IMG/VR virus record: IMGVR_UViG_3300031938_000002
Coordinates: 6,449-70,448 of that record
DNA from: a virus
Taxonomy: Duplodnaviria; Caudoviricetes
Length of the DNA stretch: 64,000 nucleotides
Direction: 5' to 3' (one strand)
The notes under the pieces were generated by a model. That model did not search any database and was not told where the DNA came from. It worked only from the letters and a program-made list of their open reading frames with translations. Positions 1 through 64,000 of the stretch are shown one piece after another. Every line of letters begins with the position of its first letter. Within the stretch, counting starts at the first letter, position 1. A program made the translations under genes and the position numbers.

Positions 1-1
1 C

Positions 2-637
2 CTGCTTCAGGTCGGCCCAGTCGACGGTGTTCACCGGGTCGGTGATGTCGCCGTGCAGCATCTTCAGCCAGTTGGCCGTCTCCTGGATGTAGTCCACGAC
101 CACCCGCACCGGGATGCGGTCCCAGAACGCCTCGGCGTCGGTGTTGTCCCCATCGGTGGGCACCTCATTGCTGGCACCGCCCACGGTGTACAGCGGGATG
201 TCGATGAACGAAGTCCCGGCCACCGGGTCGACCTGGTGGAGCTTGCGCTCATTCAGGATCGGCAGCAGGTCGTGGCCCACCGACGGGCTCATCTTGCCCA
301 TCTCATCGAGTGTGCCGAACTCCACCGCCGGCAGGTAGCCGTTGATCTGGTGGACGAGCAGGTCGTTCTCGCGCATCTGCTTCAGCGAGTACGGGCCAAG
401 GATGGCCTCCGACGGCAGGTTCTTCGACAGCAGCGCCTCGAAGTGCCGGGCGCCGACGATGGCCTTGAAGATGTTGGTGAACAGCGCCGTCTTGCCGGTG
501 CCGGGCGGCCCCAGGGCGAAGAAGTGCTGCTTGGCCAGGATGGCGATGATGACGGCCTCGATCACCTTGCGGCGCTCGGGGAACATCTCGGACAGCTCCT
601 CGATGAGGAGGTTCAGTCGCTTGGCGACAGGGTGCAT
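2..637 (-). CDS. RavA/MoxR-like AAA+ ATPase (3' end runs off the window)
   Basis: Manual translation MHPVAKRLNLLIEELSEMFPERRKVIEAVIIAILAKQHFFALGPPGTGKT...GYLPAVEFGTLDEMGK...GASNE...AFWDRI. Walker A/B and layout resemble RavA. AAGGA RBS upstream of ATG 637. Confidence 0.8.
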   Translation of the reverse strand, partial: MHPVAKRLNLLIEELSEMFPERRKVIEAVIIAILAKQHFFALGPPGTGKTALFTNIFKAIVGARHFEALLSKNLPSEAILGPYSLKQMRENDLLVHQINGYLPAVEFGTLDEMGKMSPSVGHDLLPILNERKLHQVDPVAGTSFIDIPLYTVGGASNEVPTDGDNTDAEAFWDRIPVRVVVDYIQETANWLKMLHGDITDPVNTVDWADLKQ

Positions 638-678
638 CTGCGTTTCCTTCCGGTTGAAACGAGCGTTGCGGTTGTTGG

Positions 679-1218
679 TCACATGATGGACAGGACGAAG
701 TCGTGGTGCGGCTCCTCGAAGGTGAACCACTTGTACTGCAGGGCGGCGACCTGGGCGAACGGCGTACCGAACACGTTGAAGTCCAAGCCCCAGTGGTACT
801 TGTAGGCACCGGCCATGTCGCTGGGTACCGCTCCCAGGTGCAGGGCTTCGGCCTCGATGGCGGGCCAGTGCTCTTGGTAGGCCTGGTCGCAGTCGTAGTA
901 CTGCTTGGTGTGCTCACTGTCGTCCCAGCAGTACTCGATGGTCATGCCCAGCTTGGGCTCACCGCCGGCTGGCCAGTGGCACCAGAAGCGGAACAGCCCA
1001 CGCAGCGGTTGCAGGTCGTCCCACATCCTGTACAGCACGGCCTCGCGGTTGTCGATGAACTCCGTGTACAGGTCACGGTCGCTCTCGGACTTGGCGTAGG
1101 TCTCGCGCCCGTCGGCCCACGAGTGGGACACCTCGCCCTCGGAGCCGATCCAGAAGCCGATGGGCTTGATGTCCCTGTCGATCTGCTGCTGCGGAGTCAG
1201 GTCCTTGTCGAATGTCAT
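679..1218 (-). CDS. hypothetical protein (179 aa, Trp/Tyr-rich)
   Basis: ORF with phage-like codon usage; 4-bp overlap with the ligase stop. Confidence 0.7.
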   Translation of the reverse strand: MTFDKDLTPQQQIDRDIKPIGFWIGSEGEVSHSWADGRETYAKSESDRDLYTEFIDNREAVLYRMWDDLQPLRGLFRFWCHWPAGGEPKLGMTIEYCWDDSEHTKQYYDCDQAYQEHWPAIEAEALHLGAVPSDMAGAYKYHWGLDFNVFGTPFAQVAALQYKWFTFEEPHHDFVLSIM

Positions 1219-2117
1219 GAGCGGGGGAGTCCTTCCAGTTGGGTGATGGTGGCGTCGTGCATGGTCTGGTCGGACCGGACGCCCTTGAACACGGGCTGCC
1301 GAAGCACCCCGTCACGGGTCAGGCCAAGGCACTCGACCTCGACCACCGGCAGGTCCTCGCCAGAACGGGCGTTGTCGAACAGGGCCTTCATCTCCCGGAC
1401 GTCACGCTCCCGGAAGCCAGACCCGACACGGCCGACGAGGTGGACGCCCCCCTCTGCGTCCACCATCGCCAGCCGCATCGCCCCGAACTCGGCCCGTGAG
1501 CCGCTGCCCGGGTCGTACCCCACCCCGACACAGGTGACGGAGTGGGTGACCTTGTACTTCAGCCAGTTGCGGGACCGGCCAGCCGTGTACCGGGCGGTCT
1601 TGCGCTTGGCGATGACGCCCTCGCCGCCGGCCTTGGCGATGGCGGCGTAGATGCCGGGGTCCTCGGAGGTGAACGACGGCTTGTAGTGCGGGCTGAGCCA
1701 CTGGTCAGCCAGCAGGTCCAGCCGTGCCCGCCGGGTCTGGTAGGGCACGTCCCGCAGGTCCAGGTCGTCCAGCCACAGCAGGTCGAAGGCGACGAACGTG
1801 GCGGGCATCTGGGCGGCCATCGCCTCAGCCAGCCGGGCCTTGGTCACCTTGTCTCGTCGGGCAGCGTCTTGGAATCCCTGCCCTGCGATCACCTCGCCGT
1901 CGAGCACCATCGGTATGCCGGTGCGCACCGGGGCGACCTGCAGCTCGGGCCACGACTCGGTGCACACCCGTCCATGCCGGTTGACCAGCCGCAGCATCGT
2001 GCCGTCCCAGTGCAGCAGCATCCGCACACCGTCCAGCTTGGTGTCGAAAACGTGCGTTCCTGCCAGCGAGCTCAGCGGTACGTCACCGAGCTGGGCGAGC
2101 ATCGGCTCGATGTTCAT
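1215..2117 (-). CDS. ATP-dependent DNA ligase (LigC/LigD-ligase-like, 300 aa)
   Basis: MNIEPMLA start, motif I TKLDGVR, LDGEVI, FVAFDLLW, EGVIAK, WLKYK, OB domain with GRVGSGF and LRQPVF. Confidence 0.93.
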   Translation of the reverse strand: MNIEPMLAQLGDVPLSSLAGTHVFDTKLDGVRMLLHWDGTMLRLVNRHGRVCTESWPELQVAPVRTGIPMVLDGEVIAGQGFQDAARRDKVTKARLAEAMAAQMPATFVAFDLLWLDDLDLRDVPYQTRRARLDLLADQWLSPHYKPSFTSEDPGIYAAIAKAGGEGVIAKRKTARYTAGRSRNWLKYKVTHSVTCVGVGYDPGSGSRAEFGAMRLAMVDAEGGVHLVGRVGSGFRERDVREMKALFDNARSGEDLPVVEVECLGLTRDGVLRQPVFKGVRSDQTMHDATITQLEGLPRS

Positions 2118-2596
2118 GCTGACTCCTTCGCCAGGTCCGGCCCGGCCCACGGCGAGGCTCTGGGGTAGTCGGACAGGAACTTCTTGGTGCCGGGGTCGTA
2201 GTCGGCCTCGGGCACCAGGCGGTAGGTCTTCTCCTGCCACCTGTCCGTGCGGTTGGGGGCGAACATCACCCCGGTCGACCCGGCCGGGACGGCGGCGTGC
2301 CAGTCGCCCCAGGCGGACATCACCTGCGGGTCCCCGGAGGCGATGCGGGCCGCGATGGCCTTGTTCTCCTCGGTGGCCTTGCGTGCCGGCTCGGCGCACC
2401 TGTCGTGCAGTCGGATGCCACCCTCGGCGCGGTAGCACGACGTGCACAGGGCTGGCGCCTTGCAGTAGGCCAGCGAGTAGTTCGGGCCGTCCTGCGGGTA
2501 GGCCACCCTGTGGGGGCAGGTGCGCTTGCGCACCCCACCCGTGTTGCCGCACCTGTCGCAGGCCAGCGCGCCGTTCCTGCCGTAGCCGTACCCCAT
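2114..2596 (-). CDS. hypothetical Cys-rich (Zn-finger-like) protein
   Basis: CDRCG, CPH and CTSC motifs; translationally coupled between Ku and ligase. Confidence 0.7.
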   Translation of the reverse strand: MGYGYGRNGALACDRCGNTGGVRKRTCPHRVAYPQDGPNYSLAYCKAPALCTSCYRAEGGIRLHDRCAEPARKATEENKAIAARIASGDPQVMSAWGDWHAAVPAGSTGVMFAPNRTDRWQEKTYRLVPEADYDPGTKKFLSDYPRASPWAGPDLAKESA

Positions 2597-3453
2597 CAGG
2601 CAGCCTCCTTCTTGGTCTTGGCCTTGCGGGCCTTGGGCTTGCCGTCCTCGCCCACCGCAGCCAGCGACGCTGCCAGGGAGGCGGTGAAGTCTGCCACGGG
2701 GGCAGCCTCCTTCGTGCCGGACTTGGAGGTACTCAGGACGACCGTCTCCTCGGGGGACTTGGACGCCACCAGCTCCGCCATCTTGGTCTCGAACTCCGAC
2801 ACGTACACGGCCGGGTCGTAGTCCTTGGTGGTGCCGGCCACGAGCATGTCCATCTGGCTCTGGGTGAAGGCGTCCAGCAGGGTGGGCGCCGGCTGGGCCT
2901 CCACCTTGATGGCCTCGGTGCGGGCCACCTGCACCATGAGCATGGTGGTGCCGAACATCCGGAACTCATACAGGTTCGGCTTGCCCTGCGGCGACCACGT
3001 CCCCAGGAACGCGACCTCGGGGTGGCGGGCCATGGCGTCCACCAGGTGGTCCCACCCGATGCTGGGCTGGGCGGACAGCCAGTACACCGACCCGGAGGGG
3101 ATGGTGCTGGAACGGACGTTCTCGACCGGGTGGGGGGTCAGGGCGATCCTGTCCTTGGTGGCCTCGGCCGCCGCCTTCTTGATGGCCTCCCGCTCGCCGG
3201 CGTCGAGCAGGACACCGCCGCCGTCGCCGGTGGGGGCCACGGAGCGGAAGGTGGCCGGGTCACTGTTCTCGCAGTCCGGGACCGGGCAGACGCGGGTCTG
3301 CTTGATCTGGGTGGCGACGTGGGTGTGCTGTTCGTCCTTGCCGGTGCACACGATGGTGTTGCCCGCCTCCTTCTCGATGGCGGTGTAGACGTTCACCTGG
3401 GCGCTGGCGAGGGCCAGCGACACGGTGATCTTGGTGCGGTATGCGCGAGGCAT
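2596..3453 (-). CDS. ku: Ku-like DNA end-binding protein
   Basis: Colinear with bacterial Ku: N-terminal TKITVSLALASAQVNVYTA, Cys in RVC, YWL, DYDPAVYVSEFETKMAELVASK (cf. DFNPDRYHDTYQEQLQELI), VADFTASLAASL, basic tail. Confidence 0.85.
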   Translation of the reverse strand: MPRAYRTKITVSLALASAQVNVYTAIEKEAGNTIVCTGKDEQHTHVATQIKQTRVCPVPDCENSDPATFRSVAPTGDGGGVLLDAGEREAIKKAAAEATKDRIALTPHPVENVRSSTIPSGSVYWLSAQPSIGWDHLVDAMARHPEVAFLGTWSPQGKPNLYEFRMFGTTMLMVQVARTEAIKVEAQPAPTLLDAFTQSQMDMLVAGTTKDYDPAVYVSEFETKMAELVASKSPEETVVLSTSKSGTKEAAPVADFTASLAASLAAVGEDGKPKARKAKTKKEAA

Positions 3454-3464
3454 GTGGTTCCTTC

Positions 3465-4625
3465 CTAGGAGGCGAATCGGACGGGCATCTGGATGATCCG
3501 GAGGCCCGGGGCGAGGTCGGACTCGAACCGCAGCGGCTTGGTGGGCTCGGTGGTGCAGATGCTCACCGTGCCGGCGGGCAAGGCCCGCAGGCAGTCGAGC
3601 AGGTAGTGGGGGTCGAGCCCGTACACGTTGCCCAGCCCCACGGCGTGGTGCGCCGGGACCGGGACGGAGCACACCTCCCCGTCGTCGGTGTTCACCTTCA
3701 CCGTGGCCGCCCCCTCCCACATGGCCAGCTTCACCGGCACGTTGCGCTCCACCGACGGCAGCACCTGACGCACCGCCTCGATCAGGGCGTCCCGGTCCAG
3801 GTCGGTGCGGTTGGTCTTGGGGGCCTCCACGATGGACTGCGTCCTCGGGAACTCGCCCTCGATCAGGCGGGTGGTCAGGGTGTACTGGCCGGCACGCACC
3901 GTCATGGTGCGCAGGGTCGGGTCGTAGGACAGCGACACCTGTCCCCGGCCCTTGATGAGCGGCAGGTACTGGTCGAAGTCCAGCGGCACCAGCATCTCCG
4001 GCCCCTCCCGGAAGTGACCGGAGGCGAAGCGGTACTCGGCCAGCCGGTACCTGTCGGTGGCGAGCAGGGTGATGTCGTTGTCGGTGGTCGCCACCTTCAC
4101 CGTGTTGAGGATGGGCAGCACCATGCTGCCCTTCTCCGCGGCGAACCGGGTCGCCTCCCACATCGCCAGCAGCGTCCCGCCGCCCACCGCGGCACGGAAC
4201 TCCGTGCTGGTGGTGTGGATGTCGGGGGTCTGCGGGTACTCCTCCGGCTCCGGGTGGATGCCCAGCGGCACCTGCCGGGGGCCGACGGTGGCAACGCCCG
4301 TTCTGCCGTCGGTGCGCACCGACACGCCCATCGCCAGCGCCTTGACGGACGTGCCGCCCGGCTTGACCGCTGCGGCCAACGTGGCGGCACGCACCAGGGT
4401 GCGGCCGTGGCCGGTCAGCGGAGCCTCCATGGCGATGGTGGTCTCGTAGTTGGTGGCCCAGATCAGGCCGGCGTCGGCGTCCAGGCACACGTACTGGAAG
4501 ATCGGGATGCCTCGCCCGTGGCGGGGCTTGGTGAGCTTCTCCAGTGCCTTGACCAGCGGGAGGAGGGCTCCCCTGGTGGTGGCGAAGCCGATGGGGGAGG
4601 TGGTGGTGCTGGGTGCGAGGCTCAT
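3465..4625 (-). CDS. dnaN: DNA polymerase III beta sliding clamp homolog
   Basis: ATNYE, PILNTV, LLATDRYRLA and RLIEGEFP motifs; 386 aa; AAGGAG RBS. Confidence 0.9.
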   Translation of the reverse strand: MSLAPSTTTSPIGFATTRGALLPLVKALEKLTKPRHGRGIPIFQYVCLDADAGLIWATNYETTIAMEAPLTGHGRTLVRAATLAAAVKPGGTSVKALAMGVSVRTDGRTGVATVGPRQVPLGIHPEPEEYPQTPDIHTTSTEFRAAVGGGTLLAMWEATRFAAEKGSMVLPILNTVKVATTDNDITLLATDRYRLAEYRFASGHFREGPEMLVPLDFDQYLPLIKGRGQVSLSYDPTLRTMTVRAGQYTLTTRLIEGEFPRTQSIVEAPKTNRTDLDRDALIEAVRQVLPSVERNVPVKLAMWEGAATVKVNTDDGEVCSVPVPAHHAVGLGNVYGLDPHYLLDCLRALPAGTVSICTTEPTKPLRFESDLAPGLRIIQMPVRFAS

Positions 4626-4729
4626 GGCCTCTCCTTCCTTCCTGTGAAACACGAAGCCCGCCCCCACTGTGGGGACGGGCTGGAAACGAACGTTGTTGCG
4701 TCAGTCGAAGTCGTCGGGGTGCTCGATCT

Positions 4730-5059
4730 TCACGGCCTCGCGGGCGGAGTCTGCCGCCCGTCCATGCGGGCGATGGCCTCCGTCAACGTGATCGGCTGCC
4801 AGCCGGTCTCGTAGTCCACGGGGAAGGCCCCGCCGACACGAACCGTCTCCAACTCCGCGATGGACACGTAGCCCAACTCGGCGTTCTGACGGTCACCGAG
4901 GCAGGCCCAGCCGAAGGCGATGTCCTCAGCCGGGTCGTACTCGGTGACGAACCAGTCGCAGCCCCCCACGAAGTAGTGGGCGTAGACCTTGGCCTCGTAG
5001 CCCTTCCCGTCCTGTGAGTACAGGGACGGTGTGGCCTTTGGCGGTCGTCGCAGTTTCAT
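4730..5059 (-). CDS. DUF2958-like protein
   Basis: HYFVGGCDWFVTEYDP...FGWACLG...AELGYVSIAELE pattern. Confidence 0.75.
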   Translation of the reverse strand: MKLRRPPKATPSLYSQDGKGYEAKVYAHYFVGGCDWFVTEYDPAEDIAFGWACLGDRQNAELGYVSIAELETVRVGGAFPVDYETGWQPITLTEAIARMDGRQTPPARP

Positions 5060-5247
5060 TGGTTGCTCCCTTCATTCCCCTTCTCGATGCGGTCGGCCAG
5101 GGCCTTCAGGTCCTCGCTGACCTTGGCTGCAAGGACGATCAGGTCCTCGTCGGCCCACTCACCCCAGACGAAGTCGACGGCCTGCGCGAAGTTGCGCAGA
5201 CCGTCGGGAGCCATGTGGGTGTGGGTGGCGTATGGCATCGCTGCCAT
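5056..5247 (-). CDS. hypothetical protein (63 aa)
   Basis: GGAGG RBS; overlaps the next gene by 4 bp. Confidence 0.6.
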   Translation of the reverse strand: MAAMPYATHTHMAPDGLRNFAQAVDFVWGEWADEDLIVLAAKVSEDLKALADRIEKGNEGSNQ

Positions 5248-5255
5248 GGCACCTC

Positions 5256-5621
5256 CTAGTACTCGAAGTCGCACTCCTGGTTGAGGCAGTACCCGTACGG
5301 GTCGACGTCGCCGTCCATGCTGGCAGCGTTCTGGTAGCCGTCGAACAACGGCCACCCGCACTCGGGGCACTGGTTGCGGGGGTTCTCGCGCAGCAGCGCG
5401 GTGATGCGCTCACGTCCGTGGCCGTGGAAGCGCCAGACCCGCACGACGTGCACCAGGTCCGGGAAGGCCCTGTCGAGCACGTCGAGCTGGTCCTCGGTGG
5501 CGGCCATCATCGTGGCCACCAACAGGTTGGTGAACGGGTCGGCCTTCTTGTGCATGGCCTTGGACCACAAGGCCACCTCGGTCATGGGCAGTGGCTCAAC
5601 GTCCGTTGTGAGCGTCGTCAT
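5256..5621 (-). CDS. hypothetical protein with C-terminal Zn ribbon
   Basis: MTTLTTDVE start with GAGG RBS; CPECG...CLNQEC. Confidence 0.7.
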   Translation of the reverse strand: MTTLTTDVEPLPMTEVALWSKAMHKKADPFTNLLVATMMAATEDQLDVLDRAFPDLVHVVRVWRFHGHGRERITALLRENPRNQCPECGWPLFDGYQNAASMDGDVDPYGYCLNQECDFEY

Positions 5622-5631
5622 CGGTGCCTCC

Positions 5632-6699
5632 TCAGGCGTGGATGTAGGACAGCGACTGCGACACGTCGGCAATGCGCTGCCCGAGCCAAGCGGCCATGCC
5701 GACGTGCATGGCGTTGCCCAGCGCCTCACCACGGGCCGACTCCGAGATGCCCTCGGTGTGCCCGGTGGGGAACCCCTGCAGCCGCTCCCACTCCTCCAGG
5801 GTGAACGCCCGCACACGGCCGTCGGGGTGCAGCACCATGTGCTTCTGCCAGCCGGCGCCGCCCCAGTCCATGGAGGCCAGGGTGTTGGCGTGGGTGGCAA
5901 TCGGCCACGTCTCGTAGCCGCCCTCGGACAGCTTGGCGCGAGGGTTGGAGGACTTGCGGAAGATCACCTCTCCGCCAGGTCCTTCAGCGCTTGCAAGAGA
6001 CGCGGGTCCACCGCCTTGGCGGGTGCCGACGAGACGCGGGGCACGAGGTTGCGGGCCGTCTCCGAGGATGCCCAGCACTTGTGCTGCGGGGGTGGGGTCG
6101 GTCCCACGATGTGCGACCACCATGAGGCGGAGTCGCTTCTGGGGGCTGTGGTACCCGGCGGGGGTGACGAAGTCTCGCCCGTCCAGCACCCGGTAGGCCC
6201 CCACATACCCGAGGTCCCCCAAGCTTCGGGTGAGGGCGGCCAGGTCCCATCCGGTACGGTCCACTCCGTCACCACCCTTGGCAACGCTAACTCGGCCTGG
6301 GCTTCGCACGAGCCGGTCCACGTTCTCGATGACCACCCATCGGGGACGGGTGGAGTCGATGAGTCGAAGGTACTCGTTGAGGAGCCGGTAGAACTCCCAC
6401 CAGGTGCCGGACTGGTCTCCCTTGAGGAGTCCACGGCCACGAGCCTTGCCCTTGGAGATGTCCTCGCAGGGGAACCCTGCAATTGCGAGGTCAGGTTGGC
6501 CAACATCTGCGGCGACCACCCCATGGATGTCCCCCTTCCTGGGAACGTCAGGCCAGTGGCGCGCGAGCACCGTCTGGCAGTTGGTGTCCTTCTCGATGAA
6601 GACGGTGGGCCTGTAGAACAGGGAGCCGTCGGGGTTGCGGACCTGCTCGAAGCCGACCTCGAACCCACCGATGCCGGCGAAGGCCGACAGGTACCTCAC
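5632..6699 (-). CDS. C5 cytosine DNA methyltransferase
   Basis: Motif I FAGIGG, IV AGFPC, VI IENV, VIII QKRLRL, X ALGNAM. Confidence 0.93.
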   Translation of the reverse strand: MRYLSAFAGIGGFEVGFEQVRNPDGSLFYRPTVFIEKDTNCQTVLARHWPDVPRKGDIHGVVAADVGQPDLAIAGFPCEDISKGKARGRGLLKGDQSGTWWEFYRLLNEYLRLIDSTRPRWVVIENVDRLVRSPGRVSVAKGGDGVDRTGWDLAALTRSLGDLGYVGAYRVLDGRDFVTPAGYHSPQKRLRLMVVAHRGTDPTPAAQVLGILGDGPQPRAPRLVGTRQGGGPASLASAEGPGGEVIFRKSSNPRAKLSEGGYETWPIATHANTLASMDWGGAGWQKHMVLHPDGRVRAFTLEEWERLQGFPTGHTEGISESARGEALGNAMHVGMAAWLGQRIADVSQSLSYIHA

Positions 6700-6929
6700 C
6701 TCAGGTCACCCAGCCCGAGGTCGTGCAAACGCCCGTTGACGAAGTCCGCCACGATGGGTGGCAGGGCGTGGCCCGTCTCGTCACGGGTCACCAACAGCTC
6801 GGCTGCTGCGTCACACGCCTCGGCGTTGCGGATGTGCCCACTGGCCTGCCAGCGGGCCGCCTGCAAGCGCAGCGCGGCCACTCTGTCGGCGTTGGGGGCG
6901 ATGGTCACCTCACCCTTGACCAGGTACAT
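6696..6929 (-). CDS. hypothetical protein (77 aa)
   Basis: Coupled overlap with the MTase start; GGAG RBS. Confidence 0.6.
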   Translation of the reverse strand: MYLVKGEVTIAPNADRVAALRLQAARWQASGHIRNAEACDAAAELLVTRDETGHALPPIVADFVNGRLHDLGLGDLR

Positions 6930-7230
6930 CGGGTCTCCTCTCGTCGGGGTTGTTCCAGGACCCGGACAGTCCCGCCTCGTGCAGCAGGCGGAAGGCGCTG
7001 CGTTGGGACCCCTTGGTCACGAACACGGCGCTGTCGTTGTCCGAGCCGTCGTGCCGCTCGTCCTCTGCCACCCACCAGGACTCCACCTGCCCGAAGTGGC
7101 CAGGCCCCTGGTCGTACAGGCTCGTGCCTGGTCGGGGCAGCAGCCTCGTCAGGGCGGCCTCGATGACGTCGTCCGGTGCACTGCCTTCGACGTTCAGGTT
7201 GATGGCCACGAGGACCACTCGCTCGCTCAC
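6910..7230 (-). CDS. hypothetical protein (106 aa)
   Basis: GTG start overlapping the upstream stop; phage-like codon usage. Confidence 0.65.
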   Translation of the reverse strand: MSERVVLVAINLNVEGSAPDDVIEAALTRLLPRPGTSLYDQGPGHFGQVESWWVAEDERHDGSDNDSAVFVTKGSQRSAFRLLHEAGLSGSWNNPDERRPDVPGQG

Positions 7231-7394
7231 TGCTTCTTCTCCTCGGTGATGAGCCGGCGCATCCCGTCCTTGGTGTCGGACCGTAGGTAGATGCTCCTGG
7301 CGCGTGGGTTGGGGCTGGTGGCGATCCAGTGCAGTCCCATCGAGTTGGGCCGGTCACGGCGGACCGTGACGCCCTTGTACGTCCAGTCGTCCAT
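7227..7394 (-). CDS. hypothetical protein (55 aa)
   Basis: MDDWTYKG start overlapping the upstream TGA. Confidence 0.6.
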   Translation of the reverse strand: MDDWTYKGVTVRRDRPNSMGLHWIATSPNPRARSIYLRSDTKDGMRRLITEEKKQ

Positions 7395-7711
7395 CAGGCG
7401 ACGTGGGCGGTGACGTCGGTGACCGCGTTGTCGATGTCGACGGAGATGATGGTGGCGCCCAGCGCGGCGGTGATGTGCTCGACCTCCATGGCCGCTCGCA
7501 CCGCCTGCACGGCGTCCTCCTTGCAGGTTCGGCCGCCGTAGGAGCCCAGCCGGTTGCCCTTGCGGTCGTAGGCGACGAAGCCCATGGCGTAGTCGCCGTT
7601 GACCATGCCGATGCACTGGTCGCCCTGCATCACGTCGTAGGAACTCTTCCTGCGCATCTTCGCCACGACCGGGGGCCGGGGGATGTGCAGGGGAGTGGGG
7701 TTGGTGGTCAT
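7394..7711 (-). CDS. hypothetical protein (105 aa)
   Basis: GGAAGG RBS; C/G-ending codons. Confidence 0.65.
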   Translation of the reverse strand: MTTNPTPLHIPRPPVVAKMRRKSSYDVMQGDQCIGMVNGDYAMGFVAYDRKGNRLGSYGGRTCKEDAVQAVRAAMEVEHITAALGATIISVDIDNAVTDVTAHVA

Positions 7712-7823
7712 GGTGCTCGTTGTCCTTCCTCGTGGGGTGGCGCCGTGTTGGCGCCGCTTGTTGCGACGGAAACGTTCGTCGTCGCGCCATGCACGGCGCA
7801 TCGCGCGCGGCTGCACGTCGGGC

Positions 7824-7916
7824 CTACCCGCCCAGCAGGTGGGCCAAGGCGCGCAGGACCGCCATGAAGAGCGCCACGCACATCAGGTAGAGCAACTCGG
7901 GGCTGTACCAGAGCAC
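7824..7916 (-). CDS. small hydrophobic peptide (30 aa)
   Basis: AAGGAGG RBS then GTG; LWYSPELLYLMCVALFMAVLRALAHLLGG. Confidence 0.5.
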   Translation of the reverse strand: MLWYSPELLYLMCVALFMAVLRALAHLLGG

Positions 7917-7917
7917 G

Positions 7918-8025
7918 TCAGTCCTCCTTGTGAGGGCCAAGGGAGATACGTCCGTACCACCCCAGGCATGTTGCGACGGCCGCCCACCCGAGTGCGTAGA
8001 GCGGCCAGAACAGGTACGGGCTCAC
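7918..8025 (-). CDS. small hydrophobic peptide (35 aa)
   Basis: GTG start just after the upstream stop; SPYLFWPLYALGWAAVATCLGWYG. Confidence 0.4.
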   Translation of the reverse strand: MSPYLFWPLYALGWAAVATCLGWYGRISLGPHKED

Positions 8026-8026
8026 C

Positions 8027-8497
8027 TCAGCCGGCGTCCGGCAGGGCGCGGATGATGTGCTGGCCGGCGGGACGTGACTGGGCGAACGTGGTGGCGGCGG
8101 TGCGCCCGTGGATGAGGCTGACGTACTGGTCGCCCAGGAACGGCTCGTGGCGCCACACCTCGTACCAGACGTCGTCCCAGTTGGTCGTGGGCTCGACAGG
8201 CTGCGGCTCGACCACCTCGACCACCACCGGCTCGATGACCGGCGCGGCAACGCCCGTTTGCACGGCGTGGTGCTCGTAGGAGGACCGGGGCAGGGGCAGC
8301 CCGGGACGCCACATCTCGTACCTGGCGTCGAAGGTGCCCGTGGAGGGCACCGGGACGACGCGCGCGCTCGTCTGCGGCGCCGTCATCATCGTCAGGGCAC
8401 GGGCCAGCGCGTCAGCCTTGGGGGCGCTGGCCGTAGCCAGCACCCCCGGGCTGTACGTGCAGGCGCAGTGCTCCATCTCATGGGGGCACTTGCGCAT
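8027..8497 (-). CDS. hypothetical protein (about 156 aa)
   Basis: ORF in the leftward operon with typical codon usage. Confidence 0.6.
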   Translation of the reverse strand: MRKCPHEMEHCACTYSPGVLATASAPKADALARALTMMTAPQTSARVVPVPSTGTFDARYEMWRPGLPLPRSSYEHHAVQTGVAAPVIEPVVVEVVEPQPVEPTTNWDDVWYEVWRHEPFLGDQYVSLIHGRTAATTFAQSRPAGQHIIRALPDAG

Positions 8498-8503
8498 GGT
8501 GCG

Positions 8504-9007
8504 TCAGGCCTGCGCGAAGATCGCGGCGAACGCGTCCTTGGCCGCCTGGGCCTTGTCCTTGGCCTTGGCCTGCTTGTCCTCCGGGGACGCGGTGGACTTG
8601 CGGGTCACGTTGGCCTTGATGTTCCACAGGCCGTCGCTCGTGACGCTGATGGACACGGACAGGGTCCGCTCCTCACCGATGCTCGGGAGCGTCACGACGC
8701 CCTGGAACGACGCCTTCTCGCGCTGCACCTGGGGCTTGCCGTTGTACTCCGCGGCGGTGAGCCCGTGGTTGAGCGTGATCGGCAGCCCGTCGACCTTGAT
8801 GCTCGTGGGGAGCTTCTTCGACAGGGGTGCCCACGGCACGCCGAAGCGCGAGGGGCGCTTGAACTGCTGCTTGCTCGCGTCGTAGTCGCAGAAGGCGAAG
8901 TACGTGCGCCCGTCAGCGCGGGGCTCGTGCGTCTCCTTGTCCAGCACGGCCACCTCCATCAGGGGGAGGCTCGTGCCGGCGACGTCCATGACGAGGTGCT
9001 TGCTCAT
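8504..9007 (-). CDS. hypothetical protein (167 aa), first large gene of the leftward arm
   Basis: MSKHLVMD start; very strong C/G third-position bias; Lys/Ala-rich C-terminus. Confidence 0.8.
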   Translation of the reverse strand: MSKHLVMDVAGTSLPLMEVAVLDKETHEPRADGRTYFAFCDYDASKQQFKRPSRFGVPWAPLSKKLPTSIKVDGLPITLNHGLTAAEYNGKPQVQREKASFQGVVTLPSIGEERTLSVSISVTSDGLWNIKANVTRKSTASPEDKQAKAKDKAQAAKDAFAAIFAQA

Positions 9008-9051
9008 GATGTGTCCATCTCTCTGTGATGGCCACGGCTCGATGCTCGTGG

Positions 9052-9094
9052 CTCCCATGGGCACAGGTGGAGAGGCCACCTGTGCCCGTGGGAG
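9052..9094. promoter_or_regulatory. 19-bp stem hairpin in the leader of the leftward operon
   Basis: CTCCCATGGGCACAGGTGG-agagg-CCACCTGTGCCCGTGGGAG (one G.U-type pair). Confidence 0.6.
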
Positions 9095-9354
9095 TCGCTG
9101 TCCCGCAACGGGCGTTTCACCTCGTTGACGCGCCCAGACTTGTGCCCGTGGGGCCATGTATTTTTGTGGCGCCGCTCGCCGGCATGTGCCGGGTCCTCGC
9201 GTGCTCCCCACCGTGGTGGGTGACCTCCCCACGGGCATCAAGCCTGTGGTCGTGCTCCGCCTCAGTGGCGGTGGTGTCACGGCTGCCCCTGTCACTGGTG
9301 CCGCACGCTTACGTTCTCGTGACTCGTCCCCCGTTGCGTCAGCATGGTCGGGGA

Positions 9355-9573
9355 TCACCTGGTGAATAGCCGCATCAGAAGGCTCGTGCCGTGGGTAGTG
9401 GTCCGGTTCGTCTGTGATCCACTGCCGGTTTGTACGTTGCCCACGGCTGGCGCTAACTGGCGTTCTCTGCAGTTACAGGCTGGAGCATGTTTCACTCCCC
9501 ATCGGGTTGGCCCGGACCGAGCGAAACGCTCGTTCCGGGTTGTGAAGTTGTCGAAGCCGCAGGGGCACGTCAC
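9355..9573 (-). CDS. possible small Cys/His protein (72 aa)
   Basis: CPCG...HAPACNC; weaker codon bias than neighbours. Confidence 0.35.
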   Translation of the reverse strand: MTCPCGFDNFTTRNERFARSGPTRWGVKHAPACNCRERQLAPAVGNVQTGSGSQTNRTTTHGTSLLMRLFTR

Positions 9574-9815
9574 CGTGCGTGCGACCGTTCTGCCGCGTGA
9601 TCTGCGAAAGGCGCACCGCCTTACTCCCCGATGGGGCGGCGCTCGTTGTGTCCCGTCCTCATGTGGGGGGAGCGGGTCGAGTCCCAGGGGGACTAGTGCT
9701 CACCGGGACTCAGGCTCGTTGGCCCGTAGTGATCGGCAGGGTCCGGCCGTGCGCGGGGAGGCTCGTCATTGCAAGGTGATCCTCGTACCTACCCGTGCAG
9801 CGGTCCTGGGACAAC

Positions 9816-10023
9816 TGCTCGTAGTGCCCCGGTGGGCACTGGCCCTCCTGGTGGAGGGTGTTGCTCGTGATGCGCTGCCCTCAGAAGGGCAGGGTCGACA
9901 TCACGTTGGTGGCCCAGTGGACCACCATGACGATGGGCACAATGGCCACGGCGGACACCGTGGCTCGTGCCGCGAACTCAGCGATTCGCATGTGCCAGTG
10001 CTCGTAGTGCCCCGGTGGGCACT
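9816..10023. repeat. Two identical 25-bp direct repeats with internal hairpin
   Basis: TGCTCGTAGTGCCCCGGTGGGCACT at 9816-9840 and 9999-10023; partial third copy TGCTCGTAG at 10047. Confidence 0.9.
9881..9991 (-). CDS. small membrane peptide (36 aa)
   Basis: MRIAEFAARATVSAVAIVPIVMVVHWATNVMSTLPF, lying between the two 25-bp repeats. Confidence 0.45.
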   Translation of the reverse strand: MRIAEFAARATVSAVAIVPIVMVVHWATNVMSTLPF

Positions 10024-10575
10024 AGCCGCTCCGTGGAGCGGGTGCCTGCTCGTAGCAGGTCAGGTTGGTCAGACTCCGGTGATCCGGAGCTGCTGTGGTG
10101 GGTGGGTCAGTGACCCATCCAGTACGCGAGGCGCACGAGCAGGGCAATCCCGATCGTGCACGCGGCGATCACGAGGACCGCCTTGGTGTGCGTGTCCATG
10201 TCAGGTATGTCACTCCTTCCTGTGGCCCCCAGCTCGTGGGAGGCGTATGGGGCAGACCTCGGTGATTCCGGTTCTGCTCGTTCGCGCGCTCAGACCATGG
10301 GGGAGCGCGGTAGGCGCGAACTTGCTCGTTCGCGCGCTCAAGTACACGGGGCGCCGCGGTGAGAGCACGCGGTCGCCCCGGCGCGGGCGGGCCGCCCCGC
10401 CCCCCGCCCCGGGGGCAGCGGGGGCGGGGGCACCCTGTCGGGCCGCCCCGGCCCCCGCCGCCCTCCCGGGGGGAGCGGAGAGGCGGAGAGACAGCGGGGG
10501 CAGGGCAGCGGGGGAGGCTGTCGCCCCGCCCCGCCCTGCCCTGTCTCCCGCTGTCCTCGCTCAACTACAGACAAA

Positions 10576-10697
10576 CGGACATCATGATGTAAAACGGACA
10601 CCGGACATATCGGACAGGCTTTACCGTTGCTTTACTCCGAGCTGGCGCGGTGCCCCGTAACTTTTTTACATGGGGGGCGCCGCCTGGCCGGAGTAAA
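10576..10697. promoter_or_regulatory. AT-richer iteron/inverted-repeat block (possible promoter, origin or terminus element)
   Basis: Palindrome ACATCATGATGT (10579-10590); CGGACA at 10576, 10595, 10602, 10611; inverted TTTACTCCG/CGGAGTAAA (10631/10689) around a T-rich loop. Confidence 0.5.
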
Positions 10698-10807
10698 GGG
10701 CTGGCAAGGGGGGGCGGCAACGGCCGTTTTGGGTCTGCCGATGTGCTGCCCCATCGGCAGGGCATGGGGCATACTGAGGGGGCGGGGCGGAGAGGCCGCC
10801 CCCACCC

Positions 10808-12271
10808 ATGAAAGGCACGACCGTGGACATGACCTACCGGGCGACCCTCGCCGCATCCCAACTACAGACAACCGACCCCGCCGCCCTCGCCGATGTGCTC
10901 CGCCTCGCCGCTAGGTGGGCGGAACACCCTGACGACGAGTCCACCGCCGTAGAGGTGGCCATGGTCAACGTGGCGGAGAGGGGCATTGCCCCCGCCGCCG
11001 CCGTACGGGTCGCCCTCCGCTCCGCCGCCGCAAACCGTCGGGCCGCGTGGGGCAGGGTCGCCCCCGCCGCCCCCGACGTCGTCGACGTCATGGCGGAACG
11101 TGCCACCACAGACGACAGGGCAGCGGAGGCGGAGGCGGAGGCCGTGAGGTGGCAGGCCGCCCGGGCCGCCCTGTCGTCGTCGGATCGGGCCGTCGTGGAC
11201 GCGATCACGGGGCACGCAATCTCCGCCCATGCCGCCCACCTCGCCGCCATGGCGGAGGCGGGGCAGTCCGACCCCGGGCCGTGGTGCAAGGTCGCATGCG
11301 CCAACCTCACGGGTCGGGCCGTCATGGTCCGTTGCACCTACTCCGCTAAGGCCGTCGCCGCCGCCCTAGGTCACACGGGCGGCATCTCCCCCGCAACGTG
11401 GGCGGCCGTCCGGGCCGCCGCCGCCCGGGCCGCCGTTCGCATCCTCGCCGCCATGGCAGGCCGCACCCTCTCCGACACTGTCGAGTCACGCCGCGCATAC
11501 CGGGCCGCCCGCTATGCCGCCGCCACCAATAGCGGGGGGACCGTCCTACTGGCGGCCGACGGGGGCAACGTCGGGAGCGGTGTGCCTTTCATGGGTGGAC
11601 GCAAGGCAGCGAAAGCCTCCCCCCGGGGGGAGCGTCTCGCCCCCGTCTTCCCATGGGTGACCTACGCCTCCCCCCTCGCCGCCGCCGCCGTGTCCGATCC
11701 GGGCCGCATGTTCGCCGCCCTCTCCGCCCTCCTGCCAGACGTCGAGTGGGAGCACTTCCAAACCGTGGTGGCAGTGTCCGCCCCGGAGCGGGCCGCCTCC
11801 GCCGCCCCCCTCGCCCGTCTGGGGTACTCCGCCCCGAACGCGGGGGAGGTGGGCGCCCCCGGGCCGTCCACGGCATACGGCACCCTGCCCGGGGTAGGCG
11901 AGGACGTCATGGTGGGGGCGGGGCAGACGTTCGCCCTCGCCGCCGTGGATCACCTCGCCGCCACCACCTCCCGGGCCGCCTCCCGGGCCGTGAGCAAGGC
12001 GGAGGCAACCTACGCTGCCCTAGGGCAGCGGGCCGCCGCCCCCTGCCCCCGTGTCATGGGGGAGGCCGCCCCCGTCTGTGGATGCGACGTCGCCCCGGGC
12101 ACGCCGCTACGCGAGGTGAAGCGGGAGCAAGTCACCTCCGGCCGCCGCCTGCCCTCGCACTTCCACCACGACCCGCAGGCCGTCGCCGCCCACCTCGCCG
12201 CCGTAGCGGAGGCAGACTCCGCCATGGTCGCCGCCGCCATGGTCGCCCGTGAGGCGGAGGCAGGGCAGTAG
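10808..12271 (+). CDS. Ala-rich protein (487 aa), possibly with a degenerate sigma-factor-like N-terminal half
   Basis: Long open frame. AALSSSDRAVV...YSAKAVAAALG...SPATWAAVRAAAARAAVRIL loosely resembles sigma region 4. Atypical codon usage; start may be 10829. Confidence 0.55.
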   Translation: MKGTTVDMTYRATLAASQLQTTDPAALADVLRLAARWAEHPDDESTAVEVAMVNVAERGIAPAAAVRVALRSAAANRRAAWGRVAPAAPDVVDVMAERATTDDRAAEAEAEAVRWQAARAALSSSDRAVVDAITGHAISAHAAHLAAMAEAGQSDPGPWCKVACANLTGRAVMVRCTYSAKAVAAALGHTGGISPATWAAVRAAAARAAVRILAAMAGRTLSDTVESRRAYRAARYAAATNSGGTVLLAADGGNVGSGVPFMGGRKAAKASPRGERLAPVFPWVTYASPLAAAAVSDPGRMFAALSALLPDVEWEHFQTVVAVSAPERAASAAPLARLGYSAPNAGEVGAPGPSTAYGTLPGVGEDVMVGAGQTFALAAVDHLAATTSRAASRAVSKAEATYAALGQRAAAPCPRVMGEAAPVCGCDVAPGTPLREVKREQVTSGRRLPSHFHHDPQAVAAHLAAVAEADSAMVAAAMVAREAEAGQ

Positions 12272-12280
12272 GACACAGGC

Positions 12281-12314
12281 CGCCGCCCCCCCCCGGATAC
12301 CGGGCGGGGCGGCG
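12281..12314 (+). terminator. GC hairpin after the Ala-rich ORF, followed by a poly-C tract
   Basis: CGCCGCCCC...GGGGCGGCG stem, then ACCCCCTCCCCCCCTA. Confidence 0.4.
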
Positions 12315-12339
12315 ACCCCCTCCCCCCCTATGTCGGGCG

Positions 12340-12948
12340 GTGAGCTTTCACGATGAATCCCTGGTTGCCGATTTGGGTCGTGAGAACGCCCGTTTCGCCG
12401 GAGTTGCTATGGTCGGGGGCCAAACGGACGTTGTGGAAGGGGATCGCATGGGAACGGACGTTCGGCCAGATCGGAGGGGCGAGGCCGACTACGGCGGCCC
12501 GGACCCTGACGACGTCGACCGACGGCTGGAGGGTCCTCTTCCGCGCATGTGCGCGGTGTGTCGCCGGCCCGATTGGGAGCGGCACGACCTGATGGCCCAC
12601 CTGGCCGCGGGGACGTTGGACACACGCAGCCGAGCAGAAGGAGAACGAACGTTGAGCAACGCCAAGCGAGAGCAGTTCATCGCCAGGTACAACGCCGCCG
12701 CCCACGCGGTGCAGAGCGGCATAGCTGTCCTGCTGCACCGGGACCCCACCTTGGCGGAGCCGAAGCATGTGCGGGTCGGCATCGACACCGCGAAGGCAGA
12801 GCAGGGTGGCCTGGCCCGACTGCTGATCCACAAGGGCATCTTCACCGAGGTGGAGTACTTCGAGGCCATGGCGGAGGCGATGGAGCAGGAGAAGGCGCGC
12901 TTGGAGCAGGAGCTGTCCACCGGGGGCACGACCATCCACCTGCAGTGA
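12340..12948 (+). CDS. hypothetical protein (true start uncertain)
   Basis: C-terminal HVRVGIDTAKAEQGGLARLLIHKGIFTEVEYFEAM has good coding signature; the 5' part carries four AACGNNCGTT sites. Confidence 0.7.
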   Translation: MSFHDESLVADLGRENARFAGVAMVGGQTDVVEGDRMGTDVRPDRRGEADYGGPDPDDVDRRLEGPLPRMCAVCRRPDWERHDLMAHLAAGTLDTRSRAEGERTLSNAKREQFIARYNAAAHAVQSGIAVLLHRDPTLAEPKHVRVGIDTAKAEQGGLARLLIHKGIFTEVEYFEAMAEAMEQEKARLEQELSTGGTTIHLQ

Positions 12949-13094
12949 CGGTGGACAGCCGCAGAGCCCTGTGCCCCATCTGCCACCTGTCGATCCGGGT
13001 GGTGAACGGGCGTTTGGTGGACCACATGGTGGGGCCGCCGGTGTTCTTCATGCGCAAGGCCATCTGCGCCGGCTCCGGGCGCCATGCCCCGTAG
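12945..13094 (+). CDS. small Zn-finger protein (49 aa)
   Basis: CPICH...DH...CAGSG; GTGA overlap with upstream stop. Confidence 0.6.
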   Translation: MTVDSRRALCPICHLSIRVVNGRLVDHMVGPPVFFMRKAICAGSGRHAP

Positions 13095-13557
13095 CCGCGC
13101 CACCCTGCCGGTGAGGGACCTGGCGTATGCCGCGGCGCTCATCGACACCTTGGCCTCGTTGAACCTGCGCGAGGTGGGGCCGTCGGAGCTGCCGCTGGTG
13201 ACGATCCAGGGTCGCTTCGAGCCGACCCTGCAGTGGCTGGGGGAGCGGACCGCGACCAAGCTCATCACCGTCACCAGGGACTACAACCGCAACGCGTGCG
13301 TCGACCACTGCCCGGAGCCGCACGTCCACATCGTGTCGAAGTCGACCAGGTGGAGTGTCAGCGGCACCAAGGCAACGATCGTTCTTCACAACGTGCTGCC
13401 GTTCCTGCGCTACCAGGACGAGACGGCACGCACGCTCATCGAGGCAGGCCGGACCATCGGCTGGAAGGGGCAGGTTGTGCAGCGGATGCGCGAGCTGGGT
13501 TGGGAGATACCGGAGTTGAAGCCGCAGCCCCGATCTTCCGTAGGATCGCCGGCATGA
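13084..13557 (+). CDS. LAGLIDADG-like protein, probably degenerate
   Basis: DLAYAAALIDTLASL helix; WSVSGTKATIVLHNVLPFLR. Confidence 0.65.
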   Translation: MPRSRATLPVRDLAYAAALIDTLASLNLREVGPSELPLVTIQGRFEPTLQWLGERTATKLITVTRDYNRNACVDHCPEPHVHIVSKSTRWSVSGTKATIVLHNVLPFLRYQDETARTLIEAGRTIGWKGQVVQRMRELGWEIPELKPQPRSSVGSPA

Positions 13558-13862
13558 GGGAACTCAGGACTGGTGCGGTGGTGGAGACTGCGTGCCCGCA
13601 GTGCGGCTCTGTGGAGCCCAGGACGGTCTACGACGTCGGGTCAGGCCCGGAGCTGTGCTGTGGGCAGTGCGAGTGGTGCTGGGGCGCGGAGGGCCAGGAC
13701 CTGAAGCCCCTGGCAACGGGTGTTTGCACGGCCTGCGGTCAGCTCATGATGCTGGAACACGGTCTGGTCATTGGCCACCCGGCCGGCCCGGCGGTCGTGC
13801 CCGGTGTCACTGCGCGTGTCTGCCGCGGGGCGGCGAAACCTCCTCGTACGGTGCCAGCATGA
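13554..13862 (+). CDS. Cys-rich hypothetical protein
   Basis: CPQCG, CCGQCEWC, CTACG. Confidence 0.6.
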   Translation: MRELRTGAVVETACPQCGSVEPRTVYDVGSGPELCCGQCEWCWGAEGQDLKPLATGVCTACGQLMMLEHGLVIGHPAGPAVVPGVTARVCRGAAKPPRTVPA

Positions 13863-13996
13863 ACGCCATCACGTCGGGTCTCCTGATCGTCGCAGCATTC
13901 GCCACGGGCGCCGCGGTCGCGCTGCGGGACAAGGTCGCCGGTGCCGTCGCCATCGCCGCCATCGCTGCGACAGTCCTGGTCGCCATCGTCACATGA
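13859..13996 (+). CDS. small membrane protein (45 aa)
   Basis: Two hydrophobic segments; ATGA overlap. Confidence 0.6.
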   Translation: MNAITSGLLIVAAFATGAAVALRDKVAGAVAIAAIAATVLVAIVT

Positions 13997-14310
13997 CGGC
14001 GCTGACCGAGGTCGCCCGCCAGCTCCTGGCGGACGGGCAGTGGCATGACCTGGAGAAGGTGCTCGCGCGCCTGGGCAGCAGCGTCCCGCCGGCCAAGGCG
14101 CTGCGGGAGATGGAGCGCTCGCGCCGCAAGTCGGCGCGCCTCCGGGGCCTGCCCGAGCAGGACCGTGTGCACGCGAGGACCGACGACCGGATGGTGCGCT
14201 CCGGCCAGAGACGCCTGGCCTTGGAGGCCCTGCGCCGGGTGGGGGCGACCCTGGACCCGCCGGCCACGGGAGGCAACCGGCGCGTCGTGGGCCGTAGGGT
14301 GAGACTGTGA
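13993..14310 (+). CDS. basic putative DNA-binding protein, paralog of 18882-19418
   Basis: LLADGQWHDLEKVLARLGSSVPPAKALR versus LLEDGQWHLLEPVLAEIGKVVPPGKALR. Confidence 0.7.
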   Translation: MTALTEVARQLLADGQWHDLEKVLARLGSSVPPAKALREMERSRRKSARLRGLPEQDRVHARTDDRMVRSGQRRLALEALRRVGATLDPPATGGNRRVVGRRVRL

Positions 14311-14543
14311 GTGAAGAGTTGATGACCCCCGGCGAGGTGGCCGCGGCGTTCAACGTCAACCCCAAGACCGTCACCCGCTGGGCCGACCTGGGGCGCATCC
14401 CGTCCATCAGAACCCTCGGCGGTCACCGCCGCTTCAGACGGGCCGACGTCCAGGCGGCGTTGAGGTGGAATGGCCAGGCTCCGAACCCGCTTCGGCACGA
14501 GCTGACCAAGCCCTGGTGGGAGGACGAGGAGCCCGAAGAGTGA
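14307..14543 (+). CDS. bldC: BldC-like MerR-family HTH regulator
   Basis: LMTPGEVAAAFNVNPKTVTRWADLGRIPSIRTLGGHRRF closely matches Streptomyces BldC (LLTPAEVATMFRVDPKTVTRWAKAGKLTSIRTLGGHRRY, from memory). Confidence 0.85.
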   Translation: MSEELMTPGEVAAAFNVNPKTVTRWADLGRIPSIRTLGGHRRFRRADVQAALRWNGQAPNPLRHELTKPWWEDEEPEE

Positions 14544-14582
14544 GGGGACTCGTTCTGCCCGGAGTGAGCCGACACGGCGGGG

Positions 14583-15248
14583 GTGAGAATCCTCGTTGCC
14601 TGTGAGTACTCCGGCGTCGTGCGGGACGCCTTCGCCGCCGTCGGCAACGACGCCTGGTCGTGCGACTTGGAGCCCTCCGAGCGGCCGGGACAGCACTACC
14701 AGGGGGATGTGCGCGACATCCTCGACCAGGGCTGGGACCTGATGGTGGCCCACCCCCCGTGCGACCACCTGGCCAACTCGGGGCGGGCGCACTTCGCCGC
14801 CAAGAAGGCCGACGGCCGCCAGCAGGCGGCGCTGGACTTCGTGGCGCTGCTGCTGGACGCCCCGATCCCCAAGATCGCCCTGGAGAACCCGATGGGCATC
14901 ATCGCCACCAGCCTGGGTCGGCCCGTCACCCAGACGATCCAGCCGTGGATGTTCGGCCAGGATGCCAGCAAGGCCACCTGCCTGTGGCTCAAGGGCCTGC
15001 CCCGGCTGCAGCCCACCGACGTTCTGGTCAAGAAGCGGTACACCAACCAGTACGACAACGGCGCTCCGAAGGAGCTGGGGGTGCCGCGCCACCTGCGCGC
15101 CCGGGAGCGCGCCCGGACGTTCCCGGGGATCGCGGCGGCGATGGCGGACCAGTGGGGGCGGGGTCAGGGTGTGGTGGACCCGGGCTGTGGCCGGCTGGCA
15201 CGCTCGTTCCGGCACCGGCAGAGCTGCCCTCGATGCGTTAACGCATAG
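14583..15248 (+). CDS. short cytosine DNA methyltransferase-like protein
   Basis: ILVACEYSGVVRDAF, AHPPC (motif IV), ALENPMG (motif VI), RARTFPGIAAAMADQWG. Confidence 0.75.
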   Translation: MRILVACEYSGVVRDAFAAVGNDAWSCDLEPSERPGQHYQGDVRDILDQGWDLMVAHPPCDHLANSGRAHFAAKKADGRQQAALDFVALLLDAPIPKIALENPMGIIATSLGRPVTQTIQPWMFGQDASKATCLWLKGLPRLQPTDVLVKKRYTNQYDNGAPKELGVPRHLRARERARTFPGIAAAMADQWGRGQGVVDPGCGRLARSFRHRQSCPRCVNA

Positions 15249-15269
15249 TCGTCAAGGCCGAGCGCCAGA

Positions 15270-15515
15270 TCACGCGTAGGGGCGCAGCAACCGGGCGACC
15301 TTCTCCACCACTCGGGGCGACACCAGCGGCAGGCCCTTGACCATCGCCTTCGCGTACGCCCTGCGGCACACCGGCACGCGGTAGATGGCCGTGTTGCAGG
15401 TGCCGTCGCAGCCATCGGTGTGCTGAGTCAGGTCGATGCCACGCCAAAACAAGGGTGCTCTGTCCGGTGAGGCTACTCTCGCGCGGTAACCCGGCGCGGC
15501 AACGCTCGTTTGCAT
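15270..15515 (-). CDS. possible hypothetical protein (81 aa)
   Basis: Fills the gap on the opposite strand; CDGTC motif; weak RBS. Confidence 0.35.
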   Translation of the reverse strand: MQTSVAAPGYRARVASPDRAPLFWRGIDLTQHTDGCDGTCNTAIYRVPVCRRAYAKAMVKGLPLVSPRVVEKVARLLRPYA

Positions 15516-15554
15516 GGCGTACGGTGTTCGTTCGACGTCAACCGGAAGGACGTT

Positions 15555-15749
15555 GTGACCAAGCAACTTGGCGAGCCCCTGCGCTGCCCCACCTGCCAGG
15601 CGACGGACCCCGTCGTGGGCGTGGAGGTGCGTGGCGTCTACGACGGGGTCCTGTTCTGGGAGTGCATCGAGGACGGCACCCGCTGGCACCGGCACCCGCA
15701 GGGGTCGCCGTACCGCGGGCGAGCCCAGAAGTACCTGGCGGACTCGTGA
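15555..15749 (+). CDS. hypothetical protein (64 aa)
   Basis: GGAAGG RBS; CPTC...GVEVRGVYDGVLFWEC. Confidence 0.7.
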   Translation: MTKQLGEPLRCPTCQATDPVVGVEVRGVYDGVLFWECIEDGTRWHRHPQGSPYRGRAQKYLADS

Positions 15750-16021
15750 AGGTCCTCGCCGCGGTGCTGCTGGCCGCCTCCAGCGTCTGGGCGGTATGGG
15801 GCATCAGCCGCACCCGCCTGTTCGACGCCGGCATCGCACAGCGCAGCAGGCGCCGAGAGACCCGACGCCTGCTGCGTCGCGCGGCCGTGTGGGAATGGAC
15901 CGTCGCGCTGTTCCTGGTGGTCCTGGACGGGGCCGCTCAGGTGCCAAACATCATTGCCCTAGTAGGTGTGGGAGTCATGCTGTGGTTCATGCCGAAACTG
16001 ATCGAACTTCGCGGAGACTAG
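15746..16021 (+). CDS. membrane protein (91 aa)
   Basis: Three hydrophobic stretches; GTGA overlap. Confidence 0.6.
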   Translation: MKVLAAVLLAASSVWAVWGISRTRLFDAGIAQRSRRRETRRLLRRAAVWEWTVALFLVVLDGAAQVPNIIALVGVGVMLWFMPKLIELRGD

Positions 16022-16066
16022 AGAATCTCCTGGTAAGGATCGAGAACCTGCATCAACGCCTGCGGA

Positions 16067-16300
16067 TCAGGCGCCAGAAGCGTCACCGTTGGTTCCGAGC
16101 CGCCGGTACTTCCTCCGCCCGCCGACGCGCCGAGCGGCCCCGATGAATGGCTCCATGGCGGCCATCAACGAATGCCGATTGTCGGCGCTCAGGTCGATTT
16201 CATAGTCGACCCCATCCAAGGTGAAAGTGACCGTCAAAACGCTGTCACCTTCGGTTCCGTCGAGGTCATCCACCATCACTGTTTCTACACGCTGTGCCAT
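16067..16300 (-). CDS. lsr2: Lsr2 N-terminal dimerisation domain only
   Basis: MAQRVETVMVDDLDG...VTFTLDGVDYEIDLSADN...FIGAARRVGGRR; no C-terminal AT-hook domain. Confidence 0.85.
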   Translation of the reverse strand: MAQRVETVMVDDLDGTEGDSVLTVTFTLDGVDYEIDLSADNRHSLMAAMEPFIGAARRVGGRRKYRRLGTNGDASGA

Positions 16301-16318
16301 GGCGGACACCCTCTCACA

Positions 16319-16528
16319 TCAGCTCCGCTGCTGAAGCACGACGGCCCGCTTCCGGTACAGGCCGGCTTCGTCCAACACGCGTCGCGTCGCCATCTTCACA
16401 TTCGACGCCTGTTCGGTCGCCTCGGCCGCCGCATCCAATGCGCGCGATGCCTCCACGGCCACGATGTAGCGGTACAGGTCAGGCTCTTGCTGCTTGAGGC
16501 TCCGACGTTGTTCTTCCATCCGGTTCAC
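16319..16528 (-). CDS. hypothetical protein (69 aa)
   Basis: AAGGAGG RBS with GTG start. Confidence 0.6.
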   Translation of the reverse strand: MNRMEEQRRSLKQQEPDLYRYIVAVEASRALDAAAEATEQASNVKMATRRVLDEAGLYRKRAVVLQQRS

Positions 16529-16764
16529 AATCCCTCCTTTGCTTCTTCCTCGGTGAGAAAGCCGGCGGCGACGAATGCCGCCAGCACGGTGGTGTCCTTG
16601 GATGTTCTCGCCAGGGCGGCCACCCGATCTGGGAATCGGGGCTTGGAGCCACCTAACCAACGGCAGATGGTCGCCTGGTCCAGGCCCGCGCGGGCGGCGA
16701 GCTGAGCCTGGGTGGCCCCTCCCTTCAGCTTGTCGACGTACATGGCCCACTGTCCGCCGCTCAT
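16525..16764 (-). CDS. XRE/Cro-CI family HTH protein, candidate repressor
   Basis: TQAQLAARAGLDQATICRWLGGSKP HTH; FVAAGFLTEEEA tail. Confidence 0.8.
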   Translation of the reverse strand: MSGGQWAMYVDKLKGGATQAQLAARAGLDQATICRWLGGSKPRFPDRVAALARTSKDTTVLAAFVAAGFLTEEEAKEGL

Positions 16765-16802
16765 CGTCCGGTTCCGCGGCAGTCGTGCCGATGGGCGCGA
16801 TC

Positions 16803-17054
16803 ATGGACACCGACAACATCACCAACGACATCACCAACGACCCGGGCGTGCGGGCGCAGCGGGCTGCGGAGGCCCACCTGGTCGCCTGCTGGGAGGCCTT
16901 CCACGCCTACGACGAGCTGGGGGTGGAGGAGGGGGAGGGTCCGGAGGACCCATCGTCGGCCCCGTTCTGCGGCTGCGAGACCTGTGTGGTCCGTGAGGTC
17001 CTCTACGCGGCGTGGCCCATCCTGCGCGACGCCGCCCTCGCTGGTTGCCAGTGA
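16803..17054 (+). CDS. hypothetical protein (83 aa)
   Basis: FCGCETCVVREVLYAAWP; start may be 16791. Confidence 0.65.
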   Translation: MDTDNITNDITNDPGVRAQRAAEAHLVACWEAFHAYDELGVEEGEGPEDPSSAPFCGCETCVVREVLYAAWPILRDAALAGCQ

Positions 17055-17278
17055 CACGCCCAACACGTCTACCCCTACACTCCCCAGCCTTGGAAACGGA
17101 CGTTTCGACCACGTTAGCCGGGTCGCACATATGCCGCAATGGCACCCCAAAGACGTGGCTCCGGGGCGATTGTGGGCTAGTGTTCCGCCCATGGGTCACG
17201 CTGACCACGCTCCCGCGCGCCGCGGGAGGGTACCGGAAGAGGAGGCGTCATGGTCCAACACCCAAGCGGGGGTAATCC

Positions 17279-17872
17279 GTGAGTAAAAGATTGGTCAAGG
17301 TTCGTGAATGCGACCGCTGTCCGCGTAATCGCAAACCCAATCTGGCGACAAAGCAGGTCCCGTTCAGTTTCGACGGGGTGAAGTGGCTCATCGACCTGTG
17401 CGATGACTGCTACGACAAGCTGGAACGCGAGATGTACGCGTGGGGTCGGCTGGGCGAAGAGATTGACCAGTCCGAGACCGCCCGTTTCACCGAGGAAACG
17501 CGCGCGGCCGGCATTCGCTTGGCCGAGCTGCGCGCCCAGCAGCGCGAGGACCTGACCAAGGCTCGCCCCGTGGCACCCGAAGAGGTGGTGCCCAAGCGCG
17601 CCATGCACCTGGCCAACGTGCCCACCGGCTTGCCGGATGAGGCGAAGGACTGGGTGTTCAGCGACCACGCGATTCAGCGAATGCGTGAACGCAACGTCAG
17701 CGCCGTGCAGGCGCTGTTCGCCGCCCTGTCGCCGGAGATTCAGCGACCGGGTCGAGATGATGACACGACGGTCTGTTACGCCCGCGGGGTGAAGGCTGTC
17801 GTCAAGTTTGCAGATCAAGTGGTTCTCACCGTTGCCCGGGAGGACTCCAACCAGTTCAGGAAGGCCAACTAG
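17279..17872 (+). CDS. Lsr2-dimerisation-like (Zn-type) domain fused to a DUF4258-like domain
   Basis: CDRC...VPFSFDGVKWLIDLCDDCYDKL...W in the N-terminus; FSDHAIQRMRERNVS...VVLTV in the C-terminus. Confidence 0.65.
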   Translation: MSKRLVKVRECDRCPRNRKPNLATKQVPFSFDGVKWLIDLCDDCYDKLEREMYAWGRLGEEIDQSETARFTEETRAAGIRLAELRAQQREDLTKARPVAPEEVVPKRAMHLANVPTGLPDEAKDWVFSDHAIQRMRERNVSAVQALFAALSPEIQRPGRDDDTTVCYARGVKAVVKFADQVVLTVAREDSNQFRKAN

Positions 17873-18885
17873 TGTCCGCAGCACCCCAGGTCGAGACCCT
17901 CATCGAGCAGCCGGGGCGTCGGCCCGACATCGAGAAGGAGCTGTCCGAGAAGTACCACGTCAAGTTCACCTACCGCGAGAGCGTCCCGCTGGACCAGTTC
18001 GACAAGAAGCGCTCGCTGCACAACCAGGCCCGCTTCGAGGCGATCAACGAGGACACGGTGGCCACCTACGCGGAGGCGGTCGGCAGAGGCGACGACTTCC
18101 CGGCGGTGCTGGCCTACCGGCCCACCGCCCGGGGCCGGCTGGTGATGGTCGATGGAAACCACCGTTACGGCGGGTTTGAGAAGGCCGGCCAGCAGGGCAT
18201 CCCGACCTACGAGATTCACCGGGACACCGACCGGGCCACCATCGCGCTGCTCACCTTCTCGATGAACACCAGGCACGGCAAGCCGACCACCGAGGCGGAG
18301 CGCATCCAGCAGGCCATCTACCTGATCGAGGCGGGCGCCTCTAACGCTGCGGCAGCCGCCGCGGTGAACCTGGCCCCGCGCGTCCTGACCCGAGCCCTGG
18401 CGGCCAGGAAGGCCGACCAGCGCGCCGACGAGGTGGGCTTGAAGCGCACCGAGTGGGACGCCCTGGGCCAGACCGTTAAGAGTCGCCTGCTGAACATCTC
18501 CACCGACGAGGGGTTCCGCACCGCTGCAGAGCTGGCGTACCAGGCCAAGCTGGACGCCAACCAGGTGTTCGACCTCGTGCAGTTGCTGAACGCAACCAAG
18601 TCCAGCAAGAAGCAGCTCGACATCCTCAAGCAGCAGCGCGACATCTACCAGGACCGTATCCAGGCCAAGGGTGGGGGAGTGCTGGGTACCGCGAGCCGGC
18701 GCAAGATGACCCCGAAGGCCCGGGTGGCCACGGCCCTGTCGATGACGCTGGCGATCCCGGAGGCGGACGAGGCGATCCTGCAGGGGTATGCCGAGCCGGA
18801 GCGCAAGGATGCCGCCGCGAACATGCGCAAGGCGGCGGAGCGGATGAGCCACCTGGCGGACCTGCTGGACCCGAAGCGGCGATGA
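17872..18885 (+). CDS. parB: ParB-like N-terminal domain protein with HTH
   Basis: FPAVLAY, VMVDGNHR motif, SMNTRHG, followed by an HTH-like segment. Confidence 0.8.
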   Translation: MSAAPQVETLIEQPGRRPDIEKELSEKYHVKFTYRESVPLDQFDKKRSLHNQARFEAINEDTVATYAEAVGRGDDFPAVLAYRPTARGRLVMVDGNHRYGGFEKAGQQGIPTYEIHRDTDRATIALLTFSMNTRHGKPTTEAERIQQAIYLIEAGASNAAAAAAVNLAPRVLTRALAARKADQRADEVGLKRTEWDALGQTVKSRLLNISTDEGFRTAAELAYQAKLDANQVFDLVQLLNATKSSKKQLDILKQQRDIYQDRIQAKGGGVLGTASRRKMTPKARVATALSMTLAIPEADEAILQGYAEPERKDAAANMRKAAERMSHLADLLDPKRR

Positions 18886-19418
18886 GTGACCGGGGAGGAA
18901 AGGCCGCCGACCCCCCGCTGCTGAAGGCCGTGGAGTTGCTGGAGGACGGGCAGTGGCACCTGCTGGAGCCGGTCCTGGCCGAGATTGGCAAGGTGGTGCC
19001 GCCGGGCAAGGCGCTGCGCTTCGTGGAGCAGCGGCGCGCCTACACCACCGTGGCGGAGCAGCGCATCCGCTCCGTGTCCCAGGAGCGGCTGATCGCCATG
19101 GGCCGGCGCGGGATTGCGATGGGCACCGTCAACTACAAGCGGCGGTACTTCGAGCTGACCCCGGCGAGCCGCGGAAACCGGCCCGATGACACCCGGATGA
19201 TCCGGATGCTCGAAGTCCCGCCGTCGGTGCTGCGCTCCCGCCGGCTGGCCGAGTCGGGCCGGCTGATCGACGGCACCCTGGTCGATGAGCTGCTGACCGA
19301 CCACGACCCGGTGGCGCTGCTGGCGCAGCGGTTCCCGGGGCGCCACCAGTTGGAGCGCACCATCGTGCTGCTGCTGGACCGCCTGCGGGACGCTGAGGCC
19401 CTCGCAGGCCCGGACTGA
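18882..19418 (+). CDS. putative DNA-binding protein, paralog of 13993-14310
   Basis: Shared LLxDGQWHxLExVLAxxGxxVPPxKALR block. Confidence 0.7.
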   Translation: MSDRGGKAADPPLLKAVELLEDGQWHLLEPVLAEIGKVVPPGKALRFVEQRRAYTTVAEQRIRSVSQERLIAMGRRGIAMGTVNYKRRYFELTPASRGNRPDDTRMIRMLEVPPSVLRSRRLAESGRLIDGTLVDELLTDHDPVALLAQRFPGRHQLERTIVLLLDRLRDAEALAGPD

Positions 19419-19426
19419 CCCCGGGA

Positions 19427-19467
19427 CACAGAACGGCCCCTCCCAAGCCGGGAGGGGCCGTTCTGTG
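19427..19467. terminator. Bidirectional terminator between convergent genes
   Basis: Perfect 18-bp stem CACAGAACGGCCCCTCCC-aagcc-GGGAGGGGCCGTTCTGTG. Confidence 0.85.
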
Positions 19468-19470
19468 CGC

Positions 19471-20718
19471 TCAGGAGGCCTTCTTGTGCTTCTTCTTCTT
19501 GCCGTTCTTGCCGCCCGCCAGCAGGGTCAGCCCCGCCTCGCCCTTGCCGCGCTTCATCGCGGCCAGGACCCGGCTGTTGCTGTTGGCCGTGACGTGCCCG
19601 TACACGTCGCCGGTGATGGCCACCGACCCGTGCCCCAGGCGCCGCGACACGGTCAGGATGTCCACCCCGTTGCCCAGCAGGAACGAGGCGTGCGAGTGCC
19701 GCAGGTCATGCACCCGGGGCAGCTTGGTCAGCCCGCTCCGGCGCCGGGCGTCCCCGACCGCCTGCAGCCAGTACACCTGGTAGAACACGCTCTGGCTCAG
19801 CCGGCCGCCCTTGACCGCGTTGGGGAACACCAGCGACTGCCCGGCGCCGGCCACCGCGGTCCGGGTCAGCGCGGTCAGCCGCGGGTCCCGGGCGCGCAGC
19901 GCGGCGATGGTCTCCTCATCCAAAACGACCGTTCGCAGACCGTTCTTCGTCTTGGGCTCACCCACCTGGTAGGAGTTGTCCTCCTGGCGCTTCCACGCCT
20001 TGACCACGTTCACCGTGGACGTGGCGTAGTCGATGTCGTCCCACACCAGCGCGGTCGCCTCCCCGAACCGCAGCCCGGTCCAGAACAGGAACGCCGCGAA
20101 CTCGGCGTACAACGGCTCCACCGCGGCCAGCTCGGACTCGATGAGCGCGAACTCGGCCGGCTCCAGGCACACCATGGTGGGGGCGTTGGAGCGCATCCCC
20201 TTGCCCAGCCCGACGAACGGGTTGCGCTCCACCAGCCCGTCGGCCAGTGCCTGCTTCATCACCGAGGACACCGTCCCGAAGATGTTGTGCGCGGTCTTGG
20301 CGGACAGCTTCTTGCCCTTGCCCGACGGCTGGCTCTGCAGCCCCGCCACCCAGGCGCCCGCGTCGGTGCCGCTGATCTTGGCCATCGGCTTGTCCTTCAG
20401 CGCGTCCGGCACGTACCGCTCGAACTGCCGCAGGTAGCGCTTCTTCAGGTCCGCCGACGCGCCCGGGCGGGCCGCGATGGCCACCGGGAAGAACTCGCGC
20501 AGGGTCAGCCCCACGCCCTGGGTGGGCTCGGTGACGAACCCGCGCCCCGGCACCCACCCCTGGGGCCAGCGCTGCCGGTTGGCGTCCACCAGGCCGCGGA
20601 ACACGTTGGCCTGTTCCTTGGAGGTGAACTGCTCGCTGGTCTCCTTGCCGTCCGCGTCGGCGTCACGCCACCGCACCTGCCACTTGCCGCTGTCCCCGCG
20701 CTGCCGAATGAACGCCAT
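19471..20718 (-). CDS. int: tyrosine integrase
   Basis: MAFIRQRG..WQVRW arm-binding domain; TGLRFGEA, PKT..R, HDLRHSHAS, LGHGSVAITGDVYGH. Confidence 0.96.
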   Translation of the reverse strand: MAFIRQRGDSGKWQVRWRDADADGKETSEQFTSKEQANVFRGLVDANRQRWPQGWVPGRGFVTEPTQGVGLTLREFFPVAIAARPGASADLKKRYLRQFERYVPDALKDKPMAKISGTDAGAWVAGLQSQPSGKGKKLSAKTAHNIFGTVSSVMKQALADGLVERNPFVGLGKGMRSNAPTMVCLEPAEFALIESELAAVEPLYAEFAAFLFWTGLRFGEATALVWDDIDYATSTVNVVKAWKRQEDNSYQVGEPKTKNGLRTVVLDEETIAALRARDPRLTALTRTAVAGAGQSLVFPNAVKGGRLSQSVFYQVYWLQAVGDARRRSGLTKLPRVHDLRHSHASFLLGNGVDILTVSRRLGHGSVAITGDVYGHVTANSNSRVLAAMKRGKGEAGLTLLAGGKNGKKKKHKKAS

Positions 20719-20803
20719 CGAAACCCCGCCTTCCGGACCGGGGCCGACGGCCCCTCGTGGGCACAAGGGTAGCGGCTGGTGCGGACAGGATGCGGACAGA
20801 AAC

Positions 20804-20849
20804 CGAAAGAGAAAGGCCCCCGATCTGCGTTTCCGCAGGTCAGGGGCCT
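20804..20849 (-). terminator. Intrinsic terminator following the att core
   Basis: Minus strand AGGCCCCTGACCTGCG-gaaa-CGCAGATCGGGGGCCT then TTCTCTTT. Confidence 0.7.
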
Positions 20850-20857
20850 AAACTTTC

Positions 20858-20878
20858 GTGTCCGGGGGGGGACTTGAA
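20858..20878 (-). mobile_element. attP core equal to the 3' end of a tRNA (tRNA-Leu-type)
   Basis: Minus strand TTCAAGT-CCCCC-CCCGGAC-AC: T-loop, T-stem 3' strand, and an acceptor strand complementary to GTCCGGG, the 5' end of actinobacterial tRNA-Leu as I recall it. Confidence 0.8.
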
Positions 20879-20983
20879 TCTGCATTTGGCCTGTTTGGGG
20901 GGTGGTTATGTCCGATTTTGGGTATGTTCTAGGAGTCCAATCTAGTCCCGAAAATCATCTGATGCGGACAGTGTCCGCATGGG

Positions 20984-21018
20984 AAAGGCCCCCTCCCGAC
21001 GAGCGGGAGAGGGCCTTT
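20984..21018. terminator. Hairpin terminator on the other side of attP
   Basis: AAAGGCCCCCTCCCG-acgag-CGGGAGAGGGCCTTT. Confidence 0.75.
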
Positions 21019-21033
21019 CTGGGTGATGCGGGG

Positions 21034-21246
21034 CTACGCCTCGGCCAGCTCTGCGGCGGCCTCCTGGGCCTCCTGCTGGCTGGCCTTGTCAGCCTTCGGC
21101 CAGCACTTCGGGCAGGCGCCCGGGGCGAGGGAGCCGTACTCCGACTCCACCACCGGGACCTTGCCGCCACACTCCGGGCACTCGACCTTCGCCTTCTGGC
21201 TGCCGGTCTCGCGCGGCTGGGACAGGTCTGCCTTCTTGGTCGTCAT
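21034..21246 (-). CDS. Zn-ribbon protein (70 aa)
   Basis: CPECG and CPKC. Confidence 0.7.
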   Translation of the reverse strand: MTTKKADLSQPRETGSQKAKVECPECGGKVPVVESEYGSLAPGACPKCWPKADKASQQEAQEAAAELAEA

Positions 21247-21452
21247 GATCCTTCTCCGTGGGTTGTGCGGGCCGGGGCCGGCACGTCGTAGCCGTTGCCG
21301 TCGGTGCCGGTGAACGTCACACCCGTCTTCGGGTATGCCACCCGGTCGAAGCGCTGGGCCAGGGTGCCGTCGGCCAGGGTGACCGGGTCGATGCTCGCGT
21401 CCATGTGACGCTGGCCCGCGCCCTGCGTGTACGTCGCCTTGGTCAGCGCCAC
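21243..21452 (-). CDS. hypothetical protein (69 aa)
   Basis: GAGGA RBS; coupled overlap. Confidence 0.6.
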   Translation of the reverse strand: MALTKATYTQGAGQRHMDASIDPVTLADGTLAQRFDRVAYPKTGVTFTGTDGNGYDVPAPARTTHGEGS

Positions 21453-21455
21453 GGC

Positions 21456-21614
21456 TCAGTCCTCCTCGTATGCCGGCGCCGCGTCCTTGGCGCCCTTGGT
21501 CAGGTCGACACCCTCGGGGTTCTGGGCGGCGTCCACGACGGGCTGGGGCTTGTCGTCGTTCTTGCTCTCGTCGGCCTTGGGCTCGGCCGCCTTGGCGGTG
21601 TCCTTCTTCTCCAC
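21456..21614 (-). CDS. hypothetical low-complexity protein (52 aa)
   Basis: CAGGAG RBS then GTG; EKKDTAKAAEPKADES. Confidence 0.55.
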   Translation of the reverse strand: MEKKDTAKAAEPKADESKNDDKPQPVVDAAQNPEGVDLTKGAKDAAPAYEED

Positions 21615-21708
21615 GTCAGCTCCTGAGGTTGGTGGGTTGCTGCGGGCAGTCATCGGCCGGCGTGCTCCCGTTGTTAGTTTCCAGTTGGTCGGAGTCGATC
21701 CGAGTTGT

Positions 21709-21909
21709 ATGAACTTGAACAACACCGTCTACTACTCGGTCCGCGAGGCCGCCGACATCCTGCGCATCTCCGAGGACGGCCTGTGGCAGAAGTGCCGCAC
21801 CCGCAAGGTGCCGCACCACCGCCGCGGCCGGCGCTACCTGTTCACCGCCGCAGACATCGAGGCCATCGACCAGGCCATGGCGCCCGTGCCGGTGGAGGTG
21901 TCCCGGTGA
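21709..21909 (+). CDS. xis: excisionase-like HTH protein 1
   Basis: YYSVREAADILRISEDGLWQKCRTRKVPHHRRGRRYLFTAADI. Confidence 0.8.
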   Translation: MNLNNTVYYSVREAADILRISEDGLWQKCRTRKVPHHRRGRRYLFTAADIEAIDQAMAPVPVEVSR

Positions 21910-22136
21910 ACGACGAGCTGCAGTACTTCACCGTCGACCAGGTGGCCACCATGACGGGCATGAGCGAGCTGTGGCTGTACCGGCAGTGTCAGCTCCGCAA
22001 GGTGCCCCACCACCGCTTCGGGCGGTCGGTGCGGTTCACCCGCGAGGACCTGCGTGCCCTGCACCAGGCGACCGCGGTGACCCCAGAGGTCCAGGAGCTG
22101 CGTCCCGCTGGACGCGGGCGTGCAAACGCGCGTTGA
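21906..22136 (+). CDS. xis: excisionase-like HTH protein 2
   Basis: YFTVDQVATMTGMSELWLYRQCQLRKVPHHRFGRSVRFTREDL. Confidence 0.8.
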   Translation: MNDELQYFTVDQVATMTGMSELWLYRQCQLRKVPHHRFGRSVRFTREDLRALHQATAVTPEVQELRPAGRGRANAR

Positions 22137-22137
22137 C

Positions 22138-22281
22138 ATGCACGACCCGGCATACATCAGGGCGATGAACGAGCTACGACGCTCCAACGCTGCAGGGACT
22201 CACCTGGACCGGCGTACCCGGCGCAACCGGGACAGGGCCACCAGGCAGAGGAACGCCATCCGAGAGGCCCGCGACGACTGA
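22138..22281 (+). CDS. small basic protein (47 aa)
   Basis: MHDPAYIRAMNELRRSNAAGTHLDRRTRRNR, a pattern familiar from actinophage small proteins. Confidence 0.6.
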   Translation: MHDPAYIRAMNELRRSNAAGTHLDRRTRRNRDRATRQRNAIREARDD

Positions 22282-22588
22282 CGTCGTCGGACTTGTCCCC
22301 GCGCCCGCGCGCGCACGCGATACCTAGGGTATGCAGTGATGCGGTTGTCTGTGCGTCTCGGTCCTTCGGACCTCCTCGACGCCTCGCTTCGCTCGATCTC
22401 GCCTTCGGCTCGGAAGGGGATGCAGTTCATGCATACAAGAGAGAGTGTAATAGCTATAGATAGCAGATGGTTTCGCCGTTTCGGCTTGTAGCGGCGAAAC
22501 TGGTCGAAAAATCTTTGGTGTCGCCAAATCGGCGCCACGCTGTGCTACCTTGATGTCCTGCCGGTCGGGCAAGACACGAGGAGCGGGG

Positions 22589-22822
22589 ATGTCGGGGATC
22601 AAGACGGACGAGGGTGCGGAGTCGCGGGAGCGGCTGCTGGCCTTCATGCGCGAGCACCAGAAGACCATGGGCTACATCCCCAGCATCGCGGCCATGGCCA
22701 GGGCGCTGGGGATGAACACCACGGGGGTGCGCTGGCACCTGCAGAAGCTGCGGGAGCTGGGGAAGGTCGACTACCACGACGGGGCGATGAGCAAGTCGCT
22801 GAGGCTGCGGAGGGGCGCATGA
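22589..22822 (+). CDS. LexA-type winged-helix DNA-binding domain without a protease domain
   Basis: RERLLAFMREHQKTMGYIPSIAAMARALGM..TGVRWHLQKLRELGKV...SKSLRL; 77 aa. Confidence 0.75.
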   Translation: MSGIKTDEGAESRERLLAFMREHQKTMGYIPSIAAMARALGMNTTGVRWHLQKLRELGKVDYHDGAMSKSLRLRRGA

Positions 22823-23265
22823 GCCAGCGGATCACCAGGCGGATGACCGAGGAGCGGTGCACTGACGGGGTGCTGCGTCTGCGGATGGAGCGCGAGACCC
22901 GCTGGGACGAGGTCGCCATGCTGGGCGAGCCCGTGGTGCAGGTGTTCAGCCGCTACATGGACGGTGTGGAAACGCGCGTTCTCACGGCGGGTGCGCAGAG
23001 GACGGAGACCGTGGTGACTTGGGAGGCAGTGCCGGCCCGCACGCAGGACGTGCTGGACTTCGGGCGGCTGCAGGCTGCAGCGACCGCGCTGACCCGTCAG
23101 ATGGCGGCATACGGCCCGAACAACCCTCCGCCGCCGGAGCAGGTGGCGTCGTGGCTGCTGGCGTTCGGGAACCTGCAGGCGTGGCGCAAGGAGGCCGAGG
23201 CCCGCTTCGTCGGCGCGGACGGGCAGATCGGGACCGTGTCCACCCTGCTGAGGCAGTTCCTCTGA
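22819..23265 (+). CDS. hypothetical protein (148 aa)
   Basis: ATGA overlap; good coding signature. Confidence 0.7.
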   Translation: MSQRITRRMTEERCTDGVLRLRMERETRWDEVAMLGEPVVQVFSRYMDGVETRVLTAGAQRTETVVTWEAVPARTQDVLDFGRLQAAATALTRQMAAYGPNNPPPPEQVASWLLAFGNLQAWRKEAEARFVGADGQIGTVSTLLRQFL

Positions 23266-23333
23266 GGGGGTAAGTAGCACCTGGGAAGGGCCGACCGGGA
23301 GGCACCTCGCCACCTCCCGGAAGGCCCTTTCTC

Positions 23334-23891
23334 ATGCGCTCGTACGTCGGCGTCGACCTGTCCCTGACCAGCACCGGCCTGGCCGCCATCACGGTCCCCG
23401 GGATCGAGGCTGTGCCGGCCGCTGCGTCCGTCACGAGGGTCACCAGCACCGGGAGCACCAAGGACTCTCTGCGGCAGCGTCAGGCCCGCCTGGTGCAGGT
23501 CGGGATGCAGGTGGTCGGGTTCGTGGACCGGATGGACCCGCGCCTGGTGGTGATCGAGGCTCCGTCGTTCGCCAGCAAGTACGGGCACCCGCATGACCGT
23601 TCCGGGCTGTGGTGGCTGGTGGTGAACGCGCTGCTGGCCAACGGGCACCAGGTGGCGTCGGCCCCGCCCACGACCCGGGCGAAGTATGCCGCCGGCAAGG
23701 GCAACGCCTCCAAGGACCAGGTGCTGGCGGAGGTGGTGCGCCGCTACCCGGACGTGACCATCACCAAGAACGACGAGGCCGACGCGCTGGTGCTCGCGGC
23801 GATGGGTGCCAGGCAGCTCGGGGACCCCATCGAGGCCTCGCTGCCGGTCGTGAACATCACCGCCCTGTCCGGCGTGGAATGGCCGTTTTGA
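23334..23891 (+). CDS. ruvC: RuvC-like Holliday junction resolvase
   Basis: VGVDLSLTSTG, VVIEAP, KGNASKDQV, NDEADALVLA. Confidence 0.9.
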   Translation: MRSYVGVDLSLTSTGLAAITVPGIEAVPAAASVTRVTSTGSTKDSLRQRQARLVQVGMQVVGFVDRMDPRLVVIEAPSFASKYGHPHDRSGLWWLVVNALLANGHQVASAPPTTRAKYAAGKGNASKDQVLAEVVRRYPDVTITKNDEADALVLAAMGARQLGDPIEASLPVVNITALSGVEWPF

Positions 23892-24059
23892 TTGCGCCCC
23901 CGCATAAAGCCTGCACGTCTCACTAGGTGAGCGGCGCTGACTAGTCCTTCCGGCCTAGGGCGGTTGTCTGCGGTTGCACGGAGTGTCTAGTCACAGCATG
24001 ATCTTGCGTGTGGTAACCGGGGGCGTTTCAACCAGGAGCGGCCCCTCGCAACAAACTGG

Positions 24060-24311
24060 ATGAGAGTCATGAGCCTGGAGGTGATACAGGCAGTCATGAG
24101 CCACAGGGATGGGCTCATGGCAGCCGTCGAACCAACCATCGGTCCAGTGCTTCGAGCGCAAGTGGGGAAGATGGGAGACGCGAGTCTCTTCCACCTAGCC
24201 ACCGCGCTCGTGGCGATCAGTACGCCGGGCGTAGAAGGGGATCTGGTCCTGCGGGTGCCCCGGAAGCTCACCGACAGAGTGGAGGTGTTCTGGCGCAGTG
24301 CGCCTGACTAG
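24060..24311 (+). CDS. possible hypothetical protein
   Basis: Open frame in an intergenic gap; atypical codon usage. Confidence 0.35.
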   Translation: MRVMSLEVIQAVMSHRDGLMAAVEPTIGPVLRAQVGKMGDASLFHLATALVAISTPGVEGDLVLRVPRKLTDRVEVFWRSAPD

Positions 24312-24460
24312 CTGCACAACTTCATGTAGAACGCAATGCCCCTCGGGATGAACCGGAAGTTTCCCTGAGGGGCTTTGTGTTGCCCCGACACGCCGGGAGC
24401 GACTGTGTCGCCAATGTGGCGCCAGCCCAGGCACACTGCTACCTGTCGCCATCTTGGCGC

Positions 24461-24501
24461 CAAGCATCCAGGCATTCCAGGCATCTAGGCATTCAGGCAT
24501 C
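24461..24501. repeat. Five tandem 8-9 bp repeats (consensus CAGGCATY)
   Basis: CAAGCATC CAGGCATTC CAGGCATC TAGGCATT CAGGCATC, 33 nt upstream of the putative TerS gene. Confidence 0.85.
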
Positions 24502-24533
24502 CCCCTGACCGTCCGCCTCCCTGGAGCCTGCTC

Positions 24534-25196
24534 GTGACCGTCCCACCCCACCAGGGCATCGTGCCCACACCCCCGGCGCCGCCCGCCGCGTTCCACGTCA
24601 CCACCCCATCGGGGCAGGTCATCGAGGTCCTCACCGACTCGGAACGCACGTTCTACGAGGGCCAGGCCGGCCGGTACCAGACCGAAAACAAGTTCTCCAA
24701 CACCTCCGACCTGCTGGACCTGGACCGGCTGGTGTTCCTGGAGCTGCTGGTGTTCCGGGCCTCCTCATGGCTGGGGCGCGGCACCTACTACGACGGGGCG
24801 GTCCTGACCGACCGGGCCGAGGGTGACTGCCGCAAGGCGATGAAGGAGAACAGCGAGCTGATTTCCCGGGTCAAGACGGACCTGGGTCTGACCAAGGCTG
24901 CGCGCGACAAGGCGGACTACGAGTCGGTGGGTGCGTACGTGACCCTGCTGAAGCAGCGCGCCAAGGAGTTCGGGGTGCACCGGGAGAAGCAGCTCGTCAA
25001 GGGCATCACCCTGTGCCAGCAGCTCTTCGCCATCCTCGGGGCGTTCGACCGCAGCGACGAGGTGGAGCGACGCAAGATCGGGTACGAGAGCGCGGACGAC
25101 ATCCTGGAGTGGGTGCGCACCGTCATGCAGCCGGAGTTCCAGGCGGTGGACGATCACTTCGCCAAGAACACCCAGCGCTACTGGACCGACCTCTGA
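24534..25196 (+). CDS. putative terminase small subunit
   Basis: Two genes upstream of TerL; helical, with DLGLTKAARD resembling the TerS LGLTPxxR motif. Confidence 0.5.
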   Translation: MTVPPHQGIVPTPPAPPAAFHVTTPSGQVIEVLTDSERTFYEGQAGRYQTENKFSNTSDLLDLDRLVFLELLVFRASSWLGRGTYYDGAVLTDRAEGDCRKAMKENSELISRVKTDLGLTKAARDKADYESVGAYVTLLKQRAKEFGVHREKQLVKGITLCQQLFAILGAFDRSDEVERRKIGYESADDILEWVRTVMQPEFQAVDDHFAKNTQRYWTDL

Positions 25197-25753
25197 TGGC
25201 CCGCAAGAGCGCGGACTGGGCGCGAGTACGGGCGTTGTGCCCGCCCGAGCAGTACGGCTCGGAGGAGTGGCTGGCCCACTACCAGGCCAACCCCGAGACC
25301 CTCACCCAGATGCTGGGCGACCTGTTCCGGGTCTACAAGTCGGAGGAGGAGAAGGCCAAGGGCAACGCCAACCCCGCCGGTGGCCGGCGCAAGACCTACA
25401 TCAACGGGAACATGGACGAGCTGTGGGCCATCATCACGCCCAAGTTCTCCACCAAGCCGTTCCACGAGGCGTTCGAGGACCTGCGCGGCACCCGGTCACT
25501 GCGAGCGTTTGCAGTGAAGTCGGGGATCGACCACCGGCTGCTGTCCAGGATGCTGGCCGATTCCGCCGGCACGTTGAAGGGCCGCCGCTGCCCCGCCACC
25601 CGTTGGGACCTGGAGACCATCGCCAAGGCCGCAGGGGTGCACCCCGCCTACTTCGTGGAGTGGCGCGTGATGGTGGTGCACGACCTCATCACCGAGGTGT
25701 TCACCTCCCAGCCGAACCTGTCCATCAACGTGCTGAGGAGCCTGCGCCCGTGA
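25196..25753 (+). CDS. XRE-like HTH protein
   Basis: SLRAFAVKSGIDHRLLSRML...LETIAKAAGVHPAYF. Confidence 0.65.
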   Translation: MARKSADWARVRALCPPEQYGSEEWLAHYQANPETLTQMLGDLFRVYKSEEEKAKGNANPAGGRRKTYINGNMDELWAIITPKFSTKPFHEAFEDLRGTRSLRAFAVKSGIDHRLLSRMLADSAGTLKGRRCPATRWDLETIAKAAGVHPAYFVEWRVMVVHDLITEVFTSQPNLSINVLRSLRP

Positions 25754-27387
25754 GCGTCATCCAAGCCCTGGACGAGGAGGAGTGCTACCTCGCGGCGCTC
25801 ATGGACGACCCGGCCGGGATCGACCTGGCCGAGTTCTGCTGGACCGACGACACCCCCGGCCGGGCACACCGGCGCTACCGGGTCTGGGACTACCAGTGGC
25901 CCTGGTACCAGAACGACGAGGTGTACCAGATCGACCAGGCCGGCCGATCCCTGGGCAAGTCCCAAGGCATCCTCATGCGCGCGTTCGCGTTCCCGTACAA
26001 CTACCCGGGCCAGGAGATGCTCATCACCGCCCCCGAGCTGAACCACCTGGGACCCATCGTGGACAAGGTGGAGGACAAGTTCCTGTCCATCCGCTTCGGG
26101 CGGGAGATGCTGCCCCGGCAGAAGGGCGGCGGCATCAAGCACCAGCCGCAGTTCCAGGCCTCCTTCGTCAACGGCTCCCGGATCATGGGCCGACTGCCCC
26201 AGCGTGACGGCAAGGGCGTCAAGGGTCAGCACCCTCTGGTGCTGGAAGCCGACGAGATGCAGGACTACCCGCGCCAGGGCTGGATCGAGCTGATCGAGAC
26301 GATGAAGGCTGGCATACCTGGAGCCCAGTGGCGCTGCCACGGGGTGTCCAACGGCGTGCGGGACATGTACTACCGGATGACCAGCGACGACGCGGACATC
26401 CCGTTCTACGTGCACCGCTACATGGCCATGTACCGGCCCACCTGGAGCGCGAAGGAGCGCAAGGAGAAGATCGCCATCTACGGCGGCTCCCGGGACAACC
26501 CCGACTACAAGCGCAACATCTACGGCGAGCACGGCGACGTGTCCAACCGGGTGTTCGTGCTGTCCCGGCTCATGGCGTGCGTGCGGATCAACGAGTCCAC
26601 CTGGGCCACCGAGTACAACGACAACGTCTACACCCGGATCAAGGTGGAGGGGGAGTCCCTGGAGCGTCGGCCCATCGAGTCGTTCCTGCAGTTCCCAGGC
26701 TCCCACCTGAACAAGGCGTACACGTCGTTCTGGGCCGGCATGGACCTGGGCTTCACCAACGACCCGTCCGAGCTGCTGGTGTTCGGGCAGATCAGGCAGC
26801 GCCGCAACGAGCAGGACGTGGACGTGCTGCGGCTGCTGTCGCGCATCCACCTGATGCGCATCTCCGCCATCGACCAGGAGCGCGTCATCGAGGCGGTGTT
26901 CGACTTCTACGGCGCCCGGCTGCGTGCCCTGTCCATGGACAAGACCGGCGTGGGCCTGCCCATCTGGCAGCACATGGAGGCCAAGCCCGACCTGCGCCAG
27001 CGGGTGAAGGGCTACGGGTTCTCCGAGAAGCGGGCGGTCGAGTTCGATGACCGTCTGCCCACCGGGCGGGAGAAGCCCGAGGACCTGGTGATCGAGAAGA
27101 ACGTCATCGCGTTCGCCACCCAGAAGCTGCGCGAGTACGTGGACGCCGGCATGGTGGAGCTGCCGTGGGACCAAGAGTTGCTCACCGAGTTCCAGGGTCA
27201 AACGGTCGTTTACACCCGGGATGACGCCGCGGCCCGCGGCTCCCGGACCCGGTACGGCGCCGGCTCGTTCCACACGTTGGACGCGTCCAAGCTGATGATC
27301 CTGGGCAAGGAGTTGGAGGCCATCGAGGCGGCCCTGGCGCCCAAGCGTCGGCGTGGCCCCATCCTGGACGGCTTCATCGCCGTGTAG
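25750..27387 (+). CDS. terL: terminase large subunit
   Basis: AGRSLGKS (Walker A), LVLEADE (Walker B), HGVSNG coupling motif, AGMDLG / MDKTGVG / HTLDA nuclease acidic residues. Confidence 0.9.
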   Translation: MSVIQALDEEECYLAALMDDPAGIDLAEFCWTDDTPGRAHRRYRVWDYQWPWYQNDEVYQIDQAGRSLGKSQGILMRAFAFPYNYPGQEMLITAPELNHLGPIVDKVEDKFLSIRFGREMLPRQKGGGIKHQPQFQASFVNGSRIMGRLPQRDGKGVKGQHPLVLEADEMQDYPRQGWIELIETMKAGIPGAQWRCHGVSNGVRDMYYRMTSDDADIPFYVHRYMAMYRPTWSAKERKEKIAIYGGSRDNPDYKRNIYGEHGDVSNRVFVLSRLMACVRINESTWATEYNDNVYTRIKVEGESLERRPIESFLQFPGSHLNKAYTSFWAGMDLGFTNDPSELLVFGQIRQRRNEQDVDVLRLLSRIHLMRISAIDQERVIEAVFDFYGARLRALSMDKTGVGLPIWQHMEAKPDLRQRVKGYGFSEKRAVEFDDRLPTGREKPEDLVIEKNVIAFATQKLREYVDAGMVELPWDQELLTEFQGQTVVYTRDDAAARGSRTRYGAGSFHTLDASKLMILGKELEAIEAALAPKRRRGPILDGFIAV

Positions 27388-27398
27388 CCTCGCTTGCC

Positions 27399-27429
27399 GC
27401 TGCCCCCGGATTCGACCCCCGGGGGCAGC
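27399..27429. terminator. Hairpin after terL
   Basis: GCTGCCCCCGG...CCGGGGGCAGC 11-bp stem. Confidence 0.55.
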
Positions 27430-27489
27430 ACCATGTCATATGCTGTGCCCGCGCGCCGCCCCTGGCCTCTCCGGGGGCGGCGTTGCCGT

Positions 27490-27658
27490 TCACTGCTGGT
27501 GGTGGCGCGCCAGCGCGATCAGGTGGCAGATGCGGCACAGCATCAGGCCGCGCACGTTGGCCAGCCCCCGCCCGGTCCGGCTGCTTGCACCGCTGGCACC
27601 GCGGACCAGCGTTGCCGATGAGTGTCTCGACCCGATTGCCAATGGCGATCCCCCGCAT
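27490..27658 (-). pseudogene. Small CxxC...CxxC ORF interrupted by a one-base frameshift in a G5 run
   Basis: Removing one base of C5 at 27565-27569 joins ..PRCQRCKQPDRAG to LANVRGLMLCRICHLIALARHHQQ*. Confidence 0.4.
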
Positions 27659-27768
27659 GAGCCGAGGGTAGGGAGGGGCACCGACAGCGCCATCGGTACT
27701 TTCACCCATTCACGAGTAAAGCCTTGGTCAACAGGCGGATTCTGGCGCACCCGGCCGAATAACCGGCC

Positions 27769-28221
27769 ATGAAGGCGTCGTTGGAGGGCAACAGCGAGAC
27801 GGGGTTCATCCCGGCCACGCCGCCCGACCCTGCACTGCTGGCCGCCCTGGCTCACTCGATGGCCCCGCTGCGGCCCAGTCAGCCAGGCGCGTTCGCTGGC
27901 AACCCGCTCAACCCGATTCCCACCTCGGTGGGTTCGCGCGCTGAGGTGCTGTTGGAGCTGGCCGGCATCAAGGCCGCCATCCGCACCTGGCACGACAAGC
28001 AACCCGACGAGGTGATCCGGGAGGCGTCGGCCTACTCGGCGCGCCTGACCGAGATGTGGACCGAGCTGCGCCTGCTGGAGCAGTACGACCGCCAGTACAA
28101 CCAGATCAGGACCATGCAGGTCGACCCCGTCCTGCAAGAGGTCGACCGGCAGTACCGATTCGCCCAGTCCCGGATTGCCATGGCGCGCCAGGACATCGAC
28201 CTGCTGCGAGGTGGCGCATGA
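27769..28221 (+). CDS. hypothetical protein upstream of portal (150 aa)
   Basis: Coiled-coil-like C-terminus; ATGA overlap with portal. Confidence 0.75.
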   Translation: MKASLEGNSETGFIPATPPDPALLAALAHSMAPLRPSQPGAFAGNPLNPIPTSVGSRAEVLLELAGIKAAIRTWHDKQPDEVIREASAYSARLTEMWTELRLLEQYDRQYNQIRTMQVDPVLQEVDRQYRFAQSRIAMARQDIDLLRGGA

Positions 28222-29903
28222 CCGAGCGGGAAACGGGCGTTCTGATCGAGGGGGAGAACGGCGTCAACGTCGCCATGTCCCCGTCGGCAGCCGCCATCGA
28301 GGGCATCAACCCCAGGATGCAACAGATCGCCCGCCAGTTGGAGACCTGGGTGCAGAACACCCGCTCCGTCACCGGCAGGACGTCCCTGTTCGACCGGGGC
28401 AAGTACGTCGGCTCCGACAACCCCTACGACCAGATGCAGACCGCCCGGATCGCGGTGCGCGACGACGACGTGGTGGCCGCCACCATGGAGATGACCGAGG
28501 GTCTGGCGCTGCAGGGCATCAAGTGGGAGTCGGGGGACTGGGACACCACCGACATCTTCAACCAGATGGCCGCCGAGCAGAACCTTGACGGCGTCATGCG
28601 CAAGCTGTGGCGCGAGGAGTGCACCGACTCCCAGTTCACGGTCGCGCTGTGGTGGGACTGGGGCACCTTCAACGTGCGCGGCAAGACCACCAAGGGCAAC
28701 AAGCGCAAGAAGATGGTCAAGGTCTTCTACCCGCGCTCCATCACGTTGCTGGACGGCGCCCGCGTGGTCCCGGTGGGGATGCTGCAGTTCGGCCAGGAGC
28801 GCCTGGCCTGGCGCGCCACCAAGGGCGAGCTGCAGGCCTACGACCTGGTCCTGAACAACCAGATCAACGACGACCTCATCGACCGTTTCTACGCCGGCAA
28901 GTACATCGTCACCAACCCGGACGAGGCCCAGGCCCTGACCGCGTTGAAGGTCAACACCCAGCAGCTCCTGCTGCTGGACGAGAAGTACGTGCGCCGCCAC
29001 ACCGAGACCCGCCCCGACTACCAGCGGTTCGCCACGGTGCGGCTCAACTCCATCTTCCGCCTGCTCGACCTCAAGCAGCAGCTCCTGGAGGCGGACCGGG
29101 TGGCCCTGGTCGGCGCCGCCAATTACATCCTGCTGGTCAAGAAGGGTGACGAGAAGGACCCGGCCTACCCCGAGGAAATCGCCAACCTCAAGGAGAACTA
29201 CCACACCCTGGCGAAGCTGCCGGTGATCTTCAGCGACCACCGGCTCAACATCGAAATCGTGTCCCCCAAGCAGGACTTCACCCTGCAGCGGGAGAAGTAC
29301 GACGCGCTCGACTCGCGCATCGCCGCACGGATGCTCAACACCCTCGCCGCCCAGCACGGCGCCCGCGGCTCCGAGAACGCCTCCAGCAACCTGACCCGCC
29401 CGGTCGCCCGGGGGCTGGAGAGCCGCCGGCACATGCTGCGCCGGTTCCTGGAGCGCGAGCTGGCCAAGGCCGTCGTGGAGCACCCGAACAACGCAGGCCT
29501 GTTCGAGGAGGGGCCACCGTCGCTGGCCTTCTCTCCGCCCAGCATCCAGCTCGACTCCGACGCCGCGTTGGCCGCCATCATCATGCAGGCCCGCACCATG
29601 CGCGACCTGTCCCGGGAGTCGTTCCTGGAGTACTTCGGCTTCGACCAGGAAGTCGAGGCGATGCGCGTGGAGCTGGAGGCCGACAAGTACGACGACATCT
29701 TCAAGACCGCGGTGCCGTTCAACTCCCCGGCCAACAACCCCGGCGGCGGTGGCGGCGACCAGGGTGACGGCGCCCCGGTCGACCAGGCCCCCAACGGTGC
29801 GCGCGGTGGCCGCCCGGTCGGTGGCGGCACGCCCAAGCAGTCCCCGCAGTCCGCGCCCAAGCGCAACGCCAACGGCAACACCCAACCAGGGGGAGCGAAG
29901 TGA
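28218..29903 (+). CDS. portal protein (putative)
   Basis: 561 aa, position after terminase, helical, disordered C-terminal tail. Confidence 0.75.
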   Translation: MTERETGVLIEGENGVNVAMSPSAAAIEGINPRMQQIARQLETWVQNTRSVTGRTSLFDRGKYVGSDNPYDQMQTARIAVRDDDVVAATMEMTEGLALQGIKWESGDWDTTDIFNQMAAEQNLDGVMRKLWREECTDSQFTVALWWDWGTFNVRGKTTKGNKRKKMVKVFYPRSITLLDGARVVPVGMLQFGQERLAWRATKGELQAYDLVLNNQINDDLIDRFYAGKYIVTNPDEAQALTALKVNTQQLLLLDEKYVRRHTETRPDYQRFATVRLNSIFRLLDLKQQLLEADRVALVGAANYILLVKKGDEKDPAYPEEIANLKENYHTLAKLPVIFSDHRLNIEIVSPKQDFTLQREKYDALDSRIAARMLNTLAAQHGARGSENASSNLTRPVARGLESRRHMLRRFLERELAKAVVEHPNNAGLFEEGPPSLAFSPPSIQLDSDAALAAIIMQARTMRDLSRESFLEYFGFDQEVEAMRVELEADKYDDIFKTAVPFNSPANNPGGGGGDQGDGAPVDQAPNGARGGRPVGGGTPKQSPQSAPKRNANGNTQPGGAK

Positions 29904-31141
29904 CCCGCTACGGACAGATCGCCCACGGCTTCGTGTGGCCCGACGGGTTGCCGTCGTGCGTCTACTGCCAGCAGGGCGCCAACAGCCCGATCCACGTCAC
30001 CCCCGGCCAGGAGCCGTCGTTGGCGGCCGACAAGGCCACCCCGCGCATGCCGCAGCGCGCGCACGCCTACATGATGTCCAGCCCCACCCTGACCGCGAAC
30101 ATCTCCTGTCAGGCGTGCGGGCAGACCATGCGCTCCGGCCCGCACGGGGCGGGCATGCCGTCGGGGGCCATGCTGCGCGTGGAGGCCAAGGCCCGTTCGG
30201 ACAAGCCCACCCTGCCGGGGGAGGGCGACCGTTACCCCATCGAGAACGTCTCCGACCTGAAGAACGCCATCCAGGCGTTTGGTCGCGGCAAGCCCGAGGA
30301 CAAGGACAAGATCAAGCGCTGGATCATGCGCCGCGCCCGCGAGCTGAACGCCGCCAACCTGATCCCGGACGGCTGGACGCAGAAGGCGTTTGTGGCCGAG
30401 ATTGGTCACCGCCTGGTGTTCGCCGCCCCCGTGACAACGGACGTTTCCGCGGGGTCTTTGCCGCGTGAGGTGGCCGCTGAGTGGCAGCAGGCCAGCGAGG
30501 CCAACCCCAACTGGACCTGGATCGCCGGACGCTACGTGGAGGCCGACCGGCCCAACCGCAACGCCGCCTACTGGTCCACCGAGGACCTGGAGCTGGGGGA
30601 GCCCACCGTCCAGCACGGCCCGATCAACTGGCTGCACGAGGAGCGCCACATCATCGGCTCCATCGCCGCCTCCAAGATGGTGCGCCCTGAACGGCAGGCC
30701 GCGGACGCCAACGCCATCGGCAACCACATCGTGGTCCTCGGTGCGCTGTGGCCGCACGTCTACCCCCAGGAGGTCGGCGCCATCCAGAAGGCGTCCGAGG
30801 CCGGCAAGCTCTGGGTGTCCATGGAGTGCGTCTCCAAGGAGGTCGCCTGCCTGTCCTGCGACAACACCCTGTCCTACCGGGACTACATGGAGAAGGCGTC
30901 ACGCTGCGAGCACATGAACGACGGTATGCCGCGCCGGTTCAAGGACCCGGTGTTCGGTGGCGCCGGCATCATCGTGCCCCCGGTCCGGCCGGGCTGGGCC
31001 AACGCTGACGTTCGCGTCCTGATGCCTCAGGCCGCCGAGCTGGCCGAGCGCCAGGCCGCCTCCTTCACCGGAATGAGCACCACCGAGGCCGAGCTGCTGG
31101 TGGCTGAAATCCTGGTTCAGGCCGATGCTGACGCCGGCTGA
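29900..31141 (+). CDS. capsid maturation protease-like protein with a DUF6582-like N-terminal domain
   Basis: YPIENVSDLKNAIQAFGRGK..IKRWIMRRARELNA; NRN..W..EDL..GPINWLHE..IIG; WVSMECVSKEVAC. Confidence 0.6.
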   Translation: MTRYGQIAHGFVWPDGLPSCVYCQQGANSPIHVTPGQEPSLAADKATPRMPQRAHAYMMSSPTLTANISCQACGQTMRSGPHGAGMPSGAMLRVEAKARSDKPTLPGEGDRYPIENVSDLKNAIQAFGRGKPEDKDKIKRWIMRRARELNAANLIPDGWTQKAFVAEIGHRLVFAAPVTTDVSAGSLPREVAAEWQQASEANPNWTWIAGRYVEADRPNRNAAYWSTEDLELGEPTVQHGPINWLHEERHIIGSIAASKMVRPERQAADANAIGNHIVVLGALWPHVYPQEVGAIQKASEAGKLWVSMECVSKEVACLSCDNTLSYRDYMEKASRCEHMNDGMPRRFKDPVFGGAGIIVPPVRPGWANADVRVLMPQAAELAERQAASFTGMSTTEAELLVAEILVQADADAG

Positions 31142-31496
31142 CCTGTACGTGTATGCCGCCCGAGCCCAGCGGGTGGTCGACGGCGACACGGTCATGCTCG
31201 ACGTCGACCTGGGCGGCAAGGTGCACGCCTACTGGGACTGCCGGATGCGCGGCTACGACGCCCCCGGCCATCGCACCGTCCCAGGCACCAAGGCCACCAA
31301 GGCGCTGAGCGACCTGCTGATGGCCGCCGATCTGCTGGTGCGCACCCACAAGGACGAGAACGACAAGTACGGCCGGTACCTGGTGGAGATCACGCTCCCG
31401 GACGGCCGGGACGTCGCAACCACCATGGTGGACAACGGGTTTGGGCTCATCTGGGACGGCCACGGCGGTCATCCCGACCAGCCTGGTCACGAGTAG
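31125..31496 (+). CDS. thermonuclease (SNase-like)
   Basis: RVVDGDTV, RMRGYDAP, DKYGRYLVEI. Confidence 0.85.
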   Translation: MLTPADLYVYAARAQRVVDGDTVMLDVDLGGKVHAYWDCRMRGYDAPGHRTVPGTKATKALSDLLMAADLLVRTHKDENDKYGRYLVEITLPDGRDVATTMVDNGFGLIWDGHGGHPDQPGHE

Positions 31497-31582
31497 CCGA
31501 AAACGCTCGTTAGTTCCTGTCACCACCTGCCGATTGACCTCCCGAGCCGGCGCCGAGCCGGCGACACAACCGAGGAGGGCAG

Positions 31583-32137
31583 ATGGCAGACCGCACCTTC
31601 ACCGAGGGGGAGCACTACGCCCTGGTGGACGACGCGATCAAGCGTGAGACCGCTGCTGCCGCGACCCGTGTCTCCGAGCTCGAAACCAAGGTGACCGAGC
31701 TTCAGAACGCCAACGACGTCCTCGTGACGGAGAAGGCCGCGGAGATGCAGCGCGCAAACCAGGCGGCCCAGGCGCTGGATCAGTTCAAGCAGCAGATCGA
31801 GACCGAGAAGGCCCAGGAGGCGCAGCGCGCCGAGCGGACCGCGAAGGTGACCGAGGTCGCCCCCGCCCTCGAACTCACTCAGGAGCGTTCGGACCGCATC
31901 GTCGCCATGAGCGACGAGGTGTTCGAGTCCTACCTGGCCGACCTGCGCGAGGTGGCGGCCAAGTCCGCTGCCAAGCCCGCAGACGAGGCCAAGAAGGACG
32001 AGAAGAAGGCCGAGAAGGCCGCCGAAGGCTCCATCCCGCGCGAGTCGGCGGCCTTCGCCGGCAGCGACACCGACAACAAGGTCGCAGGGACCGTGCTGGG
32101 CGTCATCGGCGCCTCTCGCGCCCTGCGCAGCGCCTGA
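31583..32137 (+). CDS. scaffolding protein (putative)
   Basis: Coiled-coil, Glu/Ala/Lys-rich, precedes the capsid genes; GAGGAGG RBS. Confidence 0.75.
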   Translation: MADRTFTEGEHYALVDDAIKRETAAAATRVSELETKVTELQNANDVLVTEKAAEMQRANQAAQALDQFKQQIETEKAQEAQRAERTAKVTEVAPALELTQERSDRIVAMSDEVFESYLADLREVAAKSAAKPADEAKKDEKKAEKAAEGSIPRESAAFAGSDTDNKVAGTVLGVIGASRALRSA

Positions 32138-32151
32138 GAGGAGGGCACGCA

Positions 32152-32679
32152 ATGGCATCCGATTACGGACTCAACTTCGGTTTCCGCCGCTCCGACGAGA
32201 GCGTGCGCGTTTCCGAGGGCCGGCTCAAGACTCCGGTCACCGGAACCTTCCGGCTGGGCTCGCTCGTCACGTTCGACTCCGCCAACCCGGGCCGCCTCGC
32301 AGCGGCTGCGGCAGGTGCGGTGGGCGACGGTGCGACCGTGGGCCTCCTGGTGCAGGAGGAGGTGTGGGACCGCTCCATCTACGAGACCTCCCACCTCGAC
32401 TCCTTCTCCCTGGGCCTGGCCCGCAACGACCGTCCTGCGGTCATCACCGCCGGCTCCGGCACCAAGGTCTGGTTCAAGAACACCGCCGGCTCCACGCGCG
32501 CGGACGGTCGCACCACGACCGCCGTGACCATGGTCGACCTCACCGGCGTGAACGTCCTGGACTACCTGACCTGGGACGGCGCCAAGTTCATCAAGGGCAC
32601 CGGCGTCGCGGACTCCATGCTCCGCGTCACCTCTGTCGACGCCACCAACGGCTACTGCGAAGCCGTCCTCACCCGCTGA
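32152..32679 (+). CDS. capsid decoration / head stabilisation protein (putative)
   Basis: 175 aa beta-rich protein between scaffold and MCP. Confidence 0.65.
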   Translation: MASDYGLNFGFRRSDESVRVSEGRLKTPVTGTFRLGSLVTFDSANPGRLAAAAAGAVGDGATVGLLVQEEVWDRSIYETSHLDSFSLGLARNDRPAVITAGSGTKVWFKNTAGSTRADGRTTTAVTMVDLTGVNVLDYLTWDGAKFIKGTGVADSMLRVTSVDATNGYCEAVLTR

Positions 32680-32693
32680 AAGGAGTGACCCAA

Positions 32694-33668
32694 ATGAGCA
32701 CTGCAGTCAAGACTCTCGCTTCCACCAGGGCAGCCGCAGACCCGTGGGGCCGCTCCCCAGAGTCGGTGGAGGCCTACCAGAAGGCCCGCGAGGAGCTGAA
32801 CACGGCCGCGCGCGACCGCTGGGACGACCCGGAGTTCCACCGTCAGGTGGCCGCCGACCTGGAGTCCATCCTGGACTACCAGTTCACGTTCGAGAACCTG
32901 TTTGGCACCTACCTGGACGTCCAGAACGTCGGGGAGTTCGACAAGGTCACCCTGCGTGAGCGTCGCGGCCTCAAGGTGTTCCAGGCGGCCCGCGGTGGCT
33001 ACATCGAGGAAAGCCAGCTCCGCAACGAGATGTGGGAGCTTCCTCGGGAGACCATCGGGTTCCACGTCTCCGAGCTGATCGACAAGCTCCGCATGAACTT
33101 CGCGGAGACCATCGAGGAGCTGGTGGGCCTGGGTGGGCAGCGCATGGAGGCGGAGGTCAACCGCCGCATCTTCGCGCTCCTGCAGACCGCGGTCCCGAAC
33201 ACCTCGGCGTTCTACAAGTCGGTCAACGGCCTGGCCAAGGCCGACCTGGACACCGCGATCCGTGAGGTCAAGGACGCCATCAAGCCGAACGGTCAGGGTC
33301 CCGCCCCGGTCACCGTCATCGGTCGGGCGTCCATGGTCGACCAGATCAGCGACTTCAACCTGGGCTTCGACCCCGAGGCCACCAGCGAGATTCGTGCCAA
33401 GGGCCGCCTGGGCGTGTACCGCGGCGCGAACATCGTGCAGGTGGTGAACTACACCGACGACAACGGCGCTTCGTTCATCCCGGCCAACGAGCTGTGGGTG
33501 TTCGGCGGCAACGTCGGCAAGTTCGCCCTCTACGGCGGCATGCAGGTCAAGTCCTGGGACGAGAACACCGTGGACTACCGGCACTACCGCGCCCGCAAGG
33601 ACATCGGTGGCCTGGTCCACCACCCCGAGCAGGCTCGTCGTATCGTGGACTCGTCGGTCACCGCGTGA
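32694..33668 (+). CDS. major capsid protein
   Basis: 324 aa, AAGGAG RBS, very strong codon bias, followed by a terminator. Confidence 0.85.
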   Translation: MSTAVKTLASTRAAADPWGRSPESVEAYQKAREELNTAARDRWDDPEFHRQVAADLESILDYQFTFENLFGTYLDVQNVGEFDKVTLRERRGLKVFQAARGGYIEESQLRNEMWELPRETIGFHVSELIDKLRMNFAETIEELVGLGGQRMEAEVNRRIFALLQTAVPNTSAFYKSVNGLAKADLDTAIREVKDAIKPNGQGPAPVTVIGRASMVDQISDFNLGFDPEATSEIRAKGRLGVYRGANIVQVVNYTDDNGASFIPANELWVFGGNVGKFALYGGMQVKSWDENTVDYRHYRARKDIGGLVHHPEQARRIVDSSVTA

Positions 33669-33684
33669 CCTGACCCCTCCACAG

Positions 33685-33717
33685 CGAAGGCCCCCACCGT
33701 CATGGTGGGGGCCTTCG
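33685..33717 (+). terminator. Terminator after MCP
   Basis: 14-bp stem CGAAGGCCCCCACC-gtcat-GGTGGGGGCCTTCG. Confidence 0.85.
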
Positions 33718-33866
33718 TGCGTCGTCGCCTTCATTAGTTCCCCTGGCGCTTCTCCCCCCACTTCAAGGTTCGCCAGGACCGGCGTTCTCGGCGAAAACGA
33801 GCGTACTTCGTTTCCTCCCGCCATGTGACGACTTCAGGGCGCATCCCACCTCGCCAAGGAGCAGAC

Positions 33867-34001
33867 GTGCCTGAGACCCCCTCGCCGGACCCGGAGTCCG
33901 TGCCTGACGACTCGTTCGTGGAGGCCACCGCGCAAGACGTGGCCGGCCAGCCCGACATCCCCGCCGACCAGACCCCGTATGCCGACGAGGAGCAGTCGTG
34001 A
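33867..34001 (+). CDS. small acidic Pro-rich peptide (44 aa) coupled to the lysin
   Basis: AAGGAG RBS; GTGA overlap with the lysin start. Confidence 0.55.
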   Translation: MPETPSPDPESVPDDSFVEATAQDVAGQPDIPADQTPYADEEQS

Positions 34002-34756
34002 CCCTGCTGACGTTCGGCCGGATCGCGGCCGGTGAGATTGGGTTCCGCGAGGACCCGGCCCGCCCCAACATGACCCCGTACGGCGACTGGTACGGCATGG
34101 ACGGCCAGCCGTACTGCGCCATGGGCATCTCGTGGGCCGCAGCCAAGTCCGGGGACGCGGAAGGGTTCGGCGGCAAGTTCGCCTACTGCCCGTACTGGGT
34201 GCACTACTTCCAGAACGCCGGCCGCTGGTCCCAGACCCCGGAGCGCGGCGCCCTGGTGTTCTTCAACTTCGGCTACGACCTGGCCGTGCACGTCGGGTGG
34301 GTGGAGCAGGTGCTGCCCGGCAACCTGATCCAGACCGTCGAGTGGAACACGTCCTCGGGCAACCTGGGCTCGCAGAACAACGGCGACGGGGTGTTCCGGC
34401 GCATCCGCTCCACCCTGTGGGGCGTGGAGGGGTACGGCCACCCCCGGTACAACCCCGAGCCGGTGTCTCGCGCCATCGTGCGCGCCCCCATCCCGGCGCC
34501 GGTCAAGCTCACCGTGGACGGGGCGTTCGGCCCCAACACGGTCCGTGCCCTGCAGAAGTGGCTGGCCGTCCCGGTGGACGGTGCGTTCGGCCCCCAGTCG
34601 AAGAAGGCCCTGCAGCGCCGCCTGCGGGTCACCGCGGACGGCGTCGTGGGCACCAACACCATCAAGGCGTTGCAGCGCCTGATCGGCACCCGGGTCGACG
34701 GGGCGTGGGGTCCGAACACGACCAGCGCCCTGCAGACCTACCTCAACAAGCACTGA
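33998..34756 (+). CDS. CHAP-domain peptidoglycan hydrolase with C-terminal PG-binding repeats
   Basis: QPYCAMG, HVGWVE, TVEWNTS; DGAFGPNT, DGAFGPQS, DGVVGTNT and DGAWGPNT repeats. Confidence 0.9.
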   Translation: MTLLTFGRIAAGEIGFREDPARPNMTPYGDWYGMDGQPYCAMGISWAAAKSGDAEGFGGKFAYCPYWVHYFQNAGRWSQTPERGALVFFNFGYDLAVHVGWVEQVLPGNLIQTVEWNTSSGNLGSQNNGDGVFRRIRSTLWGVEGYGHPRYNPEPVSRAIVRAPIPAPVKLTVDGAFGPNTVRALQKWLAVPVDGAFGPQSKKALQRRLRVTADGVVGTNTIKALQRLIGTRVDGAWGPNTTSALQTYLNKH

Positions 34757-34786
34757 CAACGTTCGTTTCCCTCGCCAGGAGCAGCC

Positions 34787-35362
34787 ATGCCCGACACGAT
34801 CACCAACCCCAGCGCCCACGACGCCACCGACACTTCGGGGGAGACGGTTCGCCCCCGCGACCTGCCTGCCCGTGAGGGTGAGGAGGTGTGGGCCATCCAG
34901 GTCCCCGGCGCCGTCACGTTGCGCGTCACCACCTTCAACCGCTTCGGCCAGGCGGTGGAGGGCGCCATGACGGTCGGCCCCAACAGGTCCGGCCAGCAGT
35001 TCCGGATCAAGACCGAGGACCGGGAGGAGAACCAGGCGATCTGCATGAGCCCCGAGCACGACCCGTTCCTGAACGGGATGCTGGTGCGGGTCGACGCGGA
35101 CCAGCAGCAGGACCCGCGCACCGCGTCCAAGGATGCGCTGACCACCGAGTCGCTGCTGGACATCTTCGACCTGGAAGGCAAGGCGTTCGAGGCGAAGGTC
35201 CGGTCCCTGGGTGAGCTGCCGCTGCGCCGGCTGGCGGATGTGGGGGAGTCGATGGACGCCTCCCACCGCCAGATCAACTTCGTGCGCGAGCTGATTGCGG
35301 AGCGCTACACCAAGGGTGGGCCGCAGACGACGTTGGAGCACGGCGAGCGTCTGTCGTCCTAG
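34787..35362 (+). CDS. hypothetical virion-module protein (191 aa)
   Basis: AGGAG RBS; strong codon bias. Confidence 0.75.
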   Translation: MPDTITNPSAHDATDTSGETVRPRDLPAREGEEVWAIQVPGAVTLRVTTFNRFGQAVEGAMTVGPNRSGQQFRIKTEDREENQAICMSPEHDPFLNGMLVRVDADQQQDPRTASKDALTTESLLDIFDLEGKAFEAKVRSLGELPLRRLADVGESMDASHRQINFVRELIAERYTKGGPQTTLEHGERLSS

Positions 35363-35369
35363 AGAAGTA

Positions 35370-35474
35370 CCGCCCGGGGTGTGGCGCGAGGGCCGCGGAC
35401 CCCACGCGCCCCCCGGGCGGTGCGTAAACCCCAACGGGGGCCGGTGTGGTGGCGAGGCCCCCGGCCCCCGTTGG
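35370..35474. terminator. Tandem GC hairpins
   Basis: CCGCCCGGGG/CCCCGGGCGG and CCAACGGGGGCCGG/CCGGCCCCCGTTGG stems. Confidence 0.55.
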
Positions 35475-35505
35475 CTTTTGGTGAGCAACGCCCGACATAG
35501 GACTC

Positions 35506-36012
35506 ATGAGCGCACTGGCTGACCTGGTTGAGGGGCTGAAGCGCGAGCTGGCTGTGCCTGGCACGTTCAACGCGTCCTTCCCCAACACCACCGACCCCGA
35601 CCTGACCGGGTCGCTGGCGGATGGGTTCGCCTCTGCCCAACTCGACGGGTTCTTCGGCACCATGGTGTTGGACCCCACCACCAGCACGGTGACCCCAGAC
35701 CTGTCCCCGGCCGGCGGGTCTCTGGTCATCGCCTACGCCACCGAGCGGGTGCTGCTGTCGCTGCTGCGGGACCTGAACGCCCGCCAGACGTACGAGGCTG
35801 GCCCGGTCAAGTACGAAATCGAGAAGTCCGCGAGCCTGCTGACCGAGCAGATGAAGTACCTGCGCGAGCGGCGCAAGGAACTGCTGGCCCAGGCCATGCG
35901 CGCCGCCCGCGCCGGACAGACCGTGTACATGACCGACGCCTACCTGACCCGGGCCGTGGCCGCGGTGAGCGGCATCTACTACTACTCCTACGAACTCGCC
36001 GGCCTGGGGTGA
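35506..36012 (+). CDS. head-to-tail adaptor (putative)
   Basis: Position and size; helical; AGPVKYEIEK strand. Confidence 0.6.
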   Translation: MSALADLVEGLKRELAVPGTFNASFPNTTDPDLTGSLADGFASAQLDGFFGTMVLDPTTSTVTPDLSPAGGSLVIAYATERVLLSLLRDLNARQTYEAGPVKYEIEKSASLLTEQMKYLRERRKELLAQAMRAARAGQTVYMTDAYLTRAVAAVSGIYYYSYELAGLG

Positions 36013-36018
36013 TGTGCG

Positions 36019-36471
36019 GTGGCCTCCACCCCGCAGATACCGAACTTCGACGCCGCGGCGGTCCGTGAAGGGCTGCGTCTGGCCATGCAGGTTGGTCTGC
36101 CTCCGGACACGGACGACCAGCCGCTGTTCGTGATGCCAACGACCGTTTCCGGGGATGCCGTCAACGTGCTCGACGCGGCCGGCACCCCGTTCAACCCCAG
36201 CTACCGGCCCACCCGCAGTGTGCCCGCCACCGTGCGGGTGCCGTGCGCTATCGAGTACTTCGACGGTGCCGGCAAGATCGAGTCGTTCGGGCTGGTCGCA
36301 CCCAGCCACGTCCTGCTCACCCTGCTCGACCAGGACTTCGCCCAGGTCAAGGGGTTCGTGTACGTGGTGATCGGCGGCAACAAGTACTGGTTTGAGCGGG
36401 AGTTCGCCCCGCTCGGGCTGGTCGACGTCGGGGTTCACCAGATCAAGTGCCGCAGCGACGACGAGGGCTGA
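36019..36471 (+). CDS. head-to-tail stopper (putative)
   Basis: Position; beta-rich, YVVIGGNKY. Confidence 0.55.
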   Translation: MASTPQIPNFDAAAVREGLRLAMQVGLPPDTDDQPLFVMPTTVSGDAVNVLDAAGTPFNPSYRPTRSVPATVRVPCAIEYFDGAGKIESFGLVAPSHVLLTLLDQDFAQVKGFVYVVIGGNKYWFEREFAPLGLVDVGVHQIKCRSDDEG

Positions 36472-36472
36472 C

Positions 36473-37015
36473 ATGGCGTTCATCCGCAACCAGGAGCGCA
36501 TGGTGTACCAGTCCGTCATGGACCTGGTGCAAGGCCACCTGACCACACTGGGCTGGCTCGGGCAGACCGACCCCAACCTGCTGCCGTTCGGCGCCACGGT
36601 GCCGTTGACGTGGCTGGAGGCGACCCCGGACCCGAAGCTGGACCCGTTGGCGCCCAACACGGTCGCGTTCACCGAGGGCGACACCCCCGACGACGAGGAG
36701 GGGGAGCTGGGCGCCGTCCATGGCGGCCTGTGGCGGGTGGAGCACACGTTCTTCATCGACATCTACGGGGAGTCCCTGGGGGTCGCCAAGGCGCTGGCGT
36801 CCGACATCCGCGCCATCCTCAACGGCAAGCTGCCAGGCACCTCCCGGTACGCCAACCTGACCGACTTCTCCCTCACCCCACCCGCGCAGGCGCTGGGGCA
36901 CATCCTGTCGTTCGAGGACGTGGAGGTGACCAGGCCGATGGCGCAGCCGGCGAAGATGCGCTGGGAGGTCGTGAAGGCAACGTGCGTTCACGAGTTCCAC
37001 GCCGAGGAGGGCTGA
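36473..37015 (+). CDS. tail terminator/completion protein (putative)
   Basis: FFIDIYGES..AKALASDIRAIL pattern typical of tail terminators. Confidence 0.6.
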   Translation: MAFIRNQERMVYQSVMDLVQGHLTTLGWLGQTDPNLLPFGATVPLTWLEATPDPKLDPLAPNTVAFTEGDTPDDEEGELGAVHGGLWRVEHTFFIDIYGESLGVAKALASDIRAILNGKLPGTSRYANLTDFSLTPPAQALGHILSFEDVEVTRPMAQPAKMRWEVVKATCVHEFHAEEG

Positions 37016-37016
37016 G

Positions 37017-38042
37017 ATGGCCGTCAAGGGCGGTACCGGCACCTACGGTGGCAAGGTCGGCTGGTCGGTCGGCCTGCAGTCCTGGCTGGACGACCCGTCC
37101 TCCAAGGTGGCCCGCTACTGGCGCTCCATCGAGTACGGCAGCAACAACTGGCCCAGCGGGCGCCTGTCCGGCCTGTGGGGCAATGTCGCCGGCCCCAACA
37201 GCCGCCCCGGCTCGTTCCGCAACGGGGAGCTGTCCGCGTTCTCCACCGGCGGCAACCAGAAGTTCGTGCCGTTCTTCAACAAGAGGGGCGACGACATGGG
37301 CAAGGCCGCGGTGTCGGCGCTCATATACTACTTCGGCATGACCCGCTCCGGCGGCGTCAAGAGCGCCACCAACCTGTCCGCCATCACCGAGACCAGGGGC
37401 TGGGACGACGCCGACCACAAGCGCAAGGCCAAGGACAAGAACGGTCGTTTCACCGGGAAGATGGAGTCCCGCGGCTCCGGCCCGGCGGAGCAGCGCCGCT
37501 CCCTGTTCATGCTGATCCAGTCGGCGTCGGCAGGCAAGAAGGTCCCGTTCGTCACCGGCGACTTCAGCACCGCCATCGAGGCCCGGCACTTCTACACCAA
37601 GGCGGTGCAATCGTTCGACCCGGTCGAGGCGGAGGTCAAGGAGCTGCGCGAGGTGATCGGCAAGCTGATCGGCGGCCGAGACCCATACTCGCGCAGCGGG
37701 TTCCAGTTCGCCCGTGAGGAAATCGCCTACCGGATGGACACCAAGCCCCGCACCGGCCCGCGCGGCGGCAAGAACCGGGTCACCAACCGCACCATCGCCG
37801 GCCGCCTGGGGGGCAACGCCGGCATCGTGTCCGTGTCGGCCAGCGCGACCGCCCAGGACTTCCTGCGTTCCGGTACCGGCTTCAGCCACTGGCAGGCCGA
37901 AATCGAGCAGGTCAACGCCCGCGTCGCCAAGAGGTTCCAGCAGGTGGTGGTCGACCTGATGCGCGCCCAGCCCACGGTGCGGCGCCCCACCGGAGACCTC
38001 ATCGCGGCCACCGACGACCCACGCAACCGCTACCCGCGGTAG
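37017..38042 (+). CDS. hypothetical neck/tail-completion region protein (341 aa, basic)
   Basis: Long ORF with strong codon bias before the major tail gene. Confidence 0.65.
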   Translation: MAVKGGTGTYGGKVGWSVGLQSWLDDPSSKVARYWRSIEYGSNNWPSGRLSGLWGNVAGPNSRPGSFRNGELSAFSTGGNQKFVPFFNKRGDDMGKAAVSALIYYFGMTRSGGVKSATNLSAITETRGWDDADHKRKAKDKNGRFTGKMESRGSGPAEQRRSLFMLIQSASAGKKVPFVTGDFSTAIEARHFYTKAVQSFDPVEAEVKELREVIGKLIGGRDPYSRSGFQFAREEIAYRMDTKPRTGPRGGKNRVTNRTIAGRLGGNAGIVSVSASATAQDFLRSGTGFSHWQAEIEQVNARVAKRFQQVVVDLMRAQPTVRRPTGDLIAATDDPRNRYPR

Positions 38043-38110
38043 CGCTCCTCGGTTAGTTCAAGGGCGCGACGACACCACCTTCGAGCACCGATTACTCGAA
38101 GGAGAAGCTC

Positions 38111-39583
38111 ATGGCCATCAAGGGCGGGCAGATCGTCCACGTTGGAAACAACGCCGTGCTCCTGGACCGCCTGCAGACGGCCGGACCGGGCACCGTCAAC
38201 ATCCGGCGCGAGACCATCTACGAGCTGGGCAACTACCAGTCCGTGGGTCAGGTCAGCGACATCCCGGACCTCAGCTTCACCCTGGAGTCGTTCGACGTCT
38301 CCTGCGCGATGGAGGCATTCCTCGCGGACAAGGACGTGAAGAGCACTCACCTGTACGACCTGGCCGCCTCCCGGGTGGTCAACCTCAAGAGCGCGTTCAA
38401 GCCGGGCCAGCAGGCCCCGGCCCCGTTCGACAGCGTCGGGTCGGCCGCGGTGCCGTGCCTGCGCCTGGAGTCGGTGTCGTACCGCTTCGGCATCGGCAAC
38501 AACAACGCCCGTCAGACCGCCACCCTCAAGGGTGACAGCCTGTACTACAACCCGGGCTCCACCTACATCCAGAAGGTGGCCGGCTCCGGCGCCGCCGGTC
38601 AGGTCATCGTCACCGACCACCCGGCATACGCGATCACCGAGGCCGGCGTGCAGCGCCGCACCCTGGCGATCACCGCCGGTGAGCGCCGGCTCCTGCAGGG
38701 CGTGGACTACACCGAGACCTACGGCGCCATCACCAACGGCGCGGCGGTCGCCACCATCACCCTGGTGGACGCGGTCGCGGCCACGGACAACGTGTACGTC
38801 ACGTACGCCAGCCCCGACGTGGAGACGTTCCCCCAGTCGGTGCACGCGCTGGTGTCCGGCATCTCCGGCACCATCACCGCCGCAGCCGCCGCGGGCGCCA
38901 CCAGCCTGACCACGGACGTGGAGCTGGCCGCCGGCCAGGTCATCATCCTGGACGACGTGCCCGGCTCCGCGGTCACCGAGGTGGTCGTGGTTGGCACCGT
39001 CAGCGGGTCCGGGCCGTACACGGTCAACCTGGTCAACGCCACCGTCAACGCCCACGCCTCGGGCGCCGACGTCGCGGTGTACGTGCCCACCGTCAAGCCC
39101 GCCGCGATCCGCGGCCGGGACATCGACGTGTTCGTCGGCCCCGCCGGTGCCGCCGGTTCGGCGCCGGCTGACGTGATCGGCACCAAGCGCCACGGCGTCC
39201 AGTCGGCTCAGGTGGACTGGAAGGTCACCCTGCAGAACGACGAGGAGTTCGGCAACTACCACTACGTCAACATCGACTTCGACGTGCCTGAGGTGTCGGG
39301 CAGCGTCGAGTTCAAGCCGCAGACGTACGCGGACCTGCTGAAGCTGATGCAGGACATCTCCGGGGTGAGTGACCCGCTGCAGTCCGCCAACGCCACCGAC
39401 CAGCCTCTCCTGGACGTGCAGATCGTCCTGAAGAACCCGGTCGACGGCCGGGTGCTGAAGCGCCTGCACATCCCGGACGCCCGGTTCTCCCTGCCCGGCT
39501 ACTCGGGCCGGGTGCAGCAGAAGCTCGACTTCACTGCCGCCTTCAACAGCGACCGCGGAGAGCTGAACATCTACGACAGCTAA
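38111..39583 (+). CDS. major tail (tube) protein with inserted accessory domain
   Basis: 490 aa, AAGGAG RBS, followed by chaperone and TMP; IYELGNY..VG, FSLPGYSGRV. Confidence 0.85.
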   Translation: MAIKGGQIVHVGNNAVLLDRLQTAGPGTVNIRRETIYELGNYQSVGQVSDIPDLSFTLESFDVSCAMEAFLADKDVKSTHLYDLAASRVVNLKSAFKPGQQAPAPFDSVGSAAVPCLRLESVSYRFGIGNNNARQTATLKGDSLYYNPGSTYIQKVAGSGAAGQVIVTDHPAYAITEAGVQRRTLAITAGERRLLQGVDYTETYGAITNGAAVATITLVDAVAATDNVYVTYASPDVETFPQSVHALVSGISGTITAAAAAGATSLTTDVELAAGQVIILDDVPGSAVTEVVVVGTVSGSGPYTVNLVNATVNAHASGADVAVYVPTVKPAAIRGRDIDVFVGPAGAAGSAPADVIGTKRHGVQSAQVDWKVTLQNDEEFGNYHYVNIDFDVPEVSGSVEFKPQTYADLLKLMQDISGVSDPLQSANATDQPLLDVQIVLKNPVDGRVLKRLHIPDARFSLPGYSGRVQQKLDFTAAFNSDRGELNIYDS

Positions 39584-39663
39584 CGGGAACGCCCGTTTGC
39601 GCGGCCCCTGCCAACTTCCCCTGGCAGGGGCCGCGGTTACCTCGCCAACAAGAACGGAGCACC

Positions 39664-40539
39664 ATGAGTCGCCTCGCCAAGCTCACGGACCTCTTCCAGG
39701 AGGGAGAGACCGTGCCGCTGACTACCCCGTCCGGCCAGAAGATGGTCGTGTGGATCAACAAGTTGTCCCCGTTCGAGATGGAGCAGGCCAACCACGAGGG
39801 CCGTATCGCCCGCGCCCGCACCATGCTCGCCATCCGCGAGGTCGGCACCCCCGACTACGCGCTGTACCAGGCCTCCTCGCTGGCGTCCAAGCCGGACGCG
39901 CTCATCAACGACCTGATCGACGCCAAGGCCAACGAGCACCTGGTGCAGGTGATCCGGGACCTGCATTCGGACCCGGACTGGAAGGAGCGCCTGGAGACGC
40001 TGGAGTGGTCGGCGGACCAGGTGGAGGGCAAGGCCAACGACGACCCTGAGGTGGTCGCCCTGGACAAGGTGATGACCGAGTACCAGGAGGAGATGGAGTC
40101 GCGCACCGACCACCTGCGCAACGAGCTGCGGATGGAGTTGCAGGCCCTGCCGGAGGACGCCCTGCGTGAGCAGTACCTGGCGGCATACGTGGAGGCTCAG
40201 GGGTTGCGGTCGTTCACCCGCGAGCAGCAGGCCACCCAGGTGTACTACTCGCTGCGCCAGTGCGAGGCCACCGACCAGGGCGACGGCACCTACACCCACG
40301 AGAACTGCGACCACTCCAAGAAGTGGCTGACGACTCGGCGTGAGGTGGACGAGATGCCGATGAACCTCCTCCAGCAGGTGCGCGAAGCCTACGAGGCCGT
40401 GAACATGCCGCAGGACGTTGCGCGTTTCTCGGGAGGTCCGGCGAGTTCCTCCGCGTCGTCAGGGCCTTCAAGCAAGCAGGAGGGCTCGACAGCATCTGGC
40501 CAGACGGAGACGTCCGACGCGCAGGGTGGGACCTCGTAA
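39664..40539 (+). CDS. tail assembly chaperone (gpG-like)
   Basis: Lies between MTP and TMP; acidic and helical. Confidence 0.85.
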   Translation: MSRLAKLTDLFQEGETVPLTTPSGQKMVVWINKLSPFEMEQANHEGRIARARTMLAIREVGTPDYALYQASSLASKPDALINDLIDAKANEHLVQVIRDLHSDPDWKERLETLEWSADQVEGKANDDPEVVALDKVMTEYQEEMESRTDHLRNELRMELQALPEDALREQYLAAYVEAQGLRSFTREQQATQVYYSLRQCEATDQGDGTYTHENCDHSKKWLTTRREVDEMPMNLLQQVREAYEAVNMPQDVARFSGGPASSSASSGPSSKQEGSTASGQTETSDAQGGTS

Positions 40540-40754
40540 CGGCCGTTTCCGAAGGGCTGACGGTTCTCGGCTACTTCGAGATACCGGATGAGAACGAGGT
40601 GCCCCCCGAAGAGATTTGGGGCAACGACGACCGGCTCATCAAGTGGTTCGAGGACATCAAGGTGCGTCGCGCCAACCCGGATAACAGCCGCATGGAGCCG
40701 ATCCCCGACATGCAGGAGAACGAGCTAACCAAGCGCTTCAATCTGGGAGGGTAG
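40428..40754 (+). CDS. tail assembly chaperone -1 frameshift extension (gpGT-like)
   Basis: Unannotated -1 frame LGRSGEFLRVVRAFKQ..WDLVTAV..PPEEIWGNDDRLIKWF has C-ending codons and no good start of its own. Confidence 0.75.
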   Translation, partial: LGRSGEFLRVVRAFKQAGGLDSIWPDGDVRRAGWDLVTAVSEGLTVLGYFEIPDENEVPPEEIWGNDDRLIKWFEDIKVRRANPDNSRMEPIPDMQENELTKRFNLGG

Positions 40755-40761
40755 GCCGGGC

Positions 40762-43700
40762 GTGGCTGGGACCATCTACGACGCACTCGTCAACATCGAC
40801 GTCGCGGACAACGACGCCCCCGGCCAGCTTGCCAGGATCGTCCAGCAGCTTCAGCGTGAGATTGCCTCCCTGTCCAACACCCCGGAGGTGGACCTCGGCG
40901 CGAAGCTGCTGGGCTCCCTGGGCACCGGGGTCCTGACGGCGCAGGAGGGCCTGTCCCGGCTGCGTGTGGTGGGCGCCGAACTGTCGGCGGAGATGACCCG
41001 CCTGGGCTCCCTGAACCCGGAGATGCGCACCACTGGTGTGGTCCGGGCCATCTTCGACCTGGAGCGGTTGCGTCACGAGGCTGAGGCGGTCGAGCGGACG
41101 TTCGGCCACCTGGCCCTGGCGCAGGGCGCCAGCACCCGCATCCCGCAGTCCGCCATGGAACGCCGGCTGGGCAAGCTGCCGGAGGAGGCGCGCCTGGACG
41201 CGTTGCGGCAGAACATCCAGCCGCTGCCGGAGCCGTCCCGGGCAGACACCGACCGCTTGCTCCAGCTCAGCCGGGACGCCGAAGTCCAGCGGATGGAGGC
41301 CGCCAACCGGCGCCGGGAGGAGGAGGCGTACCGGCAGGAAATCAACCAGGGCTACGACTCCCTGTCGGAGGGCCAGAAGCGCAAGGTCGAGGGCAGCACC
41401 GAGGGCCGGTTCTTCGTCGCGGACGAGCACCTCATCGCCGCCATGGAGGACGAGGGCGCCTCCCGCAAGGAGATTGCGGCCAAGCTGCGTGAAGAGGGCC
41501 GCATGGCCCAGCAGCGCGTGGTGGACGCCACCAAGTACCCGAACACCGAGAAGGGCCAGGCCCAGCTCGAGCGCGACCGTTTCTCCTCGGCCGCCTCCAC
41601 CGCGGGCGCCACCGACCAGGTCGAGAGCCTGCGGGAGCGTCAGGCTCTCATTGCCCGCAAGGAGCTGGACGCCCAGGAGAAGGAGGCCAACCGGGTCGAC
41701 TCCCTGGCGTCCACCCTCAGCGAGGGCGACTCCGCCAAGAGGCGGCAAGCCCAGTACAACCTGGCCATCGCCAAGGCGGACCTGGACTCGATGACCAGCA
41801 AGCGCGCTGGCACGGTGGCGGACTCCGAAATCACCAAGGCGAAACTGCGGGTCGCCAACATGGAGGTGGCGCTTGAGCAGGTGACGGCGCGCGAGTTGCG
41901 CGCCCAGCAGGACGCCGCCCGCCCGCAGGGGTTCTTCGCGTCCGCGCTCGGCCTGAACCGCGCCAGCCGGCGTGGTGGTGGTGGCGGCTTCGGCATCCCC
42001 GGCGGCGGCGGGATTGGCGGTGCCGGTGGGGGCGGCGGGGGCATCTTCTCCAACCTCATTGACGAGGCCGGGTTCGCCGCGAAGTACTACGCCCTGTACC
42101 GGGGCTTCTCCCTGATCGAGCAAACGCTCGTTGGCGTCAAGACCGCGACGGAGGAGTACACCATCGCGGTCAACAACCTGAGCATCGCTCAGGGCACCAA
42201 CTACCAGACCGCCTCGCGCGCCGCGGAGGGGTACGCCCGCATCGGGTCCACCATGGCCACCGCCCCCACCACGGCCATCGAGGGCGCCACCAAGTTCACC
42301 CGGTCGTTCCGCAACGAGGACGGCAGCGTCGACCCGGGCGCGGGTCGCCTGGGCGCCACCGTGTCCTCGCTCATCAACGTGCTGGAAGGCCCGACCAAGC
42401 TCACCGAGTCCATGGACTCCCTGGTGGCCGTGACGAAGGCGTACGACCTGGGCAGCGGGGGAGCGGGCTCCGCCTACGACCGGGCCACCCGGATCGGGCA
42501 GGTGTACGGCGTCCCCACCGGCGGGGAGCTGCTGGGCGGTGTCGCGCAGATCGCAGACATCGGCAAGACCTCGGGGTTCAGCCTGGACCAGCTCATGGCC
42601 CTGGTGGCCGCGTCCATGCAGTCCACGGGCCTGACCTCCGATGCGGTGGCCGGCGACATCAAGCGGTTCCTGGGTAGCGACACCAAAACCTTGGACAGCA
42701 CCCTGGGCGCCCTGGGCGGCGACACCCAGCAGAACCTGGCGAACAAGTTGGAGCAGCTCGCCGGCATCCTGCAGAAGCTGCCTGACGAGCGCCGCAACGA
42801 CGTGCTGCGCTCCCTGGGTGGCTCCCGCTCCTCTGCGACCGTCATCCCGTTCATCGAGGCGCTCGGCAAGCTGGACGCCACCCAGAAGGCCGCCGCGGAC
42901 CTGCCCTCGGCGGCAGACCAGGCCCAGTCCCGGCTGCGCACCTTGGGAGGGGCGTTCCAGCAACTCTCCGCCGACGTGCAGGGCCTGTTCACCGCCATAT
43001 CGCAGTCCGGCGGCGGGGCGGTGTTCGGAACGCTCGTTGGCGGCCTGCACGACATCCTGGTCGCCTTCACCGAGATGGTCCGCGCGGTGGGTAGCGTGCA
43101 CCCGGCGGTGCGCCTGCTGGTGACCTCCATCGCCGCCCTGGCCATCGCCGGCCGGGCCGCTGCGGCGCTGCAGGCCAGTTCCGCGGCTCAGCGTGGCGGC
43201 GCGCTGATGTCGTCCCTGTTCCCCACCCTTGGGGCTGCCGCTGGCGCGCGCGGGGCGGGCGTGGCCGCCGCGGGCGCCTCCCGTCTGCCGCAACTGGCCA
43301 CCTTCGGCGCCGGTGGCGCCGCCCCCTCCCTGGCGGCCAGCGCCAGCGCCAGCGCCGCCGTCTCGATGGGCCGCCTCGGGGCCGGGATTGCGGGGGTCGC
43401 CGCGTCGGCCGGAGCCGCCGTGGTGGCCCTTGCCCCGCTGGTCGCCATCCTCGGGACCATCGCCCTCATCGGGGCCGCTTCGGACGCGGCGAACAAGGCT
43501 CAGGTGGCCGGCGAGGACGCCCTGGCCGCCAAGAAGGACGCCGACCAGGCGCGCAAGACCGGCAACGTCGAAGGGATGCGCGCCGCCGCCCAGCGTGAGC
43601 GCGACAACGCCAGCGCCATCCGCAAGTCCGGCGACGGCATCGGCGGCAAGACCCTGTACGGCATCAACGACGCCATCGGGTTCCTCACCGGGTCCGACCA

Positions 43701-45444
43701 GAACCTGTCCCAGCAGCGGGACGCCACCGTCAAGAAGTTGGAGGACTACGCCAAGAAGCTGGAGCGGGAGGCGCAGTCCGCTGAGGACCTGGCGACGCAG
43801 CGGGAGAAGCTGGCCCGCCAGTTCAACATGTCCGCCATCTTCGGCACGAACTACAGCGACGTGTCCGGTGGCATCAAGAAGACCATGGACCTGGGTGCCA
43901 GCCCCTCCAAGGAAGCGGACATCTTTGCCGACCTGGTCAACAAGGGGATCGGCGGGGACCCGCTGCAGCTCCAGGCGCTGGTCGGGGGTGACGGGAAGCC
44001 CGGTGCTTCGGACCTGGTCCAGGACATCCTGAGTCGCAACGCCAAGTCCACCGACCCCAAGTCCCGCACCGATGTTCTGCAGAAGGTCCGTGACGCCGAG
44101 GCGAAGCTACTGGCCGAGGCCCGCCAGCACGGCGACGCCTCCACCATCGACTCCTTCAACCAGCTCCTACAGGAAGGCAACGCGGCATACAACGACGCCC
44201 TGGTCACCGACACTGAGGCGAAGATCAACTCCATCAAGGCCTTCCAGGGCATCACCCCCGCCTCCAAGGCCCAGATCACCGCGCTGGTCCAGAACGCCAT
44301 GGCCGCGGTCGGTGGCAGCGGCGACGTGGACCGGATGGCCAAGCTCATGTCGGGGGTGGACGCCTCCTTCATCACCGCCACCCGCAACCACTTCCGCACC
44401 CTGCTGGAAACCTTGAAGCGGCAGGCCGAGGCGATCAAGGTGGCCATGGCAGCCGCTGCCGCCGCCGAACACAGCATCGCCCCCGAGGGGTCCTACAACG
44501 ACCGGGTCCGCAAGCACCTGGCCGGCGAATCGGTGGCCAAGGACAAGGGCCTGGACAAGATTCAGTCCGACATCGACAAGTACAACCGGGCCATCGCCAC
44601 CATGGACAAGGCGAAGCCCTACGCCGCCCCCGACAACTCCTACATGACCGACAAGAAGGGCAGCGAAGGACCGTCCGCCCAGGACATCGAAATCGCCCGT
44701 TTGCAGGCCGGGGAGATTCCCGGGGACCCGCTGTCCGCGGCCTCCATCGCCATCAAGGTGGCCCGCTACCAGCTCAAGAACGCCGCGAACAAGCAGGAGT
44801 ACTTCCAGGCCCTCAAGGCCCTGCACGAGGCCCAGTACGACTACGCCAAGGTGCTGCAGGAGCAAGCCAACAACGAGGCCATGCTGGCCTCCGACATCAC
44901 CGACCCGGTGGCGCAGGCGCGCCTGAAGCTGGCCGCCGCACGCCGGCAACTGTCCGCCGACCAGTCCCGCGGCGCCCTCGGTGACGTCTTGGCCCAGGAC
45001 CGCCTCAACGTCAAGCAGTCCCAGGCCGACGCCGAACGGGCCGCGTTCGACCAGAAGTTCAACGACGAGCGCACCAACTACGAGCTGCAACGCACGTCCC
45101 TGTCGGCGTACCTGTCCTACCTGCGTTCCCAGCACGACTACCTGACCAGCGTCAAGAACAAGACCCGCCAGCAGGTGGACGAGCTCAACCAGGTCGACCA
45201 GGCGCTGAAGTCCCTCACTGACGGGCTGCAGGGCCAGTTCAACCTGGGCGACATCCGCATCCCCGCCCCGTACGAGGTGCGCCGCGCCATGGCCGGCGGA
45301 GGCAACTACGCCTCCTCCCAGTCCACGTCCTACGTCACCATCACCATCAACGGCAACGACACCGCTGCCATGGTCAAGGTGCTGGCCGACCATATGGGCC
45401 AGCCCATCCTGCAGACCGCCGGCTCCGCCCCGCGCAAGGTGTGA
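40762..45444 (+). CDS. tape measure protein (1560 aa)
   Basis: Length, Ala/Gly-rich helical composition, position after the chaperones. Confidence 0.93.
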   Translation: MAGTIYDALVNIDVADNDAPGQLARIVQQLQREIASLSNTPEVDLGAKLLGSLGTGVLTAQEGLSRLRVVGAELSAEMTRLGSLNPEMRTTGVVRAIFDLERLRHEAEAVERTFGHLALAQGASTRIPQSAMERRLGKLPEEARLDALRQNIQPLPEPSRADTDRLLQLSRDAEVQRMEAANRRREEEAYRQEINQGYDSLSEGQKRKVEGSTEGRFFVADEHLIAAMEDEGASRKEIAAKLREEGRMAQQRVVDATKYPNTEKGQAQLERDRFSSAASTAGATDQVESLRERQALIARKELDAQEKEANRVDSLASTLSEGDSAKRRQAQYNLAIAKADLDSMTSKRAGTVADSEITKAKLRVANMEVALEQVTARELRAQQDAARPQGFFASALGLNRASRRGGGGGFGIPGGGGIGGAGGGGGGIFSNLIDEAGFAAKYYALYRGFSLIEQTLVGVKTATEEYTIAVNNLSIAQGTNYQTASRAAEGYARIGSTMATAPTTAIEGATKFTRSFRNEDGSVDPGAGRLGATVSSLINVLEGPTKLTESMDSLVAVTKAYDLGSGGAGSAYDRATRIGQVYGVPTGGELLGGVAQIADIGKTSGFSLDQLMALVAASMQSTGLTSDAVAGDIKRFLGSDTKTLDSTLGALGGDTQQNLANKLEQLAGILQKLPDERRNDVLRSLGGSRSSATVIPFIEALGKLDATQKAAADLPSAADQAQSRLRTLGGAFQQLSADVQGLFTAISQSGGGAVFGTLVGGLHDILVAFTEMVRAVGSVHPAVRLLVTSIAALAIAGRAAAALQASSAAQRGGALMSSLFPTLGAAAGARGAGVAAAGASRLPQLATFGAGGAAPSLAASASASAAVSMGRLGAGIAGVAASAGAAVVALAPLVAILGTIALIGAASDAANKAQVAGEDALAAKKDADQARKTGNVEGMRAAAQRERDNASAIRKSGDGIGGKTLYGINDAIGFLTGSDQNLSQQRDATVKKLEDYAKKLEREAQSAEDLATQREKLARQFNMSAIFGTNYSDVSGGIKKTMDLGASPSKEADIFADLVNKGIGGDPLQLQALVGGDGKPGASDLVQDILSRNAKSTDPKSRTDVLQKVRDAEAKLLAEARQHGDASTIDSFNQLLQEGNAAYNDALVTDTEAKINSIKAFQGITPASKAQITALVQNAMAAVGGSGDVDRMAKLMSGVDASFITATRNHFRTLLETLKRQAEAIKVAMAAAAAAEHSIAPEGSYNDRVRKHLAGESVAKDKGLDKIQSDIDKYNRAIATMDKAKPYAAPDNSYMTDKKGSEGPSAQDIEIARLQAGEIPGDPLSAASIAIKVARYQLKNAANKQEYFQALKALHEAQYDYAKVLQEQANNEAMLASDITDPVAQARLKLAAARRQLSADQSRGALGDVLAQDRLNVKQSQADAERAAFDQKFNDERTNYELQRTSLSAYLSYLRSQHDYLTSVKNKTRQQVDELNQVDQALKSLTDGLQGQFNLGDIRIPAPYEVRRAMAGGGNYASSQSTSYVTITINGNDTAAMVKVLADHMGQPILQTAGSAPRKV

Positions 45445-45488
45445 CAACGCTAGTTTGATAGCCGCCAACCGGGGTCGATGAGTCGGCC

Positions 45489-45917
45489 ATGGCAGACGCA
45501 TCACACTTCTACGGCAAGTTCGCAATGCATGCCTTCGACGGCTCCGCGGACCTGAACGCGGGAACCCTGGTGGCGCTGCTGCTCACCTCCGCGTACACGT
45601 TCGACCAGGACGCGCACGAGTACATCAGCAACCTGACCGGGGAACTCACCGACGCCTCCTACCACCGGGTGACGTTGTCGGGGGTCACGTTCGCCTACGA
45701 CGGCAGCACCAACACGGTGAAGTTCACTTGCACCCCGTTCACGTTCCCGCTGCTGAACGGGACGTGGCGCCACATCGTGTTCGCCATCTCCACCGGCACC
45801 GACTCCACCAGCCCCCTGGTCAAGTGCACCACCCACGACGTCGACAAGGTCAGCTCGGGCGCGGACGTGATGATTACGCCGCACATCAACGGGCTCGGCA
45901 CGGCCACGGCGGCCTGA
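45489..45917 (+). CDS. minor tail/virion structural protein (142 aa)
   Basis: First gene after TMP; beta-rich. Confidence 0.7.
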   Translation: MADASHFYGKFAMHAFDGSADLNAGTLVALLLTSAYTFDQDAHEYISNLTGELTDASYHRVTLSGVTFAYDGSTNTVKFTCTPFTFPLLNGTWRHIVFAISTGTDSTSPLVKCTTHDVDKVSSGADVMITPHINGLGTATAA

Positions 45918-45927
45918 GGAGTAGACG

Positions 45928-46326
45928 ATGAGCGCCACCTACACCGACGCGGAGCGCAACTTCCTGGCCGACCAGGAGGCAGCCCGCATCGCCGCCCTGT
46001 CGCTGCACACCGCCAGCCCTGGCGTCACCGGCGCCAGCGAGGCGACCGGCGGCTCGCCGGCATACGCCCGCAAGGCGGTCACGTTCAACGCGGCCGGCAC
46101 CGACGGCCCGTTGGGCGCCACCCGCCAGCCGGCCACCGTCGGCAAGGCGTGGAGCACCGAGGTCACGTTCGACCTGCCGGCCGGCACGTACACCGACGCC
46201 GGCTGCTGGTCCGCGCTCACGGCGGGCACGTTCCGCTGCTCCAACCTGCTGTCGGCCACCCAGACGCTGTCGGCGCAGGGCCAGGTCAAGGTGTCCATCG
46301 CTGTTGGCCCGGTCGCGGGAGGGTAG
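45928..46326 (+). CDS. minor tail/virion structural protein (132 aa)
   Basis: LSLHTASPG..EATGGSPAYARKAVTF pattern seen in phage tail proteins. Confidence 0.7.
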   Translation: MSATYTDAERNFLADQEAARIAALSLHTASPGVTGASEATGGSPAYARKAVTFNAAGTDGPLGATRQPATVGKAWSTEVTFDLPAGTYTDAGCWSALTAGTFRCSNLLSATQTLSAQGQVKVSIAVGPVAGG

Positions 46327-46328
46327 CC

Positions 46329-47330
46329 ATGGCGCTGCTGTTCATGGACGGCTTCGACGCCGGGGATTACGCGAGCAAGTACGCGTTCTCCGGCACCCCC
46401 TCCGTGGGAGCCGGACGGTTTGGTGGCAGCGGACTGACGCTAGGGAGCGTGAACTACGGCGTCAAGAAGGCCATTGCTCCGTCCGCGCAGTTGTTCTGCG
46501 GCTTCGCCCTCACGACCAGTCAAACCTCTGCCGTGGCAACCAATGCCTCCACCGTCCTCATGCTGTGGGGGGACAACGGGACGATCGAGCACCTGCGCGT
46601 CGGCTCCGGTGGCGGGCAGGTTTGGCTCGGTCGCGCGGGCACCACGCTGGTGACCGTCGCCAACCCCTACGGGGAGACGGCGAACAACTGGCAGTACTGG
46701 GAGGTGTCGGCCACCGTCGCCGACAGCGGCGGCACCTGCGTGATCCGGATCAACGGCACCGAGGTCATCAACTTCACCGGCGATACCCGCAACGCTGGCA
46801 CCAGCACGAACATCGACGCGGTGCAGTTGTGGCGCGGGACTTCGACTACCCAGACGACGTTCGACGATGTCTACATCTGCGACGCCACCGGGACCACCAA
46901 CAACACCTTCCTGGGGGACGTGCGGGTGCAGACCCTGACCCCCAGCGCGGCTGGCTCCTCCACCCAGTGGGCGCCCACGGGGTCGGCAAGCAACTGGGAC
47001 AACGTCAACGAGCTGCCCGTCTCCACCACGGACTACAACTCCAGCGCCACCTCCGGCCAGCGCGACCTGTACGCCCTGACCGACCTGCTGGCGGGCACCG
47101 CACAGGTGCTCGGGGTGCAGAACAACGTGGTGGCGCGCAAGACCGACGCTGGTGCCCGCAGTGTGCGCACGGTGTCCAAGTCCGGGGCCACGGTCGCCAC
47201 CGGGACCGCCGTCACGCTGGGTGCCGCCGACACCACGGTGAGCACCCTGCGGACCACCGACCCGGCCACCTCCGCAGCCTGGACCGTCTCCGGGGTCAAC
47301 GCCCTTGAGGCAGGCGTCGAGGTCGTCTGA
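46329..47330 (+). CDS. minor tail protein, ConA/lectin-like (333 aa)
   Basis: LLFMDGFD start; WQYWEV, FDDVYI, FLGDVRVQTL. Confidence 0.7.
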   Translation: MALLFMDGFDAGDYASKYAFSGTPSVGAGRFGGSGLTLGSVNYGVKKAIAPSAQLFCGFALTTSQTSAVATNASTVLMLWGDNGTIEHLRVGSGGGQVWLGRAGTTLVTVANPYGETANNWQYWEVSATVADSGGTCVIRINGTEVINFTGDTRNAGTSTNIDAVQLWRGTSTTQTTFDDVYICDATGTTNNTFLGDVRVQTLTPSAAGSSTQWAPTGSASNWDNVNELPVSTTDYNSSATSGQRDLYALTDLLAGTAQVLGVQNNVVARKTDAGARSVRTVSKSGATVATGTAVTLGAADTTVSTLRTTDPATSAAWTVSGVNALEAGVEVV

Positions 47331-50300
47331 TGGCCACCATTGTTGAGACGGTTTCCACCGTTCTCAACCCCGCTGCCACAGGCGCGAACAACACCGGACT
47401 CTCCTTCGCGAGCACCCCCGCTGCGGGGGACACCGTCATCGTCGCGGTCACCTACACCGGCAACGCTCAGCCGTCGTCCCTGTCTGGCCTTGGCGCCACA
47501 TGGACGCTCCGCGAAAAGCGGAACCTCATCGCCAGCATGGGCACCAGCATCTTCACCGGAGCCGGAGCAACCACTTCGGGTCCACTCACGGTGACGATGA
47601 ACCTGAGCGGGTCGAGCGTCCAAGTCCAGATGTTCTTGGTTCGCGGACTCCCGAGCGGTTACGTCATCACCGACACCGGGTACGCCACCGTCGGTACTAC
47701 CACCGGCACCACCAAGTCGCTGACCTTGGCTGCAGGCACATCCAGCGGCATCGCCATTGGCGTCGGCCAGCAGCAGGGCGGCGCCGCGCCTACCGCGCCC
47801 ACATGGCCCTCTGCAGACTCCACCGCCGGATGGACAACCAACGGGCCGCTCACCATCGGCAACACCAACTGGGTGGGGCTGGCTTGGCGGGAACTCACCG
47901 CCCCGTCGGTTCTCACGCTGGGCATCACCAAGAACGACGGCAACTATCTCGATGAGATGATGCTCGTCTTCGGTGACCCCGTGGGCGCCATCTCCGAGGG
48001 CCAGTACGTCGAGGCGCTCACCGTCGGCACCCCGGCGGCGGCGGTCGAGGGCCAGTACGTCGAGGCTCTGACAACCAGCACCCCTGCTGCCGTGGCGGAG
48101 GGCCAGTACGTCGAGGTACTGTCTCCCTCGCAGCTAGTCAGCACCTACCGCGACATGGTGTTGGCCGACAACCCATTGGCCTACTGGCGACTCGGGGACA
48201 AGGCCTCCATCGTCGCCACCTCGGCGTCGTCTGCGTTCTCAAGCGAACCCGTGGCCAACGCCTTCGATGGAAGCTCCAGCACCTACTGGACCACCAACGG
48301 TGTCGCAACTGGGTGGCTGATGGTGCAGCTATCCGCACCGACGGCGCTCACCAACTATCGAATCCAGCGTCGCGACGACGGATTCTCCTCTCGCAACCCC
48401 AAGAACTGGACCTGGGAGGGGTCAACCGACGGCGTGGCGTGGACCGTGCTGGACACCCGCGTTGGCGTCACCTGGCCCATCGCTGGCGAGACCAAGAGCT
48501 TCACCTACGTCAACACCACGGCATACAGCTACTACCGGATCAACATCACGGCGAACAACGGCGACGCGAGCTACACCTCCATCGCCGGGCTGATTACCAA
48601 CCAGGTCGCGGACTCCAGCCGCAACGGACGTGACGCACGCGGCGTCGGGACACTGACCTTCAACAGCTCGGGGCTGTTGGCCAACGATCCTGACAAGGCG
48701 GTCTCGCTCGCTGGGACCGGCTGGATTCAGGAGTCGAGTGGGACCGTAGCCACGCCTACCAACATCACGTTGGAGGCGGTGATCAAGCCGACGAACCTGT
48801 CGACCTACAACATGATCCTCGACCAGGACGACGAAGTTTCGAACCGCGTCTACCAGTTCAGGGTCGACCCCAGCGGCGCAGTCACCTTCATCGTCTTCGC
48901 CGCGACCGGCACACCCGCGCCTTCGGTCACCGTCTCTACCGCCGTCGGCACGGTCGTCGTCAACGGCACCTACCACGTAGCTGCGACCTACGACGGTGCC
49001 ACGGCCAAGGTCTACGTCAACGGTGCCTTGGCGGCCTCTGGCAGCCTGGCTGGACCGATTGTCACGACCACCACCTTGCGGCCCAGCATCGGCGCGCACA
49101 AGAACGGCGAGTTCTACAAGTTCAACGGGACCATCGACGAACCCGCGTACTACGGCACGGCGCTGTCTTCGGCTCGGATCAACGCCCACTACTTGGCCAT
49201 GATCGGTGGTGGGGTCCCCACCGCTACGACCACCTACCGCGACACGGTCCTGTTCGACGTACCCCTGGCCTACTGGCGGCTGGACGAGACGACCGGCACC
49301 GCCATCGCGGACAGCAGCGGCAACGGGTCGAATGGCCAGACAAGCGCCGGGGCCATCGATGTCCACGGCACCTCCAAGCCCGGCCTGTTGGTGGGCGACA
49401 CCGACACTGCCTTCTGGCCCGGCTACCTGGGTGGCGGTAGCAACGGGACCAACGGCGACAGCATCTCCGTGACAGCCAGCGGCAAGCCACTGGACACCGG
49501 CGGTGGCCAGAATCTCGCCATCGAGCTGCTGGTGAAGTTCGACAGCGCCACCACCACGACGAACCAGGCGGACTGGCACTACTTCATCGAGCAGGCCAAC
49601 TCCAAGTTCTACTTCTTCTGGGGCAACCTGGGCACCGGCACGGCGCTGATCTTCGGGTACAACGACGGCAGCTTCCACGACCACCAGATGCCGTGGTCGC
49701 CGACCGCTGGGGTCACCTACCACCTGGCGGTGATCAAGACCTCCGCGTTCGTCACCTTCTACGTCAACGGCTCGTCCCTCGGGTCGGTGGCCTCGGCGGG
49801 CTCGGTGCCCACCACATCCGCCTCGACCCGGCTGTTCGCCCGGTATGCCGCCCCGCAGTACGGCTATGCCAGAGCAGTCGTGGATGAGATGGCGGTCTAC
49901 CCGTCGCTGAGCACCTCCCGGTTGTCCGCGCACTACCTGGCAGCTGCCACCAGCACCACCCTTCCGTCGGACAACTTCAACATGCCCGTCTCCATTGGCC
50001 TGGGCGTCACCGCAACGGCCGTTGTGGTCCCCACGGTCACTGCAAGCATGCCCATCACGGTGGGCCTCGGGGTCACGGCGACACGCGTGGTGCCGGTGCC
50101 GACGACGACGACGACCGTCCCGATCACCGCCGCCCTGGCGGTCGACTCGATCCGCCAGCAGGGCCAGACCGCGCTGACCAGCCCGGTCCCAGCCGGCTCC
50201 TACGACCCTCTGGCGTCAACGCCCGTTTCCTGGCGCATCGTCAACGGGGGCGGGTTGACGTTCGACACGTCCGCCGACTTCGTCGTGGAGCGCGTGGACA

Positions 50301-52342
50301 CGGGCCAGGTGGTGGTCGCGGACAGCCGCGCCGTCGCGGTGATGCCGCAGCCTGCGCCGCTGTACACGTCCAACTTCACCACCAGCGCTGACGGCTGGAC
50401 CACCGTGCCGACCATGTCGAAGGGCATCATCGCCTGGGCGACGCCGTCAGGTAACTCCGCAGAGTTCAAGACCTACAGCGGCGCCGCTGGGTTCGAGCAC
50501 ACGGTGACAGGTCTGGTGGCAGGTACCCGCTACCTGTTCCGGGTGGTCACCGAGCCGCAGTACGGCGACATCACCGCGACCGCCATGCAGGCGGGGGTTT
50601 CCACGGGACCTCTGCGCGGCACCGCGGCCAAGCAGGTCGACGTCGAGTTCACTGCCGTGTCCACCACGGAGACGCTGCGCCTGACGTTGCAGTCGTCTCC
50701 CGGCTCATTCCTGGCCGCCGACTACTACATCAAGTCCGTCACCGTGCAGCAGGTGACCGGGGACCCGGGCTTCTACTGGGTGATCCCCAACAACCTGGCC
50801 GGCGTCGCCGTGCGGCTGAAGGTGCGTTCCTACGCCACCGGCAACAGTGCGGTGACGGCCTGGTCGGACTGGGTCACGATCACCCCGAACCGCCGCATGG
50901 GCGTGGACGTGCCGCTGACAGTGGGCCTGAGGCCCCTGGCCTCCCTGGGCGACACGGCCGCAACGTTGGAGCTGACCGGGTACCCGGAGACCCCGCTCAT
51001 CCCCACCCGGTTGACCGACACCACGGCGACCATGACGCTGGCCGCCTACCCGGGCGCGGTGGCGTTCTTCCCGTTCATCCCGGACACCGGCGCCGACCTG
51101 GACGTGGCGGCATACCCGGAGTCTGTGACGGTGGCGAACCTCGCCCTGACGGACACCGCGGCAACGCTCGTTCTCACCGCCTACATCGAGCCCGACCAGC
51201 TCACCGACACCACGGCACCCCTCACCCTCACCGCCTACCCCGAGGGCGCGCTCTACACCCAGGGCACCCTGGCTCACCCGTTCGTGGAACCGGACGCCGG
51301 GTCCCTGCCCCTGGACTTCGCCTTCGCCAGCAACATCGACACCGACCCGCCCGCCATCGACGGCGACGACACCACCCCGGACTACTGGATCACGTTCGTG
51401 TCGACCGTCGGTGGCACCTTCACCGCGTCCACGGACGTCACCGGCATGGGCATCGAGCTGTACTCCGGCCCGGACGCGGCGACCCCCGACGACCTGGTCC
51501 TGGTGGGCGCGGATGTCGGCACCGTCAGCGGCACCACCTCCGAGGGCGTCCAGTACTACCTGCGCGTCCACCCGATGACCACCTCCGACCCGATCCAGAC
51601 GGTCCTGTCCTGGAGCCAGGTCGCCCGCATCGAGGACCTGCAGGTGCAGGCCGACCTCACGGTCCCCAGCACCCCATTCTGGTTGACTGTGGTGGTGGCC
51701 AGCGCCGGCCGTGGCGTCGACCTGGACTTCTCCATCGACGGCGGCGACCCGCTGATGACGATCACCACCGACGACAGTGGGCTGGCGCTGAAAACGTCCG
51801 TCCCGCTGGAGGCCTTGTCCGCCGGCACCCACACCGTCACCGTGGTCGACACCAGCACGGGCGCCACCGGGACGGCCAGCTTCGAGGTGCTCACGGACCC
51901 CGAGCCCGCCCCGGACGCCATCCCGCCCAGCGTGCAGCCGGACGTGCCGGAGGTGGCCCGCTGGCAGGTGCAGGACCCCTCGCGCGGCACCAAGTACACG
52001 TTCCCGATCAACCCGGCCCGCATGTCCAGCCCCCACTCCGCCCGGGTGTTCAGCACCGAGCACAGCACCAGCCCCGTGGGGCAGCCCATCACGTTCGAGG
52101 GTGAGCCGGTGGCGGTCGAGTGGACGGTGGAGGGCTCCTGTCTGACCCAGGAGTTCTACGACACGCTGGAGGCCTACCAGGCCTTGGAGTGTCGCATCTT
52201 CGTGGTCGATCACCTGGGCCGTGCGTGGACGGTGACGTTCGAGTCGTTGGAGTGGACCCAGGTCCGCGACGCCCGCTACGAGTGGGCGCACACCTACCGG
52301 GCCAAGTTCCTGGTGTTCGACGGGCCGGTCCACCTGCAGTGA
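47330..52342 (+). CDS. giant adhesin/baseplate protein (1670 aa): LamG-like x2, F5/8 discoidin, CBM/Ig-like domains, C-terminal Dit-like domain
   Basis: AYWRLGD/AYWRLDE LamG starts; AFDGSSSTYW..PKNWTWEGSTDG..YSYYRINIT discoidin; C-terminus similar to the next gene. Confidence 0.8.
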   Translation: MATIVETVSTVLNPAATGANNTGLSFASTPAAGDTVIVAVTYTGNAQPSSLSGLGATWTLREKRNLIASMGTSIFTGAGATTSGPLTVTMNLSGSSVQVQMFLVRGLPSGYVITDTGYATVGTTTGTTKSLTLAAGTSSGIAIGVGQQQGGAAPTAPTWPSADSTAGWTTNGPLTIGNTNWVGLAWRELTAPSVLTLGITKNDGNYLDEMMLVFGDPVGAISEGQYVEALTVGTPAAAVEGQYVEALTTSTPAAVAEGQYVEVLSPSQLVSTYRDMVLADNPLAYWRLGDKASIVATSASSAFSSEPVANAFDGSSSTYWTTNGVATGWLMVQLSAPTALTNYRIQRRDDGFSSRNPKNWTWEGSTDGVAWTVLDTRVGVTWPIAGETKSFTYVNTTAYSYYRINITANNGDASYTSIAGLITNQVADSSRNGRDARGVGTLTFNSSGLLANDPDKAVSLAGTGWIQESSGTVATPTNITLEAVIKPTNLSTYNMILDQDDEVSNRVYQFRVDPSGAVTFIVFAATGTPAPSVTVSTAVGTVVVNGTYHVAATYDGATAKVYVNGALAASGSLAGPIVTTTTLRPSIGAHKNGEFYKFNGTIDEPAYYGTALSSARINAHYLAMIGGGVPTATTTYRDTVLFDVPLAYWRLDETTGTAIADSSGNGSNGQTSAGAIDVHGTSKPGLLVGDTDTAFWPGYLGGGSNGTNGDSISVTASGKPLDTGGGQNLAIELLVKFDSATTTTNQADWHYFIEQANSKFYFFWGNLGTGTALIFGYNDGSFHDHQMPWSPTAGVTYHLAVIKTSAFVTFYVNGSSLGSVASAGSVPTTSASTRLFARYAAPQYGYARAVVDEMAVYPSLSTSRLSAHYLAAATSTTLPSDNFNMPVSIGLGVTATAVVVPTVTASMPITVGLGVTATRVVPVPTTTTTVPITAALAVDSIRQQGQTALTSPVPAGSYDPLASTPVSWRIVNGGGLTFDTSADFVVERVDTGQVVVADSRAVAVMPQPAPLYTSNFTTSADGWTTVPTMSKGIIAWATPSGNSAEFKTYSGAAGFEHTVTGLVAGTRYLFRVVTEPQYGDITATAMQAGVSTGPLRGTAAKQVDVEFTAVSTTETLRLTLQSSPGSFLAADYYIKSVTVQQVTGDPGFYWVIPNNLAGVAVRLKVRSYATGNSAVTAWSDWVTITPNRRMGVDVPLTVGLRPLASLGDTAATLELTGYPETPLIPTRLTDTTATMTLAAYPGAVAFFPFIPDTGADLDVAAYPESVTVANLALTDTAATLVLTAYIEPDQLTDTTAPLTLTAYPEGALYTQGTLAHPFVEPDAGSLPLDFAFASNIDTDPPAIDGDDTTPDYWITFVSTVGGTFTASTDVTGMGIELYSGPDAATPDDLVLVGADVGTVSGTTSEGVQYYLRVHPMTTSDPIQTVLSWSQVARIEDLQVQADLTVPSTPFWLTVVVASAGRGVDLDFSIDGGDPLMTITTDDSGLALKTSVPLEALSAGTHTVTVVDTSTGATGTASFEVLTDPEPAPDAIPPSVQPDVPEVARWQVQDPSRGTKYTFPINPARMSSPHSARVFSTEHSTSPVGQPITFEGEPVAVEWTVEGSCLTQEFYDTLEAYQALECRIFVVDHLGRAWTVTFESLEWTQVRDARYEWAHTYRAKFLVFDGPVHLQ

Positions 52343-52376
52343 CGGTTTCGGTCCTCCGCGGACCGAAGGCCACGGC

Positions 52377-52760
52377 ATGCAGCGCTGGACTTTCCACGAC
52401 CCCGTCGCCGGGGACACGTTGCGGTTGCGGGCCAACCCGCGCCGGATGGCAACGCCCGTTGTGCCGCACCGCACCACTTCCGCGCCGCGGTCCGTCAACG
52501 GCAAGATGCGCGCCCTGCGCGCCCCCTCCATGCCGCAGCAGTGGAGCTTCGAGGGCCGCCTGCGCCGCCAGGAGGAGTACGACGACCTGCTGGGCTGGGC
52601 GGGACGACCCAACCGGATCACCATCACCGATCACCTGGGCCGCCAGCACTCGGTGATCCCGGTGGCGTTCGAGCCGACCGCGGTGGAGAAGTCCGGCGTC
52701 GGCAACGGGTGGCTGTTCGACTACGTGTTCAAGGCCCTGTACCTGAGCAGGCTTGTGTGA
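52377..52760 (+). CDS. distal tail (Dit)-like protein (127 aa)
   Basis: RWTFHDP..NP.RM..WSFEG..ITITDHLGR, homologous to the C-terminus of the upstream gene. Confidence 0.65.
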   Translation: MQRWTFHDPVAGDTLRLRANPRRMATPVVPHRTTSAPRSVNGKMRALRAPSMPQQWSFEGRLRRQEEYDDLLGWAGRPNRITITDHLGRQHSVIPVAFEPTAVEKSGVGNGWLFDYVFKALYLSRLV

Positions 52761-54856
52761 GAACCACGTCAGCGCAGACCCAGGCTGTCTGGCAGAGCGG
52801 CGACTTCGTCGGCGGCAACCGGCCCATCGTGCGCGCCACCATCCAGCGCCTGTCCCTGTACAAGCGCTCCTTCGGCTCGCAGGTGTACACCTCCGTCCCG
52901 TTCGCGCAGAAGTCGAAGCCGTTGGAGCTGCCCAACATCAAGAGCGTCAAGTGGTCCCGTTCGGTCGATGGGGGAGTGGCCACCTGCACCCTGACCCTGT
53001 ACAACACCGAGCCGCTGCCGCTGGGCGCCTCCCCGGCCGCCGACCTGGACCGCCCCGGCTACTTCACCTACCAGCGCGGCAAGGCGTTCTACAGCCCCCG
53101 CTGGCACCACACCAAGACCGGCTGGCAGGACTGGATCGTCCCCGACCGGATCATCCGCACCTTCGAGGGCTACGGGTTCGACCCGGACGTGCCCCCCGAG
53201 CTGGACACCCACCTGTACCAGTCGGGCACCTGGCTCATTGACGACGTCGAGCTGGACCACGAGGGCTACATCACCATCGAGTGCCGCGACATCGGCCGGG
53301 TGCTGCTGGACCAGATCATGCTGCCCCCGGTGGTGCCGACCGCGTCCTACCCGCTGTACTTCGACACCTACCAGCAGGTGAACAACCCGGACATCGTCAC
53401 CACGACCGGCACCGGCTGGCACAAGCCCGCCTACGACACCAGCTCCAACGCCCCCTACATCGGGGTGGGCGGGGCGGTGCAAGGGCACGTCGGCACCGAC
53501 GCGTTCGACTCCAGCACCTCCTCGTACTGGCTGTCCATCGGCAACGCCGCCCCCGACGCCGGCTACTCCTTCGAGTACATCCAGGGCAAGTTCGCCAGCC
53601 AGAGCCTGTCCGCGGTGCGGGTGCGCACCTGGGGTGGGCCGTACCGGGCCTACATCAGCGTGTATGCCGGCGGGAAGTGGCAGGGCAAGCGCACGGTGCC
53701 CTACGACCCGAACAACCCGGTGTCCGCCCCCAACGGCGCCAACATCCCGTACGTGTACGCGTTCGACGCGGACCGTGAATCGTCCACGTCCTACTCGCTG
53801 CCCAAGCCCATCGAGGGCGCCACCAAGGTACGGGTGTCGTTCACCAACCTCACCAACTCCGGCATCGGCCCCTACAAGTACCGGGCCGGGGTGCGCACCC
53901 TGGAAATCTCCAGCCAGACCACCACCACCAAGGACGGCGGCACCCACACCGAGCCCAAGACCAGCCCGCCCGGCTACGGCGACTTCACCGACATCGTCAA
54001 GATTCTGTTGGCGTACGGCGGGTTCTTCTGGCCGTCCGACGCTGCCGCGTTCATCAAGCTCTCCGACGGAACGCTCGTTACCACCCCGGCCGCCACGAAC
54101 GACCCGGCGCTGCGTGGCGGCCGGGTGTGGGGCGACTTCGAGCAGACCGGCACCGCCGGGGTCGCGCCGCTAGGGGTGGACGTGTGGGACAAGAAGCCGC
54201 TCATGGACGGCATCAACTACGTGCGAGACATGGTCGGCTTCATCTTCTACGTTGACGAGCTGGGCGGGGCGGTATTCCGGTCCCCGAACATCTGGTCGGT
54301 CGGCAACTACATCGGCCTGGGGGCCGCCGAGGCCGGGCGGACAACGGACTTTGTCATCATTGACGAGACCCAGACCCTGATGGGCCTGGGTGCCAAGCTG
54401 TCGTCCCGCTCGATCCGGGAACGCATCTTCGTGGGCAACCTCGCCGGCCAGGTCGCGGGCATGTCCGCCGGTCACAACCCCTACCCGTCCGGGCTGCGCC
54501 GCGTCGGCGGCTGGACCGACCAGTCCTTCAAGACGGCCAAGGAGTGCAAGATCATGGCCGACCTGATCGGCCTGCGCCAACTGTTCACCTACCGCACCGA
54601 CAAGGTGAAGATTCCCGGCAACCCGGCCATCCAGATTGACGACCAGGTCAAGATCTTCGAGCGGATCACCGAGGAGGGGTACCTGCACTACGTGGAGTCC
54701 ATCTCCATGGAGTGGAACGCCGAGGACGGCCGGTACACCTACGACCTGGGCACCCACTGGCTGGGGGCGACACCGTTCAGCGACTGGACGTTCGACCCGG
54801 CCACCCTCAGCGCGGAGACGGTGGCGTACCTGAAGGCTCTCGGGAAGGTGCCCTGA
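52757..54856 (+). CDS. baseplate hub (Tal-like) protein with discoidin-like insert
   Basis: VKWSRSVDG..CTLTLYN, GTWLIDDV, IECRD, GNPAIQIDDQV; follows the Dit-like gene. Confidence 0.7.
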   Translation: MRTTSAQTQAVWQSGDFVGGNRPIVRATIQRLSLYKRSFGSQVYTSVPFAQKSKPLELPNIKSVKWSRSVDGGVATCTLTLYNTEPLPLGASPAADLDRPGYFTYQRGKAFYSPRWHHTKTGWQDWIVPDRIIRTFEGYGFDPDVPPELDTHLYQSGTWLIDDVELDHEGYITIECRDIGRVLLDQIMLPPVVPTASYPLYFDTYQQVNNPDIVTTTGTGWHKPAYDTSSNAPYIGVGGAVQGHVGTDAFDSSTSSYWLSIGNAAPDAGYSFEYIQGKFASQSLSAVRVRTWGGPYRAYISVYAGGKWQGKRTVPYDPNNPVSAPNGANIPYVYAFDADRESSTSYSLPKPIEGATKVRVSFTNLTNSGIGPYKYRAGVRTLEISSQTTTTKDGGTHTEPKTSPPGYGDFTDIVKILLAYGGFFWPSDAAAFIKLSDGTLVTTPAATNDPALRGGRVWGDFEQTGTAGVAPLGVDVWDKKPLMDGINYVRDMVGFIFYVDELGGAVFRSPNIWSVGNYIGLGAAEAGRTTDFVIIDETQTLMGLGAKLSSRSIRERIFVGNLAGQVAGMSAGHNPYPSGLRRVGGWTDQSFKTAKECKIMADLIGLRQLFTYRTDKVKIPGNPAIQIDDQVKIFERITEEGYLHYVESISMEWNAEDGRYTYDLGTHWLGATPFSDWTFDPATLSAETVAYLKALGKVP

Positions 54857-55344
54857 TGCCAGTCGATCCCGGCTTCCATGCCTTGGAGCAGCGTCGCGGG
54901 ATGCTGGAGGCCACCCGCGAGAACAGCGCCCGCTACGCCTCCGCGTACGTGTCGTTCAGCACCACCGGGTGGGGGGAGTTCCTGGCACCGGACGTGCAGT
55001 ACTTCACCACCACGTTCGTCAAGCGTCCCAGCGTCGCCCACGCCATCAGCATCGACGGCGACACCCTCGTGGACGGGCGTTTCCCTCGGGTCACCGCGGG
55101 GGTGCACAAGTGGCTGACCAACGAGCAGGGCTTCTACACCGGCGCCTGGCTGTTCTTCGTGGTGGAAACGGTGGGGCTGCAGTCCCAGGGCCTGTACGTG
55201 ATGCCCACCGACAGTGACGGGCTGATCGGCACGGTCAACATGCCGGTCCCGATCCCGCCCGACCCGGACTACACGATCATCCACGACTTCACCTTCACCG
55301 GCGTGGCCATGAAGGCGATCCCCGCCCACCTGCTGGAGGACTGA
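54856..55344 (+). CDS. minor tail protein (162 aa)
   Basis: TGATG overlap within the tail-tip module. Confidence 0.65.
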   Translation: MPVDPGFHALEQRRGMLEATRENSARYASAYVSFSTTGWGEFLAPDVQYFTTTFVKRPSVAHAISIDGDTLVDGRFPRVTAGVHKWLTNEQGFYTGAWLFFVVETVGLQSQGLYVMPTDSDGLIGTVNMPVPIPPDPDYTIIHDFTFTGVAMKAIPAHLLED

Positions 55345-58055
55345 TGCTGGGCTCCTGGGACGACCCGATCATCCTCGACGGCGCGTCGGGGTCCTACACG
55401 TTCGACTTCACCAGCGACATGTACAACGGGATCACCCCCAACGGGTACATGTACTTCAAGGTGAGCCTGGCGGACACCAGGACCGCCTACACCTTCACCA
55501 TCCCCAGCGACGGCACCCAGCTCACCGGCGTCTACCCCGGCCCCATTCAGGACGACGGCTTCCGGTTTGTGACCAGCTCCAATGTGGTGCGCAACTACCC
55601 CAACTACGCCGACACGGCGTGGTGGATCAAGCTGCGGCCGTGGAACTTCGCCACCTACACCGTGTCGTGGACGACCTCCACCACCCCGGACCGGCCGTAC
55701 ACGTTCGACCTGGCCCAGACGGTCGCCCTGGCCGCCGGCTCGGTGACGTACGACAACGAGGCCCCCGACCTGCGGTACCGCTGGTACCGCATCCCCATCC
55801 CCGACGGCGCCACCTACACGTTCACCTCCACCGAGGCGGACTGGTTCATCGAGGCGTACGACAAGGACCAGAACTACATCGACTACGGCGACAAGTCCGA
55901 GGGCCGCCCGCTGACGGTGACCGGCCAGGCGGGCAGCGACATCTGGGTGAAGGTGTACCCGTTCATCCAGCCACCGGAAACGGCCGTTCTCAACTGGGAG
56001 GCGCAGGCCCCGCCGCCGTACGTCGTCCCCAACAACGACTTCGCCACCCCCACCGTCATCAACGCCCGCGTGGCCGGCAACGTCAGCTACGACAACACCG
56101 GCGCCACCCAGGGCGCCGCGTCCAGCCAGCACACCGACGGGGCACGGTCCATCTGGTTCGAGCCAACCCCACCGGCGGCCACCTCCTACGTGCGTTTCGA
56201 GGCCACCCCGGGCATCACCGACCCCTCCGGCGCTCCCCGCGCCGACCTGTACGAGTGGGACCCCACCAGCTCCTACTGGAACAGCGTCAAGATGTCCGGC
56301 ACCGCCAACGCGGTCGCGGTGGGGCGGATGTCACCGGACAAGCAGTACCGGCTCGCGCTGTACTTCCCTGACGGCGCCCAGAACGTCTGGGACAGCACCG
56401 GCCAGCTCGGGTGGACGCTCAGCCCGGTGCCGACCAACTCCTCCCAGGACGGCGCCACCGTCGCCACCCAGAGCACCACCATCACCCCGGCGGCCGGCGG
56501 CGCCCAAGAGACCCAGTGGTTCACCGTGACGGCGCCCATCGACGGCGGCCTGTTCATCGTCCTGGGCTCCGAGAGCGGCCCGCCGACAGGGGCGACCGGG
56601 GCGGCCTGGTTGCTGCCGGAGACGGTCCCCACCTTCATCCCGTGGCGCAGCGCCAGCAACCCGACCGCGGCGTACGTCCGTGAGGTGCATGCCGGCGACA
56701 CCGTCCGGGTGCGGGTGGACCTGTCCGGCGGCGCCACGGTCAACCTGCGCTGGGGCGTCAGCGGCCAGGTGGTCTGGGGGGAGTGGCAAGACGCCAGCTT
56801 CCTGCGCGCCGGCACCGACACGGGCAGCCCGCTCGGGCAGCGCGCCTGGTTCGAGCAGTTCTACCCCTACGCGATCACCACCGAACTCAACGCCCTTGGG
56901 GACCAGGGCAGCGCCCGGTGGACCGCCTCCTGCGAAACCGCGGAGATGGAGTACACCGACCCCAGCGACCACGACTTCGCTGGCGCCCGCGCCCTGGTCG
57001 ACTCGGGGCAGGGGCAGAGGGCCGACCTGCCGCGCCCGCCGGGCAACGTCAACATGCTGGGTGGCGGCACCCCCACCACGTACTCCCTGAACGTGGACGA
57101 CCTGAGCTGGTCCGCCGTCACCGGGATTGGGTACGGCGGTCGGATGCAGCAAGGCCCCATCTACTGGACTGAGGGCGCCGGGATCGCCGGTGGCTCCTTC
57201 TCCCAGAACGAGGTTCACGTCGCCAACGCCGCATACGAGGTCTCCTTCTCCACTCGTGAGTACGCCGACGACTGGGGGCAGTGGGACGCGGACCGCCTGC
57301 CGGTCATCAAGCAGGGCACCCTCAACGGCCTGGTCACCCCCGAGGAGCTTGCCTCCGGCGGGGAAACCCTCATCAAGAGCCGGCTCAGGCAGCGCGCCGT
57401 CGAATGGCGGGACGGTGTCGGCACCAAGCAGGTGAACCTGTACCACCAGTACGGTGTCTCCTGGACCCGGTCCTCGGGCTCAAGCTGGGTCGGCACCGTG
57501 TCGCACGCGCCGGTGGACCCGTTCAGCCTGCAGGTGCGCCGCAGCTCGGCCACCCTGGCCGAGTTGGAGACGGGATGGCTGTCCCGGGGCGAGGTCGCGG
57601 CCATGCCCATCGAGTACGAGTACCAGGTGCCCGCTGACGGGGTCACCCAGAAGGGCTCGGAGCCGTTCACCGCGCAGTGGCAGGAATGGGCGCTGGACAC
57701 CGCGAACATCGAGTCGCTGCTGCCAGCCCTCGGCGGCGGTCCGTGGCAGATGACGTTCCTGGTCACCACCTCCCTGTTCGCCAACAACGACCCCATCGAC
57801 ACCTCGCGCATCCTGCAACGCTCCTACGAGCTGAACGGTGGCGGTATCGGCTCTCAGCCGTTCTGGGACCTGTCCGGCGCCGCGTTGATCTACTTCTCCC
57901 CGGCCGCGGTCTACCCGGACTACCGGATCGGCACCTACGTGGAGAACCTGGACCCGATTGACCCGGGCGCGGACCTGTACCCGGGCAAGTTCCTCAACCC
58001 CACCTCGCGGCTGGATGGTGCGCCGAACGGGTTGGACGTGAACTTCTCCGGCTGA
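55344..58055 (+). CDS. minor tail / receptor-binding protein (903 aa)
   Basis: Repeated beta-sandwich-like units (YFKVSL, WYRIPI, PNNDF..P, SIWF, QWFTVT). Confidence 0.7.
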   Translation: MLGSWDDPIILDGASGSYTFDFTSDMYNGITPNGYMYFKVSLADTRTAYTFTIPSDGTQLTGVYPGPIQDDGFRFVTSSNVVRNYPNYADTAWWIKLRPWNFATYTVSWTTSTTPDRPYTFDLAQTVALAAGSVTYDNEAPDLRYRWYRIPIPDGATYTFTSTEADWFIEAYDKDQNYIDYGDKSEGRPLTVTGQAGSDIWVKVYPFIQPPETAVLNWEAQAPPPYVVPNNDFATPTVINARVAGNVSYDNTGATQGAASSQHTDGARSIWFEPTPPAATSYVRFEATPGITDPSGAPRADLYEWDPTSSYWNSVKMSGTANAVAVGRMSPDKQYRLALYFPDGAQNVWDSTGQLGWTLSPVPTNSSQDGATVATQSTTITPAAGGAQETQWFTVTAPIDGGLFIVLGSESGPPTGATGAAWLLPETVPTFIPWRSASNPTAAYVREVHAGDTVRVRVDLSGGATVNLRWGVSGQVVWGEWQDASFLRAGTDTGSPLGQRAWFEQFYPYAITTELNALGDQGSARWTASCETAEMEYTDPSDHDFAGARALVDSGQGQRADLPRPPGNVNMLGGGTPTTYSLNVDDLSWSAVTGIGYGGRMQQGPIYWTEGAGIAGGSFSQNEVHVANAAYEVSFSTREYADDWGQWDADRLPVIKQGTLNGLVTPEELASGGETLIKSRLRQRAVEWRDGVGTKQVNLYHQYGVSWTRSSGSSWVGTVSHAPVDPFSLQVRRSSATLAELETGWLSRGEVAAMPIEYEYQVPADGVTQKGSEPFTAQWQEWALDTANIESLLPALGGGPWQMTFLVTTSLFANNDPIDTSRILQRSYELNGGGIGSQPFWDLSGAALIYFSPAAVYPDYRIGTYVENLDPIDPGADLYPGKFLNPTSRLDGAPNGLDVNFSG

Positions 58056-58071
58056 GCCGACAACCCCGACC

Positions 58072-58638
58072 GTGGGCTACCTGGACATCGCCGCTGCCGA
58101 AGTCGGCTATGTCGAGACCCCCGACAACATCACCAAGTACTGGGCGGACCTGGCGCCGGGGTTGCAGGGCCAGCCGTGGTGCTTCGCGTTCGTGTCGTGG
58201 TGCCTGAAGAAGGACGGCGACCTGAGCGCCATCGGCGGCTCCCCGTTGTACTACTGCCCAACGGGCGTTGCCATCGCCCGCCAGCGGGGTGAGTGGTTCA
58301 GCGAGCCGGTCGCTGGGGCGCTGGCCTTGTACAGCTTCGGGCAGAACGCGGCTGTGCACGTCGAGTTCGTGGAGTCCGTCACCCCCAGCGGCATCATCGC
58401 CATTGGTGGCAACACGTCCTCCGGCCTGGGAGGGTCCCAGACCAACGGTGGCGGGGTGTATCGGCGCTCACGTTCCAGCGGCTTCATGGGGTTCTGGCAC
58501 ATTGCCGGCTCGGGTGGCTCGGGGACGTACACGCCAGGTCGGGCGGCCCGACCCGGGACAGTCGGAGGCGTGCCGGTGCAGACCATCAAGGGGTCAGTGG
58601 CAGGCGACCCTGCCGTGCGCTTCGTTCGCGCCCGCTGA
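58072..58638 (+). CDS. CHAP-domain endolysin without a recognisable binding domain
   Basis: QPWCFAFVSW, HVEFVE, IGGNTS; first gene of the lysis cassette. Confidence 0.88.
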   Translation: MGYLDIAAAEVGYVETPDNITKYWADLAPGLQGQPWCFAFVSWCLKKDGDLSAIGGSPLYYCPTGVAIARQRGEWFSEPVAGALALYSFGQNAAVHVEFVESVTPSGIIAIGGNTSSGLGGSQTNGGGVYRRSRSSGFMGFWHIAGSGGSGTYTPGRAARPGTVGGVPVQTIKGSVAGDPAVRFVRAR

Positions 58639-58650
58639 ACCCGATACAGG

Positions 58651-59098
58651 GTGCATGGGAACCAGCCTGCAGATTCATCCACGGGTGGCCCAGTGGGTGA
58701 TCCAGGCCCTCGCGCGGCTCCTGGCCACGTTCGCACTCGTGCAGGGGGTCGGCATCTTCCTGGGCGGCCCGCAGCGTTGGCAGTCGCCGGGTCTGGCGGT
58801 GGCGATGATGGTGCCGGGCGCGCCGGCCACCTGGGGCGTCATCCTGGCGGTGCTGGGGGCGATCACCCTGCTGGGAACCGTCAAGGCTCGCCACCGCCTG
58901 GTCGCCAACGGCCTGATGGGCATCGCCACCTGGTGCACGTTCTTCACCTTCAGCCTGCTGCTGACCCTGCTGCGCGACGCCCGGGTCAGCACAACGGGCG
59001 TTCCCACCTACCTGTTCGTCACCGTCACCTGCTGCTGCGTCGCCATCGCATACCGGCAATCCGTGGCCTACCAGCGCCAGCTTCGCAGGGTCACATGA
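58651..59098 (+). CDS. membrane protein (4 TM), lysis cassette
   Basis: Four hydrophobic segments. Confidence 0.7.
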
Positions 59099-59529
59099 TT
59101 CCCACCTACCGGCGCCTGAGTGACCGGCACCCATACGAGATTTACCTTCTCGTGTGGGTGCTTGTCGCAACCCTCCCGGCCGCGCTGGGTCTGACGGAGG
59201 TCCCGGGGACCATCGCCCACATGCTCGACCCGTGGGCTGCGCGGGTGTGGGCCGTCGGTCTGACCATGGGTGCCCTGATCGCCTTGATCGGGCTCGGCTG
59301 GAGGCGGCCCCCGTTCCCCAAGCTGTCGGTGACCGGGCTGGTGTTGGAACAGGTCGGCCTGGTCACCCTGGGCGCCACCACGCTGTTCTACACGTTCGCC
59401 GCTGCCATCAACGTGGGCACTGGGGCGCTGCCGGTGCTGGGTGTGGTGCTGGGCGTTGGCACCGCCTCCTTCGCGCAGGCGGCCAAGATTCAACGCGTGC
59501 TCAACCTGGCAGAGAGGCGGCGTCACTGA
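59095..59529 (+). CDS. membrane protein (4 TM), lysis cassette
   Basis: Four hydrophobic segments; ATGA overlap. Confidence 0.7.
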   Translation: MIPTYRRLSDRHPYEIYLLVWVLVATLPAALGLTEVPGTIAHMLDPWAARVWAVGLTMGALIALIGLGWRRPPFPKLSVTGLVLEQVGLVTLGATTLFYTFAAAINVGTGALPVLGVVLGVGTASFAQAAKIQRVLNLAERRRH

Positions 59530-59909
59530 TGATGGATACCGCGGTCATCATTCAACTGCTGGGTTCCGCCACGGTCGCGGCCGTCATCGGCGCCGTCATC
59601 AACGGGATCGTCAATCGCAAGAAGCTGGGTGCGGAGGCCACCGAAATCATCACCAAGGCGGCCTCCGGGGTGGTCGCGGACCTGCGGGCCGACAACGAGC
59701 GTTTGCGCCACCGCCTCACTCAGCTCGAGGAGACCCAGGACGAGTGGGAGCTGGAGCGCGAGGAGTGGAAGCGGGTCCTGCAGGTGCACGCCGCCTGGGA
59801 CTTGATGGCCACCGCCGCGGTTAAGGCTGCCATCCCGCCGATTGACCTGCCGCCACCACCGCCGTTGACCCCGCCCGTGGTGAAGCGGCGTCATCACGTT
59901 TCCGAGTAG
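59529..59909 (+). CDS. membrane-anchored coiled-coil protein
   Basis: N-terminal TM, then LRADNERLRHRLTQLEE. Confidence 0.7.
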   Translation: MMDTAVIIQLLGSATVAAVIGAVINGIVNRKKLGAEATEIITKAASGVVADLRADNERLRHRLTQLEETQDEWELEREEWKRVLQVHAAWDLMATAAVKAAIPPIDLPPPPPLTPPVVKRRHHVSE

Positions 59910-59917
59910 GAGTGCCC

Positions 59918-60226
59918 ATGTCCATTGACCTGATCCTGGTCAACCTGGCGGTCGGTGTTGTGCTGCCGATCCTGGTTCAGCTCGTCGCCAAGGCGAAGGC
60001 CAGCGCCGCCGTCAAGTCCCTGCTCTCGCTGCTGCTGGCGGCCGTGGCCAGCGTCCTGACCCCGCTGCTGGTGGTCGACCACATCGACTGGCGCACCGTG
60101 GGCCTTTCTCTGGCTCAGGTGTTCGTGATGACCATCGCGTCTCACTACGGACTGCTCAAGCCATTGAATGTCACTGGCTCGCAGGGAACGATTGCCGAGG
60201 CCGTTCCCGGGGGAGTTGGAAAGTAA
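59918..60226 (+). CDS. holin-like protein
   Basis: AGGAG RBS; 3-4 TM, 102 aa; last gene of the cassette. Confidence 0.7.
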   Translation: MSIDLILVNLAVGVVLPILVQLVAKAKASAAVKSLLSLLLAAVASVLTPLLVVDHIDWRTVGLSLAQVFVMTIASHYGLLKPLNVTGSQGTIAEAVPGGVGK

Positions 60227-60302
60227 ATACCACAATGGGGGTCACAATCTGATATTGGGCATGTACTGTGCCTGATGCATGGTCGCATCACGCGAACACG
60301 CC

Positions 60303-60337
60303 GCGGCCCCCCGAGTCTTCCGGTCTCGGGGGGCCGC
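60303..60337. terminator. Terminator after the lysis cassette
   Basis: 13-bp stem GCGGCCCCCCGAG/CTCGGGGGGCCGC. Confidence 0.75.
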
Positions 60338-60705
60338 TCCTGTGTGCGCGGACTGCGCCGTGCACGAGACGTGACAGTACCACCCATCCGGACGCAAACG
60401 GGCGTTGCTGCGGGTCTCAATCGGTTGCCATCGGTTGCCAAACCATGCGTCAACGCATATCCCCGAACGGCTTGCCGGCTGTCAGACCCGTGGGCTAACG
60501 TCTGCACCCAGTCCACACAAGTGGAACCAAGAACAACCGCATAGGTCAGGCGACTGACCGAACCGAAGCCGTGGCAAGAGCCAGGCTAGGGATCGTTCCC
60601 CGGCAGGTCCGTGGGAAGTAGGCGATCAATCGAACCGCCAGAGGGCAACCTCTGACACTGGTTCGGTTGGTCGCCTTTTTCTATGCCCCGTCCGGAAGCG
60701 GTGGC

Positions 60706-61572
60706 ATGCAAGTCAGACAGTCAGACCTGGCGTCGTACGCCCGGTGTGCACAGCAGAAGAAGCTGGGTGACCTAGCGAAGGCCGGCGCGCTCGACAAGCG
60801 CCCCGAGCAGCTCTCGATGACCGCCTACGGGTCGGTGCTGCACTACGCGATCCACGTTCTGGAGAAGTTGCGGTTCGCCGGCCGCGAGGACGCGCTGGCC
60901 AAGGCCCACTCCACGTTCGAGTACTACTGGGACCCGGACAACATCCACCAGGTCTGCGAGCCCGTCACCATCTGGGCGGCCCGACAGACCTACCTGGGGC
61001 TGCAGCGCAAGGGCCACCAGACCATCGACCTGTACGCCAAGCACCTGGACGGCGACCAGTCGAAACTGCTGGGGCTGGAGGTCGAGTTCAACCTGCCGTT
61101 CGAGCTGGACGGCGAGCAGCACATCTTCCACGGCACCATGGACCGGCTGTCGCTGCGCAAGACCAGCGGCTCCACGTACGTCAACGTGGAGGACTTCAAG
61201 TCTGGCCAGGACTACAAGCACCTGCGCTGGAACGCGCAGTTCTCCGGCTACTGCTGGGCCACCACGCAACGAGCGTTCTGGGACCCGTGGGGTGACGACG
61301 CGGAGAGCCTGCACACCCGGTTCTCCACCCTGGCCCGGCGCGGCACCTGGATCAGCCTGCGCAACGGCGTGGACCGCCAGGACGCCGGCTGGCGCGGTCC
61401 GCAGGACTACGCCCGGTTCTGGGCGTGCGTGCGCGAGTACGTCAAGGCCGTCAAGGCGGACATCTACCCGCTGTCGCTGAAGGGCGACGTGTGCGAGTAC
61501 TGCCCGTTCCGCGAAGGCATCTGCGGGGGAGTGGCTGTGCCCGACCCCGACCACGGACGGCCCGCCGCATGA
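60706..61572 (+). CDS. PD-(D/E)XK exonuclease, RecB/AddB/Cas4-like
   Basis: GLEVEF, GTMDRL, VEDFKSG, QFSGY; Fe-S-type cysteines ARC and CEYCPFREGIC. Confidence 0.88.
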   Translation: MQVRQSDLASYARCAQQKKLGDLAKAGALDKRPEQLSMTAYGSVLHYAIHVLEKLRFAGREDALAKAHSTFEYYWDPDNIHQVCEPVTIWAARQTYLGLQRKGHQTIDLYAKHLDGDQSKLLGLEVEFNLPFELDGEQHIFHGTMDRLSLRKTSGSTYVNVEDFKSGQDYKHLRWNAQFSGYCWATTQRAFWDPWGDDAESLHTRFSTLARRGTWISLRNGVDRQDAGWRGPQDYARFWACVREYVKAVKADIYPLSLKGDVCEYCPFREGICGGVAVPDPDHGRPAA

Positions 61573-61919
61573 GCGCCATGGCGAGCCCTTGGTGGATGCG
61601 GGCCTTGTGCGCCGAGGTCGGTCCGGAGGTGTTCTTCCCCGAGGCGGAGGGGGACCGGGCCGCCGCGCTGCGGCTGTGCCGGTTCTGCCCGGTCCAGAAG
61701 GAGTGCTTCGAGGACCTGATCCCGGATGAGGCGGGCCGCACCCGAGCCAACCTCACCGGCATACGCGCCGGCCTCACCCCGCACGAGCGGCACCGGCTGC
61801 TGTCCAAGGTGTGCCCCCACTGCCGCGGCCCACGGGACCGGCAGAGGTTCCGCCACTGCAGCAAGTGCGCCCACCTCGACTCACACCTCAACGACCCCAT
61901 GACCGGAGCCTTGCTATGA
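61569..61919 (+). CDS. whiB: WhiB-family regulator with an extra C-terminal Cys cluster
   Basis: ALCAEVGPEVFFP, CRFCPVQKEC, GIRAGLTPHER; then CPHC...CSKC. Confidence 0.85.
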   Translation: MSAMASPWWMRALCAEVGPEVFFPEAEGDRAAALRLCRFCPVQKECFEDLIPDEAGRTRANLTGIRAGLTPHERHRLLSKVCPHCRGPRDRQRFRHCSKCAHLDSHLNDPMTGALL

Positions 61920-62194
61920 GCTTTGCCGCGTACACCATCCTCGTCGTCGCCACCACCTGGCTGGCCACCCGGGCCTGGTACCTGTTCGACGTCTACCGGG
62001 TCAGCCGGGGCATGCACCGCGAGGTCCGGCACCACTGCGACGACCCGGCCAACTGCCCGGCCGAGGTGGTGCTGGCCGACCTGCAGGCCACCTACTCCAA
62101 GGCGAAGGCGGAGCTGGGCCTGACGCTGGGCGTCTTTGCCCTCGCCGTCGTCGCGGCAACGTCCGTTGCCATCGTCGCCTGGGGGACGCCGTGA
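61916..62194 (+). CDS. membrane protein (92 aa)
   Basis: Two TM segments; ATGA overlap. Confidence 0.6.
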   Translation: MSFAAYTILVVATTWLATRAWYLFDVYRVSRGMHREVRHHCDDPANCPAEVVLADLQATYSKAKAELGLTLGVFALAVVAATSVAIVAWGTP

Positions 62195-62391
62195 AGCGCC
62201 TGGGCCAGGCCGCGCTGGCGTTCGACCTGGGTGTGCTGACCGGGTTCGCCCTGGCGATGGCGTGGCTCGACGTGCGCGGCAAGAAGCCGCCGCCCCCGCC
62301 GCCGCCGGCTCGCGCTCCGGAACCGTTCTGGGCTGTCCGGCCCGATGAGTCGATCCCCCCTTTCACCATCAACACAGGAGATTCCGCGTGA
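62191..62391 (+). CDS. small membrane protein (66 aa)
   Basis: One TM plus a poly-Pro stretch. Confidence 0.55.
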   Translation: MKRLGQAALAFDLGVLTGFALAMAWLDVRGKKPPPPPPPARAPEPFWAVRPDESIPPFTINTGDSA

Positions 62392-63770
62392 CCCTCGTCA
62401 TCCGCACCACCGGCCTGGAGGACTACCTCGACAGCGGCACTGGCCGCATCAAGGCCCTCATCATGGGAGCCCCCGGCTCCGGCAAGACCCGCTCCTCCTC
62501 GTACTGGCCCAAGCCGCTGCTGGCCGACTGTGAGGACGGCCGCATGTCCGTGGCGGACCGGCACATCCCGTACGCCGCCATCACCAGCACCGCCGACATG
62601 AAGGCGCTGCTGGACATGGCCGAGGCGGAGGGGAAGAAGCCCAAGGACCAGCGCCGGTTCGAGACCCTCGTGGTGGACACCCTGGACGCCTACCAGCGCA
62701 TCGTCATCCAGGACTACCTGCGCCGGGCGAAGAAGGCGTCCATGTCGGGCTGGCAGGACTGGGGCCACCTCGAAGCGGAGATGAACGAGCTGATCGGCCG
62801 GCTCAACGGGCTGCCGATGAACGTGGTCATCAACCTGCACGTCAAGGACACCAAGGTCGGCGGCGACGACGACGGTGACGGCGGCTACCTGGTGAAGTCC
62901 CCGAAGCTGAAGGGCGACCTGAAGGACCAGATCGCCGCCGAGTTTGACCTGGTCGGGTACATGGAGACCGGCTGGGAAGCCATTGACGGCAAGCGCACCC
63001 TGGCTCGCTACGTGCAGTGGGAGCCCACCCCGGACAAGCCCATCCTGAAGGACCGCTCAGGGCGGCTGCCCAAGCGCACCTCCGTCACGTTCACCGAGCG
63101 GGACTACCTGGGGTTGCTGGAGCCGTTGCGCGAGGCCCTGGAGGCCCTGCAGGCGTCGTCGGTGCTGGACACCCTGGAGACCGAGGAGCCTGTCACCCCC
63201 GAGCCTGTGCAGAAGGGCGGGCCGGTAGGAACTGGCACCAAGTCGGCGCCAGTCAAGAAGGCTGCGACCAAGAAGGCCGAACCGCCCAAGGCGGCCCCGC
63301 CGGCCAAGCCCGCAGTGCCCGCGACCACCGCTCCGGTGCCCGCGGCCAAGGCCCCGGCCCCGCACGAGGACCCCATCACCGAGGGTGAGGCCGTCCACAA
63401 CGTCAAGACCATCCTGGGCGGCGAGGTCATCGACCCGACCACCGGCGAGCCCGTGGAAACGTCCGTTGACGCGCCCTCCCCTGCGGAGGCGCCCACTCAG
63501 GTCCTGGAGTTCGAGGCCGAAGGGGCGGCATCAGAGCCCACGCCGTCGCTCGTCGTCGCATGCGGCAGTCCTCGCACCGAAGGGGCCACCCCCAAGGCCC
63601 AGGGCTGCGGCACCGACCTGCACCTGCAGATCGAGGACGGCCGGGTCGCTGGCTGCACCTCACCCGAGGGGCAGATGCCCGACCTCATCCAGATCGCCGG
63701 GATGAAGACCAACACGTTCCTGTGCAACCACTGCTACGGGACCTACCGCAACGCATCGAAGAAGAACTAG
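62388..63770 (+). CDS. Sak4-like (AAA_24) recombination ATPase with a long C-terminal extension
   Basis: IMGAPGSGKT, LADCEDG, TLVVDTLD, WQDWG, INLHVK, FDLVGYM, LKDRSG. Confidence 0.85.
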   Translation: MTLVIRTTGLEDYLDSGTGRIKALIMGAPGSGKTRSSSYWPKPLLADCEDGRMSVADRHIPYAAITSTADMKALLDMAEAEGKKPKDQRRFETLVVDTLDAYQRIVIQDYLRRAKKASMSGWQDWGHLEAEMNELIGRLNGLPMNVVINLHVKDTKVGGDDDGDGGYLVKSPKLKGDLKDQIAAEFDLVGYMETGWEAIDGKRTLARYVQWEPTPDKPILKDRSGRLPKRTSVTFTERDYLGLLEPLREALEALQASSVLDTLETEEPVTPEPVQKGGPVGTGTKSAPVKKAATKKAEPPKAAPPAKPAVPATTAPVPAAKAPAPHEDPITEGEAVHNVKTILGGEVIDPTTGEPVETSVDAPSPAEAPTQVLEFEAEGAASEPTPSLVVACGSPRTEGATPKAQGCGTDLHLQIEDGRVAGCTSPEGQMPDLIQIAGMKTNTFLCNHCYGTYRNASKKN

Positions 63771-63782
63771 GAGAAGCATTCA

Positions 63783-64000
63783 ATGCCGAAAAGCACTGTC
63801 GCTGAGGAGTCCCCGTACCCCATCCCCGAGGACACCCTCGTCCCTCTGCGGCTGGAGTCGGTGGAGGCCGTCACCATCGACTACACGGTCAAGAAGGGAC
63901 CCAACGCCGGCAAGCCCGGCAAGTTCCACAAGTGGGAGTGGACCTTCAGCGTCTACGACGGCGAGTACGCCGGGCTGAACGTGCGTGGCAACTCTGAGCC
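63783..64000 (+). CDS. putative single-stranded DNA-binding protein (partial)
   Basis: Follows the Sak4-like gene; YPIPEDT..LRLESVE..KWEWTFSVYDGEYAG resembles phage OB-fold SSBs. Confidence 0.55.
   Translation, partial: MPKSTVAEESPYPIPEDTLVPLRLESVEAVTIDYTVKKGPNAGKPGKFHKWEWTFSVYDGEYAGLNVRGNSE

Follow-up and report, generated by a model that had tools for sequence, protein, structure and literature searches.

A split palindrome, AACG-NN-CGTT, selected at the DNA level and repeated about once per kilobase in an actinobacterial phage lineage

Why does the exact 8-letter split palindrome AACG-NN-CGTT occur at about one copy per kilobase in an uncultured soil actinobacterial phage and in many of its relatives? 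The first-pass annotation had claimed 49 copies in the window (the whole stretch of DNA analysed, 64,000 nucleotides), and all 49 starts are exact matches (Table 1), compared to 0.65 +/- 0.76 in dinucleotide shuffles (maximum 3). The whole 70.4-kb record holds 55 copies and a single copy of the control word, which is the motif reversed without complementing. When all 4-Nk-4 palindromes (k = 0-8) were compared, AACG-NN-CGTT was the sole outlier, with 55 copies against 1.4 expected from half-site counts, and the sister spacings AACG-Nk-CGTT (k = 0, 1, 3-12) yielded only 0-4 copies each. All 8 bases are invariant across the 55 copies, flanking bases also display symmetric preferences, and 15 of the 16 spacer dinucleotides are in use, as had been stated. 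The 24 one-mismatch variants occur 0-2 times apiece, with the exception of AACGNNCGTC (6 copies). Counts by mismatch class, starting from perfect copies, are 55 / 25 / 129 / 1172, versus 18 / 19 / 156 / 1212 in synonymous shuffles that leave the 17 copies outside coding sequence untouched; forms with one mismatch match the background, and the fall from perfect to one-mismatch is steep. The enrichment is real.

Coding sequence contains 38 copies, compared to 1.24 (maximum 5) under synonymous shuffling and 0.28 under codon-order shuffling, and the same is seen in the related prophage G005 (41 coding copies versus 1.7 under synonymous shuffles). The share of copies inside genes is about 69%, lower than the three quarters originally given. 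All three frames occur, as proposed, but very unevenly: 27 copies read nnA-ACG-nnC-GTT, 9 read AAC-Gnn-CGT-Tnn and 2 take another frame. Of the ~76 valine codons spelled GTT, 27, or about one third, lie inside the motif. As the shuffles and the aligned site 27201 both indicate, the motif uses codons that the genome otherwise avoids, a DNA-level signal under selection that overrides codon preference. Relatives encode the QTVV of site 27201 with CAG-ACC-GTS-GTS; since the residues are the same, the site arose by synonymous changes, three in number (CAG-ACC-GTC-GTC to CAA-ACG-GTC-GTT), with the protein unchanged. This occurred on the phage's own branch, after the split from its 87%-identical relative L034. 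AACG-NN-CGTT is therefore a signal selected at the level of DNA.

Table 1. Copies of AACG-NN-CGTT and candidate reader genes. Coordinates are window positions; all sites are strandless (.).
Feature	Position	Strand	Context
Site	658..667	.	first codons of g10 (minus-strand gene)
Site	1364..1373	.	ATP-dependent ligase gene g12; frame AAC-Gnn-CGT-Tnn
Site	2049..2058	.	ligase gene g12; frame nnA-ACG-nnC-GTT
Site	3111..3120	.	Ku-like gene g14
Site	4293..4302	.	sliding-clamp-like gene g15
Intergenic site	4685..4694	.	60 bp before g15 start; after stop codon, before hairpin
Site	5598..5607	.	g18
Site	6728..6737	.	g20
Site	8249..8258	.	g26
Intergenic site	9107..9116	.	100 bp before g27 start; adjoins hairpin
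Intergenic site	9525..9534	.	within 1.8-kb poorly coding stretch
Intergenic site	10719..10728	.	80 bp before g30 start
Three intergenic sites, densest cluster of window	12385..12462 (starts 12385, 12423, 12453)	.	190-258 bp before g31
Site	12644..12653	.	overlaps g31 start
Site	13005..13014	.	g32
Site	13374..13383	.	g33
Intergenic site	15501..15510	.	between divergent g38 and g39; 45 / 49 bp from starts
Intergenic site	17095..17104	.	274 bp before g45
Site	19924..19933	.	tyrosine integrase gene g48
Site	22125..22134	.	HTH_17 gene g53, 3' end (stop codon)
Site	22971..22980	.	g56
Site	24643..24652	.	g59; missing at aligned place in closest relative L034
Site	27201..27210	.	large terminase gene g61; CAA-ACG-GTC-GTT (QTVV)
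Site	28232..28241	.	portal-like gene g63
Site	30436..30445	.	g64
Intergenic site	31502..31511	.	72 bp before g66 (head-assembly operon); position also occupied in G005 prophage, REL
Intergenic site	34758..34767	.	20 bp before g71; position also occupied in G005 prophage, REL
Site	36138..36147	.	g73
Site	36979..36988	.	g74
Site	37440..37449	.	g75
Intergenic site	39588..39597	.	just past g76 stop codon, then terminator-like hairpin; 67 bp before g77
Site	40538..40547	.	spans g77 stop codon
Site	42123..42132	.	tape-measure gene g79 (QTLVG)
Site	43029..43038	.	tape-measure gene g79 (GTLVG)
Site	50014..50023	.	g83, 1670-aa tail gene
Site	50218..50227	.	g83
Site	51163..51172	.	g83
Site	52451..52460	.	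g84
Site	54070..54079	.	g85
Site	55979..55988	.	g87
Site	58260..58269	.	CHAP-domain lysin gene g88
Site	58993..59002	.	g89
Site	59694..59703	.	g91
Intergenic site	60397..60406	.	300 bp before g93
Site	61268..61277	.	PD-(D/E)XK nuclease gene g93
Site	62158..62167	.	g95
Site	63458..63467	.	AAA_24 (Sak4-like) gene g97
g19, C5 cytosine DNA methyltransferase	5632..6699	-	no co-occurrence with motif
g45-g47 module: g45 DUF4258-containing, g46 ParB/Srx-like, g47	17378..19418	+	candidate reader module; no sites inside
g49, 70-aa zinc-ribbon protein with RExG motifs	21034..21246	-	best co-occurrence with motif, though weak; acidic
g55, LexA-type winged-helix domain alone	22589..22822	+	first-pass candidate; disfavoured

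The motif is a trait of the phage and not of its host. Prophage G005 (46 kb, in a 622-kb Actinomycetota contig) carries 48 copies, compared to 0 in the 18 kb of host DNA on the left flank and 2 in 76 kb on the right flank. A 1-Mb host contig contains 12, and across the whole MAG outside the prophage the motif is no more frequent than the control word. Most of the host background copies, about 50, lie inside genes, and one is in a longer palindrome, probably in a non-coding stretch. Site density in phage DNA is 80-100 times that of host DNA. Host DNA shows no excess; therefore, selection maintains the motif as a phage-specific DNA signal. Loss of enrichment under codon-preserving shuffles, and equal enrichment in the host chromosome or in unrelated actinophages, had been named as grounds for abandoning the idea; instead, the enrichment survives the shuffles, the host is at background and sister phages are devoid of the motif. 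Among terminase relatives, about 20 (GC 49-69%) have it as their leading palindrome and about 16 others have none, including some of similar GC. That the motif travels with the phage lineage over this GC range argues against a reader tied to one host.

The relatives also show turnover of sites and an operator-like layout. Conservation of sites in related phages had been suggested as a check, and 0 of 10 intragenic sites were kept in position. Two intergenic positions, before the homologues of g66 and g71, are occupied in G000, G005 and REL, where terminase identity is only 51-60%. In some relatives the core forms part of longer palindromes that lie between genes, ahead of operons. In REL, a 44-kb relative, 11 of 18 sites are intergenic, 29-154 bp before starts, and four site pairs, 35-36 or 64-65 bp apart, lie within GTCTCAACGNNCGTTGAGAC. 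Intergenic copies in the present phage are about 3-fold over-represented per base. They had been described as sitting just upstream of starts, which holds for 9 of 14 (20-100 bp before the start). Several directly follow a stop codon and adjoin a terminator-like hairpin. Under-dispersion of spacing, suggested as a check, appears in the scarcity of short gaps (4 below 300 bp versus 11.1 expected), but evenness is only moderate (CV 0.83 vs 0.97, P about 0.1); in G005 the CV is 0.74 (P = 0.018). The longest site-free gap, 7 kb, follows site 43029 in the tape-measure gene g79.

We give a probability of roughly 0.45 to the reading that AACG-NN-CGTT serves as operator for a phage DNA-binding protein with two-fold symmetry and has been multiplied through coding sequence. 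Two-fold symmetry and a free spacer fit a dimeric reader, as had been proposed. The older layout, which persists in relatives, would be a core within longer inter-operon palindromes, often paired, much as the operators of a global phage regulator would be. Here, and independently in a distant prophage relative, selection may then have multiplied the bare 8-base core through coding sequence, by synonymous or conservative changes, until a site occurred roughly every kilobase, which makes phage DNA 80-100 times denser in sites than host DNA. We infer that a protein reads the motif and that the phage encodes it, and also what its binding does. The phage is temperate, with an integrase present and one relative integrated, and the reader would probably act genome-wide, through repression or a transcription roadblock along the prophage or by loading a protein that coats phage DNA or draws it together. 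Such genome-wide grid functions (roadblock, coat, mark) are conjectural. The steep drop from perfect to one-mismatch forms counts against an operator, since restriction-type nucleases, methylases and similar enzymes show such a drop more typically than regulators do.

The sites may instead be targets of a sequence-specific enzyme (a phage nickase, nuclease, recombination initiator or modification enzyme), their high density serving replication or recombination, or chemical marking of DNA. All-or-none recognition over 8 bases with a free spacer resembles type II recognition sequences, and fast site turnover with a fairly even spread is also in agreement, as are the RuvC-like, PD-(D/E)XK and Sak4-like genes and the recombination genes of the genome. 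The site holds two CpGs and the genome encodes a C5-methylase, which recalls the methylation link suggested in the first-pass annotation; however, this methylase has no homologue in the complete and equally dense G005 prophage, where no methylase domain was detected, and 5-methylcytosine is expected to erode CpG sites rather than build them. Moreover, no candidate nuclease is common to all positive genomes, and the paired sites before operons of relatives, within longer palindromes, represent a regulatory layout. An enzyme is thus unlikely.

Regarding an operator-binding protein, the only non-structural families common to the two dense genomes and missing in motif-free relatives are g49 and g44, in a co-occurrence comparison confounded by shared ancestry and 10-kb flanks. 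g49 is unlikely as a DNA reader, and in g44 no DNA-binding fold can be recognised. The window genes scanned include no TetR-family protein. The LexA-like domain and the motif are distributed differently: the domain is also present in five motif-free relatives and was not found in the 44 kb of motif-bearing REL. Moreover, two phages with an identical core have different residues in its recognition helix. The earlier interpretation is partly supported: its selected, phage-specific, dimer-compatible signal stands, but its LexA, methylation and ParB candidates find no support or are weakened.

As a specific form of the operator idea, g46, with g45 and g47, might load at the sites and spread or bridge, so that the ~1-kb spacing coats or condenses the phage genome. 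The N-terminal domain of g46 is of ParB/Srx type (DGNHR), with an apparent helix-turn-helix, seen by eye in the alignment, directly behind it, and the spacing is comparable to ParB spreading distances, which are of the same order. Within one sub-clade, motif-positive L051, L058 and L071 have the module and motif-free sisters L047 and L053, with the same flanking genes, lack it; Cluster O phages likewise have ParB-like genes and Ku alongside palindromes spread over the genome (PMC4351075). However, the ParB-like gene is found in only 4 motif-positive genomes, with weak co-occurrence, and neither the G005 prophage, which is complete and has 48 sites, nor the 44 kb of REL contains the module. The ParB CTP-binding motif was not recognised, profile matches are weak, and neither a ParA among the genes scanned nor a canonical parS was found. 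This role for g46 seems improbable.

It also appears quite doubtful that a host regulator or nucleoid protein reads the motif, with the phage coupling its operons to the physiology of the host and, where copies are many, titrating the host factor. The genes compared include no convincing phage reader, TetR-type host regulators that read this core are known from other bacteria, the patchiness along the terminase tree could stem from host switches, and the host has its background sites, one of them palindrome-embedded. Against this, the host count only equals that of the control word, with copies mostly inside genes, and the motif persists in relatives whose GC range presumably implies very different hosts. 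Neutral drive (biased repair or gene conversion), once put forward for the cyanobacterial palindrome HIP1, would make the word without function and accommodates the fast origin of sites through several nearby substitutions and the unconserved intragenic positions, but it is very improbable, given no excess in a host chromosome replicated in the same cell as the prophage, sister phages of similar GC with none, intergenic positions kept across deep splits and one-mismatch precursors that are not depleted.

Among known systems, Cluster O mycobacteriophages carry 17-bp repeats, TGTTCGGNNNCCGAACA, of invariant inverted half-sites and a variable spacer, with more than 30 copies over a ~70-kb actinophage genome, almost no one-mismatch forms and function unknown (PMC4351075). 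The likeness extends to inverted half-sites with variable spacer, genome-wide copies, the same one-mismatch drop and the presence of Ku and ParB-like genes. However, TGTTCGGNNNCCGAACA is a different word that the window lacks, also when 2 mismatches are allowed, 8 bases are specified here versus 14, about 69% of copies are inside genes versus about one third or less, and positions turn over between relatives, whereas those of Cluster O mostly stay in the same places. The passages of the same source on L5-type (Cluster A) stoperators describe many repressor-site copies across a temperate phage, thought to block prophage transcription (PMC4351075). The spread of many copies is shared; stoperators, however, are asymmetric, oriented with transcription and repressor-bound, whereas the present site is a palindrome without orientation signal or matched repressor. 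HIP1 (GCGATCGC) of cyanobacteria is an exact palindrome, 15-300 times over-represented, at about one per gene and with function unknown (PMC5861425). Similarly, it lies within and between genes and is kept by selection, but it is a property of cell chromosomes with sites conserved between genomes, in contrast to the background-level host and unconserved intragenic sites here. Chi is asymmetric, belongs to the host RecBCD system and is frequent in the host chromosome too, unlike the symmetric word here, which shows no host excess in a phage with its own recombination genes. In Chi-rich lambdoid phages, a short word is likewise enriched in phage genomes by selection (PMC12315714). The same 10-bp word is also repeated in unrelated proviruses, as 11-bp iterons (S-AACGNNCGTT) inside DUF1376 (YdaU-like) genes, but as tandem arrays of 11-bp period confined to one gene, with one such locus in each genome; neither a DUF1376 gene nor tandem arrays occur in this phage and its relatives. 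Finally, the TetR-type Thermus protein TTHA0973 reads the same core, CNAACGNNCGTTNG (PMC6651687). The identical core and symmetry indicate that a helix-turn-helix dimer can read it, although there the word marks one or two bacterial promoters, compared to the many phage-wide copies found here.

The split palindrome AACG-NN-CGTT, AACGNNCGTT, has 49 copies in the window (bases 6449-70448 of the record) and 55 in the whole record (70,448 bases, 68% GC, estimated completeness 71%), compared to 0.65 in dinucleotide shuffles of the window and a single copy of the control word, the reversed and non-complemented motif, in the record. All 49 start positions listed by the first-pass annotation were exact and agree with this recount. 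A palindrome census, in which all forms of 4 bases, 0-8 free bases and 4 bases were counted, left AACGNNCGTT alone, with 55 copies against 1.4 expected from half-site counts; the runner-up palindromes were GC-rich words at about twice their expectation. All 8 motif bases are invariant, 15 different spacers are in use among the 55 copies, and complementary spacer pairs are about equally frequent (GG 7 and CC 7, GA 6 and TC 5). The half-sites occur 0-4 times at each of the other spacings, and single-base variants occur 0-2 times each, with the exception of AACGNNCGTC (6 copies), which lies one synonymous step away from the commonest coding form of the motif. The signal therefore consists of 8 exactly specified bases around two free ones; its flank preferences are symmetric and weak. 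Perfect sites also stand apart from the mismatch classes, with 25 one-mismatch forms against 19 expected and 129 two-mismatch forms against 156. A role as an RNA hairpin was rejected by reasoning only, since a hairpin of only 4 bp around a 2-nt loop cannot be stable and the two orientations are equivalent. The window stretch is present in four soil metagenomes and in none of the RNA data sets listed; the metagenome contigs yielded no strain variation at the sites.

According to 98 genes called in-house with a codon model trained on long genes (start positions are approximate), 38 sites (69%) are placed in genes, 14 are intergenic and 3 lie at gene edges, in DNA that is 90% coding. Position within genes is roughly uniform. 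Synonymous-codon shuffling within each gene yielded 1.24 sites (maximum 5 in 300 trials) and codon-order shuffling yielded 0.28, compared to the 38 observed. The excess thus survives the codon-preserving shuffles on which the earlier claim of enrichment was to be judged, and codon usage is not the source of it. The commonest coding form, nnA-ACG-nnC-GTT (27 of the 38), requires an A-ending codon (3.6% of codons) together with GTT (4.6% of valine codons), and about one third of the GTT codons of the genome fall within the motif.

In an uncultured Actinomycetota genome (G005), a profile search with the large terminase located a relative within a contig of 622 kb. Between 17,983 and 64,008 this contig carries 48 sites, marking a prophage with an integrase at its right border, while the flanks, at the same GC content, are nearly empty, with 0 sites in 18 kb on the left side and 2 in 76 kb on the right side. 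Another host contig, of about 1 Mb, holds 12 sites. Across the genome without the prophage the motif count is about that of the control word, and the sampled host copies are mostly inside ordinary genes. Within the prophage, 41 of the 48 sites are intragenic, against 1.7 after synonymous shuffling, and the one-mismatch forms total only 14. With 48 sites in the prophage and host DNA at background, the motif excess is a property of the phage and not of the host cell. Host-wide sequence bias is thereby ruled out, and the equal enrichment in a host chromosome that would have spoken against the first-pass annotation was not seen in G005. The motif delimits the prophage borders to within a few hundred bases. 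Neither replication genes nor a methylase could be recognised in this prophage.

About 60 loci were collected by searching IMG/VR, metagenomes and genomes with the terminase. The motif is the top enriched spaced palindrome in about 20 of these loci, which range from 0.3 to 1.1 sites per kb and from 49% to 69% GC. About 16 lack it, among them a phage contig of 74 kb and 69% GC whose terminase identity is 52%. In a quick terminase tree, the branching of which is provisional, the window phage falls in a clade of 17 rows that are all motif-positive; its sister clade contains both states, the prophage and a negative genome fall in a deeper clade, and the outgroup clade is entirely negative. At least 3-5 changes of motif state are required on this provisional tree. 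No DNA relatives, near-identical or distant, were found among isolated phages; the best protein match among these is a 40% terminase match in Caudovirales GX15bay, a genome with a single site over 50 kb. A distant relative (IMG/VR 3300050821_001948, 130 kb, 50.5% GC; G002) has 21 sites against 2 control words, and 14 of the 21 carry the spacer GA/TC (AACGGACGTT). This preference may represent a 10-base word that has lost its symmetry.

The individual sites are renewed rapidly. Between the window and REL, a 44-kb relative joined from two overlapping IMG/VR contigs (60% terminase identity), 0 of 10 alignable intragenic sites are in common in either direction. Even against L034, the closest relative (a 3.6-kb locus with 87.5% identity over the terminase gene), 0 of the 2 window sites of the aligned region are shared. 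At 27201 the window reads CAA-ACG-GTC-GTT (Gln-Thr-Val-Val), while L034 has CAG-ACC-GTG-GTG and another terminase locus, L036, has CAG-ACC-GTC-GTC. Since these relatives encode the same residues without the motif, the site was built on the window phage's own branch by three synonymous substitutions, of which two introduced rare codons. Of all the observations, this one speaks most plainly for directional selection on the word itself, although on this site alone another directional process is possible. The tape-measure genes of the window and the prophage hold sites in similar peptide contexts, at steps of about 700 bp in the prophage, which suggests that the site is carried by internal repeats of this gene.

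The intergenic sites display a different arrangement. In REL, 11 of 18 sites are intergenic, 29-154 bp upstream of gene starts, and there are four site pairs with a distance of 35-36 or 64-65 bp between the members. A sigma-70-family gene and a small zinc-ribbon gene flank one of these pairs. The REL core is placed inside a longer palindrome, roughly GTCTC-AACGNNCGTT-GAGAC, and the flanks in L036 are GCC-AACGNNCGTT-GGC-like. The shared promoter word GAAGTCCT, found near REL sites, has no association with the window sites. In the window, intergenic sites are about 3-fold over-represented per base. Many are directly 3' of a stop codon, adjoining a terminator-like hairpin, and four are clustered at 12385-12653, upstream of an operon. 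At two intergenic positions, window, prophage and REL all have a site: 31502 of the window, before the head-assembly operon, and 34758, before the g71 homologue. None of the three has a site within the capsid operon that separates these positions, which would fit an avoidance of rare codons in highly expressed genes. In the simplest history, an operator-type site would have existed first at operon boundaries, and the bare core would later have multiplied within genes in some lineages.

Gaps below 300 bp number 4 against 11 expected, three of the 4 being in the 12.4-kb cluster, and there is one long site-free gap in the tail genes. The coefficient of variation of the gaps, 0.83 in the window (P about 0.1) and 0.74 in the prophage (P = 0.018), is somewhat narrower than random. 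The spacing is suggestive, not proof, of selection for coverage.

The motif is read here, with a probability of about 0.45, as the site of a putative dimeric DNA-binding protein carried by the phage lineage, its density being likely for action on the whole genome. Such a reader is suggested by the symmetry, the free spacer, the operator-like sites of relatives, the specificity for the phage and the fact that the motif persists at very different GC contents. Whole-genome action could take the form of repression or roadblock in the lysogen, or the loading of a covering protein. A more far-reaching proposal, which must be considered doubtful, is that an 8-base 'self' word, at about 1 per kb, is made by synonymous change and quickly renewed, so that a lineage-encoded protein acts on the phage DNA as a whole and ignores the host chromosome, where the word is 80-100 times sparser. 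Density-based discrimination of self from host would then have grown from an ordinary operator, and the protein would silence, coat, gather or protect phage DNA.

That the motif is the target of an enzyme is unlikely, and this explanation is kept alive by the sharp, all-or-none recognition. As in a restriction-modification site, the motif is an exact bipartite palindrome; restriction pressure produces the opposite of enrichment. The methylation-linked mark proposed by the first-pass annotation has lost ground, since the C5-methylase g19 has no homologue in the motif-dense prophage, where the ligase, Ku and clamp genes also lack counterparts. The methylase shows no co-occurrence with the motif, and solved homologues do not reveal its target. 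Less probable still is reading by a host protein. A neutral drive making the motif is very improbable.

Candidates for a lineage-borne reader were sought in gene comparisons that are all limited to 10-kb flanks and confounded by ancestry. Every non-structural protein of the window was used in iterative profile searches, which covered 32 genomes or loci. The sole family restricted to positives is that of g49, a 70-residue zinc ribbon with RExG motifs, found in 9 positives and 0 of 16 others. It is acidic and does not resemble a reader of double-stranded DNA. In REL, the gene of this family and the phage sigma-70-family gene are divergent, and two motif sites lie in the space that separates them. 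A ParB candidate was also named earlier: g46, with a ParB/Srx-like DGNHR domain and an apparent HTH (judged by eye; profile matches are weak), and its neighbour g45 occur in three positive loci and are absent in negative sisters with the same flanking genes, and both are missing from the prophage and REL. No ParA family was found among the window genes scanned, which are part of the gene set, and the canonical parS palindrome (GTTTCACGTGAAAC core) had 0 matches at up to 3 mismatches. The LexA-type domain g55, likewise put forward before, is disfavoured as a reader and does not track the motif: five motif-free relatives have it, and none was found in REL (44 kb). Window and prophage have the identical motif core, yet the presumed recognition helix of this domain is not the same in the two. 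As markers, the small terminase-like g60 and g59 were set aside on account of their presence in motif-free relatives, and g44, common to the two dense genomes, has no DNA-binding features.

Coordinates of features in the window, in the G005 prophage contig (C5) and in the motif-positive relatives L011 and L016
Feature	Coordinates	Strand	Remarks
g49-type zinc-ribbon family	window 21034-21246; L011:1802-2023; L016:975-1154; others	- (window copy)	60-95 residues; CPxCG...CxxC; RExG before the ribbon, often again after
ATP-dependent ligase, Ku-like protein, sliding-clamp-like protein	window 1215-4625		host-like DNA genes
BldC-family regulator	window 14322-14543		host-like DNA gene; above NCBIfam cut-off
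Lsr2 dimerisation domain	window 16067-16279		host-like DNA gene; without the DNA-binding part
GC-rich inverted repeat	window 12280-12330		long C and G runs; directly after g30, shortly before the three-site cluster; taken earlier for a putative genome end
Tape-measure sites	window 42123, 43029; G005:C5 40402-44694		peptide context xTLVG
Prophage, 47 kb	G005:C5 ~17.9-64.8 kb (CAVQDA010000005.1)	one strand, except integrase	

Genome-wide palindromes in phages (Cluster O) and in cells (HIP1) have been unexplained for years. Three additions make the question open to testing here: a clean internal control, since prophage and host DNA lie on a single contig; a graded series within the family, with operator-like intergenic sites at one end and a dense intragenic grid at the other; and motif-positive and motif-free sister phages, in which the reader gene can be searched for. 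If the reader is found, a phage would be seen to address its whole genome via site density instead of a long unique sequence, and it would be shown how far such a need overrides codon choice.

No literature naming the AACGNNCGTT word in a phage was found, and an IMG/VR scan for site pairs returned mostly unrelated phenomena. In six unrelated IMG/VR proviruses or contigs (L233-L238, GC 44-69%), tandem S-AACGNNCGTT with an 11-bp period lies inside DUF1376 (YdaU-like) genes in 6 of 6, and these arrays look like origin iterons within an initiator gene. DUF1376 origin iterons are tandem 11-bp arrays, whereas the window sites come no closer to each other than 30 and 38 bp; a DUF1376 initiator had no match in the present record (G000) or in the genomes G002, G007, G011 and G015. 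Another highly iterated palindrome is ACGGCCGT, with 91 copies in 40 kb (about 1 expected from base composition) in phages of about 56% GC (L229-L232, from IMG/VR 3300037515_000543 and 3300028315_000509, and G015, 3300033417_000002). It is often within GGAAACGGCCGTTTCC, with 33 copies of AACGGCCGTT, and these phages have no detectable proteins in common with the window phage.

Among known systems, the Gram-positive and actinobacterial LexA SOS box, GAAC-N4-GTTC, differs in its outer G/C: of 110 half-sites, 29 have G at position -1 of the motif, less than the frequency of G in the genome. L5-type stoperators, to which the phage immunity repressor binds, are asymmetric and oriented with transcription, whereas the window motif is a perfect palindrome with about equal complementary spacers. 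Chi-rich lambdoid phages use the asymmetric Chi of their host (PMC12315714); the present motif is palindromic and not over-represented in the host chromosome. HIP1 of cyanobacteria resembles the motif in how abundant and how exact it is; it belongs to the chromosome, and its sites are conserved (PMC5861425). Unlike HIP1, the motif is at control level in host DNA, even beside the prophage, and only the two intergenic positions are shared, in contrast to none of the intragenic sites compared with REL and L034. The closest described case is, by analogy, the 17-bp repeat of Cluster O mycobacteriophages, with 34 invariant copies, a variable spacer and unknown function (PMC4351075). Both have invariant inverted half-sites, a variable spacer and more than 30 dispersed copies (55 here). 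The Cluster O repeat itself, TGTTCGGNNNCCGAACA, had 0 matches at up to 2 mismatches. Cluster O sites are mostly intergenic or near gene 5' ends and fixed in position, whereas those of the window phage are mainly intragenic and, within genes, turn over between relatives.
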